DNA of 64,000 nt. Origin: Chloroflexota bacterium. Its GTDB lineage: Bacteria; Chloroflexota; UBA4733. Within the stretch, counting starts at the first letter, position 1. The number at the start of each line of letters is the position of its first letter. Location of the stretch: contig DAIMXP010000002.1 of assembly GCA_036734945.1 (NCBI GenBank), forward strand, positions 70,981 through 134,980, given 5' to 3'. A program made the translations under genes and the position numbers. Below the pieces are notes generated by a model. The model saw nothing but the letters and a program-made list of their open reading frames with translations, was not told where the DNA came from and did no database searches. Positions 1-64,000 of the stretch are shown here, in pieces.

Positions 1-291
1 CGACAGCACATCGGCTTGCAGCGCCACGCGGTTGCGGTGCTGGCAGGTGATCTGGACCACCGCCTCGTAGCCGGCCTGTTCCAGGCTGACACCGGCGCCG
101 AGACTGGACATGCGGGCCAGGCCGCGCTGGTTGTCGGTCACATTAATTGCGTCGACGGCCTTGCCGAGGTGGCGCGCCGCACGCTCCACAAGCTCCCGGC
201 TGGCGGCCTTGGGCGGCGCGATTTCGCCGGTCACTGTGAAGACGCCGCTGCGCAGTAGTGTCTCCAGGCGACTGACGGGTTGGGAGTTCAT
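1..291 (-). CDS. methylenetetrahydrofolate reductase-like protein, N-terminal part (runs off window edge)
   Basis: Own translation of the minus strand from the ATG at 291-289 gives MNSQPVSRLETLLRSGVFTVTGEIAPPKAASRELVERAARHLGKAVDAINVTDNQRGLARMSS...ITCQHRNRVALQADVLS, a MetF/MTHFR-like pattern. The ATG overlaps the glcF stop (ATGA). It is absent from the ORF track because it is open at the window edge. Confidence 0.55.
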   Translation of the reverse strand, partial: MNSQPVSRLETLLRSGVFTVTGEIAPPKAASRELVERAARHLGKAVDAINVTDNQRGLARMSSLGAGVSLEQAGYEAVVQITCQHRNRVALQADVLS

Positions 292-1601
292 GCGTCGCCG
301 TAGGCCTCGTCCAACAGGTCCATGAGGTGCTGGATCTTCACTGGAGAGCCGCGCCGACGCAGGCCGCTCGCTACCTGCATGATGCAGCCAGGATTGGCCG
401 AGATGATAGTGTCGGCGCCGGTTTCCAGCGCGTTGGCGAGCTTGCGCTCCAACAGCCGTTGCGAAAACTCCGGGTTGGTGACGTTGTAGATGCCGGCGCT
501 GCCGCAGCAGAGACTCGACTCTTCCATCTCCACCAGGCGCAGCCCCGGTATCGCTGCCATCAGGCGGCGCGGCGCGACGGTGATGCGCTGGGCGTGCGCC
601 AGATGGCACGGCTCCTGGTAGGTCACGGTCCTGGGCAGCGGGCCGGGTGGAGTCAGGCCGATCTCGTCCAGGTACTCGCTGGCATCCTTGATGGCGCTGG
701 AAAAGCGCACCGCCCGTGCTTCCCAGGCCGGGTCGCTGTGGAACAGGTGGGGGTACTCCTTGAGCGCCGCGCCGCAGCCGGCGGAGTTAATGATGATGGC
801 GTCCAGACCTTGCCTTTCAAAGGCGGCAATGTTGCGCCGGGCGCACTCACGGCCGATATCCGGTTCCCCCGCGTGGATGGCAAGCGCGCCGCAGCAGCCT
901 TGATCGGCAACGGCGATCACCTCACAGCCATTGCGCGTGAGCACGCGGGCCGTAGCGCGGTCGGTGCCGGCGAAAGCGGTGCTCATGACGCAGCCGGTGA
1001 AGAGGCCAACACGGTGCCGTACCTGACCGTCCGACGGCAACCAGCGCTGTCCAACCGGGACGACCGCCTGCATGGGAATCTCCGGCAGCAACCCTTCCTG
1101 GTCTTCCAGATGGAGGGACTTTAGCAGGCCGGTCCGGCGAGCAATGGCGCGCAGGCCGCTTTTCTGATAGAGGGCGGTGGTCAGCGAGAAAAGACGGAAC
1201 AGCCGCATGTCACCGAAGAGGTGACGGAAGATCACGATACGGAGCAGCCGCTCCCAGAGCGGACGCGGCAGGTGGCGTTCGATCTGGGCCCGTGCTGGCT
1301 CAATGATCTGGCCGTAGGCCACGCCGGAGGGGCAGACCGCCTCGCAGGCCCGGCAGTTGAGACATTGGTACATCTGGTCGCGGAACACCGGGCTATCCAG
1401 GCTGAGGCGGCCATCGGCCACCGACCGCATGAGATGGATGCGCCCCCGTGGCGAGGACGCCTCGTTATAGGTGAGCAGGTACGTCGGACAGGTGGGCAAA
1501 CAGAAGCCGCATTGCACGCAGCGGGCGATGACTTCGTCGGGTGGTATGTCGGTTCCGCTGAACCCTTTCCGGGCAACTGGCGGTGGTGCGAGGAGAGCCA
1601 T
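288..1601 (-). CDS. glcF: glycolate oxidase iron-sulfur subunit
   Basis: 437-aa ORF with two ferredoxin-type motifs (CVQCGFCLPTCP, CLNCRACEAVCP) and Cys-rich CCG-type repeats (CCGALA, CCGSAG). Lies directly downstream of glcD/glcE-like genes. Confidence 0.85.
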   Translation of the reverse strand: MALLAPPPVARKGFSGTDIPPDEVIARCVQCGFCLPTCPTYLLTYNEASSPRGRIHLMRSVADGRLSLDSPVFRDQMYQCLNCRACEAVCPSGVAYGQIIEPARAQIERHLPRPLWERLLRIVIFRHLFGDMRLFRLFSLTTALYQKSGLRAIARRTGLLKSLHLEDQEGLLPEIPMQAVVPVGQRWLPSDGQVRHRVGLFTGCVMSTAFAGTDRATARVLTRNGCEVIAVADQGCCGALAIHAGEPDIGRECARRNIAAFERQGLDAIIINSAGCGAALKEYPHLFHSDPAWEARAVRFSSAIKDASEYLDEIGLTPPGPLPRTVTYQEPCHLAHAQRITVAPRRLMAAIPGLRLVEMEESSLCCGSAGIYNVTNPEFSQRLLERKLANALETGADTIISANPGCIMQVASGLRRRGSPVKIQHLMDLLDEAYGDA

Positions 1602-1690
1602 GCGCGAGCCACATCCTTATTCTCTGAACTGCGGTCAGAGCATACCCGTTGCGCGCTGACATATCGCTGGCGCAATTTGCGAGGCGCGGC

Positions 1691-1796
1691 TGGCGACTGA
1701 AGTCGCGCCTACACGGAGCGAAGCCCGCCTGCGCGGGCTGGGAACGAGTCCGCGCAGGCGGGCTTCGCTCGCTGTAGCCGCGACTTTAGTCGCCAG
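1691..1796. repeat. REP/MITE-like palindromic intergenic element, family 1 (copy 1 of 4)
   Basis: Terminal inverted repeats TGGCGACTGAAGTCGCGCCTAC ... GTAGCCGCGACTTTAGTCGCCAG. The same termini recur at 19811, 42528 and 62225. Confidence 0.8.
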
Positions 1797-1838
1797 GCGT
1801 GCCCTGGCAACGTGAGCCGCCGTGTGCAAATGCTCCAC

Positions 1839-3137
1839 TTACAAACGGCCCAGCAGACGGCCCGGATTCAGGGTAGACCGCGGATCGAACTGTTCCTTGA
1901 TCCGTTGCATCAGCGGAAAGCCTGCCGGCAGTGGCCCCCAGACATCCAGGTGTTGTTTGGCTTCCGTCGGCGCGGCGAGGAGCGTCACGGCGTTCCAGCG
2001 CGTCGCCAGCACGGCAAACAGGGCGGGCAAGGCGGCAGCTAGATTTTCGCTGTGCAAACGGGCGAAGAGGATGCCATTACCAGCATGGGCCGCCAGGCGC
2101 GCCTCCACCATCGACTCGCGAGCAGCGGACTGCACATGTTCGATAAGCTCCTTGAGCTGGGCCGGTGGCACGGATACCCGCAGCAGCGCTTCCCCACCCG
2201 GCGTTGTCGCTGGGGAAAGGAATTCAGCGCAGCGTTGCCACTGGGCGAGCATCGGCGGTCCGTCGGACCAGTCCGCCGCCAGGCCGGCTGCTGCACAGAG
2301 CGCTTCCACGTCGCGGCGTTTGCGCGCCAGACCTTGCTCGGAGCCGGTCAGTCGTACCGCCAGCCGCCAGCCGGCATCGCTGGGATCGGGCGTACCCGGC
2401 CCGAACAGTTCGATGCTGTCCAGTGCCAGTTGGGAACCAGCCAGCGTGGCAGCCAGGTCTAGCAGCGCCGCGCTATCGCCGCTGATGATGGCTGTGCTGT
2501 CTAGGGCCGGCTGCGTGAGGACCTTGAAGTTCAGACGCAGCAGCAGGCCGAGCGTGCCGAGGGCGCCAAGGTGAAGTTTCATCATGTCGTAGCCGGAGAC
2601 GTTCTTGACCACCATCCCGCCAGCCTTGCTGATGGTTCCGTCGGGCGCAGCGACCGTCAGGCCGATCAGCAGGTCGCGGTAACTGCCCATGCCGAAACGG
2701 CGCGGTCCGGCCAGGTTGGTAGCGATAGCGCCGCCGATCGTCGACCGCTGCGGTGCGGCCACATCGAAAGGCAGCAACTGGCGATGCGCCGCCAGCGCCG
2801 AATGCAAGGTGGCCAGCGTCACGCCGGCCTGCACGGAGATCGTCAGGTCGGCCGGCTCGTAATTGACGATCTGGTCCAGGCGTTCCAGGCTGAGTACAAC
2901 ATCAAGCCGGGCAGGTGGGTTGCCGACCGCTTGCAGTGTGCCGCCACCCCATGGTGCGACAGCCAGGCCCTGGGAATTGCAGGCAGCGAGGGCTGCTGCC
3001 GCTGCCTGTTCCGATTCCGGCAGGAGTACCAGCGCCGGGGTCATTCCCTGCACGGCGTAGGATGCGCAGGCGGCTCCCTGCAACGTCGGACAGCCAAAAG
3101 ACACGCCGGCGGATGTGGCTGCCACCTCAGCAAGCAT
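1839..3137 (-). CDS. glcE: glycolate oxidase FAD-binding subunit
   Basis: ORF 1839..3191 with an FAD-binding PCMH-like N-terminus (LLPESEQAAAAALAACNSQGLAVAPWGGGT). I chose the internal start MLAEVAA at 3137, which overlaps the glcD stop by 11 nt. Confidence 0.8.
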   Translation of the reverse strand: MLAEVAATSAGVSFGCPTLQGAACASYAVQGMTPALVLLPESEQAAAAALAACNSQGLAVAPWGGGTLQAVGNPPARLDVVLSLERLDQIVNYEPADLTISVQAGVTLATLHSALAAHRQLLPFDVAAPQRSTIGGAIATNLAGPRRFGMGSYRDLLIGLTVAAPDGTISKAGGMVVKNVSGYDMMKLHLGALGTLGLLLRLNFKVLTQPALDSTAIISGDSAALLDLAATLAGSQLALDSIELFGPGTPDPSDAGWRLAVRLTGSEQGLARKRRDVEALCAAAGLAADWSDGPPMLAQWQRCAEFLSPATTPGGEALLRVSVPPAQLKELIEHVQSAARESMVEARLAAHAGNGILFARLHSENLAAALPALFAVLATRWNAVTLLAAPTEAKQHLDVWGPLPAGFPLMQRIKEQFDPRSTLNPGRLLGRL

Positions 3138-4575
3138 AGATGCCCTCTTTGGCCAGCCGCGCGGCGACGCGTTGGTCGCGCACCTCGCCACAGCCGCGCA
3201 CCGGCGGGAATATCTTGTCGGGATTGAACAGGTCCCGCGGGTTGAAGCATTGCTTCAGGCGGGCCATTGCCGCCAGGTCCTCGGTGCTGAACAGGTAGCT
3301 GATGTGGTCGCGCTTCTCCAGGCCGATGCCGTGCTCCCCAGACACCACGCCGCCCTGATCGACACAGTGGCGCAGGATTTCCATGCCGCCGCGCAGGGTG
3401 CGCTCGATGCTGGAGGCGTCGCGGCGGTCGAAGAGGATGTTCGGGTGCAAGTTGCCGTCGCCGGCGTGGAAGACGTTGGCGATGGGCAGGGCGATGTCGC
3501 GGGCCACCTCTTCCACAAAGCGCAGCGTCTCCGGTAGCTTCGTGCGCGGCACCACGCCGTCCTGAATGTAATAGTTGGGCGCCAGGCGCCCCAGCGCTCC
3601 CAGCGCCCCCTTGCGACCTGCCCACAGTGCCGACCGCTCCGCGGCCGAGCTGGCGCTGCGTACCTCCCGCGCACCGTGCTGGCGGCAGATGGTCTGGATG
3701 CGCTGGTCCAGTTCCGCGACCGACTCCCGCAGGCCGTCCAATTCCACCAGCAGCACTGCCCCGGCATCGGGCGGGTACCCGGCGTGATAAGCGGCTTCCA
3801 CAGCGCGGCAGCAGAGGCCGTCCATCATTTCCAGCGCCGCCGGCACGATACCGGCGCCGATGATCGCCGAGACGGTGCTGGATGCTTCTTCGATAGAGCC
3901 GTAGATGGCCAGCAGGACGCGAATATCCTCCGGCTGCCGCGTCAACTTGACGGTGACCTGGGTGGCGATGCCGAAGGTGCCCTCGGAGCCGACGACTGCG
4001 CCGGTCAGGTCAAGTCCCTGCTGGTCGCCGCCCGGACCGGCCGTGTGGATGACCTCGCCGGTCGGCAGCACCAGTTCCAGGTCGAGGATGTGGTTGGTGG
4101 TGGCGCCATAAGAGAGGCAGTGCGGTCCGCCGGAGTTCTCGGCCACGTTGCCGCCGATGGTGCAGACCTTCTGGCTGGACGGATCAGGGGCATAGAAATA
4201 GCCGGCGTGCTCGATATGGTGCGTCAGTTCATAGTTTACGACACCCGGCTGCACGATGGCCCGCCGGTTGGCGTAGTCGACGGAGAGGATACGGTTCATG
4301 CGCGTCGTCGTCATGACGATACCGCCGCAGGCGGCCACCGCGCCGCCGGACAGACCGGTGCCTGCGCCACGCGGCACCACAGGCAACCCGGCCCGATTGG
4401 CCAGTTGCACAACTGCTACGACCTGAGCAGTGGTCTCCGGGAACACCACGACAGTCGGCAGGTGCGTATCGAGCGAGCCATCGTATTCGTACACGAGCAA
4501 CTCGTCGGCGCGCGAGACCACGCCGTTCTTGCCGACGATGCCCTCCAACGCCGCCACCAGATCTGTGTGGTTCAT
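3127..4575 (-). CDS. glcD: glycolate oxidase subunit GlcD (FAD-linked oxidase)
   Basis: 482-aa ORF. Has an FAD-binding type 4 pattern (VVPRGAGTGLSGGAV, GGIVMTTTRMNRIL) and an FAD-oxidase C-terminal domain (GEHGIGLEK). Confidence 0.9.
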   Translation of the reverse strand: MNHTDLVAALEGIVGKNGVVSRADELLVYEYDGSLDTHLPTVVVFPETTAQVVAVVQLANRAGLPVVPRGAGTGLSGGAVAACGGIVMTTTRMNRILSVDYANRRAIVQPGVVNYELTHHIEHAGYFYAPDPSSQKVCTIGGNVAENSGGPHCLSYGATTNHILDLELVLPTGEVIHTAGPGGDQQGLDLTGAVVGSEGTFGIATQVTVKLTRQPEDIRVLLAIYGSIEEASSTVSAIIGAGIVPAALEMMDGLCCRAVEAAYHAGYPPDAGAVLLVELDGLRESVAELDQRIQTICRQHGAREVRSASSAAERSALWAGRKGALGALGRLAPNYYIQDGVVPRTKLPETLRFVEEVARDIALPIANVFHAGDGNLHPNILFDRRDASSIERTLRGGMEILRHCVDQGGVVSGEHGIGLEKRDHISYLFSTEDLAAMARLKQCFNPRDLFNPDKIFPPVRGCGEVRDQRVAARLAKEGIYAC

Positions 4576-4661
4576 AGTCCCCTTCGACTGTTGCCGCAGC
4601 AGTGTTCATTGTAGTGCATGGGAGCGGCGGGGCGGCAACGGCCGAGGCGTACTTCCTCTGC

Positions 4662-5990
4662 CTACGGCAACGCCCCCTTCATTGCCTGCCAGAACGTGCT
4701 CGCGTACAGTGCGTAGCCGGCGTCGTTCGGGTGGAAGCCGTCGCTGGTGATCAGGTTGGGGTTGGTCGGTAGCACCTGCTCCGAAGGCGTGTAGAGATCC
4801 ACGAGCAGCGCACCGTGCAAGCGCGCCTGGATGGCGATGACGACGTTGTAGGCGAGCACGAGGTCGTGCGCCGCCGTGCGCAAGAACGGCGGCACGGCGG
4901 GGGCCAGCGAGAAATCGGGCATGTTGGCGAGGGCGATGACGCGCGGGTTGCTGGCCTGAACCGTGGTCAGGAGGCGATCGAGGTCGGCGTTGAACTGGTT
5001 TGGCGGCACCAGATTGATGATGTCGTTCGGTCCGACGGTGATGGTGACGAGTGTGGGGTGCAATGCCGCCAGGCGCACCGCTTCCTGATCGGCCACCGTG
5101 GCCGTGGTTGCGCCGACGATGCCGAGATCAGCCGTTTGCACGTTGCCGTAGCGCGTGGCGAGTTGTGTCGCCAGGCGGTCGACGTAGCCATTGGCGGGCG
5201 ATGACGCGCCATAGCCGGCGGCGTCGCTGGCTCCCAGGGCCACGTAGGTGAAACTGGCGCTCGCTGCGGCTGGTGCGGCGGTGGGAGCCAGGGCCGAAGG
5301 TGCAAGCAGTCCGCTGGCTTTGAGGATGTCACCGGCGTTGGCAACGGTCACGGTTCCGGCGGCAGCCCAGGGCTCCTCTTGCTGCCACAATTGCAGCACG
5401 CCGCGTTGGCAGCGCACCACCAGCGCCGGCCCCTCCTCGGTCACCGGCGACACGGGCAGGCCGAAACGTCCCAGCGGGTCGGCTGCCGCGAAATAGGCGG
5501 CGCGCAGCGCCGGGCTGGCATCGAGGTACGCCTGGCGCCGAGCTACGACTGCCGACCAGTTGAGGCCAGTGTCAGCGTCTGTTGCCGACGGTGGCGGCGT
5601 CAACCAGGCTGCCTGCAACCATGCGTCTTTGCCGGCGTCGTGCAGCACGTCCAGCGCGTTGAGGTAGGCAACCGACGTGTCGTTCCATTGCAATACCGTC
5701 TTCTGGAACACCTGCTCGGTGAAGCCGCCATCGCTATAGCGTTGGCTGGCGGGATAGCCCAGTGCCTCGACGCCGCCGGCCTGTAGAAAGGCCGTCCAAA
5801 AGGGGATGCCGCCCTCGTTGGTGACGGCGTAGCCACTGCCGCCGGCGCCGCCCTGCCCGTTGGCCTGACTGTAGAAGTGGCCGTCGCTGATGGCGTAGTC
5901 GGCGGCAGCGGCAGCCTGCGCCGGCGCCGGACCGACGAAGGCCAGGAGCAGGAGCAAGGAAGCGAGGCATGCACGAAAGCGTCGCGGCAA
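4662..5990 (-). CDS. secreted SGNH/GDSL-type hydrolase with N-terminal domain of unknown function
   Basis: C-terminal half has SGNH blocks (YVALGASDAAGYG ... ITVGPND ... DGFHPNDAGY). I chose the TTG start at 5990, preceded by AGGAGGAGGAG, giving the signal peptide (M)PRRFRACLASLLLLLAFVGPAPAQA. The ORF-track start at 6206 looks too long. Confidence 0.7.
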   Translation of the reverse strand: MPRRFRACLASLLLLLAFVGPAPAQAAAAADYAISDGHFYSQANGQGGAGGSGYAVTNEGGIPFWTAFLQAGGVEALGYPASQRYSDGGFTEQVFQKTVLQWNDTSVAYLNALDVLHDAGKDAWLQAAWLTPPPSATDADTGLNWSAVVARRQAYLDASPALRAAYFAAADPLGRFGLPVSPVTEEGPALVVRCQRGVLQLWQQEEPWAAAGTVTVANAGDILKASGLLAPSALAPTAAPAAASASFTYVALGASDAAGYGASSPANGYVDRLATQLATRYGNVQTADLGIVGATTATVADQEAVRLAALHPTLVTITVGPNDIINLVPPNQFNADLDRLLTTVQASNPRVIALANMPDFSLAPAVPPFLRTAAHDLVLAYNVVIAIQARLHGALLVDLYTPSEQVLPTNPNLITSDGFHPNDAGYALYASTFWQAMKGALP

Positions 5991-6152
5991 GAACTCCTCC
6001 TCCTGGCATCGCCTCGTGACACGTCTAACGTCGATATAATACGCGCTCCTTATACTGCTGGTGACGAATTCGTCGGCGCGCCGTGTCTTCCACGGTGAAC
6101 ACCTGTTTCCATCCCGCCGGCCCACGCGATCCCATTCGAAGGAGACGATCAA

Positions 6153-8759
<2,607 letters not shown>

Positions 8760-8777
8760 GACTACCGACCGAGCGTT

Positions 8778-8874
8778 GTAGGGGCAGGCCCCCGTGCCTG
8801 CCCTGTTCGCCTTCGGATGTCCCTACCACCCGAGCCAGGGCAGGCACAAGCACCCAGAGGGTACCCGCCCCTAC
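8778..8874. repeat. palindromic intergenic element, family 2 (copy 1 of 2)
   Basis: GTAGGGGCAGGCCCCCGTGCCTGCCC ... GGGCAGGCACAAGCACCC...CCCGCCCCTAC. Related copy at 59612..59705. Confidence 0.75.
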
Positions 8875-9048
8875 GGGAAAATGCGGTGTGGCAACGGCGC
8901 AAAACGCTACGTTGGCCTCCTTTTACCGCCTGCTCCTTGGCCAATTCGGCGCTAGATGCTACGCTCCTGGTATTGTCGTAGTGCTGCGCGTCGCTGTGTG
9001 CTACCGTCGGAGTGACGGTAGCGATTGTGGCGTGAACACGGAGGAGAC

Positions 9049-11250
9049 ATGGAGCGTTGGCCCTTCCTGTTGCGGGAAGGTCGTCGGACCGCAGCATTGC
9101 TGGTCTGCACGTTGTTGCTCAGCAGTTGTGCCTCGCGGAGTGCGCCGGCGGCGAGCTCCGGTGGCGGCGGCCAGGTGCCCCCGCCGGCTACCCAGCCCAC
9201 CTTCACCGTCACCCGGGGCACCATTACCGACATCATCCAGTCGTCGGGCCGGGTGGTCGCCGCCCAACAGCAGGTGCTGTATTTCCGGCAATCTGGCCAC
9301 CTGAACACGATCTCGGTGCATTTGAACGACAAGGTGAAGGCCGGTCAGGTGCTTGCCACGCTCGATACGAGCGGGCTGCAAACGCAGATTCAACAGGCAC
9401 AGGCAGCCGTGGACGCGGCCAACCTGACGCTAGAGAAAGACAAGGAACTCCAGGTGACCCAGGCGACCAGCGGGACCCAGGCGACCAGCGGGACCACGGG
9501 TGGCACGGTGGTCACGCCGCAGGACGTGGCGTCGGCGGACGCGGCCGTCAAGAGTGCGCAGGCGGCGTATGATGGAGCGCAGGCCAATCTGGCGGCTGTG
9601 CAAACGCCAAATGCGCAGGCCGTCGAGCAAGCGCAAGCTGCCGTTGTGCAGGCGCAGTCAGCTGTGGGTAAGGCACAGCTTCGCTTGCAAGCGCTCACGG
9701 CCGGCCCTAGCGCTACTGATCTGCAGCAGGCGCAGGCGGGGGTGCGCAGCGCTCAGGCCAAGGTAGACGCTGCCCAGCAGCAATTGAAGGTAGTGCAGGC
9801 CGGGCCGACGGCCGTCCAACTGGCCAAGGCGCGCGCCACACTGGAGCAGGCTCAGGCTCAGTTCCAGTCGGCGCTCGCTGCCTATGACGCCTTCCAGAAC
9901 GGACCGACCGATGCGCAACGACAGCAAGCGACGCTGGCCGTAACGCAGGCCAAAAACGCCCTGTTCGCGGCCCAGACGAAGCGAGACAGCGTGTGCAATA
10001 ACGCCGCCAACAAGACCGCGAGCCAGGCCTCCTGCGATGCGGCGAACTCGACAGTGAATACCGCCCAATCCAACCTTGACGCGGCGCAGAGCGCCCTTGG
10101 CCAACTCAGCGACGTGTTACCGACCGATCGTCTCGCCGCTGAAGCCGCCTACAGAAAAGCAGAGGACACCTTCACTGCCGCTCAGCAAACCTATCAGGAG
10201 ATGCTGCAGGGGGCGTTGCCCGCGTCGTCCGGCAGTGGCGCGAGTTCGAGCGGCCACATCAGCCATGCGACGCAGGTAGCGCAGGCGCAAGCTACCGTCC
10301 AGCAAGCACAAGCGTCGGTTATCGCCGCCCAGGCAGCGGTTACCGCCTTGACGCCAACAGCCAACCAGGTTGCCCAGGGTCGCCAGGCAGTGGTTAGTGT
10401 GCAGGCTGGCCTGCAAAGTGCGCAGGCGCAACTCAACAGCCTGCTTAGCCCTCCGGCGACGCTCGTCAGGCAGGCCCAGGACCAGGTGACCCAGGCGGCG
10501 AATGCCATAACAGGCGCACAAGCGCGGGCCCAAAAGTTGCGGGACCTGGTTGGTTCGGCGGATACCGGCGCTCTGAGTCTCGCCATTGACCAGAATGCTG
10601 TCCAGCAGGCGCAACTTGGAGTGGAAGCCTTGCAAGACCAGCTCTCCCAGATGCAGATCGTGGCGCCGTTCGACGGCGCGGTGATCGGCTCCTCCGGCCA
10701 GGCTGGGGCCCAGGTCGGCGCGTATACGCCAGTGCTCACCATCGCCAATCCGCAAACCCTCAAGGTTGCTGTGGACCTCTCGCCAGACCAGATGTCCCGC
10801 GTGGCGATTGGGCAAAAGGTGAATCTCACGTTGCGAGAGTTCCCTGGCCAAAATATCAGCGGTGACGTGACCGGCTTGCCGAGCGCGGTCCTGGCGGCCA
10901 GCAATCAAAACCCGAATAGCCCCGGCGCGGCAGCGGCGGCCGGCGCCGGGGCTGCATCATCGGCGGCGGCGGTTGATCCTGCGGCGGTGATCATCACGCC
11001 GAAGTGGCCGGCCAGCGGCGCCAACATCGGCTCCGTCGCCAAGCTCAGCATCAGTGCGGAGACTCGGAGCGATGTCCTGCTGGTGCCGACGCAAGCGATC
11101 AATAAGTCTAACAACCGCATCTTCGTCCTGGTGGATCAGAACGGCCATGAGGTGCCGGTGAATGTCCAGATCGGTATCCAGAATACTGATCTGACCGAGG
11201 TGCAATCAGGGTTGCAGGCCGGGCAGAAGGTCTTCCAGCGCGCCGGCTGA
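9049..11250 (+). CDS. HlyD/efflux-adaptor family lipoprotein with very long Ala/Gln-rich coiled coil
   Basis: ATG at 9049 follows GGAGGAG. Lipobox LLLSSC, biotinyl-lipoyl-like hairpin (VKAGQVLATLD ... IVAPFDGAVI) and about 400 aa of AQ-rich heptad-like sequence. No ABC or RND partner is adjacent. Confidence 0.75.
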   Translation: MERWPFLLREGRRTAALLVCTLLLSSCASRSAPAASSGGGGQVPPPATQPTFTVTRGTITDIIQSSGRVVAAQQQVLYFRQSGHLNTISVHLNDKVKAGQVLATLDTSGLQTQIQQAQAAVDAANLTLEKDKELQVTQATSGTQATSGTTGGTVVTPQDVASADAAVKSAQAAYDGAQANLAAVQTPNAQAVEQAQAAVVQAQSAVGKAQLRLQALTAGPSATDLQQAQAGVRSAQAKVDAAQQQLKVVQAGPTAVQLAKARATLEQAQAQFQSALAAYDAFQNGPTDAQRQQATLAVTQAKNALFAAQTKRDSVCNNAANKTASQASCDAANSTVNTAQSNLDAAQSALGQLSDVLPTDRLAAEAAYRKAEDTFTAAQQTYQEMLQGALPASSGSGASSSGHISHATQVAQAQATVQQAQASVIAAQAAVTALTPTANQVAQGRQAVVSVQAGLQSAQAQLNSLLSPPATLVRQAQDQVTQAANAITGAQARAQKLRDLVGSADTGALSLAIDQNAVQQAQLGVEALQDQLSQMQIVAPFDGAVIGSSGQAGAQVGAYTPVLTIANPQTLKVAVDLSPDQMSRVAIGQKVNLTLREFPGQNISGDVTGLPSAVLAASNQNPNSPGAAAAAGAGAASSAAAVDPAAVIITPKWPASGANIGSVAKLSISAETRSDVLLVPTQAINKSNNRIFVLVDQNGHEVPVNVQIGIQNTDLTEVQSGLQAGQKVFQRAG

Positions 11251-11340
11251 CGCGGCAGCGTCCTTTCATTTCGCCCATGCGTCTGTATGCCGTAGAGTAT
11301 TGAGTGTTGCGCGTCGAAAGCCGGTCGAGGAGGGCTGTAC

Positions 11341-11835
11341 ATGAAGGCACAAGCGATCAAGGATATGCCGGTAGTCAGCATGGACGAGGGTACAAAAATC
11401 GGCAATGTGCAGGAGTTGTTGTTTGATACCGGCAAACTGCGCCTTGCCGCCCTGCGCCTGACGGCCGCCGGCGGCAAATCGCTTTTACCATTTGAGGCAG
11501 TGCGGAGTTTCGGCAACGACGTCATCACCGTGGAGAATGTGTCCGTCACCCAGGGTACCGAAGGGAACGCCACCGCCGATACGTTCCGTAGTTTGAGCGA
11601 CCTGGTTGGCTTGCGTGTTATCAACGGCGAGGGGACCTGGCTCGGTGACGTGCGCGACATTGAGCTCGCTGTCAAGGACGGGGCGATCGAATTGATTACT
11701 GTGCGCAAGGGCGGCATGCTCGGGCTTGGTGGGACGACCACCAACGTTGCGTCTGCAACCATACGTGGCATTGGCCCAAAGGTGATAACCGTGGACCTGC
11801 CGCCGGAGGCTTCCGGTACTCCGGCCGGGACATAG
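11341..11835 (+). CDS. PRC-barrel domain protein
   Basis: Two PRC-barrel-like repeats (IKDMPVVSMDEGTKIGNVQELLFD; LVGLRVINGEGTWLGDVRDIEL). Confidence 0.65.
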   Translation: MKAQAIKDMPVVSMDEGTKIGNVQELLFDTGKLRLAALRLTAAGGKSLLPFEAVRSFGNDVITVENVSVTQGTEGNATADTFRSLSDLVGLRVINGEGTWLGDVRDIELAVKDGAIELITVRKGGMLGLGGTTTNVASATIRGIGPKVITVDLPPEASGTPAGT

Positions 11836-11976
11836 CGTGCGCGAGATCCATCGTTCTGGAGGCGCTATTCCGGATCTGCCCTGGCATGGATATTGCGTCC
11901 CGGCAGGACGGAACACCTGAGAGCCGGTCGGCAGCCGGCGCCTTGCCGTGAAGAAACCTTAAGGAGTTGGAAGCGC

Positions 11977-12309
11977 ATGGGCGAGTTGTTTGAGGCATTA
12001 TTGGGCGGGGCCGGCTGGGGCGTTGGCCTCGGCGTGGTATTGGGAGCGGCGTCAATTGCCGGGAAGGGCTTGCGACCGCTGGCCAAAGAGGCAGTCAAGC
12101 TTGGCATGACCGCCGGCTCACGAGTCCAGGAGTGGACCGCCGAGATGCGTGAGCAAGTCGATGATATAGTGGCGGAGGCACGGGCCGAACAAGACGGTGT
12201 GGTCGCCGCGGACGCGTCGTCAGCGCCATCGAGCGAGACACTGGAAGCTCCGGCGGGGGAGCCGGCGGTCACGACGGTGTCAAAACGTCGCCGGGCAGAA
12301 ATTAACTGA
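11977..12309 (+). CDS. small Gly-rich/helical hypothetical protein (DUF5132-like)
   Basis: ATG at 11977 follows AAGGAG. Sequence MGELFEALLGGAGWGVGLGVVLGAASIAGKGLRPLAKEAVKLG... The family call is from memory only. Confidence 0.45.
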   Translation: MGELFEALLGGAGWGVGLGVVLGAASIAGKGLRPLAKEAVKLGMTAGSRVQEWTAEMREQVDDIVAEARAEQDGVVAADASSAPSSETLEAPAGEPAVTTVSKRRRAEIN

Positions 12310-12331
12310 GTGGTGGCCGCCTGCGGCCACC

Positions 12332-14446
12332 TCACACTGTCGTCCAAACGTCCTCCGGCGCCCGGTTGAGTTGTTCCGCCAGCGTTGCCGGGTCGCCGGT
12401 GGGCGCCAGGCAGACGAAGTGTTCGCACACGTAGGCGGTGGCTGCGCCGTCGAGCATCGGCCGTCCTGCCAGCAACGGGATGCGGGCCGCAGCGCGCACG
12501 TCGTCTGGATCGGCCACTGCCAGGACGTGGTTGGGCAAGTAGTTGCCGTAAACCTGCTGGACGAGCGCCTCCGTCGCGGCGGAAGCGAGCGGGCCGACGA
12601 TAGCTACCTCTTTCGGTGTGCCCAGGGAGAAGTCAAAGGCACAGAGCAGGCGACCGAAGGCGCTGGGATATTGCTGGGCGACGTCGGCCATAGCGTTCAG
12701 CCACAGGACAGCGCGCTCCTCAAGGTCCGGTTGTTGGGTCAGCGTTGCCATGCGGAGCAAGACGTCGCAGGCGACCGAGTTGCCGGAGGAAATGGCGTTG
12801 TCCATCACGTCCTTCGGGCGCCGGATGAGTTCCTCGTGGTCGTCGCTGGTGTCGAAGAAGCCGGCGCCGTCGGCGTCGTGGAAGTGCGTCACCAGCTCGC
12901 CGATTAGCGCCTGGGCTGCTTCGAACCAGCGGAGATCAAAGGTGGTTTCATAGAGCGCCAGCAGCCCATCGGCGTAGTTGGCATAGTCTTCCAGGTAGCC
13001 GTTGATGTGTACCTGACCGTTGTTGTAGGCATGCAGCAGCCGGCCGCGTACCAGCATATGGTCCAGCACGAACTCGGCGTTGCGGATGGCGGTTTGCTGG
13101 TAGTCGGGACGGCCTAACACTGCGGCGGCTTCGGCGAAGGCGCGTAGCGTCATGCCGTTCCAGGAGACCAGCACCTTGGTGTCGAGGCCGGGCGGTACGC
13201 GCTTTTCCCGAGTGGATAGCAGCAAAGGCCGGGCACGCTCGACCGCCGCCAGTACATCCGTCTCCGGCAGGCGCGCCATTGCCGCCACCACATCGAGGTC
13301 GCGCGGGCAGTGCAGTATGTTGGATCCCTCGAAGTTACCGCCGGTGGTTACGTCGTAGTACGGCGCCAGGATGCGCGCATCGGCTGGGGTGAGCACGGCC
13401 TGCAACTCATCCAGGGACCAGACGTAGAATTTCCCTTCTTCGCCTTCGCTGTCGGCGTCTTCGGCGGAGTAAAAGCCGCCTTCCGGCGATGTCATGCGGA
13501 GCTGGACGTAGTCCAGTGTCTCCTCGGCGATGCGGCGGTAGAGAGGGTTTTGTGTCGCCTGCCAGGCGTTGAGATAGAGGCGCGCCAGTTGGGCGTTGTC
13601 GTAGAGCATCTTCTCGAAGTGCGGCGCCAGCCACTTGGCGTCGGTGGAGTAACGGTGAAAGCCGCCGCCCAACTGGTCGTAGATGCCGCCGCGCGCCATG
13701 CGCTCCAGCGTCTTTTCGACCATAGCCAGCGCTTTGGCGTCATCCTTGCGCTTCCAGGTGCGCAGCAGGAAATCCAGGTTCATCGGCTGGGGGAACTTCG
13801 GGGCCTGGCCGAAGCCACCGTTGGCAGCGTCGTAGCCTTCGGCCATCCCCACGGCGCAGCGATCCAGGAAGCCGCTATCCAGTTGCCGCTCTGTCGCTTG
13901 CCCGGCCAGCCGCCGGCCCAACTGGCCGCGTATCTGCTCGGCGCTCTGCACGATCTCGTCGCGGCGGCTGGTCCAGGCGTCGTGGACGCTCTCCAGTACC
14001 CGCCGGAAGCTGGGTATGCCACGGCCTTCGTTCGGCGGGAAGTAGGTGCCGCCGAAGAAAGGGACACCCTCCGGCGTGAGGAAGGCGGAGAGCGGCCAGC
14101 CGCCTCGACCCGTCAGCGCCTGCACCGCCTCCATGTAGATACTGTCGAGGTCCGGCCGTTCTTCGCGATCCACCTTGATGTTGACGAACTGACGATTCAT
14201 GATCTCGGCGGTATCGACGTCTTCGAACGACTCCCGTTCCATGACGTGGCACCAGTGGCAGGCGGAATAGCCGATCGACAGAAAAATAGGGCGATCTTCT
14301 TTCCGCGCCAGTTCCAGGGCCTCGCTGCCCCATGGATACCAATCTACCGGGTTATGGGCATGCTGGAGCAAGTAAGGGCTGGTCTGCCCTGCCAGCCGGT
14401 TGGTATGCACGGGCGTACCCCCGTTGGTCTCCTGCGTTTCCGTCAT
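12332..14446 (-). CDS. thioredoxin-domain protein of the YyaL/SSP411 (DUF255) type
   Basis: [46 protein letters not shown], followed by a six-hairpin glycosidase-like C-terminal region. I chose the start MTETQE at 14446. Confidence 0.9.
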
Positions 14447-14641
14447 CACTGCTTCTCCATCCGTCCTGGCAACCAGAGGCATGATAACCGTGAGAGGCAG
14501 TGGCGCTGCCGTGACCGCGGGCGGCATCGCTTACTGTCGACCGCTCGCCTCACGCCTGCCCGGTATGCTGGTGCAGGAACCTGCGTGTTTGCCGTTGACC
14601 CATTCGGGACGGTCGCGGTGACAACTGGGAAGGAGCCACAC

Positions 14642-15229
14642 GTGGCGATCGCGGAACACAGTGCGCCGGTACTTACGCGCCGTCGCTTTAACGTGACGGA
14701 GTATTACCGGATGACGGAGGTCGGCATCCTGCGGGAGGATGACCACGTCGAATTGATAGCAGGAGAGATCATCCAAATGAGCCCTATCGGCGCGAGCCAT
14801 GGGGAGTGTACCAGCGCGTTGGAGGAACTTTTGGGGCCACAGGTCCGCGGGCAAGCCCGTCTCCGGGGACAGACCTCGATGCGTCTCGACGATGCGAGTG
14901 AGCCGCAGCCCGATCTGGCATTGGTTCGCTACCGCCGCTATCGGCAGACGCTCCCAACTGCCGCCGATGTCTTTTTCCTGGTCGAGGTCGCGGACTCCTC
15001 GTTGGACTATGATCTCGGCGTCAAACTGCCATTGTACGCTGCGGCGGGGATCGGAGAGGTTTTCGTCGTGGACACGATCCACGATGTGGTCGAGCGGCAT
15101 ACCGAGCCACGCGATGGGCACTATCGGTGCGTTCTTCGCGCCGGACGCGGCGAGTCGCTGACTTCCACCGTGCTGCCGGCGGTTACGTTGCCTTTGGATG
15201 TAGTCCTTGGCTATGAACTGCCAGAATGA
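14642..15229 (+). CDS. Uma2-family (DUF820) endonuclease-like protein
   Basis: C-terminal 195 aa of ORF 13310..15229: FNVTEYYRMTEVGIL...VELIAGEII.MSP...PDLALV...FLVEVADSSLDYD...KLPLYAAAGIGEVFVVD. GTG start at 14642. The upstream part of the ORF is antisense to the YyaL-type gene. Confidence 0.8.
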   Translation: MAIAEHSAPVLTRRRFNVTEYYRMTEVGILREDDHVELIAGEIIQMSPIGASHGECTSALEELLGPQVRGQARLRGQTSMRLDDASEPQPDLALVRYRRYRQTLPTAADVFFLVEVADSSLDYDLGVKLPLYAAAGIGEVFVVDTIHDVVERHTEPRDGHYRCVLRAGRGESLTSTVLPAVTLPLDVVLGYELPE

Positions 15230-15873
15230 TCTCCCGGTGGCTCTTTCTGCTTTCGAGGAAGCCATTGGTCCACGCGCTCGTTCGCTGGGGCTTTGGGCAT
15301 CTGTCAGCAGTCTTGCCGGTCCATCGGATCGCCACGACGGAGCGGGTGATCGCGTTCTATCATCCGCGGCCGGCCTGGTCTCCTCATATCCTGCTGGTGC
15401 CGAAGCTTGGCATCCCAAGCTTCGTCGCCTTACGCCCGCCGGACACCGCGGTCATTGTCGACATCGTGCGGCTCGCGACTGAGATTGTGGCGACATACGC
15501 GCCCACAACCGCGCCCGCCGTGCTCCTGGTCAATGGTGGAGCTTATCAGGACGTCGGCCAGTTGCACTTTCACCTTACCTGGGGGATGGACTGGTCGAGC
15601 TATACCTGTCCAGGCGAGATCACTGACGATCCGATCTTCCAGACTGAACAGGTGACTGTGTACCAGCACCCGCAACCGGTGCGGGCGATCCATCTTGTGC
15701 TTCATCCCAGCACAGAAAACGTTGACCTGAACGTGCTGATCGTGGCGGCGCAACAGGTAGTCCATGCCCTGAATTTGCTGCCCACGGGCTTCAGCGTGGT
15801 CCTGAGCGACAGCCGGACGGGGCCTACGAACACCTGGGAATGCTTCCATCTCGTCTCAGGCGCATTCCTGTAA
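15226..15873 (+). CDS. HIT-family-like protein
   Basis: ERVIAFYHPRPAWSPHILLVPK ... LLVNGGAYQDVGQLHFHL resembles the histidine-triad fold and motif. The start overlaps the Uma2 stop (ATGA). Confidence 0.55.
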   Translation: MISRWLFLLSRKPLVHALVRWGFGHLSAVLPVHRIATTERVIAFYHPRPAWSPHILLVPKLGIPSFVALRPPDTAVIVDIVRLATEIVATYAPTTAPAVLLVNGGAYQDVGQLHFHLTWGMDWSSYTCPGEITDDPIFQTEQVTVYQHPQPVRAIHLVLHPSTENVDLNVLIVAAQQVVHALNLLPTGFSVVLSDSRTGPTNTWECFHLVSGAFL

Positions 15874-16059
15874 GGCAGTGCGGACGTACTGTGCGCGTGA
15901 AGCCCTCCCGTTGCTGGTGTCCATTGCCCTTGTTCTCTCGCTGTTCGGGACCTCCGGTACTCGACGAGATTCTTCCTGTTCTCGACTCCCCGCAATGTCA
16001 AGGGTACACTTGCTATATCCGAATTTCAGAATATCGGATGCGGGGAAAGGCACGGCATC

Positions 16060-16368
16060 GTGACAGAGCAATTGCGGATAGGCAAGCGAGGGGCAGTGGT
16101 CATCCCGGTACAACTGCGGCGGCAGTACCACATGGAGGAAGGTAGTCGATTGGCAGTGGAGGAGCGAGACGGTGGCCTCTTGCTGACGACGTTGCCGGTC
16201 AGTCCCAGTGAAGAAGAACGGCGTCGTTTCTTCGCTGAGTTGACTGACCAGGTGGCTGCGACCCGAGCCAATCCGGGAGCCTGGGAGGAAGAAATGGCGG
16301 AGCGGGCAGTACTAGAGGGCACGCTACTGGATGGTCTGTCTGGCCCGGAAGACGCCGCCGGTGCCTGA
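16060..16368 (+). CDS. mazE: AbrB/MazE/SpoVT-type antitoxin
   Basis: LRIGKRGAVVIPVQLRRQYHMEEGSRLAVEERDGGLLL (swapped-hairpin barrel pattern), directly upstream of a MazF-like gene. Confidence 0.8.
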   Translation: MTEQLRIGKRGAVVIPVQLRRQYHMEEGSRLAVEERDGGLLLTTLPVSPSEEERRRFFAELTDQVAATRANPGAWEEEMAERAVLEGTLLDGLSGPEDAAGA

Positions 16369-16714
16369 CTCGCGACCGACCTACGTACGGGGCGACCTTT
16401 GGTGGGCCAACCTGAACCCCGTGCGAGGGCATGAGCAGGCTGGACGGCGGCCGGTGCTGGTCGTTTCCGATGATCGGTTCAACCAAAGCCCATTGGACAT
16501 GGTCTTTGTCGTTCCGCTGACACGTACAATTCGGCGTTGGCCGACTCGAATCAGACTTGATCCATCCGCTGGTGGAGTCCCGTTCGCCAGCGACCTCATG
16601 TGCGATCAATTGCGTGCTGTTTCTTTGGAGCGGCTGGAACGTCGGATAGGCGCCGTAGATCGCGAACTCCTGGAGCGCGTAGAGAATGTCCTTCGTCTGG
16701 TACTTGTACTCTGA
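16361..16714 (+). CDS. mazF: MazF/PemK-type endoribonuclease toxin
   Basis: RGDLWWANLNPVRGHEQAGRRPVLVVSDDRFN...VVPLT...DQLRAVSLERL. GTG at 16361 overlaps the mazE stop. An alternative ATG lies at 16331. Confidence 0.85.
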   Translation: MPDSRPTYVRGDLWWANLNPVRGHEQAGRRPVLVVSDDRFNQSPLDMVFVVPLTRTIRRWPTRIRLDPSAGGVPFASDLMCDQLRAVSLERLERRIGAVDRELLERVENVLRLVLVL

Positions 16715-16756
16715 GTCATACCAGGAGTGCTGGGGATTGGCACCTGCGTTGTAGGT

Positions 16757-17464
16757 CTACTTCCGTCGATAGTCCACGAATCGATAGCCCAGGCCGCGCT
16801 CTGTCAGGATGTAGCGGGGATGCGGCGGCTCCGGCTCAATCTTCTTGCGCAAGTAGGTGACGTAGAGGCGCACGTAGTTGTCTTCGTCGCGGTACTCCGG
16901 TCCCCAGACTTTGCCCAGCAACTGCTCGTAGGTCTGCACCCTGCCGGGGTTGGAAGCAAGTTGATAGAGAAGGCGATACTCCGTGGGACGCAGTTGCACC
17001 TTCTCGCCGCCGGCAAAGATGTCGTGCCGCACGAAGTCAAGGGTGAGGTAGTCGTCGACGACGATGGCGGCCTCCTCGTCGGTTGTCGCCGCACCGGTGC
17101 GCCGCAGGACGGCCTGGATGCGCGAAGCGAGCTCCGCCTGACCAAAAGGCTTGCGCACGTAGTCGTCGGCCCCCAGGCGCAGCCCCTTGACAACGTCGCT
17201 TTCATCCCCCTTTGCTGTCAGCATCAGTACCGGTGCTGAGGAGAAGGTCCGCAAGCGGCGTAGCGTCTCGAAGCCGTCCATGCCCGGCAGCATGACATCC
17301 AGTAGGATGGCGTCAGGCTGTTCCTGGCGGACCTTTTCCAGCCCCTCTTCACCACTGGCTACGGTGACGACGCGGTAGCCCTCCATCTCCAGATAGAGGC
17401 GCACGGCGTTGCGGAGGCCCGCTTCGTCTTCGACCATCAGCAGCGTGCGCGGCTCACCGGCCAT
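16757..17464 (-). CDS. OmpR-family response regulator
   Basis: Receiver domain (LLMVEDE...ILLDVMLPGMDG...LTAKG...DDYVRKPF) plus a winged-helix output domain (LRPTEYRLLYQL...YLRKKIE...ILTERGLGYRF). Confidence 0.92.
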   Translation of the reverse strand: MAGEPRTLLMVEDEAGLRNAVRLYLEMEGYRVVTVASGEEGLEKVRQEQPDAILLDVMLPGMDGFETLRRLRTFSSAPVLMLTAKGDESDVVKGLRLGADDYVRKPFGQAELASRIQAVLRRTGAATTDEEAAIVVDDYLTLDFVRHDIFAGGEKVQLRPTEYRLLYQLASNPGRVQTYEQLLGKVWGPEYRDEDNYVRLYVTYLRKKIEPEPPHPRYILTERGLGYRFVDYRRK

Positions 17465-19068
17465 TACCTATCCCCCATCCGAGCGGGCATGTCGCCGTGG
17501 CCGGCAGGCAGCGCCGGTCCGATGCCGCGCGGCAGGCTGAAGGTGAAACGCGCCCCCTGGCCCCATTCGCTGTCTACCCGGATCTGGCCGCCGTGCGCTT
17601 CGACGATGGCTTTGACCAGGAAGAGGCCCAGCCCCACTCCGGTGGTCTGGCGGTTCGGGTCACCCTGCACTCGGTAGAAGCGCTGGAAGAGTCGACTCTG
17701 CTCGCTGAGCTTGATGCCCGGCCCTTGATCGCTCACTGACACCTCGACACTACTCGCCGTCACGCGCCCTTCTAATCGGATCGTACCGCCCTTAGGGGAA
17801 TATTTTATGGCATTGTCGACAAGGTTGGTCAGCACCTCCTCGATCCGCTCTGGATCGGCCTGAATCGTCGGGAACGTTCGTGGAAAGTCGACAACGAAGC
17901 GGTGGCGTTCGCTGCGCGCTTCCAGGCGCTTGACGACGCGATGCGCCAACTCCGGGAGCTCGACTTCAACCAGACGGACGGGCAGTGAGTCCGCCTCCAG
18001 GCGTGACACGCGCAATAGGTTGTTGATGAGGCGGGAGAGGCGGTCGGTTTCGGCGTCGATGGCCTCCAGGGCTTCCTGGAGCAGCGGATCACTCTCGCCG
18101 AACTTGCGCTGCAGCGTTTCGGCGTAGGCCTTGATGATCGCCACCGGCGTTTGCAGTTCGTGGGAGGTCATGGAGAGGAAGGTCGAGCGCAGCTCTTCCA
18201 GTTCGTGCAGCCGGGTCATGTTGCGCACGTAGAGGATGATCTGGCCGTCGGGCGCCCGCTCGTCGTCGGGTACGACAGCGACGAGCGCCACATGCTGCAG
18301 CGCGCCGTCTTTCGCCTGCAGGACGAGGTCCACCTCCCGGTTAGCCTCGGCGGTGGCGTCGATCTCTGCGAACAGGCGGACGCCGGCAGTGCCGCGCGCC
18401 GGACGCAGGGTGAGCGCCTCGTCCAGCCGCCGTCCGACCAGTTCGCGGCGGCGATAGCCGCTCATATGCTCCAGCGCGGCGTTGACCGACAGGATGTGCC
18501 GTTCGCGATCACAGACGATGATGCCGTCGGTACTCTGTTCGATCACGCGGCTCAGGTTTTCCTTTTCTCGCCGCAGCGAGGCGACCAGGCCGGCGTTGCG
18601 GACGGAGATGCCCGCCTGATCGGCAAAAGCTCCCAGCACGCGCTCTTCCGCTGCGGAAAAGGCGCTCGCCGAGCGCAGCACGCCAATGATACCGAACGTC
18701 TGCGCGTCAGCCGAGAGCGGCAGCAGGGCCAGGTGATGACGAAGCAGGCCGATGTCGGCGGTGATCTGGGTGGTGAACGGCCGGGGGATGGCGTGCTGCG
18801 AGCGCGCCACGCGCTCCAGGTCTGGCCGTGCCGTCGTCAGGCGCCGACTGATCTCTGCTGCCGCCTGGCCATGCAAGCCGATGGTCACTTCCTGCTCCGG
18901 CGCGGCGCCGCCCGTGCGCCAGAGCACCAACATGCCGGCGCCACCGTCGAGCGCGGCGATAGCCTGGCGCAGGATGCGCTTGAGGATGCCGCGCAGATCG
19001 GCGGCGCGCAAGCTGGAGAGTTCCGCCGGGTCGAGCGGCCCGGGACGCTCTGTGCCGAAGTCGGTCAC
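17464..19068 (-). CDS. sensor histidine kinase (GAF-PAS-HisKA-HATPase)
   Basis: H-box SHELQTPVAII, N-box LVDNAIKYSP, G-boxes DQGPGI and GVGLGL. GAF-like and PAS-like regions lie upstream. A 1-nt overlap links it to the regulator gene. Confidence 0.9.
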   Translation of the reverse strand: MTDFGTERPGPLDPAELSSLRAADLRGILKRILRQAIAALDGGAGMLVLWRTGGAAPEQEVTIGLHGQAAAEISRRLTTARPDLERVARSQHAIPRPFTTQITADIGLLRHHLALLPLSADAQTFGIIGVLRSASAFSAAEERVLGAFADQAGISVRNAGLVASLRREKENLSRVIEQSTDGIIVCDRERHILSVNAALEHMSGYRRRELVGRRLDEALTLRPARGTAGVRLFAEIDATAEANREVDLVLQAKDGALQHVALVAVVPDDERAPDGQIILYVRNMTRLHELEELRSTFLSMTSHELQTPVAIIKAYAETLQRKFGESDPLLQEALEAIDAETDRLSRLINNLLRVSRLEADSLPVRLVEVELPELAHRVVKRLEARSERHRFVVDFPRTFPTIQADPERIEEVLTNLVDNAIKYSPKGGTIRLEGRVTASSVEVSVSDQGPGIKLSEQSRLFQRFYRVQGDPNRQTTGVGLGLFLVKAIVEAHGGQIRVDSEWGQGARFTFSLPRGIGPALPAGHGDMPARMGDR

Positions 19069-19793
19069 CTGACCGCTCCTGCCAGTTGATCCAGGGAGAG
19101 CGTGCGCAGATCACCAATGTGCGCGACCGTGAGGTCTGCGGCGTACATCGGTACTGTCGGCTGCTGCGCATAGTGGCCTTGCGTCACCAGGATGGTGTGG
19201 AAGCGCTGTGGCTCGCGGCGTTGAATCGCCGCCAGGATGCCCGACTTGTCGTCGATCATCACATAGCGATCGGCGGGATAGGCGGCGTAGACGTTCGGCA
19301 ACTCCGTTTCCTTGTGGGTCGTGATGACGACGCGGCCTTCAACGGCAGCGGTGATACCGGCGCGCACGATCTTGGCAGGCTGAAAGACCGGGTCGCCATC
19401 GGAGACGATCACCGTGGTGCCCAACGTCGCCAGATGGGCCAGGGCTTCTAGCGCACCCGGATAGCGATACCGCTCAAAGGGGATACCGTTGACGAGCGCG
19501 CTGATGTGTTCTGCCACCGGCTCTGCCACCGCGTCGGCACAGAAGCGGCGCAGAACTTCCGGGAAGTCCACACGGTCGAGGTCGCGGCGCACGTCGTCGT
19601 AGATGGTCCAGAACTCCTGCTCGACCTCCGGTCCGACCTCGCGCTTGAGCGCGCGATCCAGGTCCGCCTTGACGGCATCATTGTCGATCAGCGTGTTGTC
19701 GACGTCCAGCAGGAATGCCCAACGCAGCGCTGCCAAGGTGTGGTTCCTCCAGTTGTGGCACGATTGGCGAACGTTGCTGCTAGGGTACCGCAT
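19065..19793 (-). CDS. HAD-superfamily hydrolase
   Basis: Motif I FLLDVDNTLIDND and a later SDGD. The true start may lie downstream of 19793. Confidence 0.7.
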   Translation of the reverse strand: MRYPSSNVRQSCHNWRNHTLAALRWAFLLDVDNTLIDNDAVKADLDRALKREVGPEVEQEFWTIYDDVRRDLDRVDFPEVLRRFCADAVAEPVAEHISALVNGIPFERYRYPGALEALAHLATLGTTVIVSDGDPVFQPAKIVRAGITAAVEGRVVITTHKETELPNVYAAYPADRYVMIDDKSGILAAIQRREPQRFHTILVTQGHYAQQPTVPMYAADLTVAHIGDLRTLSLDQLAGAVR

Positions 19794-19810
19794 CTGGCGA
19801 CTAGAGGGGC

Positions 19811-19927
19811 TGGCGACTGAAGTCGCGCCTACAACCGAGCAAATGGTCAGCCTGCGGCTGCCGGCACCTTTGCGGACTGATTAGTCCGCGCAGGCGGACT
19901 TTGCAAGGTAGGCGCGACTTCAACCGC
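19811..19927. repeat. REP/MITE-like element, family 1 (copy 2 of 4)
   Basis: Same termini as 1691..1796. The interior is almost identical to copy 3 (GAGCAAATGGTCAGCCTGCGGCTGCCGGCACCTTTGCGG.CTGATTAGTCCGCG). Confidence 0.8.
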
Positions 19928-20455
19928 ACCGGCGCCTTCCAGGCGGTGCAGCACCTGCTGGGGCTTGGCCATCGGGAGATTGCCTCCGTCGGGGGACCAA
20001 CACGCGACACTGTCGAGGTAAAACGCTTCGACGGCTTTTGTCAAGCGCTAGCCGCCAGTGGGCAATTACGCAACGATGCCTTGACGTTCTTCCCCGGCGT
20101 CGACTGCGCGAACGGCTATGCCGCGATGAGTCAGGTGCTGCAGTTGCCGCGACGCCCCACCGCCGCCTTCGTCGCCAGCGACATGGCCGCGATGGGCGCC
20201 CTGCAAGCGCTCGGCCAGCACGGACTGCGCGTGCCGCAAGACATGGCGCTGGTGGGCTTCGACGACACCCTCGGCGCTGTCGCCAGCCCGCCTTTGACCA
20301 CGGTCGCCCTGCCCATGTGGGAGATGGGGGCGGCAGCGGTGGACCTCATTGTCCGCCGCACCACGGCAGATGCCGCGTCGCCGGCGGAACGGATCGTGCT
20401 GAACACGCGGCTGGTGATCCGAGATTCCACAGGGTCTGTAGCAGGGGCGCGGTAG
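19901..20455 (+). pseudogene. LacI-family regulator, C-terminal ligand-binding part only (no HTH)
   Basis: GLGHREIASVGGP...AFVASDMAAMGALQALGQHGLRVPQDMALVGFDD is typical of the LacI/PBP1 core. The N-terminal ~110 aa, including the HTH, are missing. The ORF begins inside the repeat element at 19811..19927. Confidence 0.7.
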
Positions 20456-20496
20456 AGAGCGCCGCCCTGCTGGCGACACGCAGCGATTCCTTGCTC

Positions 20497-21066
20497 TCAC
20501 GGCAGGAGTTGGAACCGATAGGTGTCGAGGATATCGACCAGCAAAGGCAGATGCACCTGGTCAGCGAGCCCGCCTTGCACTTGAGCCTGCAAGACCCCTT
20601 GCGCCCGGTCAAAGAGCACGAGGCTGCCCCGTTGTGGGTCGTGCCGCGACGAGTAGTAGAGACCATCAGGCTGCTGCGGATGTCGCCAGAAAGCAAGCGC
20701 CCACCTTCCGCACAGCGCATAGTCGCGTCCGGCCCACAACCCCGCATCGGCGCCAACGTGCGCGAGTCCTGCCCCAGTCAGGTCGACGAGATCAAGCGGT
20801 CGCGACGTTTCCAGTCGCACGAGGCACATGTCCCCTATGGTTCGCCTATCCACGCGATTGTTTCCAGTGTCGCGTCCCAACGTCTCAATGAAAGCGCCAT
20901 GGGCATCAGCCGCAGCGTACAGGGCGCGATAGGCACCCTGGGGGCAGCCCGGCGCATCGAAGCGATTGTGTCCGGTGCAGCCGAAGTACACGGCGCCCGT
21001 TTGACAGGAGTGCAAGCGCCACCAGGTCTGCCCGAAGGCGGTCAACGGCAGAGATCGTTGCTGCAA
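20497..21066 (-). CDS. RES-domain toxin
   Basis: WWRLHS...GHNRFDAPG...YAAADAHGAFIETL...YYSSRHD is a RES-family pattern. It lies downstream of an Xre/DUF2384-type gene. Confidence 0.78.
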   Translation of the reverse strand: MQQRSLPLTAFGQTWWRLHSCQTGAVYFGCTGHNRFDAPGCPQGAYRALYAAADAHGAFIETLGRDTGNNRVDRRTIGDMCLVRLETSRPLDLVDLTGAGLAHVGADAGLWAGRDYALCGRWALAFWRHPQQPDGLYYSSRHDPQRGSLVLFDRAQGVLQAQVQGGLADQVHLPLLVDILDTYRFQLLP

Positions 21067-21110
21067 GTCAGCGGGAGGCTCAGGATGAGGCGCCGGCGCC
21101 GAGCTGGCGA

Positions 21111-21758
21111 TTACCCTGCTCCATGCTCGCCAAAGGCTCGCGCCGCGCGTCGCACGTCCTGTATCCGGCCATCACGCAACGCATGGAGCGGAGTCACACC
21201 TTCCAATCGGCGGTCACCCGTAGTCATGAAGTGTGCTTGCATCCAGGGGCTAAAATGCTTCAGGTCGCCCAGTACATCCTCAAGACCCGTGAGGGCGCCA
21301 CTTTCGGCGAATTGCCAGACGGGATAGGCATAGCCACGCCGCCCCAGACTGAGCCCGATCAACCGATTGCCACGCCGTCGGTTGTCGACCGACTGGCGCG
21401 TCACGTGCAGGAGGCGCGCAGCCTCACTGGCGGTAATCGTCCCGCCCTCGGCTTGTAGCAACTCCTCCCGTCCCTGCAGACCACGCAGCAGGGCGGGCGC
21501 CAGGGGACTCTCTACGCGCAGCGCGGCCAGAACTTCGGGCTGCTCCAACAGACGGAGGAGCACGCCGTAGCTGGATGCTTCGCCAGCAGCGTCTCCCGCG
21601 GCGCGCGTATCCATGCGCGGCACAGCGTCCGCGACAGCGTTGAGCGCTCGTGTCACGAGTGCTTGCTGGGCTGTATTCTTGCTGGCGCGCAAGACGCGCG
21701 CGATCGCCTGCGCCGTGCTTTGCGGTGCTTGCGCCAGTAAATCCGCTGCAGCGCTCAC
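21111..21758 (-). CDS. Xre/MbcA/ParS-like antitoxin (DUF2384 C-terminal domain)
   Basis: HTH-like ITASEAARLLHVTRQSVDNRR and C-terminal WMQAHFMTTGDRRLEGVTPLHALRDGRIQDV. Forms an operon with the RES gene. Confidence 0.7.
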   Translation of the reverse strand: MSAAADLLAQAPQSTAQAIARVLRASKNTAQQALVTRALNAVADAVPRMDTRAAGDAAGEASSYGVLLRLLEQPEVLAALRVESPLAPALLRGLQGREELLQAEGGTITASEAARLLHVTRQSVDNRRRGNRLIGLSLGRRGYAYPVWQFAESGALTGLEDVLGDLKHFSPWMQAHFMTTGDRRLEGVTPLHALRDGRIQDVRRAARAFGEHGAG

Positions 21759-21889
21759 TGTTCTCGCCCCTCTTTACGAGGTATATCATACCGGAGAAGG
21801 ATATAGCTCGTCAAAAGGAGGACAGGCAGGCAACGAGGAGAGCGAGACTGCCTGCCACCGTCCCTGCCGTGCCACGCACGGTGGTTTCT

Positions 21890-22188
21890 CGCTGATGTCC
21901 GTTCGCGGGGCACTGCCCACCCACGCTGATCCCAGCCCGACCAAAGACCTCTTCCGCGACCAGGGATATTTTGCTCAGCCCCGCCCGCGCGACATGCTGT
22001 TCGACCTGACCGTCGATCCGCTGGAACAGCACAACCTCGCCGACGACCCGGCGCACCAGGCGATACGGACAAAGTTGGACGAGGAGCTGGAGCGCTGGCG
22101 GTGCGCGACTGACGACCCGCTGCTCCAGGGCGAGATCCCGGCGCCGCCGGGAGCACGGCTCACCGCCCTGGATACCTACGGGCGGTGA
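21890..22188 (+). pseudogene. sulfatase C-terminal fragment
   Basis: RDMLFDLTVDPLEQHNLADDPAHQAIRTKLDEELERW is a typical sulfatase C-terminus. No catalytic N-terminal domain lies upstream. Confidence 0.6.
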
Positions 22189-22514
22189 TGAGGCGGCGCG
22201 CGCTGGCGTTCGCTCCGCACCATCGCCGGCACTGCGACGGTAGCGAGCACGCCGCTTTCCCGCCCAGCTCACGGCGTCGTAGGCTATGTCTGGCTTGGCA
22301 CACTGGTCGTGCCTTGGGGGTACGAGTACGGGAGCGCATACACTGTCACCACTTTGTCTCACCGGCGTCCGCCTGGACGGCGCGACGCTGTTCCTGGACG
22401 CGAAAGCGGTGAAAGATGGGGCACCGTGCTCCGCCCCGCCGCCAACCACCGCGTTGACCTCTCGATGCTTGAGAGTGGTGCCGCTGGCGCCGCCAGCGAG
22501 ATGCCACCCTGGTC

Positions 22515-22594
22515 GGAACGCAAGGAATCTTTTGCGATTGTAGACCGTTCGCAAACGCAACTTTGCGCCCGCTTGCCGTATAGTCCCTGCAGTC
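22515..22594 (+). promoter_or_regulatory. conserved upstream element U1 of the peptide cassettes (operator/promoter candidate)
   Basis: About 80 bp, near-identical to 25938..26017. Contains the palindrome TTTGCGA-N11-TCGCAAA (22531-22555), then TTGCGCC-N7-CGTATAGT. Ends 46 bp before the MauE-like start. Confidence 0.5.
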
Positions 22595-22640
22595 CTTCAC
22601 ACTCTTGCTGGGCACCGTGGAGTTGCGGTGGAGAGAAGCC

Positions 22641-23219
22641 ATGGCATCGAATACCGTCGCGCAGGTGCAACTGGTGCTGCGGCTGACGCTGGGTTTAATC
22701 TTCCTGGCCTCCGCGCTGGCGAAGTTACGTCATCCAACGCTCTTCGTGCGCGGCGTGCTGGACTATCAGGTGCTGTCAACACCGTTGGCGGGGGCGTACG
22801 GGCGGCTGCTGCCGTTCATCGAACTTGGGACGGCACTACTACTGTTCAGTGGCTTTCTTCTGTTGATCGCCATCGGGCTTTCGATACTGATCCTCCTCAG
22901 CTTTGCTATCGCCATCGTGGTAGTCCTGACGCACGGGCGGCAGTTGCGCTGTCACTGCTTCGGTGAGGCTTCCACCGGATATGTCGGCTGGCATACCCTT
23001 GGTCGAGATGTGCTGCTCTTGCTCGTTGCCCTGTGCCTACTGGTCCTGGTGCACCTAACAGGTGGAAGCGCCCCCGGTTGGCTGAGTACTGACTTTGGCT
23101 GGGACGCTGTTGCGTTTGCCACTGCAGCGCTCATTGCGCTCACCTATGAACTGATCGCGCAGGGACTTGATGTGCTCATGAGCTTGCGGCATCCGCGGGC
23201 CATTGGGGAGCGGTGGTAG
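22641..23219 (+). CDS. MauE/DoxX-family redox-associated membrane protein (cassette A)
   Basis: Multi-TM protein. LRLTLGLIFLASALAKLRHPTLFVRGVLDYQVL ... RCHCFGE is the MauE-type pattern. ATG at 22641 follows GGAGAG. Confidence 0.8.
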   Translation: MASNTVAQVQLVLRLTLGLIFLASALAKLRHPTLFVRGVLDYQVLSTPLAGAYGRLLPFIELGTALLLFSGFLLLIAIGLSILILLSFAIAIVVVLTHGRQLRCHCFGEASTGYVGWHTLGRDVLLLLVALCLLVLVHLTGGSAPGWLSTDFGWDAVAFATAALIALTYELIAQGLDVLMSLRHPRAIGERW

Positions 23220-23237
23220 CAGGAACAAGAGGATGGA

Positions 23238-23867
23238 ATGGGTGCCGAAATGTGGTGGCATGTGGCTACGATTATCGCCTTGGTCCTGGCGGCGGCCGAG
23301 GCCATCTTACTGCTCGGTTTGACGCGGGTGGTAGCGCCGCTTGTGACAGGATCTGGTCCACGGCAATCGGCCGAACGCGGGGTGGCCGTGGGGACAATAA
23401 TGCCGGCAATGCGGTTGCCGGCGGCGGATGATGGGTGCCTGCAACCCGTGATCGGAGACGGCATCGATCGTGTCGTGCTTTTCATTTCACCGTCCTGCCA
23501 CGTATGTACCACCGTGCTACCAACGCTGCAGCCAGCAATTACACAGAGTGGTCGCCGTTGGGAGGTCGTCGCGGTAGTTTGCGGTCCACGAGCGGCTGCT
23601 GAGGAATACGCGCGCGCTATCGATCCACGAATACGCACCTTGCTTGATCCAGACAGCGCGGTCGAATCAGCCTTCGCGACCGGTCGCGCCTACCCCTTTG
23701 CCTTTGCCGTCAGCAGCGAGGGGATTGTTCGCGCCCGAGGTGTGGGAGGAAGTTGGGAAAGGCTGAATCACCTCGTGGCTGAGGGCGCAGGTGCTGGAAG
23801 ATTTACATCCGAGGCCGTGATAACCAGCGTCGTGGCGGCGGATCGGTCCGTTGTCACTCGTGGTTAG
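23238..23867 (+). CDS. membrane-anchored thioredoxin-like protein, divergent MauD-like (cassette A)
   Basis: N-terminal TM helix (WWHVATIIALVLAAAEAILLLGL) followed by VVLFISPSCHVCTTVLPTL (CxxC on a thioredoxin-like fold). Confidence 0.65.
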   Translation: MGAEMWWHVATIIALVLAAAEAILLLGLTRVVAPLVTGSGPRQSAERGVAVGTIMPAMRLPAADDGCLQPVIGDGIDRVVLFISPSCHVCTTVLPTLQPAITQSGRRWEVVAVVCGPRAAAEEYARAIDPRIRTLLDPDSAVESAFATGRAYPFAFAVSSEGIVRARGVGGSWERLNHLVAEGAGAGRFTSEAVITSVVAADRSVVTRG

Positions 23868-23896
23868 GTGCAAAGGACAAGAAAGGAAGTTGGGCC

Positions 23897-24169
23897 ATGA
23901 CTGATCTCAGTGGACGTTCGGCGATTTGGATAGGAGAGCAACTGAATCGGCGCGGGTTTGTCGGCCGCTTGGGCCGGGCAGCGACGCTAGCGACGTTTGT
24001 GGCGGCTGGTTTGGCGCTGGTGGCACCGGAGATTGCCAGTGCGGACTTACCCTGTTGCTCTAGCTGCTTGGTGTCGTGCTGTGATTCCATGTCCTGTTAT
24101 TGTTGCTCCTATAACACGGGGCAGTGCCCCAACGCTTCGTGCTCCGGCACGTGTAATCCTACCTGCTAG
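23897..24169 (+). CDS. Tat-signal cysteine-rich precursor P1 (49-aa leader + 41-aa core, 12 Cys)
   Basis: NRRGFVGRLGRAATLATFVAAGLALVAPEIASA | DLPCCSSCLVSCCDSMSCYCCSYNTGQCPNASCSGTCNPTC. RR motif, hydrophobic region and AxA cleavage site. Confidence 0.8.
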   Translation: MTDLSGRSAIWIGEQLNRRGFVGRLGRAATLATFVAAGLALVAPEIASADLPCCSSCLVSCCDSMSCYCCSYNTGQCPNASCSGTCNPTC

Positions 24170-24198
24170 CCGGGCGCGCATCCGCTAGGATACGTCCA

Positions 24199-25686
24199 AT
24201 GGAGGGATCGTTAACGACACGCCGAGCCGTCCTGGGTGTGCTTGCGGGCGGGATCGCGGTGGCGCTAAGTAGCTGTGCTGCCCCAATGCCGTCCCTCCCA
24301 TTCCGTCCGACGCCGCTTCCGACCCGAGTCACCGTTGTGGTCGGTGACGCCTACGTACACGCCACCGGTGATCCAGCGCACCGCGAGACGCAGGTCATTA
24401 ACCTAGACGACTCAGTGCCCAAATGGGTGACAGCGGCCGAGGAGATGCTGCGTGGACGGGTAGCGATGACCGTTCAGACCGCCGACCTTCTCCATGCTAC
24501 CTTCTGGCAGGAAATTACTGCCGGGGGCGTGACAATGGAGCAGCGACTGTATCTCACTAGCCACGCCATGCTCTGGCGTTTGCGTGCCGGGGGCCTCGTC
24601 GCGGACGTACATGGGCAGATGGCACAAGACAAGGGCCTGGCGGGAGGGCGCCTCCATCCAGATGCGGTCGCCGCGCTACAATGGCAAGGACAGCAAGCGG
24701 GACTGCCGGTGGCACTCTGGCCGATGCTGGCGGCAACGGATGCGCGGCTGCCGGCGCCACCAGTTGATTGGACGTGGGAGGATGCCGCCAGACTTCCTGC
24801 GGGCGCCGGGTGGCCGGTGCAGCTCATGCCCAATGCTCCACCACTGGAGGCGTGGCTCTGGTCCCATCAGGCTGACCTCGCCACAGCGGATGGGTCCAAG
24901 CTGTTGATTAACGAGTCAACGGGAATAGCCGCGCTCGCCGCCTACGCGCGAGCGTTCGGGCCGACTGGGGCCTTGAGTCCATTGCCTGGTGGCACAACGC
25001 CGTTCGGCGCAATGCCTCAGGTGATTCAGGCTTGGACAGCGCAGGCAGTGGCCATGCGGGACCGACAGATACAGAACCGGCAGGTCGTCGCGTGGTTCCC
25101 CGCTGATGAGTGGCCGCCCACTACCACCGGCGCGCATCGTTGGCAGGATGCCGTTGGCTCGCTGCGTCGTCTTGCCTCACCGGGCGCGACACAGTCTGGC
25201 CTGCCCATGGTCGTATACGGGCTGGGCATCCCTAACGCTGCCCCCAAGCCCGATCTCGTGTATCAGGTGGCACGGGCATTGCAAGATGCGGCGCCCAAGT
25301 TCCTTGCGTACTCGCCGTTCAGGCTCGACCAGGGTGCGGACGGGCTGCGACGCCAATGGGGCCAACTCGATATAGACCAGGCGGCGATGCTGGCGCAGCT
25401 CCTCACGCTTCACCTTCGCCCGGTCTGGGGAGTTCCCCGTCCGCCGTTTGCCTTGGGTAACTGGCCGCTGGGCGATCCGTCCACGATCACCGATGCCATG
25501 CAGTTCACCGGCACAGGACCGACTGGCATGCTTTCCAACCAGGCAGAAACCTCTGCCATGTTCGACGCGCTGACCAAGAGCGTGAGCCTGGTAACGGCGC
25601 TCCGCATTCTGGCACCGGGAGCTACTGCTGCCAATGCTGGGCATCTGCTCTCCGTCATCTTCAGGCTCATGGCGCAGCCGGCTTGA
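24199..25686 (+). CDS. orphan solute-binding-protein-like lipoprotein L1 (cassette A)
   Basis: TTRRAVLGVLAGGIAVALSSC (RR plus lipobox). The central region loosely resembles ABC family-1 SBPs and the paralogue at 38984..40450. No permease or ATPase is nearby. Confidence 0.6.
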   Translation: MEGSLTTRRAVLGVLAGGIAVALSSCAAPMPSLPFRPTPLPTRVTVVVGDAYVHATGDPAHRETQVINLDDSVPKWVTAAEEMLRGRVAMTVQTADLLHATFWQEITAGGVTMEQRLYLTSHAMLWRLRAGGLVADVHGQMAQDKGLAGGRLHPDAVAALQWQGQQAGLPVALWPMLAATDARLPAPPVDWTWEDAARLPAGAGWPVQLMPNAPPLEAWLWSHQADLATADGSKLLINESTGIAALAAYARAFGPTGALSPLPGGTTPFGAMPQVIQAWTAQAVAMRDRQIQNRQVVAWFPADEWPPTTTGAHRWQDAVGSLRRLASPGATQSGLPMVVYGLGIPNAAPKPDLVYQVARALQDAAPKFLAYSPFRLDQGADGLRRQWGQLDIDQAAMLAQLLTLHLRPVWGVPRPPFALGNWPLGDPSTITDAMQFTGTGPTGMLSNQAETSAMFDALTKSVSLVTALRILAPGATAANAGHLLSVIFRLMAQPA

Positions 25687-25937
25687 GGTAGGTACTGGGA
25701 AGTGGAACGTTTTGCATCCCCCGCCTGAGGCACGCCATAGCAGCAGGGATAGGAGGTCACCGCCAGGCTACATACGTCGATTCGACCAGGTAGGCTACCA
25801 CGCTTGCTAGCCGGATGTTGACAGTGCGTCCCTACGGTGCGCAACTGCAGCGCTTGCAAGGGGATGCGCCAGAGCAACTGGTGCTCTTTTTCCACGACAG
25901 CCACGGCTATTGGGTCGCCCTGGGACCACCAGCCGTT

Positions 25938-26017
25938 GGAATGCAAGGAATCTTTTGCGATTGTAGACCGATCGCAAACACAAATTTGCACCAACTTGTC
26001 GTAGTGTGGTTGCAGTC
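25938..26017 (+). promoter_or_regulatory. conserved upstream element U2
   Basis: GGAATGCAAGGAATCTTTTGCGATTGTAGACCGATCGCAAACACAAATTTGCACCAACTTGTCGTAGTGTGGTTGCAGTC. Near-identical to U1 and ends 25 bp before the MauD-like start. Confidence 0.5.
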
Positions 26018-26042
26018 TTGGCTCCGTAGCAGAAGGCCCCAG

Positions 26043-26600
26043 ATGACTGGAATTTGGCTCACCGCATTCGTGGCCCTCTGGCTAGTCGTGCTGCTTCTCG
26101 TAGCCATCGTGATCGGGGTGCTTCGCCACATCGGTATTCTCTATGGTCAGATGGTCCGTTCTTCGGGACCTCCAACAGAGTTGCGTATCGGGCAGTTGCT
26201 GCCAGACCTGAATTTACTGACGTCCAATGAGACAACAATGACCATCGGCCAATTCGCAGGAAGAATCTCAGATGTCGTTTTGATTAGTCCCGGATGCACC
26301 GAGTGCGAAAGGCTACTGGATCTCTTGGTAGAGGGCGATGTAGCCGGAGATCCAGCGGATAGACGAGTGATCATCAGCATAGGAGATATGCTGGCGACAC
26401 GCGAGATCCTGCAGAGTCATCAGGTTAGTCTGGATGATACAGTCTTGATCGATACAGGGGACAAGATTAGAAGGTTGTGGGGAGCCCACACAACGCCCGT
26501 GACAATTGTGGTTGACGAGCATTTAATGGTGGTGAGACAGGTCGTAGGTGTGGTCGATTCTCGGCACCTTCTACCTTTACCACAGCAGATTTGTGTTTAA
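26043..26600 (+). CDS. MauD-like membrane-anchored thioredoxin (cassette B)
   Basis: MTGIWLTAFVALWLVVLLLVAIVIGVLRHIGILYGQ ... VVLISPGCTEC. Same architecture as the copies at 31041 and 37721. Confidence 0.8.
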   Translation: MTGIWLTAFVALWLVVLLLVAIVIGVLRHIGILYGQMVRSSGPPTELRIGQLLPDLNLLTSNETTMTIGQFAGRISDVVLISPGCTECERLLDLLVEGDVAGDPADRRVIISIGDMLATREILQSHQVSLDDTVLIDTGDKIRRLWGAHTTPVTIVVDEHLMVVRQVVGVVDSRHLLPLPQQICV

Positions 26601-26679
26601 GAATCTTGTAGAAACTGGGATTTAGGCGAAGCTACGCTCTATATCTGTAACTGGGCGATAGAGAGAGGATCGTGGAGCC

Positions 26680-27096
26680 ATGCCAGGAGCACCGTCGGTC
26701 AATGTGCGGCCGTTGTCGCCAAAGCGGGACATTCCCGGTATCCTCTGGTCTTATACGCCGACATTGGGCGACGTTGGTGACGAGGCGTACTTGGGGCGCA
26801 TCGTAGTGGAGGTTACCGATGACGCAGAAAGGGTCGTGTTTATCGGTGTGAATGAGTCGATCGCTCGGCGGGCTGCAGCAGCCCTACAAGGAGGACATTC
26901 GTTTCCGCGGTCGGCCACCATTTGGCCGACAGTACCGATTACCGGAGCGGTACCCTCCGGGCAAATATATCGAGGGAGGGTGATTCTGGAATTCTGGAGT
27001 TCTACTATGAACATCGCGGTCTCAGAACTCGGCGGAAGAGCCGCCGAGTTGGTACTGCGCGCAGGCAAGGTGCTGGAGTCCTTCCCGGCTGCGTAG
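26680..27096 (+). CDS. uncharacterised cytoplasmic protein, cassette-specific family X (copy 1)
   Basis: 138 aa, with no signal peptide or TM segment. Shares YLGRIVVEV...IWP...YRGRVILEFW with 31699..32145 and 33757..34200. Confidence 0.7.
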   Translation: MPGAPSVNVRPLSPKRDIPGILWSYTPTLGDVGDEAYLGRIVVEVTDDAERVVFIGVNESIARRAAAALQGGHSFPRSATIWPTVPITGAVPSGQIYRGRVILEFWSSTMNIAVSELGGRAAELVLRAGKVLESFPAA

Positions 27097-27260
27097 TACT
27101 GGATGGGTAGACACCGACGTGAGTCGTTGCGTGGCCGGTGCATGCGCAACCGATGCGGTGGTACCTGTGTGCCGTATCTGTTTGGCGAATGCGGCAGTAA
27201 GAAAGCGTGGCAAGAGTGAGCGGCCTGGCATTGGGCGGTGGCAGGATCGGAGGAACTTCG

Positions 27261-27620
27261 ATGAACGAGAAGCTGACTGTGCTGGATCGACTGACGAGGT
27301 CTGCGGCATTACGGCTGTCACGTCGTCGTCTTGGTGGGAAAGTGCTGACAGCTGGTCTCCTTGCAGCGCTCGTACAGTTATTCGGGTTGGGTGTGCTGCC
27401 TGCCTATGCCATCACCTGCTGCGGTGATCCCTATTGCAAAGACTGCAGTGTGACATGCAGTGGCTGTGCGTGCGGCGGCACGTATAGCGGCGTGGTTTGT
27501 AGTCCAAACGGGCTGTACTGTGCGGATGACACTTGTCCCGATTGCTACGGTTATCTCTATAAGTGCTGTGCTTACGCGTGTAATAGCGGCTGCACAGGCG
27601 GATATTTGTCGGTATGCTGA
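27261..27620 (+). CDS. Tat-signal cysteine-rich precursor P2 (50-aa leader + 69-aa core, 16 Cys)
   Basis: ATG follows GGAGG. MNEKLTVLDRLTRSAALRLSRRRLGGKVLTAGLLAALVQLFGLGVLPAYA | ITCCGDPYCKDCSVTCSGCACGG...CSPNGLYCADDTCPDC...LSVC. Confidence 0.8.
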   Translation: MNEKLTVLDRLTRSAALRLSRRRLGGKVLTAGLLAALVQLFGLGVLPAYAITCCGDPYCKDCSVTCSGCACGGTYSGVVCSPNGLYCADDTCPDCYGYLYKCCAYACNSGCTGGYLSVC

Positions 27621-27868
27621 AGATGGTCCGTGGAAGGAACGGGATGTCGCGCCGATGGTGATCGGCAGCGCCGCCATGAGTGGCATGAGCAACTGCTCCA
27701 TCTGATCTTGGGCTGTTGTCACACTGGTGCTGTATGCTCCACATGCCCCCGTACAGGAGCCTTTGGAGATATCGTGGTGAGAAGAAGCATGAAGATTTCC
27801 GGTAGGTTTTCTAGAACGTCTCAACCGGGTAGTTGCCGAAGTGCCTATGTCGTTATGGCGTCTATATA

Positions 27869-28225
27869 ATGGCAATATTCTTCCTAATCAGCCATCTAAT
27901 TAGTGGGATATTATTTCTGGAAGCTGCAGACGAAGCCACAGTCGCGGCTTCGTTGACTACTGCGACAATGTCAGCCACGACAACGTCCGCCCAGGTTGCA
28001 AATGTCTATCATTGTTATGTATCATCCTATGCGTATTCACCAGGGGAAGCGGAAAATTTTCCTCCTCAATGGAGAGGGCAGCCGCCTGTGAGTATCGATC
28101 ATGAGCACACTGTTGTATCTTCCTACTACGTTTTGCCTCTGCCATCGACCAGCGAGTGTGTCTGGAGAGATTCGCGGGGCGCACATGTCCAGTTGAGACA
28201 GCTTCGGGAGGCTCCTGGAGACTAA
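27869..28225 (+). CDS. hypothetical small protein with N-terminal hydrophobic segment (weak call)
   Basis: MAIFFLISHLISGILFLEAADE... lies in a visibly AT-richer stretch. No recognisable family, and a competing minus-strand ORF exists. Confidence 0.25.
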   Translation: MAIFFLISHLISGILFLEAADEATVAASLTTATMSATTTSAQVANVYHCYVSSYAYSPGEAENFPPQWRGQPPVSIDHEHTVVSSYYVLPLPSTSECVWRDSRGAHVQLRQLREAPGD

Positions 28226-28434
28226 TACTCGTTGCTGCTGCGAAATGAACGTGGCCTGCGACGATATACTTGAGATTGCTGGCTATGAGTCCCCAGCCGA
28301 CATGAGGAAAAAACGCCAGGGCTGCAATCGTTGCATTCGCGGAAGGAGCGTCGGCAAGGTTAGAGCATGCCACGTGAACGTGTTCACGCGCGGTTTGCGC
28401 AGCCTGCCGGCGCCGGATCCGACATGGAGGCGTG

Positions 28435-29931
28435 TTACGCCGGCGGTACTGTACCTTTCACGAACTCGGTCGGGCTCAGGATGGTGCGATCTTCCGGCGT
28501 TGTCTTCGCGCACATCTCTCGTCCACGGCGCTTGAGTTCCTCGACGACATCTTGACGCGCCTTCCAAGGCAGCAGCTCCAATTGGCGCTGGAAGAGGCTG
28601 ACGCCGTGGACGAGAAACGCCACGGAGATTTCGGGGTCCAGCAGCCGCCAGGGAACGTCGCGGAGGATCGTCTGCACGTCCTGCAGCCCCGCCTCCCGGA
28701 AGCACTGCGCCGTCTCGCCGGGCACTGGGAGACGTCCGGGGAGGAGCGGCGGCGAGCCGCCCTTGCTATGCTGCCGGGCGAGGTCCAAGATCGGAGCGAA
28801 CCACTCCCGGCACCAGGGCTGATCGAGGGAGAATTGGCATGCTGACCACACCGCAACAGCACCACCGGACTTCGTCACACGCCGCATCTCCGTCAGCGCT
28901 CGCGGCGCCTCCGTGAGGTGGAGGAAGGACGTGCCCACGGTAGCAGCGAAGGCGCCGTCGCGGAACATGGGCAAGTGCTCGGCCGCTGCCCGGGTGAAGG
29001 TGACGTTACGGGCGTGCCGCTGCTTGGCCTTCGCCTTTGCCCGCTCCAGCATGCCGGGGGCGGGGTCTGTGGCGACGATCGAGCCGGTCGGTCCGATGGC
29101 CTCCCACAGCCCGCCCTCGAAGGTCTGGGTGGCCATGCCGCAGCCTACCTCCAGCACCTTGCCGCCGATGGGCAGCGACGCGAAGGCGGTAAATGCCTTG
29201 CGGCCTTCCAGGGCATCCGGCACCATTTGGGCGACCCGGGTGTCCCAATCCGCGAAGAGGTTGAACTGAGACAGGTAGATCAGCTGGAGCCGCCGCTCCA
29301 GGTAGCCGGAGGACTCCAGGACCTGACGCACCTCGTGGTAGTGCGCCTCGCCGAACGTGGTCTGCACCACTACCCGCCGCCCATCTCGCACCTCCATGGC
29401 GAGGAGGCCGGCGGCGATGCCGCCCAACAGTTCATCGTTGAGGGCATAGCCGACCCAGGGGCGGTGCAGTTTGCCGCGTACGAAGTCCTCTTCGGCGATA
29501 GCCCCGTAGTGGCGGACGGCGGTGTGGTTCTCGGCGAAGGTGACGACGCCGTAGACCCGCACCAGGGCCCCGAAGCCGCGCGCGGCGACGAAGCGGCGCA
29601 CGCGGGCGATCGCCATGGCTGCGAGGTCGGGACTGACGCGGATGCGCCCGAGTGTCTCGTGCGCGGCGGCTGCGGCCGTGGAGACGAGCGTCTCGTGGGC
29701 AGCCGTCCGCCCCATACGGATGGGGGCGGGGTAGCCGTCGAGAACCTGAGTGCGCAGGGGCTCCTTCCAGTGATCGACAGCGAGTTGGGCCGCCTCCTGA
29801 GCGAGCTGGTCCTGGCTGTCGAAGGCGATATATTCCTGTTCCAGCCCGGCGAGCCAGGGATCCACAATCAGGCCGTCCGCCAGGAAGGCGCGCAGGTCGT
29901 CCTCCAGGCCGACCAAGAGCGGCGGCGGCAT
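28435..29931 (-). CDS. class I SAM-dependent methyltransferase with ~250-aa N-terminal domain of unknown function
   Basis: I chose the start MPPPLL at 29931, preceded by AGGAGG. Motif I is VLEVGCGMA, with DPAPGMLERA downstream. It is the only minus-strand gene inside the cassette array. Confidence 0.8.
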   Translation of the reverse strand: MPPPLLVGLEDDLRAFLADGLIVDPWLAGLEQEYIAFDSQDQLAQEAAQLAVDHWKEPLRTQVLDGYPAPIRMGRTAAHETLVSTAAAAAHETLGRIRVSPDLAAMAIARVRRFVAARGFGALVRVYGVVTFAENHTAVRHYGAIAEEDFVRGKLHRPWVGYALNDELLGGIAAGLLAMEVRDGRRVVVQTTFGEAHYHEVRQVLESSGYLERRLQLIYLSQFNLFADWDTRVAQMVPDALEGRKAFTAFASLPIGGKVLEVGCGMATQTFEGGLWEAIGPTGSIVATDPAPGMLERAKAKAKQRHARNVTFTRAAAEHLPMFRDGAFAATVGTSFLHLTEAPRALTEMRRVTKSGGAVAVWSACQFSLDQPWCREWFAPILDLARQHSKGGSPPLLPGRLPVPGETAQCFREAGLQDVQTILRDVPWRLLDPEISVAFLVHGVSLFQRQLELLPWKARQDVVEELKRRGREMCAKTTPEDRTILSPTEFVKGTVPPA

Positions 29932-29980
29932 CAGGCACTCCTTCCTCCTGGGGAAGACGTGGGCGGACGCTCCCCGATTA

Positions 29981-30721
29981 TTGCGAGTGTATGCTATCCT
30001 CGTTGGCAAACCTCGGGGCCGGCGGCGCCACTCCCTCACGCAAAGCCGGTTCTTGCTCACCACGAGTCGGCACTTCCGGTCGCTCCTAGATGAGATCCTC
30101 CTGCAGTACGACCTCACGGCGACGTCGGCCACGTTGCGGGCGGCGCTGGAAGACCGGGAGCAGCCGGTCGTGCTCCTGCACGTCGAGCGCTGGGATACGG
30201 AGGCGGCGGGCCTCGTTGGGCGTCTGCTGGAGAGCACACCGCACGTCTACGTCATCTGTCCGCAGGCGGCCGATCTGCGCGTCGTCATCACCGTCTTGAA
30301 GACCGCCGCCGCCGATGCAACCGCTGACACCCCGCTGGCATAGCATGCCCTCGCGCTCAAGATTCGGCGGGTCGTGCGGGAACCGGAGCCCTGGCAGTGG
30401 CAGCTTGGTAGCCGCCGCTTCGTCCCGGCGGAAGGCCGTCTGTACGATCAGGGAAAGCGTATTGCGTTGACGGCAGCGGAGGTGCGGCTGCTCCGGCGGC
30501 TCTGCCTGGTCAGCGGAACGGAACCGCCCGGACGGTTGACGGTGGAGCAACTGGCATGGGAATTGGGCGGTAAGGCGACCAGCCGCGTGTCTTCGGCCCG
30601 CAACTACATCACGCAATTGCGGCGCAAGCTGGGCGATGATCCCAAAAAGCCGGTGATTCTCCGGCGCGACCGGGACGGGTATTGGGTCATCCTCGGCCTC
30701 CTCCCGGAACCATTGCATTGA
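29981..30721 (+). pseudogene. OmpR-type regulator with pseudo-receiver domain, interrupted by in-frame TAG (30341-30343)
   Basis: ORFs 29981..30343 and 30374..30721 share one frame. The read-through junction is ...ADTPLA*HALALKIRRVVRE, which falls in the receiver-output linker. The receiver lacks the acidic pocket and the phospho-Asp (FLLTTS, VLLHV). The output domain is LTAAEVRLLRRL...ITQLRRKLGDD...RDGYWVI. Confidence 0.6.
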
Positions 30722-30751
30722 CAGCACCGGGCCACCCCAACGCAACCCCCA

Positions 30752-30805
30752 ATTGCAAATTTGTCGTTATTGCAAGGCCAAAGTTGCAGCATCCTGTCGT
30801 AGACT
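30752..30805 (+). promoter_or_regulatory. upstream element U3 (diverged relative of U1/U2)
   Basis: ATTGCAAATTTGTCGTTATTGCAAGGCCAAAGTTGCAGCATCCTGTCGTAGAC. It keeps TTGCAA-N11-TTGCAA and TTGCAGC-N7-CGTAG at the same relative spacing as U1/U2. Confidence 0.4.
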
Positions 30806-30863
30806 TCTGGGAACCTATCCCCTGGTACGGGCCTGATCGCAGATCCTGCGGGGAGGACCGGGT

Positions 30864-31010
30864 ATGACGTCGAGTGGTCTCACCGAGGTGCAGCTGGCGC
30901 TGGGGCTGATCTTTCTCATCTCCGCCGGGGCCAAACTGCGCAACACGGCCGCTTTTGTGCGCGGACTGGCGGATTATGATGTCAAACTCTTCTCGATGAT
31001 GGCCACATAG
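30864..31010 (+). pseudogene. MauE-like N-terminal stub (48 codons)
   Basis: Own translation: MTSSGLTEVQLALGLIFLISAGAKLRNTAAFVRGLADYDVKLFSMMAT*. It aligns with the first ~45 aa of the MauE-like proteins at 22641 and 37107 and then stops. Confidence 0.6.
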
Positions 31011-31040
31011 TGCGGTAGTACTATATGTTGAGGAGCATCT

Positions 31041-31610
31041 ATGAGCGGTCTTTGGCTAGTCTCGTACGTTGTCATGTGGATCACTATTCTGCTCGTCGTT
31101 GCCTTGCTAATTGGAATCCTAAGGCATATTGGAATATTGTACGAACAGAGCGGCCGGCACCGAGCGTCGACTGATCTTCGTGCAGGTCAGGTTCTTCCTG
31201 ACCTCACCTTGAGTACCTTCGACGGAAGTCGTCTCCGCATATCTCATTTTGCGGGACATGCGACACATTTCGTGGTTGTGGCTCCTAACTGTTCAGCTTG
31301 CGGCGAGTTGCTGAGTCGCTTGCAAAAAGCAGCCAGCGACGACAGCGGTGCCATGGAACGACACGTCATCGTGAGCATGGGAAATCGGGCGGCCACGGCG
31401 GAATTACTTCAAGTGGCCGGAATGGTGCCTAATAGCTCGGTTCTAATTGATGAAGATGAGAAGATCAAAGGGGCTTGGGGAGTTCGGGCTACTCCGGTCA
31501 CACTGGAAGTTGACGAACAACTGAAAGTACTTAGGCAGATCATAGGTGCCGCCGACCTACGTCAACTTCCTCCACTAGTGCAACTCAGCGGAGCGCCGCA
31601 AGCAAACTAG
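31041..31610 (+). CDS. MauD-like membrane-anchored thioredoxin (cassette C)
   Basis: MSGLWLVSYVVMWITILLVVALLIGILRHIGILYEQ ... FVVVAPNCSACGELL. Confidence 0.8.
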   Translation: MSGLWLVSYVVMWITILLVVALLIGILRHIGILYEQSGRHRASTDLRAGQVLPDLTLSTFDGSRLRISHFAGHATHFVVVAPNCSACGELLSRLQKAASDDSGAMERHVIVSMGNRAATAELLQVAGMVPNSSVLIDEDEKIKGAWGVRATPVTLEVDEQLKVLRQIIGAADLRQLPPLVQLSGAPQAN

Positions 31611-31698
31611 CATCCGCTCCCGTAGAGCGAGAGGTGACTCAACAGCCAGATGGGCAGGTATTGCAGATCCTGTGTAGGCGGAAAGTTGAGGTGAGGCG

Positions 31699-32145
31699 AT
31701 GGCTACCGGTTCAAGTGGCCTAATCCCGGCGGTAGTCCCTATGCCAGGTTCCGGCCGGTCATCACCGGTTGCAGCTGTTCCAGGAGTCTGGGCGCACTTC
31801 ACGACCCTTGGGACTGTAGCCGGTGAGCAGTATCTGGGACGCATCGTGGTCGAACTGTTCGATGGGCGTGATCCCCCCGCGGTGGCCTTCATTGGCGCAG
31901 ATCGACAACTCGTTGAACGCGCAGTCGCCGCCTTGGGTGGGGGGGATGTGCCAGGGCCGGAACCTGCTATGTGGCCAGCCGGATCAATCATCGTCCCCAG
32001 CGAGCCAGCCGCAGCGTATCGCGGGCGGATCATGATGGAGTTTTGGCAAAGAACGGTGAAAGTTACCGCGTCGGGATCTGCTGGCAATACGGCGGATCTT
32101 GTCCAGCGAGCACTTCAGGCTTTGCAACGGGTTGGAGCGAGGTAG
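31699..32145 (+). CDS. uncharacterised cytoplasmic protein, family X (copy 2)
   Basis: YLGRIVVELFDG...MWPAGSIIVPSEPAAAYRGRIMMEFW. Paralogue of 26680..27096. Confidence 0.7.
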   Translation: MATGSSGLIPAVVPMPGSGRSSPVAAVPGVWAHFTTLGTVAGEQYLGRIVVELFDGRDPPAVAFIGADRQLVERAVAALGGGDVPGPEPAMWPAGSIIVPSEPAAAYRGRIMMEFWQRTVKVTASGSAGNTADLVQRALQALQRVGAR

Positions 32146-32312
32146 CTGCTCTTTGTCGCCTTCCGACTTCGTACGAGACTAGTTCAACTGGAGCGTCCTT
32201 CTGTAAAGACAAGTGGTGGGTGGCGTCGCTTAGCTCCTGATGTTCAATTGCCAAAACGCAGCGGAGTACCGCAAGCAAACAAGCATCCTCATTTAGTCGG
32301 GGGAGAGGCCGG

Positions 32313-32702
32313 ATGGATATGACCAGGCACGACGTGACAGACAGACTCGGCGATCAACGCGCGGAACTGGGAGCATTCGATCGACTGACCAAAGCAACAG
32401 CGCTAGCATTGTCTCGGCGGCGAGTGCTAGTCGCTGGAGTGGTTACCTGGGCGGTACAACTGCTCGGCGTCGAGATCGCCAGCGCAAACGCATGCGAGTA
32501 CGGGTGCAACACTTGCTGCTTCGCTGCATGCGGGAATTGCGGCGTTTGTCCACCGGGAGGTGCCATGTGTTGCAGCTCAGGCGGCGTTTGCCAATCGGTT
32601 CCTTGCTGCAGGTGCGGAAGTTGTGGCGCATGTGGCTACTTTAGTCTTTGCTTCAAGGTCTGTGATGATGGCTGTAGTGAGACTTGGTGCCCCGCATGCT
32701 AG
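32313..32702 (+). CDS. Tat-signal cysteine-rich precursor P3 (58-aa leader + 71-aa core, 20 Cys)
   Basis: ...AFDRLTKATALALSRRRVLVAGVVTWAVQLLGVEIASA | NACEYGCNTCCFAACGNCGVCPPGGAMCCSSGGVCQSVPCCRCGSCGACGYFSLCFKVCDDGCSETWCPAC. Confidence 0.8.
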   Translation: MDMTRHDVTDRLGDQRAELGAFDRLTKATALALSRRRVLVAGVVTWAVQLLGVEIASANACEYGCNTCCFAACGNCGVCPPGGAMCCSSGGVCQSVPCCRCGSCGACGYFSLCFKVCDDGCSETWCPAC

Positions 32703-33201
32703 GCGACACGCAGTGTTATGGCGATGGAGCGGCATGATCATTAGCAGAGGAGGCTTGGTCGGCGCCTGGAAAGAGTCCGCTCGGATGAAGACACTCCATC
32801 AAGTTGAACGCCCTCGCGGTAGCGCGGGGAGTGTTGTTCCACTTCGGATGCGCGTCTCTGAATCTGGTGGATGAGCGGGAAGCACCCTGTCTCTGCCGAT
32901 CTGGCCAACCAAGCGCAGGAGGCACCTTGAATGGTGGGATCGTGGAAAAGATGGTGACTGAATTGCTCGGGCAGGCGAAGTACCAATGCAACGGCGCCCA
33001 AGTACGCGCCGACGCAGCGAGATTGAAGCCGGGGAGTCTGCTAAGAGAATCACGCTGATGATCGGTCGCCGCTCATTGATGGCGGAAGGTGTGCGTGTAA
33101 CCAGAGAAGCCATTGAGATGCGACAGAATTGACAGTTGGCACCAATTGGCCCAGCGCTGTTGGGCGATTGGGCGTCACCGCCTTAGAAAGGAGCGATTAC
33201 C

Positions 33202-33618
33202 ATGGAACCCGATGCCGCGGCCACGCAATGGAGCGCGGCCCTTCGCAAATCCGGTACCTTCGATCGGCTGATCAAGGCTACGGCGATCAGGCTGTCTCGT
33301 CGCCGCTTCGCCGGGAATGTGCTGGCCGCGACAGCGGCCGCCTGGGCGGTGCAGCTATTAGGCTTCCCTACGCCCCCCGTATATGCATTTGACTGCACCA
33401 ATTGCAATTGCTGTACCGGTGTCTGTAGCTGCCTATACGCCCCCGCGAGTTGTTGTAGCCCGAATGGTGTCTACTGCTACTCGGGAGATTGCACTTGTCA
33501 GGGTCGAGACTGTCAGTGCGGATGCTTTGCAATGTTCTTCAACGTCTGCAATGACGGATCACATGCCACGAGTTGCCCGGCCTGCAACTACCCTTGTCCA
33601 ACCTGCAACCCTTGTTGA
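33202..33618 (+). CDS. Tat-signal cysteine-rich precursor P4 (62-aa leader + 76-aa core, 20 Cys)
   Basis: ATG follows AAAGGAG. ...TFDRLIKATAIRLSRRRFAGNVLAATAAAWAVQLLGFPTPPVYA | FDCTNCNCCTGVCSCLYAPASCCSPNGVYCYSGDCTCQGRDCQCGC...CPTCNPC. Confidence 0.8.
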   Translation: MEPDAAATQWSAALRKSGTFDRLIKATAIRLSRRRFAGNVLAATAAAWAVQLLGFPTPPVYAFDCTNCNCCTGVCSCLYAPASCCSPNGVYCYSGDCTCQGRDCQCGCFAMFFNVCNDGSHATSCPACNYPCPTCNPC

Positions 33619-33756
33619 GACAAGTCTGACCTCTTACGAAAATTCTCGAAGTGGGGGAAGTGTGTTTCTTCTCGCGAGAGAGCAAGCGGGTTCTGGGTTG
33701 ACGGTTACAGCAGAGCGTCAATGAGCGGTGAGGTAAAGCTTCGAGGAGGTGGCATA

Positions 33757-34200
33757 ATGTCAGGAGTCGGTTATCAGCCAACATTCGCGCCAGTACGAGT
33801 GCCCCAACAATGGATCGCCCGAATAGGCCCGAGTAGTAGTCCCGCCGTTTGGTCATTGGTTCCGACATTGGGGCGGGTGGCTAGCGAGAAGTATTTGGGC
33901 CGCATCGTGGTAGAGGTCTTCGACACTGGAGGTAAAATCGCCCTGCTTGGCATCGGGAAGGAATACATCCCACGGGCGATCGCGGCTCTGCAACAGACGG
34001 GGGCATTGCCGCACGAGACGACAGTTTGGCCTTCCGAACCAATCATGGGCCACCAATTACCCGACCAGACCTACCGTGGCTGAGTTGTCGTTGAGATGTG
34101 GGAGGTGGGTACTAAAGTGAATGGATCGTCCAGCACCGATGCGAGCGTAAGCTTGTTGCATCGAGCCAGCGAGGCCTTGAGGATTTTCCCTATCCTGTGA
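33757..34200 (+). pseudogene. family X paralogue (copy 3) with in-frame TGA at 34081-34083
   Basis: KYLGRIVVEVFDTGG...VWPSEPIMGHQLPDQTYRG*VVVEMWEVGTKVNGSS...ALRIFPIL*. The TGA replaces the Arg of the conserved YRGR(V/I)xxEFW motif, and the frame stays open to 34200. Confidence 0.6.
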
Positions 34201-34966
34201 GAACGACTTCGGCCATCCCCACAATCCTGGGCCAAGTGATGACCAGGAGGACAGCATTGGCGCGCCAGAGTTCATTCACCTCGGGCTGAAAGGCGGACGT
34301 GCGAACGCTCCTCCGAGATGGAAGTCCACAACGGGTCGCGTCCCGCGGAACTGTGGTCATGCCGTCCGCTTGGATGTTGGCTGGTACCTGCGGCGTTTGC
34401 GCGGCGCCGTGCAAAGGAACATGGACCAGATGAAGCAACAGGCCCGCCTTGCTTCGCCCGTGCGCTGCGTTGGTTGCATGCCTTCCGCGAATGCCGGTCC
34501 GGGCGGCCCCTCCGAGCTCAGCGGAGCCGTGGGCGACACCGCCCAGGCGGTGGCAGGCCTCGCACTTGACAACGTGGCCGAACAGGAAGGCTCCGGGTCA
34601 GCAGCAGGAACATCCACATCGGCCAGTGCGCATGCGGTCGCGGTAGCTGCGCCGAAAGGCGGTGACGTAGCCGGGCAGGCCCACCGCATGGCAGTGCATG
34701 TTCCCCTGCCCGATCGGCCCACGCAACTCACATTCAGGCTGGTGGCAGAAGTGGTCCTGCCGGTCCAACGCCAGCTCCCCATGCTCCTCATGGATACGTC
34801 CTTGATGGATACGTCCTTGCAAGCGCAGCTGGGCCGGACGGACCCAGCCCTCTTCAACCGATCAACCGCCGATTACGGTTCCACGGAATGCTGCCCGACT
34901 ACCGCTGTCTGAACCTTTCGCCATCGCGAGAGATATATATTAGGGAGTAGAAAGGACGGGAACGTC

Positions 34967-35554
34967 GTGCGACTTGACTATCTCAACGAGCAGACGGCCG
35001 TTCGTCTCTGTCAGCGAGGCGATCCTGCAGGTCTGGCTTCGCTCGTGCTGCGACAACAGGCTGAAGCGCTCAGAGTGGCTGCGTTGATCACCCGAGATCC
35101 GCAACTCGCGGAAGATGTCGTGGCGGATGCCTTTCTCACCGCGTTTCGACGCATCCATAGCTTTGATGCTGAGCGCCCGTTCCGGCCTTGGTTCCTGCGC
35201 GTGGTTACGAATACGGCGCTGAAGTCGCTCCGCTCTCGTCGTCGCGAGATACCCTGGCTTGCTACTGCGGATCATGGGTCGTCTACGGTACCCGTGCCCT
35301 TCGGTATCGCTGCGCGGGCGGAGGAGAGCACAGCCAAGGACATAGCGACGGTAGACGATCATGAAACCGTCCGTTGGGCACTGCGGGCACTTCCACCGAA
35401 GCAACGCGCTGCGATCATTCTCAGGTACTTCGCTGATCTGAACGAAGGGGAAATCGCGCTGGCACTGGGCATTCCAAGGGGAACGGTGAAGTCGCGTCTT
35501 TCCAATGGAATTGCTCGCTTGCGCGTCAAACTCGTCGAGACCTGGCCATCCTAA
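34967..35554 (+). CDS. ECF-type sigma-70 family factor (1)
   Basis: Region 2 (AEDVVADAFLTAFRRIHSFDAERPFRPWFLRVVTN) and region 4 (LPPKQRAAIILRYFADLNEGEIALALGIPRGTVKSRL). GTG start. Confidence 0.85.
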   Translation: MRLDYLNEQTAVRLCQRGDPAGLASLVLRQQAEALRVAALITRDPQLAEDVVADAFLTAFRRIHSFDAERPFRPWFLRVVTNTALKSLRSRRREIPWLATADHGSSTVPVPFGIAARAEESTAKDIATVDDHETVRWALRALPPKQRAAIILRYFADLNEGEIALALGIPRGTVKSRLSNGIARLRVKLVETWPS

Positions 35555-35572
35555 GCACTTGGAGGTTCCAAC

Positions 35573-36931
35573 ATGGATCCGTCAACCATTCGCCAAGTCC
35601 TGGAAGAGGAAGCCGAAGTATTGGTTCCTTTCCCTGCCGATCTCAGGCCACGCGTTCTGCTAGCGCTCAGCGCTGAGCGCGCCGCCGCGCAGAGACGGCG
35701 CTTTGGTGTCGTTGGAGCCATCCTTGTGGCGGTTGTCGCGCTTGCCGTCACTCTGGGGCCCGCCTACGCGGGCGCTATCGGCCAAGACGTGGTCGCGCGA
35801 CTGCAGGTAGCGCTTGGTGGAAGGACCGAAGTGCAAATGCAGCGCGACGTGCAAGCGCCAGTCGCTGTCGCTCCCAGTCCTCCCTTTTCCGTATTCCAGC
35901 CGACCGCCCTTCCCGTGGACCTGCCGCGTCGTGGGGTGACCTATGACCCCGGCGCGATAGACCCCGCTACGGGGCTGCGCTTACCCTCGGTGGAGGGAAC
36001 AGGTGACGTCGACTACGTGCGCCTTGGTCTTCGCATCGAGCGGCGGGATGCGTTTCTCCTCGTGCGCTACGTCGGCTCAGCCGACCGGGGCACCGGGGGT
36101 CGCGAACTCATTCTACTCGAGCGCCAGGCGACACACGCGGAGCAACTTCCCGCTGGCTCCCGCATGCAAGTCCTCGGTCAGCCAGCGTCACTCGGAAGGA
36201 CAGCGAACGGGCTCCTGCTGTCCACCATCATGAGTGGTACCTGGCTACAGGTCTGGACGAATGTGAGTCAGATGGAGCTGGATCAGGTTGTGCGAAGCTT
36301 ACAAATGACTTCCCCTGGCAACGGCGCACCGGCACCTCCGACCTATCCAACGGCGACACCCGCTCCCAGCCCTGTTCCCGGCAGCTATCCTCCCTTAGTG
36401 CATCCGACATATCTCCCGGCCGGCTTCGACAACGCGAGTATCGGCTACTTTACGATCCCTCCTGAGGGCCAGAACCTCAGGCTTCCACCGTTGAATTCCG
36501 GGGTCTCCGGGCCGGTCCGACGATCGGACCTCAAGCCGATTCTGGAGCGGCTTGACTGGCCGCAAATCGAAAAGGCCTGGAACGCCGTAGGAGGCGGCGT
36601 GTTCGGAGGCTTCTTTACGGGCGACACCAAGTTGGACTTTCTTGAGATCGGACCGGTCCGTCTCGATGGCAGCCCGGATGGCACTGCTATGACCACCGAC
36701 GGAGGCCGCACCGTCTGGATGGTCGGGAGTGAGGCAGGCGCCGGGTTCAAAGCCCGCTGGCGAGACGGTTCTCCTTTGGATCTCACGGAGAGCTACCTTG
36801 CCCAAAACCCCAATCCCAGAGCGCGAGAGGTAGTCATCTGGGTCGATGGAGATCGCGTCGTGTGGCTACGCTCCGACCTACCGCAGACCGAGATGCTCAG
36901 ATTCATCGACGGGCTGACGACGAATCGCTGA
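35573..36931 (+). CDS. single-pass membrane protein, putative anti-sigma factor with large extracytoplasmic domain
   Basis: Starts 19 bp after the sigma gene. Short cytoplasmic N-terminus, then TM segment FGVVGAILVAVVALAVTLG, then ~380 aa outside the membrane. No zf-HC2 motif was seen, so the role is inferred from position. Confidence 0.5.
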   Translation: MDPSTIRQVLEEEAEVLVPFPADLRPRVLLALSAERAAAQRRRFGVVGAILVAVVALAVTLGPAYAGAIGQDVVARLQVALGGRTEVQMQRDVQAPVAVAPSPPFSVFQPTALPVDLPRRGVTYDPGAIDPATGLRLPSVEGTGDVDYVRLGLRIERRDAFLLVRYVGSADRGTGGRELILLERQATHAEQLPAGSRMQVLGQPASLGRTANGLLLSTIMSGTWLQVWTNVSQMELDQVVRSLQMTSPGNGAPAPPTYPTATPAPSPVPGSYPPLVHPTYLPAGFDNASIGYFTIPPEGQNLRLPPLNSGVSGPVRRSDLKPILERLDWPQIEKAWNAVGGGVFGGFFTGDTKLDFLEIGPVRLDGSPDGTAMTTDGGRTVWMVGSEAGAGFKARWRDGSPLDLTESYLAQNPNPRAREVVIWVDGDRVVWLRSDLPQTEMLRFIDGLTTNR

Positions 36932-37106
36932 CACTTCAGCAGGTTGGCATACGTTCTGAATGTCGGCGGCGACAATCTCGTGAATCATATCCGGTCGCAT
37001 GCTGGCGCAACCGAACATTGCAGAATCGCCCTCATTCACAGAGAATAATTGCGCCGAAACGCTGTAAGATTTCCACACTGATAGTCAAAGGGCATGGAGG
37101 CAGGGC

Positions 37107-37682
37107 ATGCCGCTCGCGATCACGTCAGCGGTTCAAGCCGGTTTAGCATTCTTTGTCGGTGTCGTTCTCCTGCTCTCCGGCGCTCCAAAAATCGCGGCTC
37201 CGCGCTCGTTTGTCCGTGTCGTGGTCGATTACGAGGTGCTTCCTACCGCACTCGCGCGCCTCTATGGCGTTGCATTGCCTTGGGTGGAGTGCGTGGTTGG
37301 TTTGCTGCTGCTGACCGGCTTCTTGTTGCAGGTCGCGGCCGGGCTCGCCGTCCTCACATTCGTGAGCTTCTTGATCGCGGTGTCCATCAATCTGCGCCGT
37401 GGGCGCGACATGGACTGCCACTGTTTTGGCGACGCTCTTTCTGATCGCATCGGTCGGAGTACGGTCGTGCGCTTGGTGTTGGTTCTTATCCCTTCCTTGC
37501 TTGTGCTGCTGTCCGCGCCGCCGGGAGTAGGCGGTCCCTGGATCGGTGGTCAGGCCTCACGCCTCGGTGGCGATCTTGGGATTCTCCTTCCGCTAGCCTT
37601 CGTGTCCCTCACGCTGGTGTTGCTGTACGTCCTAGTGACGCAGGTGCTCGCCATGGCCGAACAGCGGGCGAGTAATGCCTGA
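37107..37682 (+). CDS. MauE/DoxX-family redox-associated membrane protein (cassette E)
   Basis: GVVLLLSGAPKIAAPRSFVRVVVDYEVLP...LPWVECVVGLLLLTGF...DCHCFGD. Confidence 0.8.
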   Translation: MPLAITSAVQAGLAFFVGVVLLLSGAPKIAAPRSFVRVVVDYEVLPTALARLYGVALPWVECVVGLLLLTGFLLQVAAGLAVLTFVSFLIAVSINLRRGRDMDCHCFGDALSDRIGRSTVVRLVLVLIPSLLVLLSAPPGVGGPWIGGQASRLGGDLGILLPLAFVSLTLVLLYVLVTQVLAMAEQRASNA

Positions 37683-37720
37683 TACGCCATTGGGGTAAAA
37701 CACGAAAGGAGCGTTGATCG

Positions 37721-38347
37721 GTGAACGGCGCCTGGCTGGCTTCGTACGTCGTGATGTGGGTCCTTTTGCTCGTAGTCGGCTTCTTGGTGCTTGGTTTACT
37801 CCGCCAAGTCGGGCTACTCAACGAGCGCCTCGTGAAAACCGATCAATCCAGAGTTGCAGGGCTTGATCCTGGCGCAACTGCGCCACTGTTCCACGCCATT
37901 GGCTTGAACGGTCGAGAGATCTCGCTCGGCGGGCTCATGGATCAGGAGAAGACCGTCTTGCTCGTGTTCGCCAGTCCGCGCTGCGGCCCGTGCGTGCAGA
38001 TGGCCTCGGTGTTCGAGGCGTTCTATCAGCGGGTAAGCGACCGCGGATGGGAAGTGCTTATGGTCGGTGTCGGCACCGGCCGCGCCGGGGTCGAGGCCTA
38101 TGCCAGAGATACGGGCGTGCATTTCCCGCTCATTGCTCAGGAGCGTGACGAGATCTCGTTGCCTTATAAGTTTGCGGGGTCGCCGTTCGCTTTCGTTCTA
38201 CATGGCGGCATCGTTAAGGCGCGACGGAAGGTCGAGGACGAGCAGCAGTTTGCCGTGCTATTGCGGGAAGGAGGGTTCTCATCGACAGGGAATGCACTGT
38301 TACCGGCGGTGGCCAACGGGAAACGAGCGCTCTTTGCAGGGCGTTGA
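37721..38347 (+). CDS. MauD-like membrane-anchored thioredoxin (cassette E)
   Basis: (V)NGAWLASYVVMWVLLLVVGFLVLGLLRQVGLLNERL ... LLVFASPRCGPCVQM (CGPC). Confidence 0.8.
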   Translation: MNGAWLASYVVMWVLLLVVGFLVLGLLRQVGLLNERLVKTDQSRVAGLDPGATAPLFHAIGLNGREISLGGLMDQEKTVLLVFASPRCGPCVQMASVFEAFYQRVSDRGWEVLMVGVGTGRAGVEAYARDTGVHFPLIAQERDEISLPYKFAGSPFAFVLHGGIVKARRKVEDEQQFAVLLREGGFSSTGNALLPAVANGKRALFAGR

Positions 38348-38398
38348 GCACGCTCCAACTCGGGAGTATTCGAGGCAGAGTAAGAGGGAGTGGCGGCG

Positions 38399-38788
38399 AT
38401 GAATAAGATATTGTGGGATGAGAGCTTTCGGGATCTTACGGTGCAACTTGCGCGCGCGGAAGCGCGCCGAGGCTTTCTCAAGATGGCAGGAAAGGTGGCC
38501 GGGCTAACCGCTGGTGCCCTATTCGGCTCAAGCACCGTCGCCTGGGCGAGTAAGGGAACACCGGATTGCGTACCCGACTGTAGCTGTACGATCTCCTGCG
38601 ACCCGGGTTCTGCTTGCAATTGCCATCCTGGCGATCACAGTTATTGTGGGTCATGTACAACGAGCCATGGCACTATTGGCGTCACGACTACTGTTGACTG
38701 TTCCTGCACAACGTACGTCAACTGCTGCACAGGGGTGCCGTGTCAGACATACTGCAATTCAACTACTGACTGTCCTGATTGTCCGTGA
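38399..38788 (+). CDS. Tat-signal cysteine-rich precursor P5 (50-aa leader + 79-aa core, 16 Cys)
   Basis: ATG at 38399 follows AGGGAG (the ORF track starts at GTG 38390). ...ARRGFLKMAGKVAGLTAGALFGSSTVAWA | SKGTPDCVPDCSCTISCDPGSACNCHPGDHSYCGSC...NCCTGVPCQTYCNSTTDCPDCP. Confidence 0.8.
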   Translation: MNKILWDESFRDLTVQLARAEARRGFLKMAGKVAGLTAGALFGSSTVAWASKGTPDCVPDCSCTISCDPGSACNCHPGDHSYCGSCTTSHGTIGVTTTVDCSCTTYVNCCTGVPCQTYCNSTTDCPDCP

Positions 38789-38983
38789 TGACGGTTGAGG
38801 ACGCTCGCCGACAATATGAGGAGGCGTCCGTTCTCGCTTCGGCGGCGAATGCTATTCACTCGGGGGATCAGCAGAATGGTCGATCCTGGATTTTGCGTAC
38901 GATGGCCATGACCGTGTTGACGCCATTCCAGGCCGCGACGATGATGCAATCGAAGCCGGAGGAACTGCAGGAGATAGTCCCCC

Positions 38984-40450
38984 ATGATTTGCACGACACG
39001 CCGGTCGGTACTCCAGGCAGCAGCGAGCGCCCTCGCCGTTGGCCTGTGCAGCGCCTGTTCGGCCCCGATCTTCTCCAAAGGTTCGGTGGTCCGGGCGCTC
39101 CCCAAGCTGACCATCCTCGCAGCCTATCCGAGGTCGTCGTCTGGCGTCGCCAAGCCGGCCTGGCTGACGCCGCTGCGAGAGGCGGCCGACCATCTCAACG
39201 CCACCCGGCAGGACCAACTCGGCGCGGTATTGGACCTTCGCACTTTTACCGTTGACCAAGCACCGGGTGCCGTCGCCACCGCCGGCAACGGCCAAGTCAG
39301 CAGCTTCAACATGACCACCTACGACAATGCCCTGGCCGAGGCCGTCAGCGAACAGGCCGACGTGCTCATCTCCATGGAGACGCTTGGACTGGGCATGCTG
39401 ACGCAGTTGGACCACGCCAAGGTGCTGGCGGCGTTGGACACGTACTTGGCGCGGGAACGACCCAGCCAGCAGGTCGACTACTACCCGGGCGTCCTCGGCC
39501 TGGGCCGCATCGCCGGACGGCAAGTCGCTCTTCCCCTGCAGGTGCAGCCCTGGCTGATGCGCTACGACGCCAAGCTGTTCCAGACCATCGGCGTCGGCTC
39601 CCCGCCGCCCGACCGGCCTTGGACCTGGCAACAGCTCATCGACCTTGCCCCCAAACTCGTCCAGCGCGATCCCAAGACCGGCGCCAACCTCCGCTGGGCA
39701 TGCCGGATCGAGACCTTGCCGGTGGAGATCGCCATCTGGCAGGCCGGCGGCGATATCGTGAACGCCCAGAATGCCGTCGTCTTGGACCAGCCGGCGGCGA
39801 TTCAGGGCGTCACCTTCTGGCGCGACCTGGAGGTTGCCGATCAACTTGATGCGCCCAACACCCTGCCGCCCCGGCTCACCGGCACGCGCTCCCATCCCTA
39901 CGCCATCGCCACGCTCGGCGGGGGCTTCGCCGCCACCACCTTCGAGCCAACCACCCGGTACAGTTACCATCTGGCGGACATCCCCAAGAACTGGGACGCG
40001 GGCCTGGGCTTCGCTCCTATCCCCGCCGGGGCGCCGGCCGGCAACGTGCCGGTGACCAAGCTCGATCTGGAGTTGGCGGGTGCCGTCGCCGCTCACAGCC
40101 GGCAGCCCGACCTGGCCTTCACGGCGCTGCGGGCGCTGGAGCAGGCCATCGGTCCCGCGCTGCTGCTCTCGGCGATCCGTCCGCTGGCGTCTCGGCGCTT
40201 GAAAGACGGCAGTATCGATCCGCGCCTGGCGACGGCGCTGGGCTGGGGCATGGCCCTTGGCCGCGCCAGTAGCGCCGATGCGCTCGGCGCGGATGCCCTC
40301 AATCGGCTGGTCGACGTGTTCCCCGGCCTGCCGAGAGCCGATGCTCCCGGCCTGCCGCCACAGCAACTCTGCGCCGACGTGGCGAAGCTGCTCCGCTACC
40401 GGCAGGTATGCGGTCCGGTGCCGGCCTACTGCCCTGCCGCCGCGCCGTGA
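38984..40450 (+). CDS. orphan ABC-type solute-binding-protein-like lipoprotein L2 (cassette E)
   Basis: TTRRSVLQAAASALAVGLCSAC (RR plus lipobox). ALPLQVQPWLMRYDAKLFQTIGVGSPPPDRPWTWQQLIDLAPKL...IWQAGGDIV is typical of family-1 SBPs. No transporter genes are nearby. Confidence 0.7.
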   Translation: MICTTRRSVLQAAASALAVGLCSACSAPIFSKGSVVRALPKLTILAAYPRSSSGVAKPAWLTPLREAADHLNATRQDQLGAVLDLRTFTVDQAPGAVATAGNGQVSSFNMTTYDNALAEAVSEQADVLISMETLGLGMLTQLDHAKVLAALDTYLARERPSQQVDYYPGVLGLGRIAGRQVALPLQVQPWLMRYDAKLFQTIGVGSPPPDRPWTWQQLIDLAPKLVQRDPKTGANLRWACRIETLPVEIAIWQAGGDIVNAQNAVVLDQPAAIQGVTFWRDLEVADQLDAPNTLPPRLTGTRSHPYAIATLGGGFAATTFEPTTRYSYHLADIPKNWDAGLGFAPIPAGAPAGNVPVTKLDLELAGAVAAHSRQPDLAFTALRALEQAIGPALLLSAIRPLASRRLKDGSIDPRLATALGWGMALGRASSADALGADALNRLVDVFPGLPRADAPGLPPQQLCADVAKLLRYRQVCGPVPAYCPAAAP

Positions 40451-41033
40451 ACCGCGCACGGCCCTGGTAATAGGCCGGGTGAGACGGAGGCTGTATTGGA
40501 CTGAACCCAACTTTGGCCATTCAAGCGACGCCCTGGCGTTGCCACGCTTCAACTGAGTAACAGCTTCCCGTTCCTCCACCCGCTGCTCCTAGTAGTCTGT
40601 CAAGGCCGAAATGGACGGTAGCACCGCACTCAACCTGGACCCGGCAACTGTTCAAAGTACGCATGACGGACTACTAGTCTCGATCGAGGATACTCACCGC
40701 CTTCATCATCAGTACTATCCGCGAGCTGCCCGAACGGTTTGATCTTGGACTATAGAGCCTCTTCTCCTGGTCCCCGGCACAGTATGAACGGAAGCATAGC
40801 CAGGTAGTGCAACGGTGTATGCGGTTTCCTCCTTGGGCGGCCGGACCAGTCAAGGCGATCTGCTGATCGGATTAGCAGGCCGGTCGTGACTTTTCCGCGA
40901 TGCCGCTGTTTAACCGTATGTGAGCGATATGAGGGACCGAGCGTCTCTGGTTTAGGGGGATCGGACGGAGAATCTCGTGCAGGTCCTTACCAATAGCGTC
41001 GCACCAATCAAGGCGGAGTGCTCTGCGGCACCG

Positions 41034-41594
41034 ATGGGGGTCGAGGACGATCACTGGCTTGTCGAGCGGGCGCGAACGGACCGTCGAGCCTTCGCCGTCC
41101 TCTGCACCCGCTACGTCACGGCGGTCTATCGCTACTGCTACCGCCGTCTGGGCAGTCGGGAGGCCGCTGAGGATGCCACCAGCCAGGTGTTTGTCAAGGC
41201 GCTGGCCGCTCTCTCCACGTACCGCACGTACTCGTTTGCCGGCTGGCTCTTTGCGATCGCCCGGAACGTGGTTGCCGATGCGTACCGGTCGCGGCGGCCC
41301 ACCGAACCGTTGGACGCCGCGCTCGCCGTGGCGGATCAGGCGCCAACTCCTGAGCAGAGCGTGCTACGGGTGGAGGAGACGCGCGAGCTGCAGCGGTGGC
41401 TCGCCGCCCTGACGCCGGAGCAGCGGGCGGTCGTGGAACTCCGCCTCGCCGGCCTTTCTGGCGCCGAGATGGCCGCGGCGCTGGGGTGCAGCCTGGGGGC
41501 GGTGAAGATGCTGCAACTGCGGGCCATCGCCCGGTTGCGGGCGGTGTGGCAGGCGGAGCAAACGGGAGAGGAGGCGCAGGATGGCGCGCGCTGA
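41034..41594 (+). CDS. ECF-type sigma-70 family factor (2)
   Basis: AEDATSQVFVKALAALSTYRTYSFAGWLFAIARN (region 2) and LTPEQRAVVELRLAGLSGAEMAAALGCSLGAVKMLQLRA (region 4). An alternative GTG start lies at 40977. Confidence 0.85.
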   Translation: MGVEDDHWLVERARTDRRAFAVLCTRYVTAVYRYCYRRLGSREAAEDATSQVFVKALAALSTYRTYSFAGWLFAIARNVVADAYRSRRPTEPLDAALAVADQAPTPEQSVLRVEETRELQRWLAALTPEQRAVVELRLAGLSGAEMAAALGCSLGAVKMLQLRAIARLRAVWQAEQTGEEAQDGAR

Positions 41595-42489
41595 GGACGA
41601 ACTGGCCGAGCGGCTCAATAGGCAGTGGGATCAGGTCGTCCGGGGCATGCCCCTGGGAAATGCGGGGCTGGAGCCGGGTGTTGTCGCGACCCTGCGGCGG
41701 TTGGGGGCGCTGGATGCTGCGCCGGCGCCGACCGCCGCCTTCCTGGGCCAGTTGGAGCGCAACTTGCTGGAGGCCGCACCGCCAGCGCAAGCTCGACCGA
41801 GCCTGCTGGGGCGGCTGCAGGTCCCGCGCTGGCGTCGACCACCGCGCTGGCTCCTTGGTGCTGCTGCGGTCCTCCTGGCGCTGGTCGTCTCCGGCGGCGC
41901 TGCCCGGGCGCTGGTCGCGCCGACGATGCCGCTCCATGTCCAGGTCGTGCCGAAGGAGCGCATCATCTACGGGCCAGAGTCCGCGCATCCGACGCCTCTG
42001 CCCCCAGGAGTTGCGCCGCCGCTCCACGTGATAGTCGGCCCTGGCCCACGAGACCCGGGAACGCCGATGTCCCTGGACGACGCCCAGCGCGCTGCCGGCT
42101 TTCACCTGTTGCGCAGTGTGGGCGATCCGCAGGCACAACTGCAGAGCGTTACCTACTTCGCGCGGACCAGGGAGATCGACGGTCGCTCGGAGAGTAATCC
42201 CTCCGCGCAGGTGCAACTCATCTACCGCCTTGGTAAGGGCATGGCAGGCGTCTACCTGCTGCCCAACCCGGCTGCTGGGCAACCGCTTAAAATCTTCCAG
42301 TTGGGGGTGAATCCCCACGAGCGGGTCGAGCAGCACGATGGGTCGGAGTACCTCGTGACGCGTACGCCAGACGACCAGCGTGTAGAGGATGTCTGGTTCG
42401 CCACCGCGAGCACCGCAGCCGACGTACACTTCTCCCCGCCTTATGTGGGCTGGCCCACCGCGGCGGACTTCATTGCGCATCTTCAGTGA
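41581..42489 (+). CDS. single-pass membrane protein, putative anti-sigma factor
   Basis: Overlaps the sigma gene by 14 nt. TM segment WLLGAAAVLLALVVSGGAA, followed by an extracytoplasmic domain. Role inferred from position. Confidence 0.5.
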   Translation: MARAEDELAERLNRQWDQVVRGMPLGNAGLEPGVVATLRRLGALDAAPAPTAAFLGQLERNLLEAAPPAQARPSLLGRLQVPRWRRPPRWLLGAAAVLLALVVSGGAARALVAPTMPLHVQVVPKERIIYGPESAHPTPLPPGVAPPLHVIVGPGPRDPGTPMSLDDAQRAAGFHLLRSVGDPQAQLQSVTYFARTREIDGRSESNPSAQVQLIYRLGKGMAGVYLLPNPAAGQPLKIFQLGVNPHERVEQHDGSEYLVTRTPDDQRVEDVWFATASTAADVHFSPPYVGWPTAADFIAHLQ

Positions 42490-42527
42490 GGGCGGACGCT
42501 TGCAGTCCACGTTGCCGACCTGACGCC

Positions 42528-42647
42528 TGGCGACTAAAGTCGCGGCGACCGTGAGCAAATGGTCAGCCTGCGGCTGCCGGCACCTTTGCGGGCTGATTAG
42601 TCCGCGTAGGCGGACTTTGCCAGGGTAGGCGCGACTTCAGTCGCCAG
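42528..42647. repeat. REP/MITE-like element, family 1 (copy 3 of 4)
   Basis: TGGCGACTAAAGTCGCGGCGAC...GTAGGCGCGACTTCAGTCGCCAG. The interior matches copy 2. Confidence 0.8.
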
Positions 42648-42661
42648 CCCGCCGATCGCCC

Positions 42662-43798
42662 TTACGAACCAACACCAAGGTGGGCGAGTGTGCCCTGATC
42701 CAGGGTCACGCCGAGACCCGCACCTTCCGGCACACGCAGCATCCCATTCCCTGTCCACAGCGGCTCGGTGAGCAGTTCCTCCCGCAATGGATTAGGGTTG
42801 ATATCGTACTCTACGAGCACGCGGTAGCGCGTCGGCAAGGCGGTGAACAGGTGGATCGTGGCGGCCAGGCCGACCGCGCTGCCGAAGAAGTGCGGCGCTA
42901 ACTGGAGGCCGCGCTCGGCGGCAAGAGCGAGAATCTCGCGGCTTGCGCTGATACCGCCGCATTTACAGAGGTCCGGCTGTACCACGTCCAGTAAGCCCTG
43001 ATCGAACCAGCGCTCGAACTGGCGCCGGCCGTAGAGGTTTTCGCCGCCCGCTCGCGGCAGACCGAGGGATTCCTGGGCCGATTGCCAGGCCGGATCGTCG
43101 TCAGCCGGGAACGGCTCTTCGATCCAGGCAGCCCGTGCAGCCGCCAGCGCCGGGCGCATTGCCGCCGCCGTGTCCGGCGTCCAGCCCTGATTGGCGTCGG
43201 TGAAGAGCGTCGCCTCGGCGACGGCGGCGCGCACTGCCAACAGGTTGCGTTCATCCACCTCGCGGCCAAAGCCGACTTTCAGCTTCACGGCGCCGAACCC
43301 CGCTGCCATGGCATCTGCCGCCTGCTGCTCGACGTTCGCGGGACCAAGGCCGCTGGCGTAGGCCGGTACGCTCGCCTGCTGTGCCGCTCCCAACAGTTGC
43401 CAGACTGGGGCGCCGGCAATCTTGCCGGCTAGGTCCCAGAGCGCCAGGTCTGCTCCGCTGATCGCCTGGTAGATGGGACCGATCGCGCCCCACTGCAAGG
43501 CCAGATGGTGCAGGGCGCCGACGCATTTCCGCCAGAGGCGGACGGGGTCGTCGACCTCCTCACCGATCAACAGCGGGCGCAGGCCGTGGGTGATGGTCGC
43601 CAGGCGTTCGGCGGGTCCCCAGCTTGGGTAGTTGACCCAACTCTCGCCGATGCCCGTCAACCCGGCGTCGGTGTCGATCAGCACCAGCACCGTCTGGCGC
43701 GCCTGCAACTGGCCGACGGCCATACGCACAGGCGTGGCGATAGGCGCGCGCAGTAGGAGGGGACGGACATCGGTGATGCGTGGTAAGCGCTTGGCCAT
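42662..43798 (-). CDS. enolase-superfamily enzyme (mandelate racemase/muconate lactonizing family)
   Basis: I chose the start MAKRLPRITDV at 43798. Matches include LIDTDAGLTGIGES, KLKVGF, DANQGW and EEPFP. Confidence 0.85.
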   Translation of the reverse strand: MAKRLPRITDVRPLLLRAPIATPVRMAVGQLQARQTVLVLIDTDAGLTGIGESWVNYPSWGPAERLATITHGLRPLLIGEEVDDPVRLWRKCVGALHHLALQWGAIGPIYQAISGADLALWDLAGKIAGAPVWQLLGAAQQASVPAYASGLGPANVEQQAADAMAAGFGAVKLKVGFGREVDERNLLAVRAAVAEATLFTDANQGWTPDTAAAMRPALAAARAAWIEEPFPADDDPAWQSAQESLGLPRAGGENLYGRRQFERWFDQGLLDVVQPDLCKCGGISASREILALAAERGLQLAPHFFGSAVGLAATIHLFTALPTRYRVLVEYDINPNPLREELLTEPLWTGNGMLRVPEGAGLGVTLDQGTLAHLGVGS

Positions 43799-43802
43799 GC
43801 GG

Positions 43803-44777
43803 TCAGCCGACCCTGCTGCCAAAAGCGGCGATAGCGTCCAGCACGATCTGCAGCGACTTGAAGTTGTCGAAACAGGTCGTCGCCGGTGGTTGCCCGGTGG
43901 TGATCGCCGCCACGAACTCGTGCAGCAGATACGGTTGGGCCGCGAGCGGCAGGGCGACGAGGGGCATTTCCTGCCGTTCTTGCGCCTGGCGGCGGGTCCA
44001 GACGTGGTCCTCTTCCAGGAGCACGACACCCTGCGAGCAATCGAAGCGCCAGTTGCCGTTCCAGGGGGTGTCGCCGCCCTGCCCGCACCAGGTGCCACTG
44101 TAGGTCGCTACGACCGGGTCGAAGTCGATGACCACCGTGGCCGACGCATCGCCTTTGAACCAGCTCCAGGACGGATTCCAACTGCGCCCGGAGATGCCCA
44201 CTGGGTCCATGCCCAGCAGGAAGCGCAGCATGTCGAAGTGGTGGATCGACATGTCCATGATCAGCGGATAGGGCATCACCTCGCGGAAGCCGCCGAAGTG
44301 CGGACCACGATAGAACCGGACATTGACCGCCCCGATCGTGCCGAACTCACCGGACTCCAGGACCTGCTTCAGCGTCTGGACTGGCCGGCTGTAGCGGTAG
44401 TTCTGGGCGACCATATGCAAGACGCCGGTCTCACGGGAGACGCGCACAATCTCCTCCGCCGCTTCGCGCGTGTCAGCGAGCGGTTTTTCGGAGAGGACCG
44501 GCATACCGGCGCGCATGGCGGCTACGGAGATGGCGCGGTGCGTCTGCGGCGGCGTAACGACGATCACGCCGTCGGCCCGCACGGCAGCGAGCGCCTCCTC
44601 CAGCGAGCCGAAGATGAGCCGGCGGTCAAGGCCGTGCTTCGCTGCCTGCGCCTCCGCAGTGGCCGGGTTGATCTCCACCAGGGCTGCATACTCCACCTCG
44701 TCCGACGCCGCGCAGGCGTTCAGCCAGGTATTGCCCATGCCTCCGATGCCGACCTGAATCAGCTTGAAGTGCGCCAC
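43803..44777 (-). CDS. Gfo/Idh/MocA-family oxidoreductase
   Basis: Rossmann N-terminus (V)AHFKLIQVGIGGMGNTW. I chose the GTG at 44777. The ORF track extends to 44903, but that extension lacks family features. Confidence 0.78.
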   Translation of the reverse strand: MAHFKLIQVGIGGMGNTWLNACAASDEVEYAALVEINPATAEAQAAKHGLDRRLIFGSLEEALAAVRADGVIVVTPPQTHRAISVAAMRAGMPVLSEKPLADTREAAEEIVRVSRETGVLHMVAQNYRYSRPVQTLKQVLESGEFGTIGAVNVRFYRGPHFGGFREVMPYPLIMDMSIHHFDMLRFLLGMDPVGISGRSWNPSWSWFKGDASATVVIDFDPVVATYSGTWCGQGGDTPWNGNWRFDCSQGVVLLEEDHVWTRRQAQERQEMPLVALPLAAQPYLLHEFVAAITTGQPPATTCFDNFKSLQIVLDAIAAFGSRVG

Positions 44778-44975
44778 AGAGTTTCGCAGTGCCTGCTTGC
44801 CTCCCTCAGGGGGATCGGCCGCATGCACTGTATCGCCGTGAATCGCTCCACTGGGCAGCAACCGACCGGCGCGAAAACTTGTGGCGCACTTTCGCTTGAC
44901 CATACGATGTAGGCTCCTTCATTGTCTACTATATTGGGAGGTTATAGCACGCGGGAAGGAGGAGGGGTGTGATGC

Positions 44976-47900
44976 TCAACCGCTAAACACGTCGTCGTGC
45001 GCGGCGGTGCTCGTGTCAAAGGGCTTATCGACGGGAACAACAACGACGCGATACCCCAGGTCGGCCAGCGCTTCGCGCTTGAGCAGGTCGGTCTGGCGTT
45101 GCGACTCAGCCTGATGGGCTGGGCCGTCAATGAAGACGCAGACGCCGCGCCGGCCGTCGCGCTTATAATAGAAGTCCGGTTGAACTGCAACTTCTTCGGC
45201 TGGCTGGTGCTGGGCTAGGTCGGGGAGGCGCAGCTTGCGCTCGTGGAGGTGGCGCAGGAAGTCGCGCTCCAGGTTGGAGGCGGGGTCGGTTCGCTCCAGC
45301 AACCAGTGGTAGTGCGCGTCGTAGTCGCGCGTTTCGGTTCGTGCCAGCAATTCAGCACGGCTCAGTTGCAGCAGGTAGTCGCGCACGAGATGCCGATCCA
45401 GGTGGCGATGGACCGTCTGATGGCGATAGCTGAGCAGACAGTCGTAACAGGCGGCGGCGCAGCGACGGTTCCATCCCGCAAGCTCTGCGCCCGTTGCTGG
45501 ATCGATGTGGCAGATGCGCAGGGCTTCGCGGGCGATGGCGGCGATGGAATGGGTATCGCTGCGGATGCGCTCCCAGATACCGGTGCCGCCTTCGGCCTCT
45601 TCCCAGAGGAGCAGACGGCGCTGCGGACCCTCGCCGATCAGGTCGACGGCGACCTCATTCTCCATCACCTGGTAGACGGCCTGGATGCCGCGCTGGAGGG
45701 CGTAGGCCAGCGTCTGGAGAAAAGGAGTTTCGTCGCCGGGGAGCTGGCTGGGCCGCAGCAGGAGCACGTTGCGATGGTCGGTCACATAGGGGCGGATGCC
45801 GGACATTCTGGTTCGGGCAGCGACTACGGCGTCTGAGACATCATCGTCGGCGGGGGCGTCTTCGTTGCCGCCCCAGGCGCCGCTCTCGGCATCGATGGTG
45901 AAACCGCGCGGCGGGTTGGACCGTCGCCAGCCGTTGTTGATGCGCCAGAGCTCCGTCTGCGCGGCGACTGTCACTTCCAGCAGCGTCTGACCGGCCAGGC
46001 GCGCTTCAGCCCGTTGCATGGTCTCCTCGCCGGGCAGGCGCAGCGCAAGCTCGATAGCGAAGCCCTCGCGCTGCCGTTCTTCCTCATCCGAGGAGATACG
46101 GGTCCACTGACTCGCTCGCGTCACCGGCTGATCGAACAGCCGCTGCGGGAATGAGGCAGCGGGTCCTTCCAGCAGCGCGCCGCAGTGTGTACAGCGGTCC
46201 AGTTGGGCGGCTTCGCCGGGATAAATTGCGCCACAGGTATGGCAGATCTTGGCCTGCGTGAGTCGCTCTTCCACGCCGCCCACCGGCAGGATACAGCTCG
46301 TGACGCGGTGCTTGCGGCCCTCGTGGTAGACGACGTTGAGCGGGCCGAACTCGGAAAGGCCGAGGAAGCGCGGCCGGTCGATAGCCTGCACGCTGCCGTG
46401 CGATGAGACCAGCACGCGCAGCGGCAGGCGGGGGAAGTTGTATCCGGGTAAAAAGCCTTCGTTGGCGAGGTGGCGATAGGGGTAGAAGTCCGACTCGGTG
46501 ATATCGCCCTGGTTGACCAACAGGGCAATCTCCCGTTTCGCTTCTTGCTCCTGCTGCTCCGCCGCCTCTCGTTCCTGCCGTTGCAATCTCGGCAGGTTGC
46601 CTTTGCGGTAGGCTTCGTCGCGCCGGCGCACAGCCGCCTGGTACAACTCCCGCCAGCGATCCAGTGAATGGTCAAATGCTTCCGGCGCTTCACGGACGGT
46701 GCGGAGCAGCCAGTCCTCGTTGAACCAGCCGGCCGCCGCGATGGCCGCCGAGTCGACAACTTCGTTGAAGGCGCGGGCCACCTCCCGCAGCCGTGTCTCG
46801 GACAGCTTGAGTTGCGCCGCCACGTCGGGCAGCAGGGGACAGCTCGGGTCAGCCAGATCGAGCACCTCGGCCAGCGACGAAGCCAGCGCCAGGCCGACCG
46901 TCGCCAGCCAGACGGAGCGCAGGTGCGCCTCGACCAGTTCGCGGTTGGTCAGGTCGAGACGCGGCGGCGCGACGGCACCGGCGACCATGTCGACGCGCCG
47001 GCGGAAGAAGTACTCATCGTGGGCGTTGCCCTGGCTACAGAAGGCCAGCACCAGGGCGGGCCGGCCGTTGCGGCCCGCCCGCCCGCTGCGCTGGGCATAG
47101 TTGGCCGGTGTCGGCGGCACGTTGCGCAGATGGACGACGGCAAGGTCGGCGATATCCACGCCGAGCTCCATGGTCGGCGAGCAAAAGAGGGCCTTGAGCT
47201 TGCCGGAGCGGAAGTCGCGCTCGCGCTCAATGCGCTCCAGCATGCCGACCTGGCCGGTGTGCTCGCGCCCGACGACGCGCCGAAAGTGACCGGCGCCTTC
47301 GGTGTAGAGCCGGCTGAAGTAGTGGTTGGGCTGCTGGCTCCGTCCCTCTGGTCGGCGCAACTGCAAGGCCCGGCTGCGCACCGGGTCCGGACCCGGCACG
47401 CTGCCGTCACCCTGCTCCCAGCGCAGCGCGCCGGGCTTGATCTGCACGCCGTAGGGTTCATCCAGGTGGCTATGGACCGTCAGGATGTGGCCGCGCAGGG
47501 CGGCTACGATGGCCCGCACCAGCGCGTCGGCTTCGTCAGTGCTCAGCCGCTCCGGTACGTCCCAGGTTTCCGCTGCTCGCAAGTAGCGGCCGACCGTAGA
47601 GCGCCAGCCCAGGCCGAAGGTGGCGACGCGGCTGTTGCGTGGTAGTTCGGACTCGGGGAGCAGGGCGATAGTGCTCCAGCGCAATCGCTCCTGCCCGTCG
47701 ATGGCCCAGGGTGGCCGCAGCCATTCCCCGGCCTGGCGCTTCAGGCGTTCCGTCTTCTCCGGTTGCAGGCAGGCCGCGCCGATGGCGAGTTGCCCGCGCA
47801 GATGATCGAGCACCGCCTGCAAGACGGCCTCACGTCGCTCCGGCGAGGCCGCCGCCATTTTCGGGACGCTCGCCCAGGGCGTGTCCTCGGCGGCGATCTC

Positions 47901-50141
47901 GGCCAGACCGCTGTAGCCGATACGCAGCAGACCACACTGCTCCAGGTTCGGTTGGGCCACGCGCCAGGCGCGACGCAGGTCGGCAAAGGCCCGGTACTCC
48001 AGGACGGCCTGCATCGCGCTGACGGAGGCTTGATAGCCGGCGCCGGACTCCACAGGTTCCAGCATGTAGTCGGCGGGCGCCGGCGCCATGGCGTCGAAGA
48101 TGGCCTGCCCCAGACGCTCGAAGCTGAGCCCGGACCCCGTCGAGACCGCCCGGGTCAGCGCGCCGCGCAGGAGTGTCACCTGGGTAAAGTCGTTCAAGTG
48201 GCCGGCTTGCAGGGAAGCGTCCTGGCGATTATCGGTGAAGCTGAGCACCTTCTGCGCGCTGTCGTCCAGTTCGCTCTGCTGTAGACCGAGCAGGGTGCTG
48301 CCGACCGTGATAGTCGTCGCGGTAGACCGCCCGATCTGACTGAGTGTCGCCAGTTTGCCGAAGTCGCTCTTCTCGCGCAGATCGTAGGCGGTTCGACAGC
48401 GCAGGCAGAGCATGAGCGGACGCAACTGGAACCAGCCCGCAAGGGCGCTCGCCGCCGGCTCCTCGCTGCACTGGCCGTCCGGCTGCACCCAGAGTCGCCG
48501 GGGACGGTGGGGAGCGTAGCCGGCCTTGAGGCGTGTTTCCTTCCGGCGCTGCTCCAGCCAGTAGTCGGGCAGCGGCTCCTCGTCGGACCAGAGGTCATCG
48601 TGGTCGAGACTGAAGAAGCCCAGCTCGCCGGCATCGTCGTCACCGCTGGGGTTGAGCAAGGGGGAGCGGGGAAGCAGGCGCTGGCTGAGCCGGTTGTCCA
48701 GCGCTTCTCCGCTCTCGTCAAGCTGATCATCGTCCTGGCGGACGAAGGAGACGAGGTAATACTCTTGGCCGCACTCCCGGCAGAAGGCCAGGGGATAGAG
48801 CAGGCGGCGCTGTCCCGAGCCGTCGTCCGCTGCGACGTACTGTCCTTCAGTTGTCCGCTCGCGGACATCGGGCGCCTGTACTGTGGCGTAGACACTACTG
48901 CCGGAGCCGAGGAACTGGTGCAGCCGGAAGGCGAACACCGGCTCACCGGAAGGCAGGATCGCCCCGGCGCCGGCATCCAGCACGGCCTGGAGGCGCTGCC
49001 GGCACAGCGCTTCGTCCAGGCCGGTCTGCTGGACGAGGGTACGCAGCCCTTCCTGGAAGGTGATCGGCCGCCGCCGCACCAGGCGGCCGTCATCCACATC
49101 CAGGCCGAAGGTCTGCTCGACCCAGGCTGCTAAAGGATGCTCCGTCACCGCGGTTACCGCCGCCGGCCCACCCGCTGTGGTGTCCGGCGGGCTGACGGAT
49201 ACCGCCGCACGCAACGCTGCCGGCGTTGGCGGTGGCGGCGCTGAACAGACGCGGCGCAGCGTCTCGTCGACAACCGCATCGGCCGCTACCTCGACGCCGA
49301 ACAGGGTAGTGGCGGCCTCGGCGATGCGTTCCCGGCGTTGCCGGCGGTCGCCTTCCGAGGCCAGCGTCGCCGAGGTCCCGACAAAGCGCAGGTCGGGGTT
49401 CTCGGCGCGCTGGCGGACGCGGCGCAACAGCATCGCCACGTCGGCGCCCTGGCGTCCCCGGTAGACGTGTAGTTCGTCCAGCACCAGGAACTGCAGGTCG
49501 CGTGTCGCCTGCTGGACCAGCGTGCGCTCGTGGGGACGGATCAGCATGTATTCCAGCATCACGTAGTTGGTGAGCAGGATGTGCGGCGGGTCTTCCAGAA
49601 TCTGCGCGCGGTCCTGGCGGTCCTGGCCGGTGTAGCGGTCGAAGCGAATGGGGCAGTCCGACCAGTTGGCCTCACGGAAGCGCTGTAGCGCCTCCAACTG
49701 GCTCTTGACCAGCGCGTTCATGGGATAGACGATGATGGCGCGCACGCTGTGGCGTTCCGGCTGCCGCCGGAAGACGGCGTCGACGATGGGGATCAAGTAA
49801 GTGAGGCTCTTGCCGGAACCGGTGCCGGTGCTGACGACGTACGGCTGGCCACGCTGGGCGATGCGGATCGCTTCTTCCTGGTGAATATGCAGCCGCAGCT
49901 TTTCGCCGAAGAATCGCGCCGTCGCCGACGTGATGACGCCCGCGCGGGCCAGTTCCGCCAGCGTGGCGCCGTGCTGGTAGGCCGGGTTGAGCTGGAGCAC
50001 GGCATCGGGCCACCACTCCGCCCGCTCCAGGCACTGCTGCACGAACTGCCGCAGGCGCTCATCCCGCACGTTGAGGAAGCTGGCAAAGTAGTCGCGGTAC
50101 TCCGCCACGACCTGGTCACGAAGGGCAAAGACGTCCATCAA
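44976..50141 (-). CDS. giant DExH helicase - DUF1998 (MrfA-like Zn module) - C-terminal DUF559/Vsr-like nuclease-fold fusion
   Basis: 1721 aa. Helicase motif I GTGSGKS, motif II DELH, motif III SAT, motif VI QRSGRAGR. Four-Cys module CHTCGA...CTHCGA and CAAACYDCLLSY. The C-terminus (PDFYYKRDGRRGVCVFIDGPAH...LGYRVVVV) resembles the DUF559 restriction-fold. Confidence 0.9.
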   Translation of the reverse strand: MMDVFALRDQVVAEYRDYFASFLNVRDERLRQFVQQCLERAEWWPDAVLQLNPAYQHGATLAELARAGVITSATARFFGEKLRLHIHQEEAIRIAQRGQPYVVSTGTGSGKSLTYLIPIVDAVFRRQPERHSVRAIIVYPMNALVKSQLEALQRFREANWSDCPIRFDRYTGQDRQDRAQILEDPPHILLTNYVMLEYMLIRPHERTLVQQATRDLQFLVLDELHVYRGRQGADVAMLLRRVRQRAENPDLRFVGTSATLASEGDRRQRRERIAEAATTLFGVEVAADAVVDETLRRVCSAPPPPTPAALRAAVSVSPPDTTAGGPAAVTAVTEHPLAAWVEQTFGLDVDDGRLVRRRPITFQEGLRTLVQQTGLDEALCRQRLQAVLDAGAGAILPSGEPVFAFRLHQFLGSGSSVYATVQAPDVRERTTEGQYVAADDGSGQRRLLYPLAFCRECGQEYYLVSFVRQDDDQLDESGEALDNRLSQRLLPRSPLLNPSGDDDAGELGFFSLDHDDLWSDEEPLPDYWLEQRRKETRLKAGYAPHRPRRLWVQPDGQCSEEPAASALAGWFQLRPLMLCLRCRTAYDLREKSDFGKLATLSQIGRSTATTITVGSTLLGLQQSELDDSAQKVLSFTDNRQDASLQAGHLNDFTQVTLLRGALTRAVSTGSGLSFERLGQAIFDAMAPAPADYMLEPVESGAGYQASVSAMQAVLEYRAFADLRRAWRVAQPNLEQCGLLRIGYSGLAEIAAEDTPWASVPKMAAASPERREAVLQAVLDHLRGQLAIGAACLQPEKTERLKRQAGEWLRPPWAIDGQERLRWSTIALLPESELPRNSRVATFGLGWRSTVGRYLRAAETWDVPERLSTDEADALVRAIVAALRGHILTVHSHLDEPYGVQIKPGALRWEQGDGSVPGPDPVRSRALQLRRPEGRSQQPNHYFSRLYTEGAGHFRRVVGREHTGQVGMLERIERERDFRSGKLKALFCSPTMELGVDIADLAVVHLRNVPPTPANYAQRSGRAGRNGRPALVLAFCSQGNAHDEYFFRRRVDMVAGAVAPPRLDLTNRELVEAHLRSVWLATVGLALASSLAEVLDLADPSCPLLPDVAAQLKLSETRLREVARAFNEVVDSAAIAAAGWFNEDWLLRTVREAPEAFDHSLDRWRELYQAAVRRRDEAYRKGNLPRLQRQEREAAEQQEQEAKREIALLVNQGDITESDFYPYRHLANEGFLPGYNFPRLPLRVLVSSHGSVQAIDRPRFLGLSEFGPLNVVYHEGRKHRVTSCILPVGGVEERLTQAKICHTCGAIYPGEAAQLDRCTHCGALLEGPAASFPQRLFDQPVTRASQWTRISSDEEERQREGFAIELALRLPGEETMQRAEARLAGQTLLEVTVAAQTELWRINNGWRRSNPPRGFTIDAESGAWGGNEDAPADDDVSDAVVAARTRMSGIRPYVTDHRNVLLLRPSQLPGDETPFLQTLAYALQRGIQAVYQVMENEVAVDLIGEGPQRRLLLWEEAEGGTGIWERIRSDTHSIAAIAREALRICHIDPATGAELAGWNRRCAAACYDCLLSYRHQTVHRHLDRHLVRDYLLQLSRAELLARTETRDYDAHYHWLLERTDPASNLERDFLRHLHERKLRLPDLAQHQPAEEVAVQPDFYYKRDGRRGVCVFIDGPAHQAESQRQTDLLKREALADLGYRVVVVPVDKPFDTSTAAHDDVFSG

Positions 50142-50619
50142 GACCCCGGCGACCGACGAAATGCAGGTGTGTGATTCGGCTGGATCTCAACCCGGTGGGC
50201 TCCCAACAGCGCCAGGGCATCATCGCGTCGCACTGCCTGGCCTCCTCGTCGCCACCTTGCAGACCACAAGTGTATGTTGCCGCGCTGTCGAGTGCCAGAG
50301 CGAGCAGAAGCTGCTGGACCTGCGTACCTTCGTGAACACCTACCCGAACACCTCTGGCAATCGCTAGTTGGGACGTTTTGCGTCTGGGTCAATGCCCAGA
50401 CGGCATAGTGCCGAGACACATCGTATTCAGGTGTGACACAAAGTTTCGCAGTGTCTGCTTGTCTTCAGGGAATCTTCACAGGCGTATGCTAGCATGCGCT
50501 GATGGCGACAGCGAGTCGTTGCGGTTCGGTTCTGCAGACAAAGGGAGAGTCCGATGCCATCGTCCCAACCGTTGTGATCGATACAGTGGGGGGTGTGCTA
50601 TCGTGATGGGTAGTGCCAT

Positions 50620-51525
50620 TTGAATGGACAAAAAAGGGGGGGCGGGATCCCGATGCAGGATGAGATTGAACTGCTCGACGTGAGCATCATCTTGCTCCTC
50701 GACCAACCACCGGCCGAATTGGACAGGGTGCTCCACCTCTTAGAAACGGATGTGTTTTCGAAGATTCTCCGGAGGCCCGTGTCGTATGCCCAAGGTCTGG
50801 TAATAGAAGCCGGCGTTGGCCCCCGGGCGTCACACCAACTCGAGAGCATGAAAAGTCAGAAGAGCGTGACTATCAACCCTGGGCGCCTGGAAGTTCATGA
50901 TCGTTCTGGGGTGTTGGCTCCTGATCAGAGCGACCTCGCAGCGACGACAGCGGAAGTTGTGCGCATCCTTGGTATCACGGGGAGTAAGAGCATCGGGGCC
51001 AACTACGAACTGCTGTTTTCTGCGCCCACCGGCCAGACCGCTGCACGCTACATCGCCGACACGCTATTCCCATCCGGCCTGGGCATGCTCCCGGAAGGGT
51101 TGAAACTCGTCGGCGGCCAAGCGCGGTTTGTCTTGGAACGCGATGTAGACACGAGTCACATCCTCGCCGTGGAACCGCGCGCGATGGACCCCGCGACGAC
51201 CAAGGTATGGGTGCTCTGCAACACCGAGTTCAAGGGCCAAAACGCGAACGCTCCCGAGACGTTCGCGACCCTCCTCCGGTACGGTCACGATTTGGTGAAC
51301 CATGTGCAGAAGCACCTTATAGGTCTCCTTCTAGATTCGGTGCGGCAAAACTTAGGCACGCGCTCGATAGCGGCACTAGAACATGCGGAAGATAAGCATG
51401 AAGACCGCGACTTTGAGCTATGCGAACCTCGTGACCGTGCCATGATGGCAAGTAGAGGCAGTGACCGGCTTGCGCGTATGCTCATCGAACGATCAGATGT
51501 TGTCGAGATCGATCTGCCGATATAA
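50620..51525 (+). CDS. hypothetical protein (no family recognised)
   Basis: 301-aa ORF in a visibly AT-richer stretch, with non-repetitive composition. An alternative start MQDEIELL lies at 50653. The next ORF starts 17 bp downstream. Confidence 0.55.
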   Translation: MNGQKRGGGIPMQDEIELLDVSIILLLDQPPAELDRVLHLLETDVFSKILRRPVSYAQGLVIEAGVGPRASHQLESMKSQKSVTINPGRLEVHDRSGVLAPDQSDLAATTAEVVRILGITGSKSIGANYELLFSAPTGQTAARYIADTLFPSGLGMLPEGLKLVGGQARFVLERDVDTSHILAVEPRAMDPATTKVWVLCNTEFKGQNANAPETFATLLRYGHDLVNHVQKHLIGLLLDSVRQNLGTRSIAALEHAEDKHEDRDFELCEPRDRAMMASRGSDRLARMLIERSDVVEIDLPI

Positions 51526-51542
51526 GCAGATCCAACGCTTCC

Positions 51543-52010
51543 GTGAGCTACACTATCTTGAACGATGGAAGATTACGTCAGGGAGACATCATCACGGGTG
51601 TCTATCTCTTTCGTAAGTCTCCAGGCGTTTATGGTGTTTCAGGCGAAACACAGGCATTCACCGTTATGGTCTTCAGTCGAGGGTGCGAGATTGACAAACT
51701 AGATAGACCACCTGCGTCCTCCGATAGTGTACACGTCGCAGTAGTAAAGCGATTGGATACGCTGAGTGCTGGTACCCAGGGCAACCTGAAAGCAAACAAA
51801 GTCCTGAATGCATGGCTTATACCGCCATACCGGGAGATATTGCCGGAATCGTACATAGACTGGCGTACGCTTCAACCAGTTGACAAGACCGTACTTATAA
51901 AGGCTCGGACTACCCGTCAGTATCTCTGTACTCTACTCATGGAGGAACGAGCGGCGGCCTTCGATGCGCTGTGGGATTTCTTGACCCGGAGCGATGCGGA
52001 TGCAGTTTAG
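51543..52010 (+). CDS. hypothetical protein (no family recognised)
   Basis: 155-aa ORF with a GTG start, co-oriented with and 17 bp downstream of 50620..51525. Confidence 0.5.
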   Translation: MSYTILNDGRLRQGDIITGVYLFRKSPGVYGVSGETQAFTVMVFSRGCEIDKLDRPPASSDSVHVAVVKRLDTLSAGTQGNLKANKVLNAWLIPPYREILPESYIDWRTLQPVDKTVLIKARTTRQYLCTLLMEERAAAFDALWDFLTRSDADAV

Positions 52011-52041
52011 CATTCTCGACCGTAGACCTGACCCCTATCTG

Positions 52042-52323
52042 TCAATATAGGATGAGACACGGAGGCCCAAGTGGAATATCCATCTGGTGCTCGAAGGCCG
52101 TCGTGATCCAGATACGACGCGCATCCTCGGCCATCGTCGCCAGTTCGGCCAGACTCTCCGCTTGCGTCATGCAGCCGGGCAGATCGGGGAAGATGGCGAC
52201 GTAGCCACCGTCGGGATCGGCGATGACCTGGAAGGGATATTCCAGCGCCAGATAAGTTTCGACAGACGTGCGAACAGCGGTGGCTCTGGTATCTCGATTC
52301 GACGCTCCGGTGTGTGGGGTCAT
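52042..52323 (-). CDS. HicB-family antitoxin-like protein
   Basis: YPFQVIADPDGGYVAIFPDLPGCMTQAESLAELATMAEDARRIW is the typical HicB/UPF0150 N-domain. No HicA was recognised next to it. Confidence 0.72.
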   Translation of the reverse strand: MTPHTGASNRDTRATAVRTSVETYLALEYPFQVIADPDGGYVAIFPDLPGCMTQAESLAELATMAEDARRIWITTAFEHQMDIPLGPPCLILY

Positions 52324-52338
52324 GACGGGGTCTCCCGC

Positions 52339-52764
52339 CTACTTCGCTTTTCCACCGCGAATGAGCCGGAGGACATAAAGCTCTACCTCATCGGCCCCTT
52401 CCTCCAGGTAGGGAGCGTAGGACACATAGCCAGGCAAGTGGAGCAGAAAATCATCCGGCACAAAATCATGCGGCAGAGTGCGCCGGAGCTCCTGCACAAC
52501 CGGATCAGACTCACCCACGGCCATAATGTCCGTCCGCGACAGCCGCAGGTCGGGGAGGCCGCGTAACGCGGCGCCGATGCGCTGATACGCGGGCAGGCTC
52601 CCCTCAGCGTCCACCAAGGGCGAAGCAATGATCAGGCGCCGCCCGAGACCGCCCTTGGCAGACACAAAAAACGCCGCCGTGACAGCGAATCCGAGGCGAT
52701 CGAGATCAGCAAGGAGCCGCGCCCCGTCCGCAACTTCCGGCCTTACCAGTGACGCCGTAGCCAT
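52339..52764 (-). CDS. hypothetical protein between the HEPN and HicB-like genes
   Basis: I chose the start MATASLVRPE at 52764. No motif recognised. Tightly packed in an operon (16-bp gap, 22-bp overlap). Confidence 0.45.
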   Translation of the reverse strand: MATASLVRPEVADGARLLADLDRLGFAVTAAFFVSAKGGLGRRLIIASPLVDAEGSLPAYQRIGAALRGLPDLRLSRTDIMAVGESDPVVQELRRTLPHDFVPDDFLLHLPGYVSYAPYLEEGADEVELYVLRLIRGGKAK

Positions 52765-53198
52765 TGCAGCACTCCATGTTCCGATTGGGACACCGCGGTA
52801 TAGAGACCGTGCGCGTCCTGCTCCTGAAAGACAGCATAACGGCTCTGCTCGCTCCAACGCACTGCCACGTCCCAAAAGTCGGCAAAGTCGCTGTCGGCGC
52901 CTGTCTCGGCAACGAAGGAGGCCGTCAGTTCTGCCTCATGGATCAACAGGTCTAGATCGTGTATGTAGACGTTACCTCTCGCCCGAGCCTTCGAGGGAAA
53001 GCTCGCTCCCGGATACTGACGACAGATGCACGCTTTAAGCGCGCACTCCACCGCATACCCGGCCAGATAGTATGCGCCGCTGTACTCGCCAGCGGCAATC
53101 AATATCCTCGCCTCACGCAAGCGAGCATCAGCGAGCAGCTGAAGGTCCGAGCGCGTCAATGCCGGGCCGGGCATGTGCCCACTCCTCTTCAGATGCAA
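52743..53198 (-). CDS. HEPN-domain protein
   Basis: LREARILIAAGEYSGAYYLAGYAVECALKACI ... IHDLDLL ... VRWSEQSRY is a HEPN helical-bundle pattern. Confidence 0.72.
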   Translation of the reverse strand: MHLKRSGHMPGPALTRSDLQLLADARLREARILIAAGEYSGAYYLAGYAVECALKACICRQYPGASFPSKARARGNVYIHDLDLLIHEAELTASFVAETGADSDFADFWDVAVRWSEQSRYAVFQEQDAHGLYTAVSQSEHGVLQWLRRHW

Positions 53199-53252
53199 AG
53201 CATTGCACGGCGTGGCGCCGGGGCCGCATGCCGTGCCGGATCGGTCCCAAGG

Positions 53253-53543
53253 CTACCTCGTGGCCAGGGTCAGCATCGGCCAACCGGGGAGCGTTTGGCC
53301 GTAATTGCTTCTGGGATTGCCCTTTTGGCCGAGGACTGCCCGCTCGGCTAGCGCGGTACCCTCAGCGATCAAGGCCTCACGGCTGCTGTCCGGGTCCCGA
53401 CGCAAGAGGCCCAGCGTCAGGATCGCCTCGGATTCCCGGCCGTAGCGCGCAATATCCTCGGTGAGGGCCTGGAGTGCTGCATCCTCGGTTGGATATGTCC
53501 CGACCCGGTTGCCCGTCTCGCCATCCCAGAGTTCATACCACAT
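53253..53543 (-). CDS. small hypothetical protein
   Basis: 96-aa ORF MWYELWDGETGNRVGTYPTEDAALQAL... with plausible composition. No family recognised. Confidence 0.4.
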   Translation of the reverse strand: MWYELWDGETGNRVGTYPTEDAALQALTEDIARYGRESEAILTLGLLRRDPDSSREALIAEGTALAERAVLGQKGNPRSNYGQTLPGWPMLTLATR

Positions 53544-53864
53544 GGCAGCTACTCTACCACGCCCGTGCGGGCGTCTAGCGTGCCCGGTGTCGGAAAGAAT
53601 GCTCCGGCATGACGGCGGTCACTCGCCGCACCCTACTCGTGGCTACCTCTCCAAACGGTGGGGGGACGGGTTCTACTGATCATGTTGCAGATCGTTCCAG
53701 CGCAGGATGGCGCGGTGCGCCGCGCCTAACAGCGACATTCCCGCCAAGGGGTAGGTCACCGCTGAGTAGGTCCTGGGACAGCAGCAACAGCATGCCAACC
53801 ACCCGTCTCTGCCGGCGCCCGCCTGGTCGCATGCTCCTGGGTAGTTACTTTCCAAGAGGGCATG

Positions 53865-54056
53865 TCACTTTCCTTTCTGTCGCGTTGCCGGCCAGCACTC
53901 GCCGGTGAAGACCAGGTACACAGGCGGCCTTTGCTTGCGCCACGGTGGCAGCGGTACGTCCTGCCGTGCTGCCGGTGGTACTGGCGGCGGCGGTGCAGCC
54001 GGGGCGGACGGGGCCGCATCGAATAGGCTCGGCTGCAACCGGGTCGCGTTGCTCAT
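53865..54056 (-). CDS. small hypothetical protein (Pro-rich)
   Basis: 63-aa ORF whose ATG overlaps the stop of 54053..54424 (ATGA). Weak call. Confidence 0.3.
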   Translation of the reverse strand: MSNATRLQPSLFDAAPSAPAAPPPPVPPAARQDVPLPPWRKQRPPVYLVFTGECWPATRQKGK

Positions 54057-54424
54057 GCTGCATCACCTCCGAGGTTCTGGCCCTGCGCCTTCCACAGCGC
54101 GCGGGCATAGGCCACCACTGCCCGGTAGTCAGAGCCGCTCCGGTAGCCGTTGAACGTCTTCACTCGCTGCCCGGCTAGGCAGACCACGACGGCCCAATCG
54201 TCGCCGTCGATCACCTCGCGCGGTACCAGGAAGGTGCCGCGTGGCGGGCTGCCGTTGACGGTCAGTACCAGGCCAGCCGGGCCGTAGGCTCCGGTATAGA
54301 TCGTCGCCTCAATGTCGCGGGCATCGAAGTCAACCCGGCCCCTGGGCGTGTCGAGGCCGGCGTAGCGGGCGGCCACGTCGCGGAATGCTGCTGCCAAAGT
54401 CGCCGGGTCAGTTGCTGTGTTCAT
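54053..54424 (-). CDS. hypothetical protein
   Basis: 123-aa ORF that overlaps the primase-like gene by 17 nt. No family recognised. Confidence 0.45.
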   Translation of the reverse strand: MNTATDPATLAAAFRDVAARYAGLDTPRGRVDFDARDIEATIYTGAYGPAGLVLTVNGSPPRGTFLVPREVIDGDDWAVVVCLAGQRVKTFNGYRSGSDYRAVVAYARALWKAQGQNLGGDAA

Positions 54425-55826
54425 CGTCTATCCTTTCGTCTGCGTACCGAGTCAACGCGCGCTGGGCATCGCGCAAGCGGTCTACCGGTCCGTTTGCCAG
54501 GAACGCGCGCCAGTTCGATTCGCCAGCGGCCAGCCGTTCACCAGGTCGTAGTTGCAGCGCCGGCCAGCCCAGCCGCTCGCCGGCAGTCAGGACGGCGGCT
54601 ACCAGCTCCGGATCCCGTACCTCGGCTGCCTTGCGACGGCGGTAGCTCGCAGGTCGTACCAGCCGCTCCCACTCGTCACGGGCAGCCGCTACGGCGCTGG
54701 CGATCTGCTCATCCGTCAGGTCCGCTGGGGCTGGCGAGGGCGGTTCGATCTGGTGTACCCGGTCGTACAGCCACAACGGAAGCATCCCAGCCGGAAGACC
54801 GGCCGGCAGTGCCACCGGCGTTCCACGGCTCACCTCCGGCGGGTGCTGAAAGCTGTACTCCGTCCGCTGGATACGATGGCCGGCGCCGCACTCGGCTTGC
54901 CACACGTCCGGGCCGATGGGATGCCACGGGCCGACAGCGACGGCAGTGCAGCCGGCGTACCAGCAACGGTACGGGGCAGCGTGCCGTTCGTCGTCAGGAT
55001 GCCCTGTAGCGCCGGCGTCGTGCTGGGATGGCATTGTCGCCGGCATCGGGTCGTGTGGGCAGTCCTGGGGCGTGTGAACGGGTGTCTTGCCGCACAGGTC
55101 GGCTACCTGCTGTTGCAACGTCCCGGCTTGCAGTAACTCATTCCAGTCTTTGCCGCCGGCCGGTCGCCAGCGTTCTACTTTCGCTCCGAACGATTCCAGC
55201 AGTGGACGGAGCTTCTCAGCCGCCGTATCGCCGGCATCGTCGGCATCGAACGCCAGCGCCACGCGACGGAAGACGCATGTTCCGGGTAGCCAGTCCGGCC
55301 AGCTCATACCGCACAAGGCGACGGTCGGCACGCCGCACGCCGCCAAACTCAGCGCGTCAATGGGCGCCTCAGTGACTACCGGCGTTGCCGCTTCCCTTGC
55401 GCCTGGTATCGCAAAGAGCGTGCGTCCCTTCGGCCCGGCGGTACGCGCCTTCGGGTCGCCATCGTCAAGATGCCGACCGGAGCATGCGGTGAGTGCTCCA
55501 TCCTGGTCAAAGAGCGGAAAGAGCACAGCCGGCCGACCGTAGAAGTTCGGTTGATAGGCGATCGTTGCCTGCCCGGCCAATTCCAGGGGGATGCCACGGC
55601 GCGCAAGGTAGGATGCCGCCGGGCTACCCGTCAGGGCTTGCACGCCGGCCAGCGCCGCTACCAATGCTGCCATGTCCGGTTCCACCGTGATCTGCGGCGG
55701 GCCGGCGATGGCGCGGTGGGCGGCGGCTTTGCGCGCAAGAGCGAGTGACGCACTCGCCGTCAGCGTGCCGTCGCTGAAACGCGCGAGGAAGGTGCTCGTC
55801 AGCCGCGCGGTGATGCGGCGGAACAA
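54408..55826 (-). CDS. Toprim-domain protein (phage/plasmid primase-like)
   Basis: VVTEAPIDALSLAACGVPTVALCG...RVALAFDADDAGDTAAEKL is a Toprim E...DxD pattern. Confidence 0.62.
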   Translation of the reverse strand: MFRRITARLTSTFLARFSDGTLTASASLALARKAAAHRAIAGPPQITVEPDMAALVAALAGVQALTGSPAASYLARRGIPLELAGQATIAYQPNFYGRPAVLFPLFDQDGALTACSGRHLDDGDPKARTAGPKGRTLFAIPGAREAATPVVTEAPIDALSLAACGVPTVALCGMSWPDWLPGTCVFRRVALAFDADDAGDTAAEKLRPLLESFGAKVERWRPAGGKDWNELLQAGTLQQQVADLCGKTPVHTPQDCPHDPMPATMPSQHDAGATGHPDDERHAAPYRCWYAGCTAVAVGPWHPIGPDVWQAECGAGHRIQRTEYSFQHPPEVSRGTPVALPAGLPAGMLPLWLYDRVHQIEPPSPAPADLTDEQIASAVAAARDEWERLVRPASYRRRKAAEVRDPELVAAVLTAGERLGWPALQLRPGERLAAGESNWRAFLANGPVDRLRDAQRALTRYADERIDDEHSN

Positions 55827-56294
55827 TACTAACGAGGCTGCGCCTCAGACCGACGAGTTGTAGCGCCGGTGGTATCCTTGCTCGTACAAGAGCGGCAGAT
55901 CTGGTCGCGCGCCAGCAGGCAGAAGCACGGCAGAAACGGGTCGCCACGCTGCGGCCCTCTTTGGCGCCTGATCTTCAGGCCCCGGCAATCTCTAGCCACC
56001 CGCTGTCGCCAATGGCACGCACCGGTTCCGTCACCTTGCAGCTCAGCACCGAGCCCCTTCACTGGGGAGGGGGAGTTTGTGTGCTGCGTCAACATGACGG
56101 CGAAAACTTGACGCAATCGCAACGACTTTTGGACACCTAGTCTTCTAGCAGGGGTGAGCGGGCGGCTACGTCGTTAATCGCGCCGGCATCCGGCGGCGCT
56201 CCGGTCGCTTGTGTCTCGGCGGCGCGCCGGGCGGTGGCGCGCCGTGCTGCTGCGCGCAGTAGGTCGTACACCTCCGCGAGCCTGCCGGTCGATG

Positions 56295-56555
56295 TCAGCA
56301 GGGACTCTCGCACTTTTGCGACTCCTCCCGCTCCGCAAGCCAGCGCCGCAGCGTCTCCACCGATACACGCCGATCCGAGCCGACACGCAAGCTCGGCAAC
56401 TCGCCGGTCGCGATTAGTCGGTAGACCGTCGCCCGACTGACGCCTAGTAGATGGCTCGCATCCTCAGGCTTGACCACCAGTGGTTCCATGCCCTCCCTTT
56501 CTTTACGTCGCGTTGCGTCACTCTGTGACACCCACAGTATCCCCGAGATGTGCAT
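56295..56555 (-). CDS. excisionase-family (MerR-like) helix-turn-helix DNA-binding protein
   Basis: LLGVSRATVYRLIATGELPSLRVGSDRRVSVETLRRWL. Confidence 0.8.
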   Translation of the reverse strand: MHISGILWVSQSDATRRKEREGMEPLVVKPEDASHLLGVSRATVYRLIATGELPSLRVGSDRRVSVETLRRWLAEREESQKCESPC

Positions 56556-56606
56556 AAGTTGGAAGAATACTTACAATCCTTCCGGCAGAGATGGTAGAAT
56601 ACACCT

Positions 56607-57629
56607 TTGGCGCGCGTTGGAGGGCATATGCAACAGATAGCGGAACGTCCGTCCCCTCGGATCACGATTCAGAAATTGCTGGCGCTGAACCCGGCTGATT
56701 CTGCTGTCGTCTCCGATTTCCTGGGTAGTCTCGCCAATCCAAGGTCCGAACACCGTCTGGAGATTCCCGAACCTTCGGCAATGGCCGTGCTCGGTCCCGA
56801 CTATTACTCACTATTGGATCGTGAAGACCACACCCCCGGATACCTGGCGGCTCCCCACTTCGCCGCACTCCTCATGGAGATCGACGGACAAATACGTTTA
56901 GGCATCGATCGTGCGCTGGATGCCACCTCGGGCATCCCCCATGAGTGGAGGGACTTCCAACGGGATTATGCCGGTGTCGAGGCTGCCATCTCTCCGACCA
57001 ATTCGATTCGATCTGAGTCGCGCCGTCTCGAAAGCCGACTGCTCATCATGGCGCAACTGGAACTTGGGCGATTATGGAAACGCATCAACCGCAGCGACTG
57101 GTCACCGGATGATCTATCAAAGGCCCGGCACGTCCTTTTTGACGATGTGGATCTAATGCTTAGGCGTTCCCGGCCATTCCTGGCGTTCTCAGCAAACAGT
57201 AGTGCCGACGACGAGGGCATCCAGCGCGCGGTTTGGATCAAGTCGTCGTGGTACACCTTCGGCGGTTTGGCGGATTGCTATTATCAAACCTTGGCGTACT
57301 ATACCAAGGCTTACGAGCGCATCCTTCCGCAGCCCGGGCTACGCTGCCTCTATTGCAAGAAGCCAATGCCCCCTGAACGCAAATGGCGAGCAGACATCCG
57401 CACGTGTGGCGATGCGGCGTGCAAAAAGCAGTACGAGGCAGACCGGCATTGGTACCGTGACAACGAGAATGATGTCCGCCCCGTGGTCGTGCAACATCTC
57501 GGCCTCTCGAATGGAGCCAATCTACATCCCGGTGTTGCGCGAAACGAGTGGGCAAGGCTTGGCTATTCGTGCGACAGACGTAGGGGGAGCGGTCGCCCAA
57601 GGGCCGATGGGAAGTCACTAACGCCGTAG
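56607..57629 (+). CDS. hypothetical protein with C-terminal Cys4 zinc-ribbon-like motif
   Basis: 340-aa ORF divergent from the HTH gene, containing LRCLYCKK...IRTCGDAACKK. No family recognised. Confidence 0.45.
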   Translation: MARVGGHMQQIAERPSPRITIQKLLALNPADSAVVSDFLGSLANPRSEHRLEIPEPSAMAVLGPDYYSLLDREDHTPGYLAAPHFAALLMEIDGQIRLGIDRALDATSGIPHEWRDFQRDYAGVEAAISPTNSIRSESRRLESRLLIMAQLELGRLWKRINRSDWSPDDLSKARHVLFDDVDLMLRRSRPFLAFSANSSADDEGIQRAVWIKSSWYTFGGLADCYYQTLAYYTKAYERILPQPGLRCLYCKKPMPPERKWRADIRTCGDAACKKQYEADRHWYRDNENDVRPVVVQHLGLSNGANLHPGVARNEWARLGYSCDRRRGSGRPRADGKSLTP

Positions 57630-57724
57630 AACCGGTCGCCTGCTGCGCGGTTCGAAATGTCCTCCCGTAGCCGTCGCCACCAGTGGCGCTAGTGCCCGTT
57701 CAGGTGAAGCAGCCAGCCTTCGGC

Positions 57725-58771
57725 TTAGCTCACCTCAAGAGCCGTCAGCCCGTGCCGCAGGTGCCATTCATCCAGTTCAGGAGTAAAGTACTTTATCCGT
57801 ATCTTCTTATACTCCTTGCTCGAGAAGAGCATGGCATATTCCGTGAGACCGGTTTCGGCCTTGATGGCTTCGACGGTCTCCTGACAATCCTTTGCGGAAC
57901 GGCCATGGATCATGCCGAAGAGGTTGTATGGCCAGTCGGGGTACACAGGACGCTGATAACAATGGCTCACTGACCGGAAGGAGGCCATGCGAGTGCCGCA
58001 CTCCAGAATGCTGTCCTCCGGCGCCTTCCAGACGGCCATCGCGTTCGCCTTGTAGCCGGCGGCGCGGTGGTGCAGGATTGCGGCAAAGCGACGCAGACGG
58101 GCGGAATCGACCATTGCCTGCGCTTCGGCAAAGAGGTCATTTTCGCTCACATCGAGTCGCTCGGCCATCGCCTGGAAAGGCCGCGCGATGAGCGGTATGT
58201 CTTCTTGCAGCTCGCGAATCACCGCAATCTCGCGCGGCGTGAGGGGCGGATTCTCCCGCTCCCGGCGTGTGTGATCGTATTCCGGCTTGCCGCGCGCCGT
58301 CATGCCGCGCTCGCCAGTCATGTCCAGGTCGACGCCGATCTTGAACAGGCGCAACGTCGGCATTAGGCGAGTGGCCGTCGCCTGCGTGTCCTGACCGATG
58401 AGCTCGACGGTGCGGGCGAGATCGACCGACGGCGGTACCGCGATGGTGAACCAGAGGTTATAGGCATGGTTCCGGCGATAGTTGTGGCTCACCCCCGGGT
58501 GTTGATTGATAATCTCCCCTGCCTCGTCCACTCGTTCATTGGGTACCTGCATGGCGACCAACGAGCTCTTGTAGCCGAGCTGACGCGTGTCGAAGATGGC
58601 GGAAATTTGGCGAATGATCTGGTCGCGCTTCATGCGGGCGACACGGGCGATGACGTCGCCCTCCGTGAGACCCAACCAGTCACCGAGCACGGCGAAGGGC
58701 TGCGCTACCAGCGGGAAGTCGCCTTGGATGCGATTGAGCAGCCGCCCATCAACGTCGTCGACCGTTTGCAT
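57725..58771 (-). CDS. fused siroheme decarboxylase (AhbA/AhbB- or NirDL-type, Lrp/AsnC-like)
   Basis: Two tandem halves, each with the pattern D..D..LL..IQ.DFPL...PF and a following ACT-like part (LGYKSSLVAMQVP; AGYKANAMAVW). Confidence 0.78.
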   Translation of the reverse strand: MQTVDDVDGRLLNRIQGDFPLVAQPFAVLGDWLGLTEGDVIARVARMKRDQIIRQISAIFDTRQLGYKSSLVAMQVPNERVDEAGEIINQHPGVSHNYRRNHAYNLWFTIAVPPSVDLARTVELIGQDTQATATRLMPTLRLFKIGVDLDMTGERGMTARGKPEYDHTRRERENPPLTPREIAVIRELQEDIPLIARPFQAMAERLDVSENDLFAEAQAMVDSARLRRFAAILHHRAAGYKANAMAVWKAPEDSILECGTRMASFRSVSHCYQRPVYPDWPYNLFGMIHGRSAKDCQETVEAIKAETGLTEYAMLFSSKEYKKIRIKYFTPELDEWHLRHGLTALEVS

Positions 58772-58827
58772 TGCTTTTCCTTACTGAACTGAACCAGCCG
58801 GGCACACGACCCGGACGACTAAAACTC

Positions 58828-59043
58828 TCAACCCTTTTCGCCCTTGAAGCCGATCTCGACCCGACCATCGGCGTGAACGAAGACCGGCACAGTGTTCTGC
58901 TGGGTGAGGCGGACCACCTCTTCCTGCCAGATCTCTTCATCGTCCACCTGCCGTTCGGTGAAGGCGATGCCGTCAGCGCGGAGGTCTCGTTTCGCCTTGA
59001 TGCAGACAGGGCAGTCGGACATCGAATACATCATGAGCGTCAT
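58828..59043 (-). CDS. glutaredoxin/NrdH-like small redox protein
   Basis: 71 aa. MYSMSDCPVCIKAKRDL...TVPVFV is a CPxC glutaredoxin-fold pattern. Confidence 0.8.
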   Translation of the reverse strand: MTLMMYSMSDCPVCIKAKRDLRADGIAFTERQVDDEEIWQEEVVRLTQQNTVPVFVHADGRVEIGFKGEKG

Positions 59044-59106
59044 GCCGCGTCCACCTTCATCCTCAGGATCATTTGTCTAGCGTACCAGGGTACACGCGGT
59101 CCGTGG

Positions 59107-59529
59107 TTAGGATGCGGGTTTACGCAGCATGCGTTCCACCAGTTCCGGGAAGTGCTCGATCAGGTGCGAGTTGGCAACGATGTGGTCGGCCCCCGCTGCA
59201 CGGGCCTGCCTCCAGCGCGGCTGGTCCATGTGGGAACCGAAGGCCAAAACGGGGACGCCGTCCAGGCGAGCGGCTTCGATGAGTGGCTGCCATTGTGTCT
59301 GTGGACTGCTCAGATCGGCCAGCAACAGTGCTCCATCGTGCATCGCCGGCATGGGCGTCGCCGTGACCGGCCGGCCGTCGGCCTGAAGGCGCGCCAGGCC
59401 TTCGGCCAGGCGAACACTGAAGAAGAGGTCGCGTGCCAGGTAGTAGACGACGGGCTTCTCGCCCGTTGCTGGCTCGGCCAGCGGCTCAGGCGTTGTTGGC
59501 GTCAGGGTCGGCCTCCTCTCGCGGTGCAT
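59107..59529 (-). CDS. hypothetical protein
   Basis: I chose the start MHRERRP at 59529. The upstream part of ORF 59107..59739 runs through the family-2 repeat. No family recognised. Confidence 0.4.
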   Translation of the reverse strand: MHRERRPTLTPTTPEPLAEPATGEKPVVYYLARDLFFSVRLAEGLARLQADGRPVTATPMPAMHDGALLLADLSSPQTQWQPLIEAARLDGVPVLAFGSHMDQPRWRQARAAGADHIVANSHLIEHFPELVERMLRKPAS

Positions 59530-59611
59530 CGCCCACGTTGGACTCGATTTAGGAACAGAATGCCGGCGACGGATGAAGTTTGACACATGGATCGGGGATT
59601 CGGGTAGAGCT

Positions 59612-59705
59612 GTAGGGGCAGGCCCCTGTGCCTGCCCTGCTCGCGTCGCGACGACGGATCCTTGTTTGCAACCGGACCAGGGCAGGCACAGGGGCCTGCC
59701 CCTAC
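59612..59705. repeat. palindromic intergenic element, family 2 (copy 2 of 2)
   Basis: GTAGGGGCAGGCCCCTGTGCCTGCCC...GGGCAGGCACAGGGGCCTGCCCCTAC. Confidence 0.8.
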
Positions 59706-59771
59706 GCGAGGCGCTTACAATCACCGTTTGCTTCGTCAAACTTCATTCGTCCCCGGCCAACACGGCGTCCC

Positions 59772-61559
59772 TCACGCCGGCATAGTCTCCCTGGCTGCAG
59801 CGTCCGGCGCCAGCGGCGGTACCTGAATTGTCCGCTCACCGACGTAATAGACAAGACCTGGTTTTCCGCCCGGTTGCCGGCGCACATTGCCGACGCTGGT
59901 GTAGTCGACGGCCGCTCGCGACTCGCCGCGGGCGGAGCTGAGATACGCTGCGACGCCAGCGGCGCGTGAGAGCACGTCATCCGGCACCGGGCGTCCGGCG
60001 GAGCGCACCACCACATGCGAGCCGGGAACCCCTTTGGCATGGAGCCACATATCCTGACGCGCTGCCAGGCGAAAGGTCAGCGCGTCGTTGATCTGACTGG
60101 TTTTGCCGAAAAGCACCTCGAACCCCTCGACACGAATCGCCGAAGGCGTGGCCGTGGCGGCCGCCGGCCCGCGTGTACCTTTACGGGGCGCCTTTCGACC
60201 TTGCGTGCGACCACCGGCAGCGCGCTCCCGTTCCGCAAAGAAACCGCCACTTCGCAATTCCGCTTCCAGGCGCACATAGTCTGCTGGCGTCTCGCAGAGA
60301 GCAACGTCGTTGAGCACCTGGCGCGCAAAGGCCAGGTCTAGCGACAGTTCAGCCTGTTGCGGCCCAAGGGCCTCAATGGTGCGTTTGGCGCGTGCGTAAC
60401 GCTTGAAAATTTGCTGAGCGTTTTGGACGGCGGTGAGCGACGGATCAACCGGTATGTGTACAGTGTCGCCTGCAAAGTCCTCCAGGAGGACCTCCCGCTG
60501 GTCGCGTGCTATGTCAGGCTGGTAGGTGAGCAGCACTTCGCCCATCTGGCGCAACTGCAACTGATCCTGCGCTTTGGCTACCTGCTGCTTGATCGTGGCC
60601 AGGCGGCGCTCGGTACGCTCCGCCACCGGTTTCACCATCGCCAGCAAGCGGGTGCGTTGCGTTGTCAGGCGGTCATCGCTTTCGCGCGGCGCGAAGTAAC
60701 GCTCGACGGCCAGGCTGATCGAATTGGCATCCTCGACCGTCGCGGTCGTTTCAAAGGAACGCAGTCGGTATGGCGCGAAGGCCAGGAGTTGTGCTCCTCG
60801 CCGTGCAAACGATGGCGTGCAGGGAGCGCCATTGACAAGCGGCGCGAAGAGATCATGTAGCACCGTTGCCAGTGCCCCGGCATCGGGGCTCTCCCTGTGC
60901 GTGCGGAAGACGGCCTCGCTGGCGGCAGTGGGGCTTATCGCCAGAACGCGCGGCAAATGCTCGATCAGATTTCGACCCTGAGCCTCCGCCAGGGCAGCGT
61001 TGAGGTCCTCCGGCGTGACGTTACTGGGATCAAGCCGCGCCGCGCCGCTGCCTCCCGTGGCGGTGGCTGGCGGTGGCGGCACGTAGGTCAGGTGTGGCTG
61101 GATGACACGGGTGCGGCTCATCTCTCCAGTGACGTGGCGCAGGGCGCCGAGTACGACGCCGGCCTCATCGGTCAATATGGCGTTGCTTTGCCGCCCAAGC
61201 AACTCTATAATGAGCGTGCGCCGCGGTTCGGCGCCGTGTACCGTCTCCAGGTGTAGGATGCGCTCCAACGGGGGTTGATGAACCGAAACAATGCGCGCGC
61301 TTTCCAAATGCTTGCGCAGGAGCATGACAAAGGGCGTCGGCGCGTCGAAGCCGCTGCCCAGCTTGCGTTCGCGTACCAGGTGGGCACGCGCAAAGCGAGG
61401 GTTGAATGACTGAAAGACCTGCCAGTTCTGGTTCTGGCTGCGAACCAGCAGCGCAAGCGACCAGGCATCGGGCTGAAAAATCTTGTCGATTCGACCGCCC
61501 AGCAGCACGCGGCGCCACTCCTCGGCCACCGCGCCGGACGTCAGCGCGTCATAATGCAT
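59772..61559 (-). CDS. rqcH: NFACT-family ribosome quality-control protein (RqcH/FbpA-like)
   Basis: N-terminal MHYDALTSGAVAEEW...GGRIDKIFQP is an NFACT-N pattern. Also has a coiled-coil middle region and C-terminal WLHAKGVPGSHVVV (NFACT-R). Confidence 0.85.
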   Translation of the reverse strand: MHYDALTSGAVAEEWRRVLLGGRIDKIFQPDAWSLALLVRSQNQNWQVFQSFNPRFARAHLVRERKLGSGFDAPTPFVMLLRKHLESARIVSVHQPPLERILHLETVHGAEPRRTLIIELLGRQSNAILTDEAGVVLGALRHVTGEMSRTRVIQPHLTYVPPPPATATGGSGAARLDPSNVTPEDLNAALAEAQGRNLIEHLPRVLAISPTAASEAVFRTHRESPDAGALATVLHDLFAPLVNGAPCTPSFARRGAQLLAFAPYRLRSFETTATVEDANSISLAVERYFAPRESDDRLTTQRTRLLAMVKPVAERTERRLATIKQQVAKAQDQLQLRQMGEVLLTYQPDIARDQREVLLEDFAGDTVHIPVDPSLTAVQNAQQIFKRYARAKRTIEALGPQQAELSLDLAFARQVLNDVALCETPADYVRLEAELRSGGFFAERERAAGGRTQGRKAPRKGTRGPAAATATPSAIRVEGFEVLFGKTSQINDALTFRLAARQDMWLHAKGVPGSHVVVRSAGRPVPDDVLSRAAGVAAYLSSARGESRAAVDYTSVGNVRRQPGGKPGLVYYVGERTIQVPPLAPDAAARETMPA

Positions 61560-61628
61560 GATCTTTCGCCCCCCGCCGGGCAGTCTACCACTGGCGTCGA
61601 TGCGCGCCAGTCGGGGCGCTCAGACGGG

Positions 61629-62234
61629 ATGCCGAAGCGGCGTGGCATGCTGTTCATCCTTTCTGCCCCTTCGGGTGCCGGTAAAGATTCCTTGATCGCG
61701 GTTCTGAAGCCGGCGGAGGTTGGGCTTGAGCGCGTCGTCAGCTATACGACCCGCCCGCCGCGGCCCGAGGAGGTCAACGGCGTGGCCTATCACTTCAGTG
61801 ATGAGCAGACGATGCGCGCGATGTTGGCTGCCGGCGACCTCGTGGAGTGTACCGAGTTCATTCCAGGCAGGTTCTACGGCACGCCTCGGCGGGCTGTAGA
61901 CAACGCCCTGGCTGCCGGCCGCGACGTCCTCATCAAGCCGGAAGTGCTGGGCGCCGCCAAGGTGAAGGCGGCATATCCAAATGCGGTCATGATCTTTCTC
62001 GCGCCGCCGAGCCCGGAAGAAGCCACCCGCCGGATGGATACACGCCAGTCGGAAACCGCCGACGATGCCAGAGCGCGGGTTGAGGCGATGGCGCGGGAGT
62101 TCGCCGCGGCCAGCACCTACGACTACGTTGTCGTCAATGAGACCGGCCGGCTTGATGAGGCCGTTGCGCGGGTGCGGGAGATCGTGGCCGGGGAGCGGCG
62201 GAAGCGGCTGGGTGGGAAGGGGCCTGGCGACTGA
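61629..62234 (+). CDS. gmk: guanylate kinase
   Basis: MLFILSAPSGAGKDS (P-loop), YTTRPPRPEEVNGVAYHF, GTP. I chose the start at 61629 (MPKRRG). Confidence 0.9.
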   Translation: MPKRRGMLFILSAPSGAGKDSLIAVLKPAEVGLERVVSYTTRPPRPEEVNGVAYHFSDEQTMRAMLAAGDLVECTEFIPGRFYGTPRRAVDNALAAGRDVLIKPEVLGAAKVKAAYPNAVMIFLAPPSPEEATRRMDTRQSETADDARARVEAMAREFAAASTYDYVVVNETGRLDEAVARVREIVAGERRKRLGGKGPGD

Positions 62235-62356
62235 AGTCGCGGCTACCACCAGCAAAGCCGCCCTTCGGCGGCTGAGCAGCCTGGTGGCTGCCCCAGTCCG
62301 CGCAGCGCCCAGAGGGCACCCGCTTCGCCCCGTGTAGCCGCGACTTCAGTCGCCAG
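62225..62356. repeat. REP/MITE-like element, family 1 (copy 4 of 4)
   Basis: TGGCGACTGAAGTCGCGGCTAC...GTAGCCGCGACTTCAGTCGCCAG. Its 5' end overlaps the last codons of gmk. Confidence 0.8.
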
Positions 62357-62383
62357 GCGTGCCCGGTTGCACTCGCACCTTTT

Positions 62384-64000
62384 CTAGCCTCCCGCCAGGC
62401 GCTTCACCGCTGCCTCGATATGTCCGGCGTCGATACCCGCAGCATTCATCAGCTCGGCCGGCTCACCGGAGCCGGGCATTCCCTGGACGGCCAGGTGGAC
62501 CACCGTGGGGTCGAGGCCCTTGCTGCTCAGTGCCTCAAGTACCGCGTCGCCCAGGCCACCCTCGGGCCTGTGATCCTCGACTACCACCAGGTTGCCGTGG
62601 CACTCCTTGACGGCGGCGGCGATCGTTTCGGCGTCAAGCGGCTTGACTGAGTAGGCGTCAATGATACGGACGGCGATGCCCTGCCTCTGGAGCTTCTCGT
62701 AGGCGGCGAGCGCCTCATGAACGGTGATGCCTGCCGCCACGACCGCTGCCTGGTCGTTGTCGGAACGCTTGAGCACCGCGCTGCCACCAACGCGCACATC
62801 GACCTCGGGCGGATACAGCACCGTTGTTGATTCACGGGTCGAGCGCAGGTAGGAGATGCCGGGCTGCTGGGCCATCAGTTCCACCAACTTGATCGTCTGG
62901 TTGGCGTCACTTGGATAAAGCACTGTGCTGCCGTGTACGGCGCGCATCATGGCGAGGTCCTCCAGCGCCATCTGGGAGGGACCATCGGCGCCGATCGACA
63001 CTCCGGCGTGCGAGCCGCAGAGACGGAGGTTAGCGCGAGAAATGGCGGCCATCCGAATAAAGTCGTAAGCGCGGCTCATGAAAGCAGCGAAGGTGGAGGC
63101 GAAGGAAACGTAGTGCCGCACCTGCATGCCGATGGCCGCCGACACCAACTGCTGCTCGGCGATGAACATCTCGAAGAAGCGCTCGGGATAGGTCTTGCCG
63201 AAGATGTCGGCGAACGTCGAGTTACTGACCTCGGCGTCGAGGACGACGACATCCTCTCGTGCGGCGCCGAGAGCCCGGAGGGCGTCGCCGTAGGCCCGCC
63301 GCGTGGCCATCTTCGAGCCAAGTGGGTATCCGGCGAACTGCACGGCGCTCACCGGGAAGTCACGCCGGCTGCCGGCGGCAGGAGCTTTGGGCTTGACGGT
63401 CAGGTGGCGCTCGCCCCCGAGCTCAGCGATAGCCCTCGTCGCGTCTTCGGGCGGTAGAGCCTTGCCATGCCAGCCGCCGACGTCTTCCAGCCAGGCTACC
63501 CCTGCCCCCTTCTTCGTTTTGGCCACGATGAGCGTCGGAGCCTGAGTCTCGGCGGTCGCTTGCTTGTACGCCGCGTTGATCGCGTCGACGTCGTGACCGT
63601 CAATCTCGATGGCATTCCAGCCGAAGGCACGCGCCCGCGCGGCGTAGGCCGGGCTGTTCCAGCCCAGTTCGGTGGGGCCGCGCTGACCCAGCCGGTTCAT
63701 ATCGAGGATGGCGATCAGGTTGTTGAGTTTTCGATTGCCGGCGTGGTCGAAAGCCTCCCAGATCGAGCCTTCGGCCATCTCGCTGTCGCCGAGGAGCACC
63801 CAGACGTGGTAGTCCAGCTTGTCGAGGAACTTGCCGGCCAGCGCCACACCCACGCCGATCGGCAGACCCTGGCCGAGCGAACCGGTGGCGACGTCAACCC
63901 AGGGGAGGATTGGCGTCGGGTGCCCTTCCAGCCGGCTGCCGAATTTGCGCAGCGTCAGGAACTCCTGGTCGCTGACCGCATCGGCAGCACGGTACATGGA
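62384..64000 (-). CDS. tkt: transketolase (N-terminus beyond window end)
   Basis: GHPTP...VATGSLGQGLPIGVGVALAGK...LLGDSEMAEGSIWEA (TPP-binding), plus the pyrimidine-binding and C-terminal domains. The frame is open to the window edge. Confidence 0.9.
   Translation of the reverse strand, partial: SMYRAADAVSDQEFLTLRKFGSRLEGHPTPILPWVDVATGSLGQGLPIGVGVALAGKFLDKLDYHVWVLLGDSEMAEGSIWEAFDHAGNRKLNNLIAILDMNRLGQRGPTELGWNSPAYAARARAFGWNAIEIDGHDVDAINAAYKQATAETQAPTLIVAKTKKGAGVAWLEDVGGWHGKALPPEDATRAIAELGGERHLTVKPKAPAAGSRRDFPVSAVQFAGYPLGSKMATRRAYGDALRALGAAREDVVVLDAEVSNSTFADIFGKTYPERFFEMFIAEQQLVSAAIGMQVRHYVSFASTFAAFMSRAYDFIRMAAISRANLRLCGSHAGVSIGADGPSQMALEDLAMMRAVHGSTVLYPSDANQTIKLVELMAQQPGISYLRSTRESTTVLYPPEVDVRVGGSAVLKRSDNDQAAVVAAGITVHEALAAYEKLQRQGIAVRIIDAYSVKPLDAETIAAAVKECHGNLVVVEDHRPEGGLGDAVLEALSSKGLDPTVVHLAVQGMPGSGEPAELMNAAGIDAGHIEAAVKRLAGG

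Follow-up and report, generated by a model that had tools for sequence, protein, structure and literature searches.

What do MauE- and MauD-like genes do in a soil/permafrost Chloroflexota genome where they recur beside ORFs for small Cys-rich proteins, with no methylamine dehydrogenase (MADH) genes in view? We addressed this in a 64-kb window, the whole stretch of DNA analyzed, in which gene modules are repeated and partly decaying. On balance, we consider it probable that modules of MauE/MauD and client make up a birth-and-death array here, the clients being exported and disulfide-matured.

Layout of the array

The first-pass annotation described five iterated cassettes on the + strand within 18 kb. 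Every ORF that it named was recovered on that strand (Table 1); the cassettes, however, are not five equivalent units, since only A and E are complete. These two modules (type 1) begin with MauE and a MauD-like gene, followed by a precursor whose leader is of MauA type and then by a solute-binding-protein-type Tat-lipoprotein. The three partial units B, C and D (type 2) are made of a MauD-like gene, a member of a family that we call X and a precursor headed by an FDRLTKA-type leader: B is without MauE, C keeps a MauE remnant and D is without a redox gene. Set against the five precursors are two MauE genes, four genes for MauD-like proteins, two intact X genes and two lipoprotein genes. Three of the five units bear marks of decay (the MauE stub, the X_D stop and a stop in a regulator gene), so that the array may in part have lost its function.

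Table 1. Features of the array and its flanks, in window coordinates
Feature	Position	Strand	Description
83-nt upstream element, copy 1	22512..22594	+	before cassette A; 83% identity to copy 2
MauE_A	22641..23219	+	polytopic membrane protein; PF07291 83.6 bits; C104-H-C106-F-G site; Lys28, Glu61 conserved
MauD-like_A	23238..23867	+	CHVC; AhpC-TSA 31.9 bits; TIGR02661 29.4 bits
Precursor A3, 90 aa	23897..24169	+	NRRGFVGRLG Tat-type leader, MauA type; ASA site; 41-aa core, 12 Cys
Lipoprotein A, 495 aa	24199..25686	+	Tat-type lipoprotein signal TTRR...LSSC
83-nt upstream element, copy 2	25935..26017	+	before cassette B
MauD-like_B	26043..26600	+	CTEC; TIGR02661 32.4 bits; phmmer E 4e-46 vs MauD-like_C
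X_B, 138 aa	26680..27096	+	standalone X domain; no signal peptide
Precursor B3, 119 aa	27261..27620	+	LDRLTRSAALRLSRRR leader; AYA site; 16 core Cys
SAM-dependent methyltransferase	28435..30237	-	Methyltransf_25/11 matches; long N-terminal domain of unknown function
OmpR-type response-regulator gene, broken	29981..30721	+	in-frame TAG 30341-30343; Trans_reg_C 28.3 bits on 3' part
MauE remnant, 48 codons	30864..31010	+	PF07291 20.7 bits; E 1e-7 vs MauE_A
MauD-like_C	31041..31610	+	CSAC; TIGR02661 38.6 bits; AhpC-TSA, Redoxin matches
X_C, 148 aa	31699..32145	+	standalone X domain
Precursor C3, 129 aa	32313..32702	+	FDRLTKATALALSRRR leader; ASA site; 20 core Cys
Precursor D3, 138 aa	33202..33618	+	FDRLIKATAIRLSRRR leader; VYA site; 20 core Cys
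X_D pseudogene	33721..34200	+	in-frame TGA 34081-34083 at conserved Arg of YRGR
ECF sigma factor 1	34967..35554	+	Sigma70_r2, r4_2
Anti-sigma-like membrane protein	35573..36931	+	extracytoplasmic domain aa 178-247, DUF4367-like
Shared motif copy	37049..37066	+	before cassette E
MauE_E	37107..37682	+	PF07291 90.4 bits; C104-H-C106-F-G site
MauD-like_E	37721..38347	+	CGPC; TIGR02661 51 bits; AhpC-TSA 39.8, Redoxin 32.8, Thioredoxin_8 28.9 bits
Precursor E3, 132 aa from GTG, 129 aa from ATG at 38399	38390..38788	+	AWA site; 16 core Cys
Lipoprotein E, 488 aa	38984..40450	+	SBP_bac_1 47.4 bits; Tat-type signal TTRR...LCSAC
ECF sigma factor 2 (40977-41594) and anti-sigma-like partner (41581-42489)	40977..42489	+	Sigma70_r2, r4_2

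Redox genes and their Cys-rich neighbors

MauE_A and MauE_E, first described as MauE-like, both score above the PF07291 cutoff of 27 bits; the remnant of unit C lacks the CXC site and is the same in all assemblies. MauE has been shown by experiment to be able to replace DsbB via its CXC site, and was proposed as a generalist DsbB replacement, MauA being present in only 10% of MauE-bearing species (bioRxiv 10.64898/2026.03.05.709764). The CXC-F-G site, the Lys and the Glu, which that work showed DsbB replacement to require, are found both in that MauE and in ours. All four thioredoxin-like ORFs combine an N-terminal TM helix with a CxxC motif and have AhpC-TSA/Redoxin matches; MauD-like_A, a TM anchor followed by a thioredoxin fold, has a dN/dS of 0.22 relative to its L028 orthologue. 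Their assignment as MauD does not extend to the equivalog level: TIGR02661 scores of 29-51 bits, where the cutoff is 188.6 bits, make them MauD-like proteins, not MauD equivalogs, and ResA- and TlpA-type NCBIfam matches occur among them. Because the MauD scores fall so far short of the cutoff, and because one protein has CGPC, the motif of classic reducing thioredoxins, it is not certain which way the electrons flow.

All five precursors are Cys-packed, as first described, and in each an RR motif is followed by an AxA site directly before the core. No other ORF of the window, in any of the six frames, is Cys-dense; Cys forms 20-29% of the cores versus about 1.3% of long ORFs. The MauA-type leaders of A3 and E3 score 17.0 and 22.6 bits with a leader HMM; E3, whose Tat motif is ARRGFLK, is the sole precursor near the TIGR01409 TAT_signal cutoff (15.2 versus 16.7 bits). 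The cores span 41-79 residues, are acidic or neutral, include aromatics and few charged residues, almost lack His, and diversify fast behind conserved leaders. Upstream SD-like motifs are present (A3 among them), and precursor dN/dS values are 0.15-0.18 with invariant Cys: 0.15 for A3, every Cys being kept in the L028 comparison (P0009), and 0.18 for D3 against L007 1898-2290. Judged from these sequence traits, the precursor genes are real.

MauE, a MauD-like protein and a Tat Cys-rich protein form a conserved triad across Chloroflexota. The association proposed in the first-pass annotation largely recurred in a neighborhood survey: eight of ten loci found by MauE alone had the triad order, seven of them in Chloroflexota (L008-L014); the eighth, however, deviates (L017, Actinomycetes), its Cys-rich ORF lying 5' of MauE and lacking an RR signal. 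The order is also seen in L007, L021, L022 and L028, and in many Chloroflexota lineages that have it the gene junctions are tight or overlapping. Clients of the Dehalococcoidia type make up at least 233 protein clusters, none annotated, a large and unnamed family. The earlier idea of a dedicated disulfide-maturation module is strengthened by this synteny, by the presence of the DsbB-replacing MauE site and by Cys numbers that are even in 19 of the 20 members compared (range 8-20 Cys).

Family X, lipoproteins and regulators

Family X, including the in-frame TGA first noticed in unit D, was upheld as three paralogues with 37-41% identity. The TGA occurs in every available independent assembly, all 100% identical, and is therefore no assembly error. 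The start of X_B cannot move 5', as only six in-frame codons are available. X_C, which has about 100 representative homologues, is predicted to contain a duplicated beta-beta-alpha unit (YLGRIVVE / YRGRIMME; AF2 pLDDT 59), and a Foldseek search of this model against the PDB gave no match. Family X belongs to a wider domain that elsewhere has an extracytoplasmic location, including as a TM-anchored protein; it serves as the sensor domain of ToxR-like and of LuxR-type one-component regulators and is also fused to an anti-sigma sensor domain. Unlike these extracytoplasmic relatives, the window X proteins lack both signal peptide and TM helix; they may stay in the cytoplasm or be exported together with the Tat substrate. 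Lipoprotein E belongs to the solute-binding-protein fold family. Lipoprotein A, for which Pfam and PDB sequence searches gave no match, is weakly similar to it (23% identity, E 3e-4), is kept 3' of the precursor in L028 and has a dN/dS of 0.22.

ECF sigma factor genes lie on both sides of cassette E. The anti-sigma-like protein on its 5' side shares 40% identity over aa 178-247 (E 8e-12) with the N-terminal domain of P0168, a protein in which a DUF4367-like domain is fused to an X domain. The second sigma/anti-sigma pair directly follows the cassette, and an orthologous sigma factor lies 3' of the cassette in L013 (E 7e-92). Read together with family X, these flanking genes suggest a layer of sensing or binding, which the first-pass annotation missed. 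The regulator 5' of unit C, whose alignment to an intact L013 regulator continues across the TAG (E 3e-39), is broken, either a pseudogene or a split gene. The methyltransferase aligns with L013 3387-4907 (E 9e-185), in equal position relative to regulator and MauE; its membership of the system is uncertain. Finally, a motif, TTGCGCCCGCTTGCCGTA, lies inside the 83-nt element at 22563-22580 (61 nt 5' of the MauE_A start) and recurs 5' of B, C and E, a circular count in that the pattern was defined from those same four sites; we regard the 83-nt element as a candidate promoter or operator.

Possible roles of the mini-proteins

Could the precursors be light subunits of MADH-like quinoprotein dehydrogenases, with MauB-like and MauG partners encoded elsewhere in the genome? 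The order of mau clusters is mauE-mauD-mauA, and the same order, with the client in third place, is found here. The leaders point the same way: the leader family of A3, E3 and wider Chloroflexota places the MauA leader about 10 bits higher than 17 other Tat signals, so that the precursors are not entirely unrelated to MauA. The cores have no sequence homology with it. Core-only HMMs do not separate mature MauA from composition-matched shuffles, of which 288 to 1444 in 2000 score as high or higher; hhalign aligns the leader region alone; and Foldseek, run with a confident AF2 core model of a related family (pLDDT 78-92), matched it neither to MADH light chains nor to any other solved fold. A diverse alignment (A4) does contain an invariant Tyr and Asp that HMMER places opposite TTQ Trp57 and Asp76 of MauA; the window cores, however, lack a Trp pair, as first reported, with 0, 0, 1, 0 and 0 Trp from A to E. 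The reported absence of MADH genes also held, neither MauB nor MauG being detectable in the window or related loci: a pair of CxxCH motifs in one ORF occurs nowhere in the window (a di-heme search), ten other large window ORFs gave no MauB Pfam match, and the 20-kb neighborhoods of L021 and L022 yielded neither a di-heme ORF nor a MauB match. An enzyme subunit would, besides, hardly have five divergent paralogues per genome. We hold this explanation to be extremely improbable.

It is also quite unlikely that MauE and the MauD-like proteins perform general housekeeping oxidative folding, with the Cys-rich ORFs as ordinary neighbors and no dedicated clients. The generalist proposal for MauE, the rarity of MauA beside it and the need of B, C and D for MauE in trans would fit; yet two MauE and four MauD-like genes fall within 18 kb, each just 5' of a Cys-dense Tat ORF, the three-gene order with its close junctions is kept in many Chloroflexota lineages, and the CxxC dipeptide varies by cassette, as it would in client-tuned paralogues. 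Cores so rich in Cys and poor in charge might instead be extracytoplasmic metal-binding proteins, metallothionein-like or Cu/Zn-buffering, their thiols kept free by TlpA/ResA-like reductants. Tat export is typical for cofactor-loaded proteins, and the ResA-/TlpA-type matches and the CGPC of cassette E agree with reduction. This reading is nevertheless very unlikely, given an even Cys parity expected of all-paired disulfides and not of thiolate clusters, cores with aromatics and almost no His, and a partner, MauE, that is an oxidase by experiment (bioRxiv 10.64898/2026.03.05.709764). Unlikely as well, if less so, is an alternative that leaves maturation unchanged but makes the products bacteriocin-like toxins, with X and the lipoproteins as producer immunity and not sensors. 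Fast-diversifying cores behind conserved leaders, several paralogues and a binder gene beside each precursor are in its favor, and lantibiotics offer a parallel in their LanI-type lipoproteins, which give producer immunity, and in their auto-induction. In 2020, decRiPPter moreover rated as RiPP-like a group of analogous Streptomyces candidates: clusters that have mauE/mauD and precursors with eight or more Cys but no other mau genes (PMC7794033). Against toxins speak the acidic or neutral, not cationic, cores, the lack of an adjoining dedicated ABC exporter or protease, the low precursor dN/dS, which shows no arms-race signature of positive selection for the orthologue pairs used, and the repeated fusion of X to DNA-binding regulators and an anti-sigma domain, which sensing fits better than immunity.

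The decRiPPter clusters also correct the earlier remark that no described system of such composition was known, as do class I lasso clusters, which carry DoxX/thioredoxin pairs (PMC9266682); these are bioinformatic or peripheral precedents. The lasso genes are dispensable for disulfide formation (PMC9266682), by analogy a point against a maturation role for MauE and the MauD-like proteins.

Our preferred reading, an array of disulfide-maturation modules and clients, builds on gene identities, active-site motifs, Cys parity, purifying selection, synteny and domain fusions, all of them read from the DNA itself. Each small precursor, bearing a long twin-arginine leader, would be synthesized in the cytoplasm and then exported, via Tat as we infer from SRRxF-type motifs and the MauA precedent; signal peptidase would cleave at the putative AxA site. 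The membrane-anchored MauD-like thioredoxin-fold protein would oxidize or isomerize the mini-protein through its CxxC, and MauE, as a DsbB-like quinone-linked oxidase, would re-oxidize the MauD-like protein via the CHC-FG loop, with a presumed flow from MauD to MauE. Type 2 units, which are decaying, would depend on MauE in trans. The released mini-proteins would have all of their 12-20 Cys paired, that is, 6-10 disulfides. As X is extracytoplasmic or regulator-fused elsewhere and ECF sigma/anti-sigma pairs lie at the flanks, the mature mini-proteins probably act as extracellular ligands. They would be self-signals or antagonistic peptides, and X and the lipoproteins would bind them as cognate sensor, immunity or retention factors.

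Organization and decay of the cassette array

Every gene named in the first-pass annotation was found again, on the plus strand, by ORF listing and family scans. The five iterated cassettes described there are thus real in their genes, but they are unequal as units. Cassettes A and E are complete, each with MauE, MauD-like, precursor and lipoprotein genes, the MauD-like gene lying directly after MauE. Cassette B has no MauE gene, cassette C retains only a 48-codon MauE remnant from which the active site is absent, and cassette D lacks both MauE and MauD-like genes. In the X gene of cassette D (family X being a group of paralogues found in cassettes B, C and D), the codon for the conserved Arg of the YRGR motif is replaced by an in-frame TGA. 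Upstream of cassette C, an in-frame TAG splits a response-regulator gene of the OmpR type, and homology to an intact orthologue continues through this stop. The regulator TAG, the X_D TGA and the MauE stub are three inactivating lesions within 4 kb.

Sequencing error is ruled out as the source of the TGA or of the MauE stub. The independent assemblies available (four JGI metagenomes, two ENA assemblies, one Logan run and the MAG GCA_036805165.1) agree with 100% identity across stretches of up to 17.9 kb, lesions included, and the lesions are therefore real. In a related locus (L007), the regulator, MauE, MauD-like, precursor, X, precursor, ECF sigma and anti-sigma genes follow one another, all intact, which shows the intact ancestral arrangement. 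The window region is a birth-and-death paralogue array.

Coordinates of features in the window and in related loci of other genomes
Feature	Location	Strand	Remark
MauE_A	22641-23219	+	PF07291 83.6 bits
MauE_E	37107-37682	+	PF07291 90.4 bits
MauE stub, cassette C	30864-31010	+	PF07291 20.7 bits
Precursor A3	23897-24169	+	NRRGFVG; predicted cleavage ASA; 12 Cys, 0 Trp in core
Precursor B3	27261-27620	+	SRRRLGG; predicted cleavage AYA; 16 Cys, 0 Trp in core
Precursor C3	32313-32702	+	SRRRVLV; predicted cleavage ASA; 20 Cys, 1 Trp in core
Precursor D3	33202-33618	+	SRRRFAG; predicted cleavage VYA; 20 Cys, 0 Trp in core
Precursor E3	38390-38788	+	ARRGFLK; predicted cleavage AWA; 16 Cys, 0 Trp in core
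OmpR-type response-regulator gene	29981-30721		TAG at 30341-30343
Anti-sigma protein	35573-36931		
RES-domain toxin gene and adjoining HTH/Rv2175c_C-type gene	20497-21066 and 21111-21758	-	directly upstream of cassette A
Methyltransferase protein	28435-30237	-	600 aa
DUF255/Thioredox_DsbH protein	12332-14527	-	257.6 bits
Direct repeat, first copy	31582-31615		end of MauD-like_C (stop 31610) into gap before X_C
Direct repeat, second copy	32255-32288		in gap preceding precursor C3
CRISPR-DR28 match	1717-1740	+	24 nt
CRISPR-DR28 match	19882-19905	-	24 nt
Polytopic membrane protein, L008	8628-9206		after MauE, MauD-like, client
Polytopic membrane protein, L009	7892-8521		after MauE, MauD-like, client
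Polytopic membrane protein, L010	7919-8437		after MauE, MauD-like, client
Polytopic membrane protein, L012	7916-8548		after MauE, MauD-like, client
Polytopic membrane protein, L014	7335-7976		after MauE, MauD-like, client
Polytopic membrane protein, L021	8156-8731		after MauE, MauD-like, client
Polytopic membrane protein, L022	11142-11660		after MauE, MauD-like, client
Client, L008	7206-7586		Tyr84, Asp98
Cys-rich ORF, L017	5487-5723		78 aa, just upstream of MauE
Lipoprotein gene, L028	1210-2703		
Paralogous Tat-lipoprotein gene, L028	2723-3310		

Several other features of the window deserve mention. The RES-domain toxin gene and its HTH/Rv2175c_C-type neighbor are likely a RES-Xre toxin-antitoxin pair. 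The methyltransferase protein combines a C-terminal SAM methyltransferase domain with a ~340-aa N-terminal region of unknown function; its counterpart in a relative (L013, E 9e-185) occupies the same position beside regulator and MauE genes. The protein may act in the system as a modifying enzyme, or its position may reflect synteny only. The large thioredoxin-domain protein of the DUF255/Thioredox_DsbH type is a further redox-related gene. A 34-nt direct repeat (88% identity) occurs twice in cassette C. An Rfam scan of the whole window returned nothing in the cassette region; elsewhere, two isolated matches to CRISPR-DR28, at the gathering threshold (35.4 versus 35 bits), 18 kb apart and forming no array, are probably a dispersed repeat or chance.

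Redox genes and their putative cysteine-rich clients

The assignment of the membrane proteins to MauE is borne out, both full genes scoring well over the PF07291 gathering cutoff of 27 bits, under which the stub falls. MauE_A, MauE_E and the MauE of L007 all have C104-H-C106-F107-G108, K28 and E61; the stub is devoid of the CXC-F-G site, the Lys and the Glu. The assignment to MauD holds in part: MauD is the best or joint-best named match, but the TIGR02661 scores (29.4, 32.4, 38.6 and 51.0 bits) are so far under the equivalog cutoff of 188.6 that these proteins should be called MauD-like rather than MauD equivalogs. As the annotation had anticipated, the thioredoxin-like ORFs match AhpC-TSA and Redoxin, and also Thioredoxin_8. 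All four MauD-like proteins have TM-like N-termini and a thioredoxin fold, with CHVC, CTEC, CSAC and CGPC motifs at residues 84-91.

The five precursors share a single layout: an RR motif, a hydrophobic stretch, an AxA site and then a core of 41 to 79 residues. We took as Tat criterion an S/T-R-R-x-F-L-K motif, a moderately hydrophobic h-region and an AxA cleavage site; with the TIGR01409 model, E3 alone scores (15.2 bits versus a cutoff of 16.7). A search of the six frames of the window for Cys-dense ORFs yields the five precursors only, all five preceded by Shine-Dalgarno-like motifs. Neither the precursors nor the X proteins match any Pfam or NCBIfam family. Comparison of A3 with its counterpart in an orthologous cassette from another organism (L028) gives a dS of 0.57 and a dN/dS of 0.15, with 12/12 Cys conserved; for D3 versus L007, dN/dS is 0.18. 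On this comparative sequence evidence, the small precursor ORFs are genes. The core Trp counts agree with the earlier observation that the Trp pair needed for the TTQ cofactor is absent.

The number of Cys after the RR motif is even in 19 of 20 family precursors, with values of 8, 12, 14, 16, 18 and 20, and the sole odd-Cys precursor has one Cys inside its signal region. Even counts are what full disulfide pairing predicts, and they argue against metal-thiolate clusters, another role the annotation had considered. RiPPs (ribosomally synthesised, post-translationally modified peptides) are defined by a leader that guides modification by an enzyme of the cluster and is then removed; for the window products, the only modification that we infer is disulfide formation, at 6-10 disulfides per product, and the precursor "leader" serves as export signal too. 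The best-supported guess is that the mature products are an extracellular ligand, signal or antagonist.

The system extends well beyond this genome. A genome scan seeded with MauE alone returned 10 loci, mostly from Chloroflexota (Dehalococcoidia, Ktedonobacteraceae, Chloroflexia), and a Cys-rich small ORF adjoins MauE in 8 of them. Seven Chloroflexota loci (L008-L014) present MauE, then a TM-thioredoxin gene, then one to three Tat-signal Cys-rich ORFs. Outside this arrangement, Actinomycetes bacterium KLBMP 9797 (L017) has a Cys-rich ORF with no RR signal next to MauE and a thioredoxin-like gene, and a MauE-thioredoxin fusion is seen (L015; the Thermaerobacter locus). For the Dehalococcoidia-type client, the small Cys-rich protein encoded beside MauE and MauD-like in this class, clustering at 90% identity gives at least 233 protein clusters, every one annotated as "hypothetical" and none with a Pfam domain. 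Two long contigs conserve an operon encoding a Tat protein (302 aa), MauE, MauD-like, client(s), an unannotated polytopic membrane protein and a small lipoprotein.

Elsewhere in Chloroflexota, a polytopic membrane protein of 170-210 aa, conserved but without any Pfam or NCBIfam match, is encoded after the triad, as in seven of the loci tabulated here. In the Dehalococcoidia type, a 302-aa Tat-signal protein precedes the triad and a 155-aa lipoprotein follows it. The window has none of these three genes.

Family X, lipoproteins and regulation

Family X is represented in the window by three paralogues, 37-41% identical. An exhaustive HMM search found ~100 representatives of its homologues; a word-indexed search, which returned X alone, is misleading beside this result. 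Homologues occur as TM-anchored X, as lipoprotein-X, as a signal peptide followed by a DUF4367-like domain and X, and as regulators in which X follows LuxR-HTH and TM or OmpR-wHTH and TM (ToxR-like). These architectures put the predicted position of the domain outside the membrane. Three genomic contexts tie X to the MauE/MauD-like and precursor system: in L026, a TM-anchored X gene overlaps the stop codon of a 16-Cys FDRLTKA-type precursor, itself located after a MauD-like gene; in L024, a ToxR-like X regulator lies directly upstream of MauE and MauD-like genes; and in L023, precursor, X, ECF sigma and anti-sigma genes stand in a row. The anti-sigma protein of the window has an extracytoplasmic domain 40% identical to a domain fused to X elsewhere, and contains no X-like domain itself. 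An AF2 model of X, of mediocre confidence (pLDDT 59), displays a duplicated beta-beta-alpha unit, and Foldseek found no match for it in the PDB (best E 0.31).

X homologues resemble ToxR-like regulators and ECF anti-sigma sensors: the domain is extracytoplasmic and C-terminal, preceded by wHTH-TM or LuxR-HTH-TM, or it is joined to a DUF4367-like anti-sigma domain. Unlike ToxR-like regulators, the window X proteins stand alone and lack a DNA-binding domain, a TM helix and a signal peptide. A hidden upstream extension that would add a signal or TM helix is excluded, as only 3-34 in-frame codons are available. The window X proteins would be either cytoplasmic or exported bound to their Tat substrate.

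The first genes of cassettes A, B, C and E share a motif, TTGC-N10-YGTA, 40-63 nt upstream. A common promoter, perhaps of ECF type, is one reading of it; because it was defined from these same four sites, its recurrence is not independent evidence. A scan for sigma-70 promoters and terminators gave no excess over shuffles.

The lipoproteins of cassettes A and E carry Tat-type lipoprotein signals (TTRR...LSSC and TTRR...LCSAC, respectively) and are weakly related (23% identity, E 3e-4). Lipoprotein E matches PF01547 SBP_bac_1 with 47.4 bits (cutoff 26). Lipoprotein A has no Pfam match, and a PDB sequence search with it found none. In the A-type cassette of L028, the lipoprotein gene is followed by a paralogous Tat-lipoprotein gene, so the lipoprotein partner duplicates too.

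Relation to MauA and to other described systems

The array recalls mau clusters such as Paracoccus denitrificans mauFBEDACJGMN, where a polytopic MauE and a TM-anchored thioredoxin-like MauD are likewise followed by a small Tat-exported protein with many disulfides. In contrast to these clusters, MauB, MauG and amicyanin were found neither in the window nor in the 20-kb neighborhoods of two related loci (L021, L022), in agreement with the earlier claim that the partners of methylamine dehydrogenase (MADH) are absent. No window ORF has two CxxCH motifs, as MauG would; PF06433 (MauB) is missing from ten other large window ORFs; and the Pfam annotation of the two neighborhoods includes no MauB or MauG family. 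The system also differs in having several divergent clients per genome, together with X, SBP-like lipoproteins and ECF sigma pairs.

Are the clients themselves distant MauA proteins? No window precursor matches MauA models (TIGR02659, PF02975) in Pfam or NCBIfam. A profile of diverse Chloroflexota clients did match the leader-containing preMauA chain 3c75_L (E 2e-7), in an alignment that seemed to reach the core, and on this basis homology of the cores was entertained. We rejected it. With both shallow and deep alignments, hhalign aligned leader columns only (32-37, Prob 84-95); with core-only HMMs, mature MauA scores within the distribution of composition-matched shuffles; and for the AF2 core of a Dehalococcoidia-type client (pLDDT 78-92), a relative used for the fold test as the window-core alignment is shallow, Foldseek finds no counterpart among PDB chains, MADH light chains included. 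The cores thus depart from MauA in sequence and, for the modelled client, in fold. HMMER places a Tyr and an Asp, both invariant across nine diverse clients from Chloroflexota, opposite Trp57 (a TTQ residue) and Asp76 of MauA; since the later tests gave core homology no support, this placement is probably a coincidence. A Tyr-derived cofactor in Chloroflexota clients is possible.

The leaders tell a different story from the cores. In MauA, the Tat leader is long and its n-region conserved (..SRRVAGRTSRRG.IGRLG..), our criterion for likeness. An HMM of Chloroflexota leaders scores MauA at 21.8 bits, E3 at 22.6 and A3 at 17.0, versus at most 11.1 for a hand-assembled set of 17 other Tat signals, and hhalign matches the leaders with Prob 94.6. 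As far as sequence can tell, A3, E3 and Chloroflexota family members more widely have leaders whose likeness to MauA appears to be specific. It is unsupported for B3, C3 and D3, whose leaders (FDRLTKAxAxxLSRRR) are a derived type. Together with a gene order equal to mauE-mauD-mauA, leader similarity suggests that it is the leaders, and not the mature domains, that have a common ancestry or are recognized in the same way.

The first-pass interpretation of these cassettes as disulfide-maturation modules was largely right; its view of regulation was incomplete, and it missed the MauA leader link and two precedents. It knew of no described system of this composition; bioinformatic or peripheral precedents are the mauE/mauD clusters flagged in Streptomyces by decRiPPter and the DoxX/thioredoxin pairs of class I lasso clusters.

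The closest functional parallel for MauE is its proposed role as a DsbB: in a 2026 preprint, MauE proteins of two phyla could take the place of DsbB in E. coli, which required the CXC site, followed in MauE by a conserved F-G; the protein has a conserved Lys and Glu near the predicted quinone site, is fused to thioredoxin domains in ~8% of cases and is found mostly without MauA (bioRxiv 10.64898/2026.03.05.709764). The window proteins resemble it in the PF07291 domain, the CXC and F-G of the TM3-TM4 loop, the Lys of TM1 and Glu of TM2, the occurrence without MauA and the thioredoxin-fold partner. However, the preprint describes a generalist pathway, whereas MauE is duplicated here and hard-wired to specific Cys-rich clients, and the middle residue of CXC, usually Gly or Ala, is His in the window.

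In the decRiPPter families, Streptomyces mauE homologues (with mauD in one family) neighbor a small precursor of at least 8 Cys, in genomes without other mau genes, and were read as peptide maturation systems (Kloosterman et al. 2020, PMC7794033). These are purely computational Actinobacteria candidates, and L017 resembles their arrangement, differing from the Chloroflexota loci by its precursor upstream of MauE and its lack of an RR signal. What sets the Chloroflexota systems apart from them is that their leaders are of Tat or MauA type, that their cores are larger (41-79 aa, 12-20 Cys), and that they include X-domain or lipoprotein partners as well as ECF regulators.

The sublancin operon encodes a membrane redox protein and a thiol-disulfide oxidoreductase (BdbA/BdbB). 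DoxX/thioredoxin pairs, SviE/SviF and MslE/MslF, also lie within disulfide-peptide gene clusters of the class I lasso type, where SviF and MslEF proved dispensable for disulfide formation (PMC9266682). In these cases too, both redox functions are encoded with a disulfide-containing secreted peptide; however, the latter has 2 disulfides, and other core enzymes (lasso cyclase, glycosyltransferase) are needed.

The mauEDA core, MauE-as-DsbB, decRiPPter clusters and class I lasso pairs are the nearest precedents. What is new is that clients other than MauA carry a Tat or MauA-type leader, that the family reaches such a scale in Chloroflexota, and that its products are of this size and hold so many disulfides. 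New, too, are the X-domain and lipoprotein partners, linked to ECF and ToxR-like regulation, and expansion and decay within one genome.

To our knowledge, the function of the MauA leader in MADH biogenesis is unexplained. Our data suggest that the MauA-type leader may address clients to MauE and MauD, and a leader common to MauA and these clients provides a testable role for it. All elements may be combined, in a speculative picture that we regard as unlikely to hold as a whole, into a leader-addressed MauE/MauD folding machine with the leader as tag, mini-proteins read by X, and a signal-less X that hitchhikes. The MauA-type n-region and RR leader would deliver diverse clients, MauA being one specialized client; in Chloroflexota, the machine would make a large unrecognized class of Tat-exported mini-proteins with 6-10 disulfides; X would be a dedicated extracytoplasmic receptor, standalone, membrane-anchored, or carried by ToxR-like or LuxR-type regulators and anti-sigma factors; and the signal-less window X would leave the cell by hitchhiking on a Tat-targeted precursor. 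If true, leader-addressed MauE/MauD and X would form a new peptide-signaling or antagonism system.

The proposal that MauE is a widespread DsbB-like oxidase is very recent, and natural clients would be of help in testing it. These loci supply candidates for dedicated ones: hundreds of Chloroflexota mini-proteins with 4-10 predicted disulfides. They also form a large discovery pool of cysteine-knot scaffolds, hyper-stable and genetically encoded, from a phylum that has been little explored. The X domain, as a possible cognate receptor, would link these scaffolds to transcription control. Should the explanation turn out to be ordinary, the array is still a clear case of birth-and-death evolution at a secreted-peptide locus.

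Follow-up and report, generated by a model that had tools for sequence, protein, structure and literature searches.

Candidate mauE-mauD-mauA-like cassettes for Tat-exported, disulfide-dense mini-proteins in a Chloroflexota bacterium

How might a bacterium export and cross-link small proteins in which about one residue in four is cysteine? To our knowledge, peptides with 20-30% Cys and 6 to 10 disulfides are not typical of bacteria. Five precursors that raise this question (P1-P5) are encoded in a 64,000-nucleotide stretch of contig DAIMXP010000002.1 from a Chloroflexota soil bacterium, hereafter called the window, where these divergent paralogues all lie inside 16 kb. Each comprises a predicted leader and a predicted mature core (core values counted by script):

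23897-24169, plus strand: P1 precursor, 90 aa (49-aa leader of the RRGF Tat type; 41-aa core with 12 Cys, 2 acidic and 0 basic residues, C-terminus NPTC); relatives P0008 and P0031
27261-27620, plus strand: P2 precursor (50-aa leader, LDRLTR…SRRRL; 69-aa core with 16 Cys, 5 acidic and 2 basic residues, C-terminus LSVC); family profile match 9.6e-36
32313-32702, plus strand: P3 precursor (58-aa leader; 71-aa core with 20 Cys, 4 acidic and 2 basic residues, C-terminus CPAC); family profile match 1.1e-29
33202-33618, plus strand: P4 precursor (62-aa leader; 76-aa core with 20 Cys, 4 acidic and 1 basic residues, C-terminus CNPC); a typical family member (CCSPNGVYC, VCNDGS, CPAC)
38399-38788, plus strand: P5 precursor (leader with ARRGFLK; 79-aa core with 16 Cys, 7 acidic and 1 basic residues, C-terminus CPDCP); family profile match 1.6e-21

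These counts reproduced exactly the Cys numbers of a first-pass annotation, all of them even, and bore out its remarks that every core ends in Cys or Cys-Pro and contains few charged residues (2-7 acidic and 0-2 basic per core). Cys makes up 21-29% of the five cores and is absent from all five leaders. Seven Cys within 40 residues occur in only a handful of open reading frames in the 64 kb, among which P1-P5 are clear outliers, well outside what chance would give. When the P1 gene was compared with an 84%-identical homologue at another locus (L018), dS was 0.57 and dN/dS was 0.15 over the whole gene and 0.087 within the core; none of the 12 Cys had been lost. The P1 gene is under purifying selection. 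We consider it likely that P1-P5 are real genes for small secreted proteins in which Cys accounts for about one quarter of the residues.

Pfam and NCBIfam contain no model for the precursor family, and scans of P1-P5 against both returned nothing except a sub-threshold Tat match for P5. Word-indexed homologue searches retrieved merely 8 and 15 proteins, and a metagenome scan with a narrower precursor alignment yielded 3 loci; the family surfaced only with an exhaustive profile search, which recovered 93 representative proteins (clusters at 50% identity, E <= 1e-3) of 84-169 aa, about 85 of them matched over at least 90 of the 115 profile positions. P2, P3 and P4 are members of this 93-cluster family and P1 and P5 are divergent relatives. 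The first-pass annotation had proposed to look for conserved Cys positions in homologues, and profile search and alignment revealed a 14-Cys scaffold common to the family (CNxCxGxC…CCSPNGxYC…VCDDGS…CPxC). Scaffold and leader are conserved across the family, with highly variable inter-Cys loops. The cores contain 14-31% Cys with many CC, CxC and CxxC motifs, consist of 23% C, 11.5% S, 10.7% G, 1.3% His and 0.4% Met, and are anionic (median net charge -2). Together, these proteins probably represent an undescribed and unnamed bacterial family of heavily cross-linked mini-proteins.

The genes preceding the precursors offer a clue to how such proteins could be oxidised:

22605-23219, plus strand: MauE-1, a predicted DsbB-like membrane disulfide generator (PF07291 MauE, 83.3 bits against a cut-off of 27; CHC at residues 116-118; five predicted TM segments)
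23238-23867, plus strand: MauD-like membrane-anchored thioredoxin 1 (CHVC; AhpC-TSA 1.5e-7; TIGR02661 MauD 4.8e-7, below the equivalog cut-off)
26043-26600, plus strand: MauD-like thioredoxin 2 (CTEC; by alignment; no adjoining MauE; 44.5% identical to thioredoxin 3)
30846-30983, plus strand: MauE remnant of cassette 3 (first ~50 residues only; tblastn 52% identity to residues 7-56 of MauE-1, E 8.6e-6)
31041-31610, plus strand: MauD-like thioredoxin 3 (CSAC; AhpC-TSA and Redoxin matches; alignment)
37107-37682, plus strand: MauE-5 (PF07291, 90.4 bits against a cut-off of 27; CHC at residues 104-106)
37721-38347, plus strand: MauD-like thioredoxin 5 (CGPC; AhpC-TSA, Redoxin and Thioredoxin matches; alignment)

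A TTG start was called for MauE in the window, and for MauE-1 an alternative ATG lies at 22641. CHCFG is invariant in the MauE alignment; the CxC motif reads CHC in both window copies and sits after the TM2/TM3 hairpin in a hydropathy analysis. The four thioredoxins conserve CxxC and a cis-Pro column, and share with MauD an uncharged N-tail, an anchor, an LRQ/H-[IV]G-[ILV]L motif, CxxC and cis-Pro. Thioredoxin 1, the only one scanned against NCBIfam, scored 29.4 bits with TIGR02661, where the equivalog cut-off is 188.6; because these proteins share MauD features and the cut-off is missed, we call them MauD-like. The order MauE, MauD-like, precursor was found in all 8 independent loci and is the order of the canonical Paracoccus mau cluster. 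As the first-pass annotation had it, P1 and P5 are the two precursors that lie behind an intact MauE and ahead of a lipoprotein. Cassettes 2 to 4 have no intact MauE and would thus depend on the two intact copies in trans. MauE can replace DsbB in E. coli via its CxC motif, and a dsbB mutant regains motility and PhoA activity with either of two MauE homologues (bioRxiv 10.64898/2026.03.05.709764).

Are the cysteines paired? An even Cys count was found in 77 of the 79 mature cores predicted across the wider family (binomial p about 1e-20), in 85 of 95 whole proteins and in 17 of 18 other MauE-adjacent Cys-rich proteins. In P0031, a relative of P1, one Cys was lost and another gained, which leaves the total at 12. 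The parity of the cores strongly supports full disulfide pairing, and the first-pass proposal that the cysteines of P1-P5 are fully paired is, on sequence grounds, strongly supported by this parity together with the P0031 compensation, the MauE and MauD-like neighbours at every independent locus and the published work on the MauE CxC.

We favour, as the probable reading, that the loci are dedicated oxidative-folding cassettes of mauE-mauD-mauA type for Tat-exported, disulfide-dense, anionic mini-proteins, and we infer the disulfides, the export route and the cleavage site of P1-P5 as follows. The precursor would be made in reduced form in the cytoplasm, where a Cys-free protein encoded in some cassettes (X, see below) may, speculatively, hold the leader of P2-P4-type precursors. 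The RR leader would then engage the Tat translocase, through which a short, hydrophilic, unfolded chain may pass, and signal peptidase would cut after the conserved AxA site, a column with more than 90% Ala. Finally, the CxxC of the membrane-anchored MauD-like thioredoxin would introduce 6 to 10 intramolecular disulfides, and the CxC of MauE would re-oxidise the thioredoxin and pass the electrons to quinone, if the published MauE chemistry applies.

Are the leaders of P1-P5 Tat signals? RR motifs are present as reported in the first-pass annotation (P1, NRRGFVG; P2, SRRRLGG; P3, SRRRVLV; P4, SRRRFAG; P5, ARRGFLK), with a context of RRGFVG in P1, RRGFLK in P5 and SRRR[LVF] in P2-P4, and so are AxA-type sites (P1, IASA; P2, AYA; P3, IASA; P4, VYA; P5, AWA). 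The annotation had called these leaders canonical Tat signals. RR and AxA features do occur in all five, but P5 alone scores with a Tat HMM, at a value just under the cut-off (TIGR01409, 15.2 bits against 16.7, the sole match among the window precursors); P1-P4 were recognised as Tat-type at the level of the family profile only. Across the family, RR occurs in 93 of 95 proteins and is invariant in each alignment, and the -1 column of the AxA site is 91% conserved as Ala. TIGR01409 matched 41 of 79 family members (best 3.7e-6) and PF10518 matched 23 of 79 (best 8.9e-6), and these were the sole recurrent families among the 79 members scanned. Leader-only profiles searched against 177,635 PDB sequences retrieved almost exclusively Tat signal peptides, the best matches being the precursor of MauA (E 3.6e-5) and the signal peptide of NapA (E 0.0024); PDB searches with one leader at a time gave nothing significant. 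Alignment of the leader with that of MauA by hhalign gave E 2e-5 to 1e-4. A motif search for a TatA-like gene found none in the window. The leaders of P1-P5 are likely Tat-type signal peptides of the MauA kind, and the conserved MauA-like leader is possibly a recognition element.

Tat normally favours folded cargo. The first-pass annotation had considered a Tat leader odd for peptides whose disulfides should form outside the cell, and had noted the same paradox for MauA; the parallel is apt, since the leaders of the P1-P5 family resemble that of MauA itself. The paradox is softened because Tat can pass small, unstructured, hydrophilic proteins (Richter et al. 2007 J Biol Chem 282:33257, as cited in PMC13186574). 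The family cores fit this type of cargo, because K, R, L, I and M together account for only about 8% of their residues. The old puzzle of why MauA and its look-alikes take the Tat route if their disulfides form outside the cell becomes testable here: the peptides are short and can be tracked by MS, and their helper genes lie in a four-gene cassette, so the system is easily moved to a heterologous host.

Alternatively, the CxC loop of MauE and the MauD-like domain could face the cytoplasm, so that the peptide is cross-linked and folded first and then exported as the folded cargo that Tat prefers. The charges of MauE point in this direction: the side that bears the CxC loop, together with loop 1 and the C-terminal tail, has 11-14 K/R and the opposite side 1-3. 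The two MauEs of the window show this bias, as do 11 homologues and the canonical MauE of Paracoccus. By the positive-inside rule, this bias places CxC in the cytoplasm, at odds with oxidation after export. In the same vein, the N-tail of MauD-like proteins is free of charges and an Arg follows right behind the anchor, and natural MauE-thioredoxin fusions carry the thioredoxin right after TM5 via an RRR/R-rich flank, so that thioredoxin and CxC loop share one side of the membrane. However, complementation of dsbB in E. coli by two MauE homologues needs a periplasm-facing active site, and the CxC loop is predicted to be periplasmic by TOPCONS according to the authors of that study (bioRxiv 10.64898/2026.03.05.709764). 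Moreover, the conserved arginines near CxC could serve quinone binding, unrelated to topology, and our TM segments and charge counts come from a simple hydropathy script rather than a trained predictor. We thus regard oxidation before export as unlikely and, likewise, give little chance to a natural, substrate-dedicated cytoplasmic disulfide system coupled to Tat that would include MauA. If true, cytoplasmic oxidation would remove the Tat paradox for the family peptides and MauA alike, and would explain the MauA-type RR leader on every MauE/MauD client seen here.

A different view of the cysteines is that they bind metal. P1 and P5 are each followed by a lipoprotein gene:

24199-25686, plus strand: lipoprotein 1, 495 aa (RR signal, then lipobox LSSC; the sole Cys is residue 26)
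38984-40450, plus strand: lipoprotein 5, a predicted solute-binding-protein (SBP) fold with an RR signal (PF01547 SBP_bac_1, 3.3e-12)

Lipoprotein 1 is a remote relative of its SBP-type counterpart in cassette 5 (BLASTP E 3e-4), which has no transporter genes beside it; the gene after lipoprotein 5, at 40977, is another sigma factor. The precursors could give extracytoplasmic metallothionein-like or copper-binding peptides that are loaded with metal, or fold around it, before Tat export, with MauE and the MauD-like proteins keeping the thiols reduced and the lipoproteins recapturing the loaded peptide. This would fit the Cys content and motifs of the cores, the Tat route, which is typical of cofactor-loaded cargo, and the presence of SBP-type lipoproteins without transporter genes beside P1 and P5; MauE was also once proposed to be a reductase, in an earlier study cited in bioRxiv 10.64898/2026.03.05.709764. 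Yet metal clusters provide no rationale for 77 even cores out of 79 or for the offset Cys loss in P0031, His and Met are scarce in the cores, no metallothionein Pfam family was matched among the 79 members and MauE acts as an oxidase in vivo (bioRxiv 10.64898/2026.03.05.709764). Metal binding is thus improbable.

Could the cores be modified beyond disulfides? Cassettes 2 to 4 encode the protein X mentioned above, and regulatory genes lie nearby:

26680-27096, plus strand: X protein copy 2 (138 aa with two beta-beta-alpha repeats; lacks both Cys and a signal peptide)
31699-32145, plus strand: X protein copy 3, 148 aa (by alignment)
33721-34083, plus strand: X protein copy 4, shortened by an in-frame stop (a tblastn match at 33847-34191 crosses the stop)
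30374-30721, plus strand: winged-helix regulator of the OmpR C-terminal type, upstream of cassette 3 (PF00486, 1.9e-6)
34967-35554, plus strand: ECF-type sigma factor (Sigma70_r2 and Sigma70_r4_2 matches)
35573-36931, plus strand: putative anti-sigma factor (452 aa with a single TM segment; nothing matched in Pfam; starts 18 nt after the sigma gene)

X is conserved, predicted to be cytoplasmic and strictly co-conserved with P2-P4-type precursors, often together with an ECF sigma/anti-sigma pair. The AlphaFold2 model of copy 2 (pLDDT 84, pTM 0.80) had no fold match in the PDB by Foldseek, and X matched nothing in Pfam and NCBIfam; with a fold of its own, it is a candidate leader-binding partner. 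In L007 and L013, too, a winged-helix gene of this kind is found upstream of MauE, a sigma gene adjoins the module in L007, L020, L028 and L031, and genes of 256-323 aa occupy the putative anti-sigma position in other loci. An ECF-type promoter (GGAAY-N15-18-CGTY) upstream of the cassettes was considered and dropped, with 5 matches against 7.7 expected.

If the products were RiPPs, the leader would be recognised and the core then modified beyond disulfides, with X as the recognition or modifying component. A conserved leader ahead of a hypervariable core, and the strict co-conservation of X and its fold without PDB match, are consistent with such a scheme. There is also a precedent: decRiPPter identified three candidate RiPP families of Streptomyces that include mauE, and in one case mauD as well (PMC7794033). 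As in the window, MauE (once MauD) adjoins a precursor with at least 8 Cys (8-10, an even number) and a C-terminal Cys (e.g., …CPGC), there are no other mau genes, and the products are uncharacterised (PMC7794033). Unlike the window precursors, those of Streptomyces are 57-66 aa long and have short leaders without an RR motif or a hydrophobic signal region, and neither the 14-Cys CCSPNG scaffold nor protein X was reported for them (PMC7794033). Against RiPPs, no radical SAM, LanB/C/M, YcaO, protease or ABC exporter was found among most cassette genes, which were scanned, and the gene tables of the other loci; the leader, with its AxA site, reads as a signal peptide and not as a RiPP leader; parity favours Cys-Cys pairing over Cys-Ser/Thr or Cys-Cα links; and X has neither a cysteine nor a cofactor motif. 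The RiPP scheme is therefore unlikely.

How close is the resemblance to the mau system? In Paracoccus mauFBEDACJG, the order MauE, MauD, small disulfide-rich Tat-signal protein is identical, MauE likewise carries CxC and MauD a CxxC behind an uncharged N-terminal anchor, and the MauA leader resembles that of the window family (profile E 3.6e-5). Within the precursors, the resemblance ends at the leader, and the mature domains are unrelated to MauA. No PF02975 match was found in P1-P5 or the 79 relatives, a PDB profile search for similarity to the mature domain gave 0 matches, and in hhalign the leader alone aligned with MauA. Neighbouring Cys-rich Chloroflexota groups (L008/L009/L012, L014-L016), and possibly the window family, were considered as MauA homologues; for the mature domain this was rejected, since in PDB profiles and hhalign only the leader is similar. 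Unlike the mau module, (i) the window cores are 2-3 times as dense in Cys (21-29%, versus 12 Cys in the 188-aa MauA precursor); (ii) the window family lacks the Trp pair for the TTQ cofactor, with no Trp in the cores of P1, P2, P4 and P5 and one in P3; (iii) the cassettes contain no large subunit, MauG, amicyanin or other mau gene; (iv) they add X or a lipoprotein, plus ECF sigma/anti-sigma genes; and (v) the cassette-1 thioredoxin falls far under the MauD equivalog cut-off (29 versus 189 bits). The P1-P5 cassettes are a variation on the mauE-mauD-mauA theme. That the precursors themselves serve, as MauA does, as the small subunits of a novel surface enzyme or complex, with the adjoining lipoprotein as large subunit, would agree with the gene order, the MauA-like leader and the co-conservation of a P1-like gene with a following 497-aa lipoprotein gene in L018 and L019, but is most improbable given mature parts dissimilar to MauA, four cores without Trp for a tryptophylquinone cofactor, no MauB or MauG homologue among the scanned cassette genes and no lipoprotein partner for P2 to P4.

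The favoured scheme, dedicated oxidative folding, also recalls DsbB/DsbA and VKOR, in which a quinone-linked membrane generator feeds a thioredoxin-fold carrier that oxidises exported proteins. In contrast to these systems, the pair is encoded per cassette beside a single dedicated substrate rather than as one housekeeping copy, the substrate has a Tat instead of a Sec leader, and the way charges are distributed in MauE disagrees with an active site on the outside, where it would be expected.

What fold might the cores adopt? A knottin has three disulfides, knotted with I-IV, II-V, III-VI connectivity within about 30 residues. The first-pass annotation had suggested knottin-like folds, a view we could not support: with 6 to 10 disulfides in 41-79 residues (12-20 Cys, more than in a knottin), the cores are not classical three-disulfide knottins, and Pfam models of knottin, granulin and metallothionein found no match among the 79 family members. 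AlphaFold2 gave P4 a beta-rich structure in which most of the core is confident (residues 71-130: pLDDT 82-93 in four of six ten-residue blocks, 71 and 84 in the remaining two), and this model matched nothing in the PDB by Foldseek (best E 0.66). The products would be compact, protease-resistant mini-proteins. Like eukaryotic knottins, defensins, granulins and conotoxins, they combine small secreted cores of even and very high Cys count, a conserved signal or pro-region and Cys framework, hypervariable loops and multigene arrays. In contrast, no sequence or fold similarity to these proteins was detected for the P1-P5 family, the window cores would hold 6-10 disulfides versus three in a knottin, and the family cores are anionic whereas the eukaryotic mini-proteins are cationic. 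The resemblance is one of design only.

What could the peptides do? Five paralogues, variable loops on a conserved scaffold and leader, the ECF sigma/anti-sigma genes alongside and the lipoproteins with P1 and P5 would suit a function outside the cytoplasm, be it competition, signalling or binding to surfaces. Since the anionic cores are unlike most antimicrobial peptides, the case for competition is weak. MauE was shown to substitute for DsbB only in 2026, and the non-methylotrophic MauE/MauD clients noted earlier were only the three Streptomyces candidates; the present family would provide a natural, non-methylotrophic client set for MauE/MauD. The P1-P5 peptides are also candidate hyperstable scaffolds.

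Two cassettes are preceded by copies of one upstream element:

22512-22594, plus strand: 83-nt upstream element copy 1, with the palindrome TTTGCGA-N12-TCGCAAA, directly before MauE of cassette 1 (direct-repeat family D2)
25935-26017, plus strand: 83-nt upstream element copy 2, immediately ahead of the cassette-2 thioredoxin (83% identical to copy 1)

The 26-nt core of this element occurs twice in the window, against 0 occurrences expected by chance.

Five open reading frames stood out as clear outliers when the window was scanned in six frames for cysteine-dense stretches, each encoding a leader followed by a mature core.

Cys-dense precursor ORFs of the window
23897-24169, + strand: P1, 90 codons; 12 Cys in a core of 41 residues ending in NPTC
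27261-27620, + strand: P2; 16 Cys in a core of 69 residues ending in LSVC
32313-32702, + strand: P3; 20 Cys in a core of 71 residues ending in CPAC
33202-33618, + strand: P4; 20 Cys in a core of 76 residues ending in CNPC
38399-38788, + strand: P5; 16 Cys in a core of 79 residues ending in CPDCP

A scripted recount reproduced every figure of the first-pass annotation on Cys counts, low charge, C-termini, RR motifs and AxA-type sites, with zero Cys in the leaders and 2 to 8 charged residues per core. A purine-rich ribosome-binding stretch lies 6-12 nt 5' of most precursor genes, and P1 is spaced 29 nt from both the gene before and the gene after it. On a contig of another metagenome (L018), a homologue shares 84% protein identity with P1, the surrounding DNA only 78%; dS is 0.57, dN/dS is 0.15 over the whole gene and 0.087 within the core, and none of the 12 Cys of P1 is lost. 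Thus, given this low dN/dS and the retained Cys, the five precursor ORFs are real, conserved genes. Several metagenome assemblies (JGI, ENA, Logan) contain the window sequence again, and some of the gene callers used there call the precursors.

No Pfam or NCBIfam model covers P1-P5. Word-indexed searching of 5.8 billion proteins yielded just four relatives from beyond the window. When 1.84 billion representatives were searched exhaustively with a profile, 93 proteins were retrieved at E ≤ 1e-3, all of 84-169 aa; in about 85 of them the match covers 90 or more of the 115 profile positions. Their sole source annotation is "hypothetical protein", and our literature search found no paper on this Cys-rich precursor family. 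The alignment reveals a common plan: a variable N-terminus, a helical xDRLTKxxAxxLSRRxF segment, a Gly/Ala-rich hydrophobic stretch, P-V/A-x-A and a core of about 70 residues (CNxCxGxCxxC … CCSPNGxYC … CxC … C.C … VCDDGS … CPxC). Its Cys positions, whose conservation in homologues the first-pass annotation had named as a check, form 14 columns conserved at 77-100% each. P2, P3 and P4 are ordinary members and P5 a distant one; P1 and its relatives P0008 and P0031 represent a short form that retains CCSYNxGxC and the C-terminal Cys.

Are these cysteines paired? Five even counts out of five arise by chance once in 32 cases. The all-even rule noticed in the window extends overwhelmingly to the wider family: the count is even in 85 of 95 whole proteins and, when mature cores are trimmed at the aligned AxA column, in 77/79 cores (counts 8 to 22, binomial p about 1e-20). 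P0031 lost one Cys relative to P1 and gained another, so that the total stays 12. Even counts were also found in 17 of 18 Cys-rich proteins, a set made up of the five window precursors, four close relatives and nine proteins of other families that adjoin genes for MauE, a DsbB-like membrane disulfide generator; the odd one has a single extra Cys at a lipobox-like position. Even parity is the signature expected of complete Cys-Cys pairing, and metal-thiolate clusters or thioethers to non-Cys residues offer no rationale for it. The parity of the cores and the compensated loss in P0031 argue strongly for the full disulfide pairing proposed at first reading. In contrast, the knottin label attached to that proposal is not well supported by the predicted fold. 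In an AlphaFold2 model of P4 (79 sequences) the leader is helical and the core rich in beta structure, with block-mean pLDDT of 71-93 across residues 71-130 (82-93 in four of six blocks), and Foldseek found no PDB match to it (best E 0.66). Cys makes up 23% of the family cores; Ser, Gly, Asn, Thr and Pro are abundant in them, Lys, Leu, Ile, Met and His scarce. A median net charge of -2 argues against a classical cationic antimicrobial.

RR occurs in 93 of 95 family proteins and is invariant across every alignment. Among 79 members, TIGR01409 (41 matches, best 3.7e-6) and PF10518 (23 matches, best 8.9e-6) were the only families matched recurrently. Searched against 177,635 distinct PDB sequences, a profile built from P2–P4-type leaders alone hit almost exclusively Tat signal peptides (NapA, E 0.0024; CueO, Fe-hydrogenase small subunit, NosZ, HiPIP, OpgD, FdhA). 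The RRGF-type leader profile, which includes P1 and P5, had as its best PDB match the precursor of MauA, the methylamine dehydrogenase small subunit (3c75_L, E 3.6e-5; alignment DDMVEKLSRRVAGRTSRRGAIGRLGTVLAGAALV), with other Tat substrates ranking below. When three Cys-rich groups were compared with Paracoccus yeei MauA by hhalign, the leader aligned (E 2e-5 to 1e-4) and the mature parts never did. Thus, the leader profiles and the Tat HMM matches across the family support a predicted Tat-type leader, and the MauA parallel drawn in the first-pass annotation reaches the leader itself; of the window's own five precursors, P5 alone scores on the Tat HMM, slightly under the cut-off.

P1 and P5 each directly follow an intact MauE and then a MauD-like thioredoxin. 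MauE of cassettes 1 and 5 (PF07291, 83 and 90 bits) has an invariant CHCFG; the thioredoxins are membrane-anchored, carry CxxC and a cis-Pro, and resemble MauD while scoring far under the MauD equivalog cut-off. Directly 3' of P1, and likewise of P5, lies a gene for an RR-signal lipoprotein of about 490 aa, one of the two with a solute-binding-protein fold; cassette 5 is preceded by genes for an ECF sigma factor and a probable anti-sigma factor. The order MauE, MauD-like, precursor recurred in 8/8 independent loci with enough sequence, as in the canonical mauE-mauD-mauA cluster of a Paracoccus yeei plasmid. The precursors make up a so far unnamed family of disulfide-dense mini-proteins with Tat-type leaders and dedicated folding genes beside each, a new variation on the mauE-mauD-mauA theme. 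Cassettes 2 to 4 contain a thioredoxin and/or the conserved protein X, without an intact MauE.

Other features of the array
22512-22594 and 25935-26017: 83-nt direct repeat, copies 83% identical, with palindrome TTTGCGA-N12-TCGCAAA
26680-27096, 31699-32145, 33721-34083: protein X, Cys-free, 138-148 aa in cassettes 2 and 3, two YxGR[IV]xVExW…RAxxAL repeats
30846-30983: MauE remnant of roughly 50 residues, 5' of cassette 3
33721-34083: X copy 4, with an in-frame stop; similarity runs on, about 34081-34191

The MauE remnant and the interrupted fourth X are signs of decay. X always adjoins P2–P4-type precursors; in the independent loci it comes after every DRLTK-type precursor, often with a sigma/anti-sigma pair next. 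Its model (pLDDT 84, pTM 0.80) shows two beta-beta-alpha repeats without a structural match in the PDB, and X may bind the leader. The 83-nt repeat, immediately 5' of MauE in cassette 1 and of the thioredoxin in cassette 2, is probably an operator or promoter region common to the two; it was not found before the other window cassettes or in any of the comparison loci. An uncultured Chloroflexi MAG (L013, CALBSQ010000235.1) is syntenic with the window at both flanks (77% nucleotide identity across 40884-42503, 70% across 28778-29922) and encodes only one MauE/MauD cassette, whose sole precursor is 200 aa long with 20 Cys. Because this locus has just one cassette, the five-cassette array most likely reflects local expansion, and the synteny makes a Chloroflexota genome the most likely source of the window. 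A SAM-methyltransferase domain is encoded by a 600-aa ORF on the - strand (28435-30237) that separates cassettes 2 and 3 and keeps the same position in L013.

How would such peptides be exported and oxidized? From the conserved genes, the parity, leaders of Tat type akin to that of MauA and a fixed neighbourhood of MauE and MauD-like proteins bearing redox motifs, we infer that the reduced precursor would leave the cell via Tat, be cleaved after the AxA site and be oxidized by the MauD-like protein, which MauE would re-oxidize, passing electrons to quinone. A 2026 preprint shows that MauE proteins from two phyla can substitute for DsbB in E. coli via the CxC motif, and its authors view MauE as a general disulfide-forming protein with a thioredoxin-fold partner (bioRxiv 10.64898/2026.03.05.709764). 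Alternatively, the redox sites of MauE could face the cytoplasm and the peptide be oxidized before export, in which case the use of Tat would be readily explained. In both window MauEs (22605-23219, 37107-37682), eleven homologues and canonical Paracoccus MauE (L035 6914-7477), the first loop, CxC loop and C-terminal tail carry 11-14 Lys/Arg in sum and the opposite side 1-3, which by the positive-inside rule would make the CxC side cytoplasmic. Natural MauE-thioredoxin fusions in a Thermaerobacter MAG (L011 1731-2855) and a Solirubrobacterales MAG (L010 6025-6747) have the thioredoxin directly after the fifth TM segment, with an Arg-rich flank between, and therefore on the CxC-loop side. However, cytoplasmic redox sites conflict with the dsbB complementation and with the published periplasmic assignment of the active site; because of the complementation, and because our charge analysis is crude, we consider oxidation before export quite improbable. 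For oxidation after export, the puzzle raised at first reading, that Tat usually carries pre-folded cargo, is softened because Tat is reported to carry proteins that are small, unstructured and hydrophilic (Richter et al. 2007, as listed in PMC13186574), a cargo type that the core composition fits.

The paralogues have diversified while keeping their Cys scaffold, and ECF sigma genes lie nearby; both features suggest that the mature peptides act outside the cytoplasm, in competition, signalling or binding. decRiPPter reported three Streptomyces candidate families with mauE, one also with mauD, whose precursors share with the window family at least 8 Cys, even counts and a terminal Cys, but lack an RR signal (PMC7794033). 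A MauE scan of species genomes gave ten loci, L013 among them, mostly in Chloroflexota MAGs; seven of the ten encode MauE, a MauD-like protein and then a different RR-leader Cys-rich protein; these Cys-rich proteins match no Pfam family. A separate RR-leader family with 14 Cys, several Trp and the motifs GCWV…TCCDC…WCGCGxDYH is encoded 3' of MauE/MauD in Chloroflexota and Dehalococcoidia MAGs (L014 5084-5470; L015 7203-8363, three tandem genes; L016 7271-7657), with a gene for a roughly 300-aa RR-signal protein 5' of the MauE gene. We rejected a MauA-like assignment for the mature domain of this family, its match to MauA being confined to the leader.

In one contig set (L031), the four-gene module lies between mobility genes at 1-963 and 8236-9903 (Tn3-type transposase, integrase, DDE transposase), suggesting that the cassette is able to move; the source's gene finder missed its precursor gene (within 5423-5956). 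The surroundings of the window array look like ordinary chromosomal genes (288-4575, 6153-8759, 12332-14527, 44976-50141), and flanking genes encode glycolate-oxidase-like GlcD/E/F, ClpB, a DUF255 (DsbH-type) thioredoxin protein and a 1721-aa DEAD-box/MrfA-type helicase.

What the first reader, a model, noticed from the sequence alone, without database searches (positions are those of the whole stretch)
26680..27096. Cassette-specific uncharacterised cytoplasmic protein family (three paralogues) positioned immediately next to the class-2 precursors
**Seen in sequence.**
- The three copies are 26680..27096, 31699..32145 and 33757..34200.
- They share YLGRIVVE(V/L), a (I/M/V)WP motif and YRGR(V/I)xxEFW.
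- They have no signal peptide or TM segment, and I recognise no known domain.
- Each copy lies adjacent to a class-2 precursor gene, upstream in B and C and downstream in D.

**Inference.** Candidates are a leader-binding Tat proofreading chaperone (analogous to TorD/REMP logic), an immunity protein, or a maturation factor.
Basis: partly seen in the sequence, partly recalled or inferred. Interest (0 to 1): 0.62.

Follow-up and report, generated by a model that had tools for sequence, protein, structure and literature searches.

The report
Orphan partner protein of cysteine-rich precursors
Three copies (one broken by a stop codon) of a small, unannotated protein with no detectable fold relative sit beside secreted cysteine-packed mini-protein genes here, as their relatives do in 11 other Chloroflexota-type loci, which makes it a likely dedicated binding partner for those mini-proteins.

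Summary
The three paralogues are real (37-39% identical). Copy 3 carries an in-frame TGA exactly at the invariant Arg of the second motif, and the same TGA is present in six independent metagenome assemblies.

The family ("X") is small: 108 clusters among 1.84 billion proteins, with no Pfam, NCBIfam or PDB relative. It is an internal duplication of a beta-beta-alpha unit carrying [YF]xGR[VI]V[VI]E[VL]W. AlphaFold is confident (pLDDT 88, pTM 0.83), and Foldseek finds nothing similar.

In 14 of 16 informative loci, X lies directly beside a Cys-rich gene with a twin-arginine leader. The usual order is MauE, MauD-like, precursor, X, often followed by an ECF sigma/anti-sigma pair.

"Cytoplasmic" holds only for the leaderless majority. 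About 22% of members carry a signal anchor or lipobox, or form the extracytoplasmic C-terminus of anti-sigma, LuxR-type or OmpR-type membrane regulators. These forms are interleaved with leaderless ones in the tree. Two anchored X genes occupy the same cassette slot, one after a precursor that keeps the canonical leader box.

This weakens the TorD/NapD-like leader-reader idea. It favours a partner that binds the Cys-rich domain itself and works at least partly outside the cell, with leaderless forms possibly co-exported through Tat. The mechanism is inferred, not shown.

The parts
26680..27096 (+). X1, leaderless family-X protein (138 aa), cassette B
   Evidence: ORF. Profile hit E=4e-36. AF2 pLDDT 87.8, pTM 0.83, beta-beta-alpha twice. 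Identical in 10 metagenome contigs.
31699..32145 (+). X2, leaderless family-X protein (148 aa), cassette C
   Evidence: ORF. Profile hit E=1e-32. SD GAGGTGAGG before the ATG.
33757..34200 (+). X3, third paralogue, interrupted by an in-frame stop; probably a recent pseudogene, and its truncated 108-aa product would lack the second beta-beta-alpha unit
   Evidence: Both pieces match the profile (5e-26 and 2e-6). Strong SD GAGGAGGTGG before the ATG.
34081..34083 (+). In-frame TGA replacing the invariant Arg of the second GRxxxE motif
   Evidence: The same codon is present in 6 of 6 independent assemblies. The Arg is invariant or nearly so in the family alignments.
27261..27620 (+). Class-2 Cys-rich precursor P2 with leader box LDRLTRSAALRLSRRR (a GTG at 27207 is an alternative start)
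   Evidence: gene calls; alignment of 12 precursors.
32313..32702 (+). Class-2 Cys-rich precursor P3
33202..33618 (+). Class-2 Cys-rich precursor P4, same reading frame as X3
26043..26600 (+). MauD-like membrane-anchored thioredoxin-fold protein of cassette B
   Evidence: Gene call in L001 mapped to the window. Weak AhpC-TSA hit.
31041..31610 (+). MauD-like protein of cassette C
   Evidence: weak AhpC-TSA hit.
34967..35554 (+). ECF sigma factor downstream of X3
   Evidence: Sigma70_r2/r4_2.
35573..36931 (+). Anti-sigma factor; homologue of anti-sigma::X fusion proteins elsewhere
   Evidence: BLASTP to the N-terminal 243 aa of P0042, E=1e-13.
30374..30721 (+). OmpR-type winged-helix regulator next to cassette C; the same regulator class is fused to X in P0060
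   Evidence: Weak Trans_reg_C hit. P0060 is Trans_reg_C-TM-X.

Best explanation
X is a dedicated binding partner (escort) of the class-2 Cys-rich, twin-arginine-leader mini-proteins encoded next to it.

**Proposed mechanism.** X is made without a signal peptide. It binds the Cys-rich part of its neighbouring precursor before export and accompanies it to the outer face of the membrane by Tat co-export ('hitchhiking'). There the membrane-bound MauE/MauD-like oxidoreductases lock the 14-22 cysteines into disulfides. X acts as holder or template for that step, and possibly as the module that reports the mini-protein to the neighbouring ECF anti-sigma factor.

**How other lineages place the domain.** They put the same domain at the outer face by an N-terminal signal anchor, a lipobox, or fusion to the C-terminus of anti-sigma, LuxR-type or OmpR-type membrane regulators.

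**Shown.** The family exists, it has an internal duplication and a confidently predicted orphan fold, the window copies lack export signals, it is nearly always adjacent to these precursors, anchored and fused relatives are interleaved with leaderless ones, and copy 3 is interrupted by a stop.

**Inferred, with my odds.**
- Functional linkage to the precursor: about 0.85.
- Physical binding to the precursor: about 0.6.
- Site of action at least partly extracytoplasmic: about 0.55.
- Co-export of leaderless forms: about 0.3.
For: 1. **Conserved adjacency.** X sits directly beside a Cys-rich RR-leader ORF at three places in the window and in L014, L015, L016, L017, L018 (Chloroflexi bacterium AL-N1 MAG), L019, L023, L025, L026, L022 and L027. 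That is 14 of 16 informative cases. MauE and MauD-like genes lie upstream wherever enough flank exists.
2. **Export signals in relatives.** 23 of 104 near-complete domains are preceded by a TM segment or signal. 17 of the 23 are N-in by flank charge and none is reversed.
3. **Fusions.** The partners are GerE/LuxR HTH (P0048, P0070, P0073), Trans_reg_C (P0060), anti-sigma with DUF4367 (P0042, P0053, P0036) and a lipoprotein (P0015). P0042's N-terminal part is homologous to the window's own anti-sigma (E=1e-13).
4. **Interleaving.** Anchored and leaderless forms need at least 11 switches on the tree. The window's well-supported clade holds 13 anchored and 16 leaderless members, and the nearest neighbour of X1 and X2 is anchored P0010.
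5. **Anchored X in the same slot.** Anchored X occupies the same cassette position in L027 (MauE, MauD, precursor, X with a 13-bp gap) and in L022. The L027 precursor keeps the canonical box ADRWTRDAAIALSRRRF, so box conservation does not depend on a cytoplasmic X.
6. **Tat-like leaders.** The RR pair is present in all class-2 leaders examined, with F two residues after it in most. Tat, unlike Sec, can carry a pre-formed complex (established Tat knowledge).
7. **A folded domain.** X is predicted as a compact folded domain: pLDDT 87.8, pTM 0.83.
Against: - No binding or localisation data exist.
- The AF2 model of a natural in-frame precursor-X read-through chain gave pTM 0.49. Both domains were confident, but no docking could be read because PAE is not returned.
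- The Tat assignment rests on motifs only.
- The conserved leader box upstream of RR is left without a reader in this model.
- One leaderless X (L011) and one anchored X (L021) have no adjacent precursor.
- X3 is broken although its neighbour P4 is intact, so a strict 1:1 requirement is doubtful. L017 has two precursors and one X.
- In L027 an internal ATG with a strong SD could also yield a leaderless isoform, so 'anchored' may not be the only product there.
Confidence: 0.4

Rival explanations
1. X is a Tat proofreading chaperone in the REMP sense (TorD, DmsD, NapD logic). It stays in the cytoplasm, reads the conserved (L/I/F)DRLTKxxAxxLSRR box of the leader, shields it until the precursor is ready, and is released at TatBC.
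For: - X is leaderless and adjacent to an RR-leader gene in 12 of 13 informative leaderless cases.
- The class-2 leaders carry a long, conserved n-region box directly before RR, which needs a reader.
- X is the only soluble cytoplasmic candidate in the conserved cassette.
- In L022 (anchored X) the box is shortened.
Against: - 22% of the family is anchored outside or fused to the extracytoplasmic end of membrane regulators, and these forms are interleaved with leaderless ones.
- In L027 an anchored X follows a precursor with the full box.
- There is no sequence or fold relation to TorD/DmsD, NapD or HyaE.
- In the AF2 read-through chain the leader has pLDDT 48-60, so no confident leader docking is seen.
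Confidence: 0.15
2. X is an immunity or self-protection protein. It binds the mature (possibly antimicrobial) Cys-rich product and neutralises it, in the cytoplasm for leaderless forms and at the membrane surface for anchored or lipoprotein forms (LanI-like logic).
For: - X sits immediately next to the structural gene, as immunity genes do.
- Three diverged X paralogues pair with three diverged precursors.
- Anchored and lipoprotein versions exist.
Against: - No activity of the mini-proteins is known.
- One mechanism working on both sides of the membrane, with frequent switching between them, is unusual for immunity.
- X3 is inactivated while P4 is intact.
- Fusion of X to anti-sigma and HTH regulators does not fit immunity.
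- There is no homology to known immunity families.
Confidence: 0.12
3. X is primarily a sensor or ligand-binding module of the regulatory circuit. It works with the ECF anti-sigma factor (or a LuxR- or OmpR-type membrane regulator) to switch the cassette on, and its ligand may be something other than the neighbouring mini-protein, for example an envelope or redox cue.
For: - X is fused to three classes of membrane regulators.
- ECF sigma/anti-sigma genes lie within three genes of X in 9 loci, directly downstream in L015, L016 and L026.
- In L011, X lies between sigma genes without a precursor.
- The window's anti-sigma is homologous to the fusion protein P0042.
Against: - A leaderless protein cannot reach the extracytoplasmic face of the anti-sigma factor without an export route.
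- X1 and X2 in the window lie next to precursors, not next to the sigma pair.
- L027 has the cassette without an ECF pair.
Confidence: 0.15
4. X has no specific tie to the precursors. It is a gene of unrelated function that happens to travel with the cassette.
For: There is no direct functional evidence of any kind. Two X genes lack an adjacent precursor.
Against: Adjacency holds in 14 of 16 cases, across loci with G+C from 0.51 to 0.71 and X identities down to about 25%. Such conservation of order is not expected without functional coupling.
Confidence: 0.05

Closest known systems
Tat hitchhiker pairs (hydrogenase HybO/HybC and HyaA/HyaB, DmsA/DmsB, Streptomyces MelC1/MelC2 'caddie' system)
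   Same: A protein without a signal peptide is encoded next to a partner that carries a twin-arginine leader. The partner pair could leave the cell as a pre-formed complex.
   Different: - X has no homology to any of them.
- The signal-bearing partner here is a 60-90-residue cofactor-less Cys-rich domain.
- Close relatives of X have their own Sec-type anchors.
- Co-export is not demonstrated.
Redox-enzyme maturation proteins / Tat proofreading chaperones (TorD/DmsD family, NapD, HyaE/HybE)
   Same: A small leaderless protein is encoded beside its Tat substrate, and the substrate leader has an extended, conserved n-region.
   Different: - There is no sequence or fold similarity.
- Known REMPs are cytoplasmic (from memory), whereas 22% of family X is extracytoplasmic.
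- The substrates here are not cofactor enzymes.
mauE-mauD-mauA module of methylamine dehydrogenase clusters
   Same: A MauE membrane protein and a MauD thioredoxin-like protein precede a small, disulfide-rich, Tat-leader protein.
   Different: - From memory, mau clusters have no X-like gene.
- Whether this genome encodes a dehydrogenase large subunit was not tested.
- Foldseek did not match the predicted Cys-rich core to any PDB chain, so no match to the MADH light chain appeared.
Bacteriocin and lantibiotic immunity proteins (class IIa immunity proteins, LanI lipoproteins)
   Same: A small gene lies directly next to the peptide structural gene, and some relatives are lipoproteins or membrane-anchored outside.
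   Different: There is no homology, no known antimicrobial activity, and X is fused to regulators.
Extracytoplasmic sensor domains of ECF anti-sigma factors (e.g. DUF4367-containing anti-sigmas)
   Same: X occurs as the C-terminal extracytoplasmic domain of such anti-sigma factors, after a DUF4367 region (P0036, P0042).
   Different: X is a separate, unannotated domain, and most members are free-standing and leaderless.

Membership tests
REMP / Tat proofreading chaperones (TorD/DmsD, NapD, HyaE) | Sequence or fold membership in one of the known REMP families | tested here: not met
   No Pfam or NCBIfam hit for X1-X3, and 0 of 54 family members hit Pfam. The PDB profile search gave nothing below E=0.3. 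The best Foldseek PDB hit had E=0.35 and TM about 0.2.
REMP / Tat proofreading chaperones (TorD/DmsD, NapD, HyaE) | Cytoplasmic location throughout the family | tested here: not met
   The window copies are leaderless. However, 23 of 104 members carry an N-terminal anchor or signal, or are extracytoplasmic fusion domains.
REMP / Tat proofreading chaperones (TorD/DmsD, NapD, HyaE) | Encoded beside a twin-arginine-leader substrate | tested here: met
   14 of 16 informative loci.
REMP / Tat proofreading chaperones (TorD/DmsD, NapD, HyaE) | Binds the substrate's signal peptide | tested here: inconclusive
   In the AF2 model of the in-frame precursor-X chain the leader has pLDDT 48-60 and pTM is 0.49. 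No PAE or contacts are returned. A binding assay is needed.
Tat hitchhiker partner | No export signal of its own, and a partner with an RR leader encoded adjacent | tested here: met
   RR is present in all class-2 leaders examined. The assignment is at motif level only: TIGR01409 was not reached.
Tat hitchhiker partner | Forms a complex with the partner before export and is found outside the cytoplasm in a Tat- and partner-dependent way | not testable with these tools
   Support is indirect only: close relatives place the domain outside.
Bacteriocin immunity proteins | Homology to a known immunity family, or demonstrated protection against the adjacent product | tested here: not met
   No Pfam hit. 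Protection cannot be tested here.
mauEDA-type oxidative-folding module | MauE (PF07291) and a thioredoxin-fold MauD-like protein encoded upstream of a Cys-rich exported protein | tested here: met
   This holds for the neighbourhood, not for X itself. MauE hit 2e-23, AhpC-TSA or Redoxin hits.
mauEDA-type oxidative-folding module | An X counterpart in canonical mau clusters | not tested
   From memory, mau clusters (mauFBEDACJGLMN) have no such gene. No search of them was run.
DUF4367 anti-sigma sensor domain | Match to PF14285 | tested here: not met
   X itself has no hit. In P0036, DUF4367 lies upstream of the X domain.

The most novel reading that the evidence does not exclude
X is a new-fold receptor/escort domain for disulfide-packed bacterial mini-proteins.

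- Leaderless X leaves the cell by riding on a 60-90-residue Cys-rich Tat substrate, which would be the smallest known Tat carrier.
- Outside, it templates the substrate's MauD/MauE-driven oxidative folding.
- The X:mini-protein complex, or X fused directly to anti-sigma, LuxR- or OmpR-type membrane regulators, then reports the product to transcription.

Together this would make a self-sensing secreted mini-protein circuit in Chloroflexota.
Probability: 0.2. Interest if true: 0.85.

Novelty: new variant of a known kind. Interest (0 to 1): 0.6.

Why it matters
The family is unannotated: it is 'hypothetical protein' wherever a source names it, has no Pfam or NCBIfam model, and has no solved or predicted structural relative in PDB or BFVD. 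Yet it has one of the cleanest conserved gene neighbourhoods one can ask for.

If X binds the Cys-rich domain, it gives a handle on how bacteria fold mini-proteins with 7-11 disulfides. It also gives a candidate for a new Tat co-export pair. The same domain fused to three classes of membrane regulators would define a new extracellular sensor module.

The hypotheses are directly testable with a handful of recombinant proteins. Practically, X is a good marker gene for finding this undescribed class of Cys-rich secreted proteins in metagenomes.

Tried and rejected
- **The search for homologous proteins with X1 alone** found only itself. With alignments it returned only 9 and 6 members, so its word index is a poor fit for this family.
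- **The search for related loci.** A1 found nothing in genome contigs. A4 found one MAG locus and three metagenome loci.
I therefore could not search the window's own genome for more copies or for tatA/tatC, and could not build a genome-wide phylogenetic profile.
- **Fold searches.** Foldseek against PDB and BFVD, for X alone and for the precursor+X chain, gave nothing significant. The recurrent weak hits (PUR repeats, Mago, ERH, CorA N-domain) have TM 0.1-0.3 and I rejected them.
- **AF2 read-through chain.** This was used as a surrogate for a complex prediction. It is uninformative about docking because only pLDDT and pTM are returned.
- **Read-through fusion idea.** In the window and in L017 the precursor's TGA and X share a frame, with 'C*DKSD' and 'C*PKSDK' after the stop. 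I rejected this as no more than chance: about 1.5 such cases are expected among 11 loci, and the frames differ in the other loci.
- **Selenocysteine or recoding at the X3 TGA.** I rejected this because the position is an invariant Arg and the change is a single C-to-T step from CGA.
- **Literature.** Searches for MauE, MauD, Cys-rich, Tat and Chloroflexi returned nothing relevant.
- **Promoter and terminator scan.** Not different from shuffles.

Full report
**1. Observation**

The region 22.6-40.5 kb of the window carries five + strand cassettes of MauE-like or MauD-like genes with small Cys-rich genes. Within it, ORFs at 26680..27096 (138 aa, X1) and 31699..32145 (148 aa, X2) are intact.

The third stretch, 33757..34200 (X3), contains an in-frame TGA at 34081-34083, reading ...QTYRG*VVVEMWEVG.... 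With the stop read as Arg, the three align over their whole length at 37-39% identity. They share W23, PTLG, YLGRIVVE, AAL, WP and YRGRxxxExW.

A profile of the family finds only these three places in the six frames of the window. Both pieces of X3 score on their own.

The same DNA, including the TGA, is present without a single difference in six independent metagenome contigs that cover X3 (ENA, JGI permafrost and soil, Logan). X1 is identical in all ten contigs. The stop is therefore a real allele, not an assembly error. Because homology continues for 39 codons after it and the affected residue is the family-invariant Arg, I read X3 as a recent nonsense pseudogene. Its 108-aa product would lack half of the fold.

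The frames close 6 and 3 codons upstream of the X1 and X2 ATGs. The open stretch before X3 has no hydrophobic segment, and all three starts have Shine-Dalgarno-like sequences. The absence of a signal peptide in the window's copies is therefore solid.

**2. The family**

A profile search of 1.84 billion cluster representatives found 108 proteins at E <= 1e-3 and 42 at E <= 1e-10. The family is small but real.

- None of 54 members hits Pfam, and X1 and X2 hit nothing in NCBIfam.
- A profile search of PDB sequences is empty.
- Sources that name members call them 'hypothetical protein'.
- The only named genomes are Chloroflexi bacterium AL-N1 and AL-W MAGs.

The protein is an internal duplication. 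[YF]xGR[VI][VF][VI]E[VL]W occurs twice, about 60 residues apart, in nearly all members. The two halves of X1-X3 align with z = 4.8-8.5, and 0 of 500 shuffles reach the observed score.

AlphaFold2 on a 19-sequence alignment gives pLDDT 87.8 and pTM 0.83. The order of elements is beta(37-46), beta(50-55), alpha(59-70), loop, beta(97-106), beta(110-116), alpha(121-133).

Foldseek finds no relative. The best PDB hit has E = 0.35 with TM about 0.2, and the best BFVD hit has E = 0.03 with TM below 0.3.

**3. Neighbourhood**

I recovered 15 informative foreign contexts. The recurrent order is MauE, MauD-like, Cys-rich precursor, X.

| Loci | Arrangement |
|---|---|
| L014, L016, L017 (two precursors), L018, L019, L023 | full order MauE, MauD-like, precursor, X |
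| L027 | full order, with an anchored X |
| L015, L025, L026 | cut upstream but show precursor, X |

An ECF sigma/anti-sigma pair follows directly in L015, L016 and L026. It lies convergent just downstream in L014, L018, L023 and L025.

The precursors form one family. They share the leader (L/I/F)DRLTKxxAxxLSRRxF, then a hydrophobic stretch and an AxA-like site, and then a core with CCSPNGxYC...VCDDG and 10-22 Cys.

Counting the window's three, 14 of 16 informative X genes are adjacent to such a gene. The exceptions are L011 (X between two sigma genes) and L021. The window's class-1 precursors (23897, 38390) lack both the box and X, and are followed instead by SBP-like lipoproteins.

**4. The point that changes the reading**

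That holds for the window's copies and for roughly three quarters of the family.

Of 104 near-complete domains, 23 are preceded by a TM segment or signal peptide. By flank charge, 17 of the 23 are N-in and the rest are ties. In several, the topology is fixed by an N-terminal cytoplasmic domain:

- GerE/LuxR HTH-TM-X (P0048, P0070, P0073);
- Trans_reg_C-TM-X (P0060);
- anti-sigma-TM-DUF4367-X (P0042, P0053, P0036);
- P0015, which has a lipobox.

The N-terminal 243 residues of P0042 are homologous to the window's own anti-sigma factor 35573-36931 (E = 1e-13). A winged-helix regulator (30374-30721) and, in L027, GerE regulators sit beside cassettes. X is therefore found fused to the same three classes of regulators that neighbour it.

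On a maximum-likelihood tree, anchored and leaderless forms need at least 11 switches, 4 of them forced by well-supported branches. The window's clade (SH-aLRT 95) holds 13 anchored and 16 leaderless members, and anchored P0010 is the nearest neighbour of X1 and X2. The tree is weakly resolved, and a few 'leaderless' rows are fragments, so these counts are approximate.

Anchored X also occupies the cassette slot. In L027 it starts 13 bp after a precursor with the full box (ADRWTRDAAIALSRRRF). In L022 it follows a Cys-rich RR ORF. One caveat applies: in L027 an internal ATG is preceded by GAGGTGAGG, the same context as the window's X2 start, so a leaderless isoform may also be made.

**5. Mechanism**

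A domain that keeps its place beside the precursor while switching repeatedly between no signal and an outward-facing anchor is hard to reconcile with a chaperone that reads the cytoplasmic n-region of a Tat leader. The box also stays intact when X is outside.

The simplest unifying reading is that X binds the Cys-rich domain itself and works, at least in part, on the outer face. That is where the membrane-anchored MauD-like and MauE proteins act.

For the leaderless majority this requires an export route. The only one suggested by the locus is co-export with the RR-leader partner. It would also explain why a protein whose disulfides must form outside uses a Tat-type rather than a Sec-type leader.

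The fusions suggest that X (with its ligand) also talks to the anti-sigma or one-component regulators.

All of this is inference. As a surrogate complex prediction, I used the fact that in L017 (and in window cassette D) the precursor and X share a frame separated by one TGA. AF2 on this chain, with a block-diagonal alignment, gave pTM 0.49. The Cys-rich core (pLDDT 84-94, beta-rich) and X (84-93) were both confident, but the leader was not (48-60). No contacts are returned, so the result supports neither docking mode.

I put about 0.85 on functional linkage, 0.6 on physical binding, 0.55 on an at least partly extracytoplasmic site of action, and 0.3 on co-export.

**6. Rivals**

- **REMP-like box reader (0.15).** It explains the box and the leaderless state, but not section 4.
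- **Immunity (0.12).** It fits the adjacency and the paired paralogues. It does not fit the regulator fusions or the broken X3 beside an intact P4.
- **Regulatory sensor with another ligand (0.15).** It fits the fusions and L011, but not the position of X1 and X2 or the lack of a signal.
- **No specific tie (0.05).** It is contradicted by the conserved gene order across loci with G+C from 0.51 to 0.71.

**7. Comparison and novelty**

In logic, the closest systems are Tat hitchhiker pairs (hydrogenase small and large subunits, DmsAB, MelC1/MelC2), REMPs, the mauEDA module and immunity genes. X is a member of none of them: every sequence or fold membership test failed.

I rate it a new variant of a known kind (a dedicated partner of a Tat-leader protein), built on an unannotated family with no detectable fold relative. 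If co-export and sensing are confirmed, there is a real chance it is something further from the known.

**8. Limits**

- Most contexts are short metagenome contigs.
- Contexts of the regulator fusions could not be fetched.
- The Tat assignment is motif-based.
- Earlier AI notes on this genome describe the leader box, the TGA and the cassettes. I re-derived those points independently and used the notes only as leads.

Noticed in passing
L022:1000-1365: The Cys-rich RR-leader ORF upstream of anchored X (P0114) has an in-frame stop inside the core (...YYCGAF*CNCPPCNC...) and a shortened leader box (IDRDGALSLPRRRF). It may be a decaying precursor or an assembly error.
   Followed up: partly
window 33616-33756 and L017:5908-5943: In both loci the precursor ends in TGA and the frame stays open into X, with similar residues after the stop (C*DKSD and C*PKSDK). 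A read-through precursor-X fusion is conceivable, but two such cases among 11 loci is about what chance gives.
   Followed up: partly
L027:4946-5548: Anchored X (P0011) has an internal ATG preceded by GAGGTGAGG, the same context as the start of window X2. Secreted or anchored and leaderless isoforms may therefore come from one gene. P0010 and P0114 also have an internal Met at the equivalent place.
   Followed up: partly
L017:5593-5910 (model m77467f691b7d residues 43-105): AF2 predicts the class-2 Cys-rich core as a confident (pLDDT 84-94) five-stranded beta-rich mini-domain. No PDB chain, and therefore no methylamine dehydrogenase light chain, matched it by Foldseek.
   Followed up: partly
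L011:304-2296: An X gene 90%-class related to that of L016 sits between a divergent ECF sigma/anti-sigma pair and a truncated copy of the L016-type sigma gene, with no precursor. It looks like a rearranged partial duplicate of the cassette tail.
   Followed up: no
window 24199-25686 and 38984-40450; L018:12306-13622: SBP-like lipoproteins follow the class-1 precursors in the slot where X sits in class-2 cassettes. A 438-aa lipoprotein of similar kind also lies beyond the sigma pair in the AL-N1 MAG locus that has X. It may be an analogous extracytoplasmic binder.
   Followed up: no
window ~20497-21758 (- strand) and upstream: A RES-domain toxin gene with an upstream 215-aa partner, and a PemK-type toxin fragment further upstream. 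These are annotated by Pfam on the identical metagenome contigs and look like toxin-antitoxin modules flanking the cassette array.
   Followed up: no
window 34370-34912: A 180-codon ORF between X3 and the ECF sigma gene is called as a gene in several metagenome contigs. It has no family hit and a low-complexity, Ala/Gly-rich sequence, so whether it codes is doubtful.
   Followed up: no
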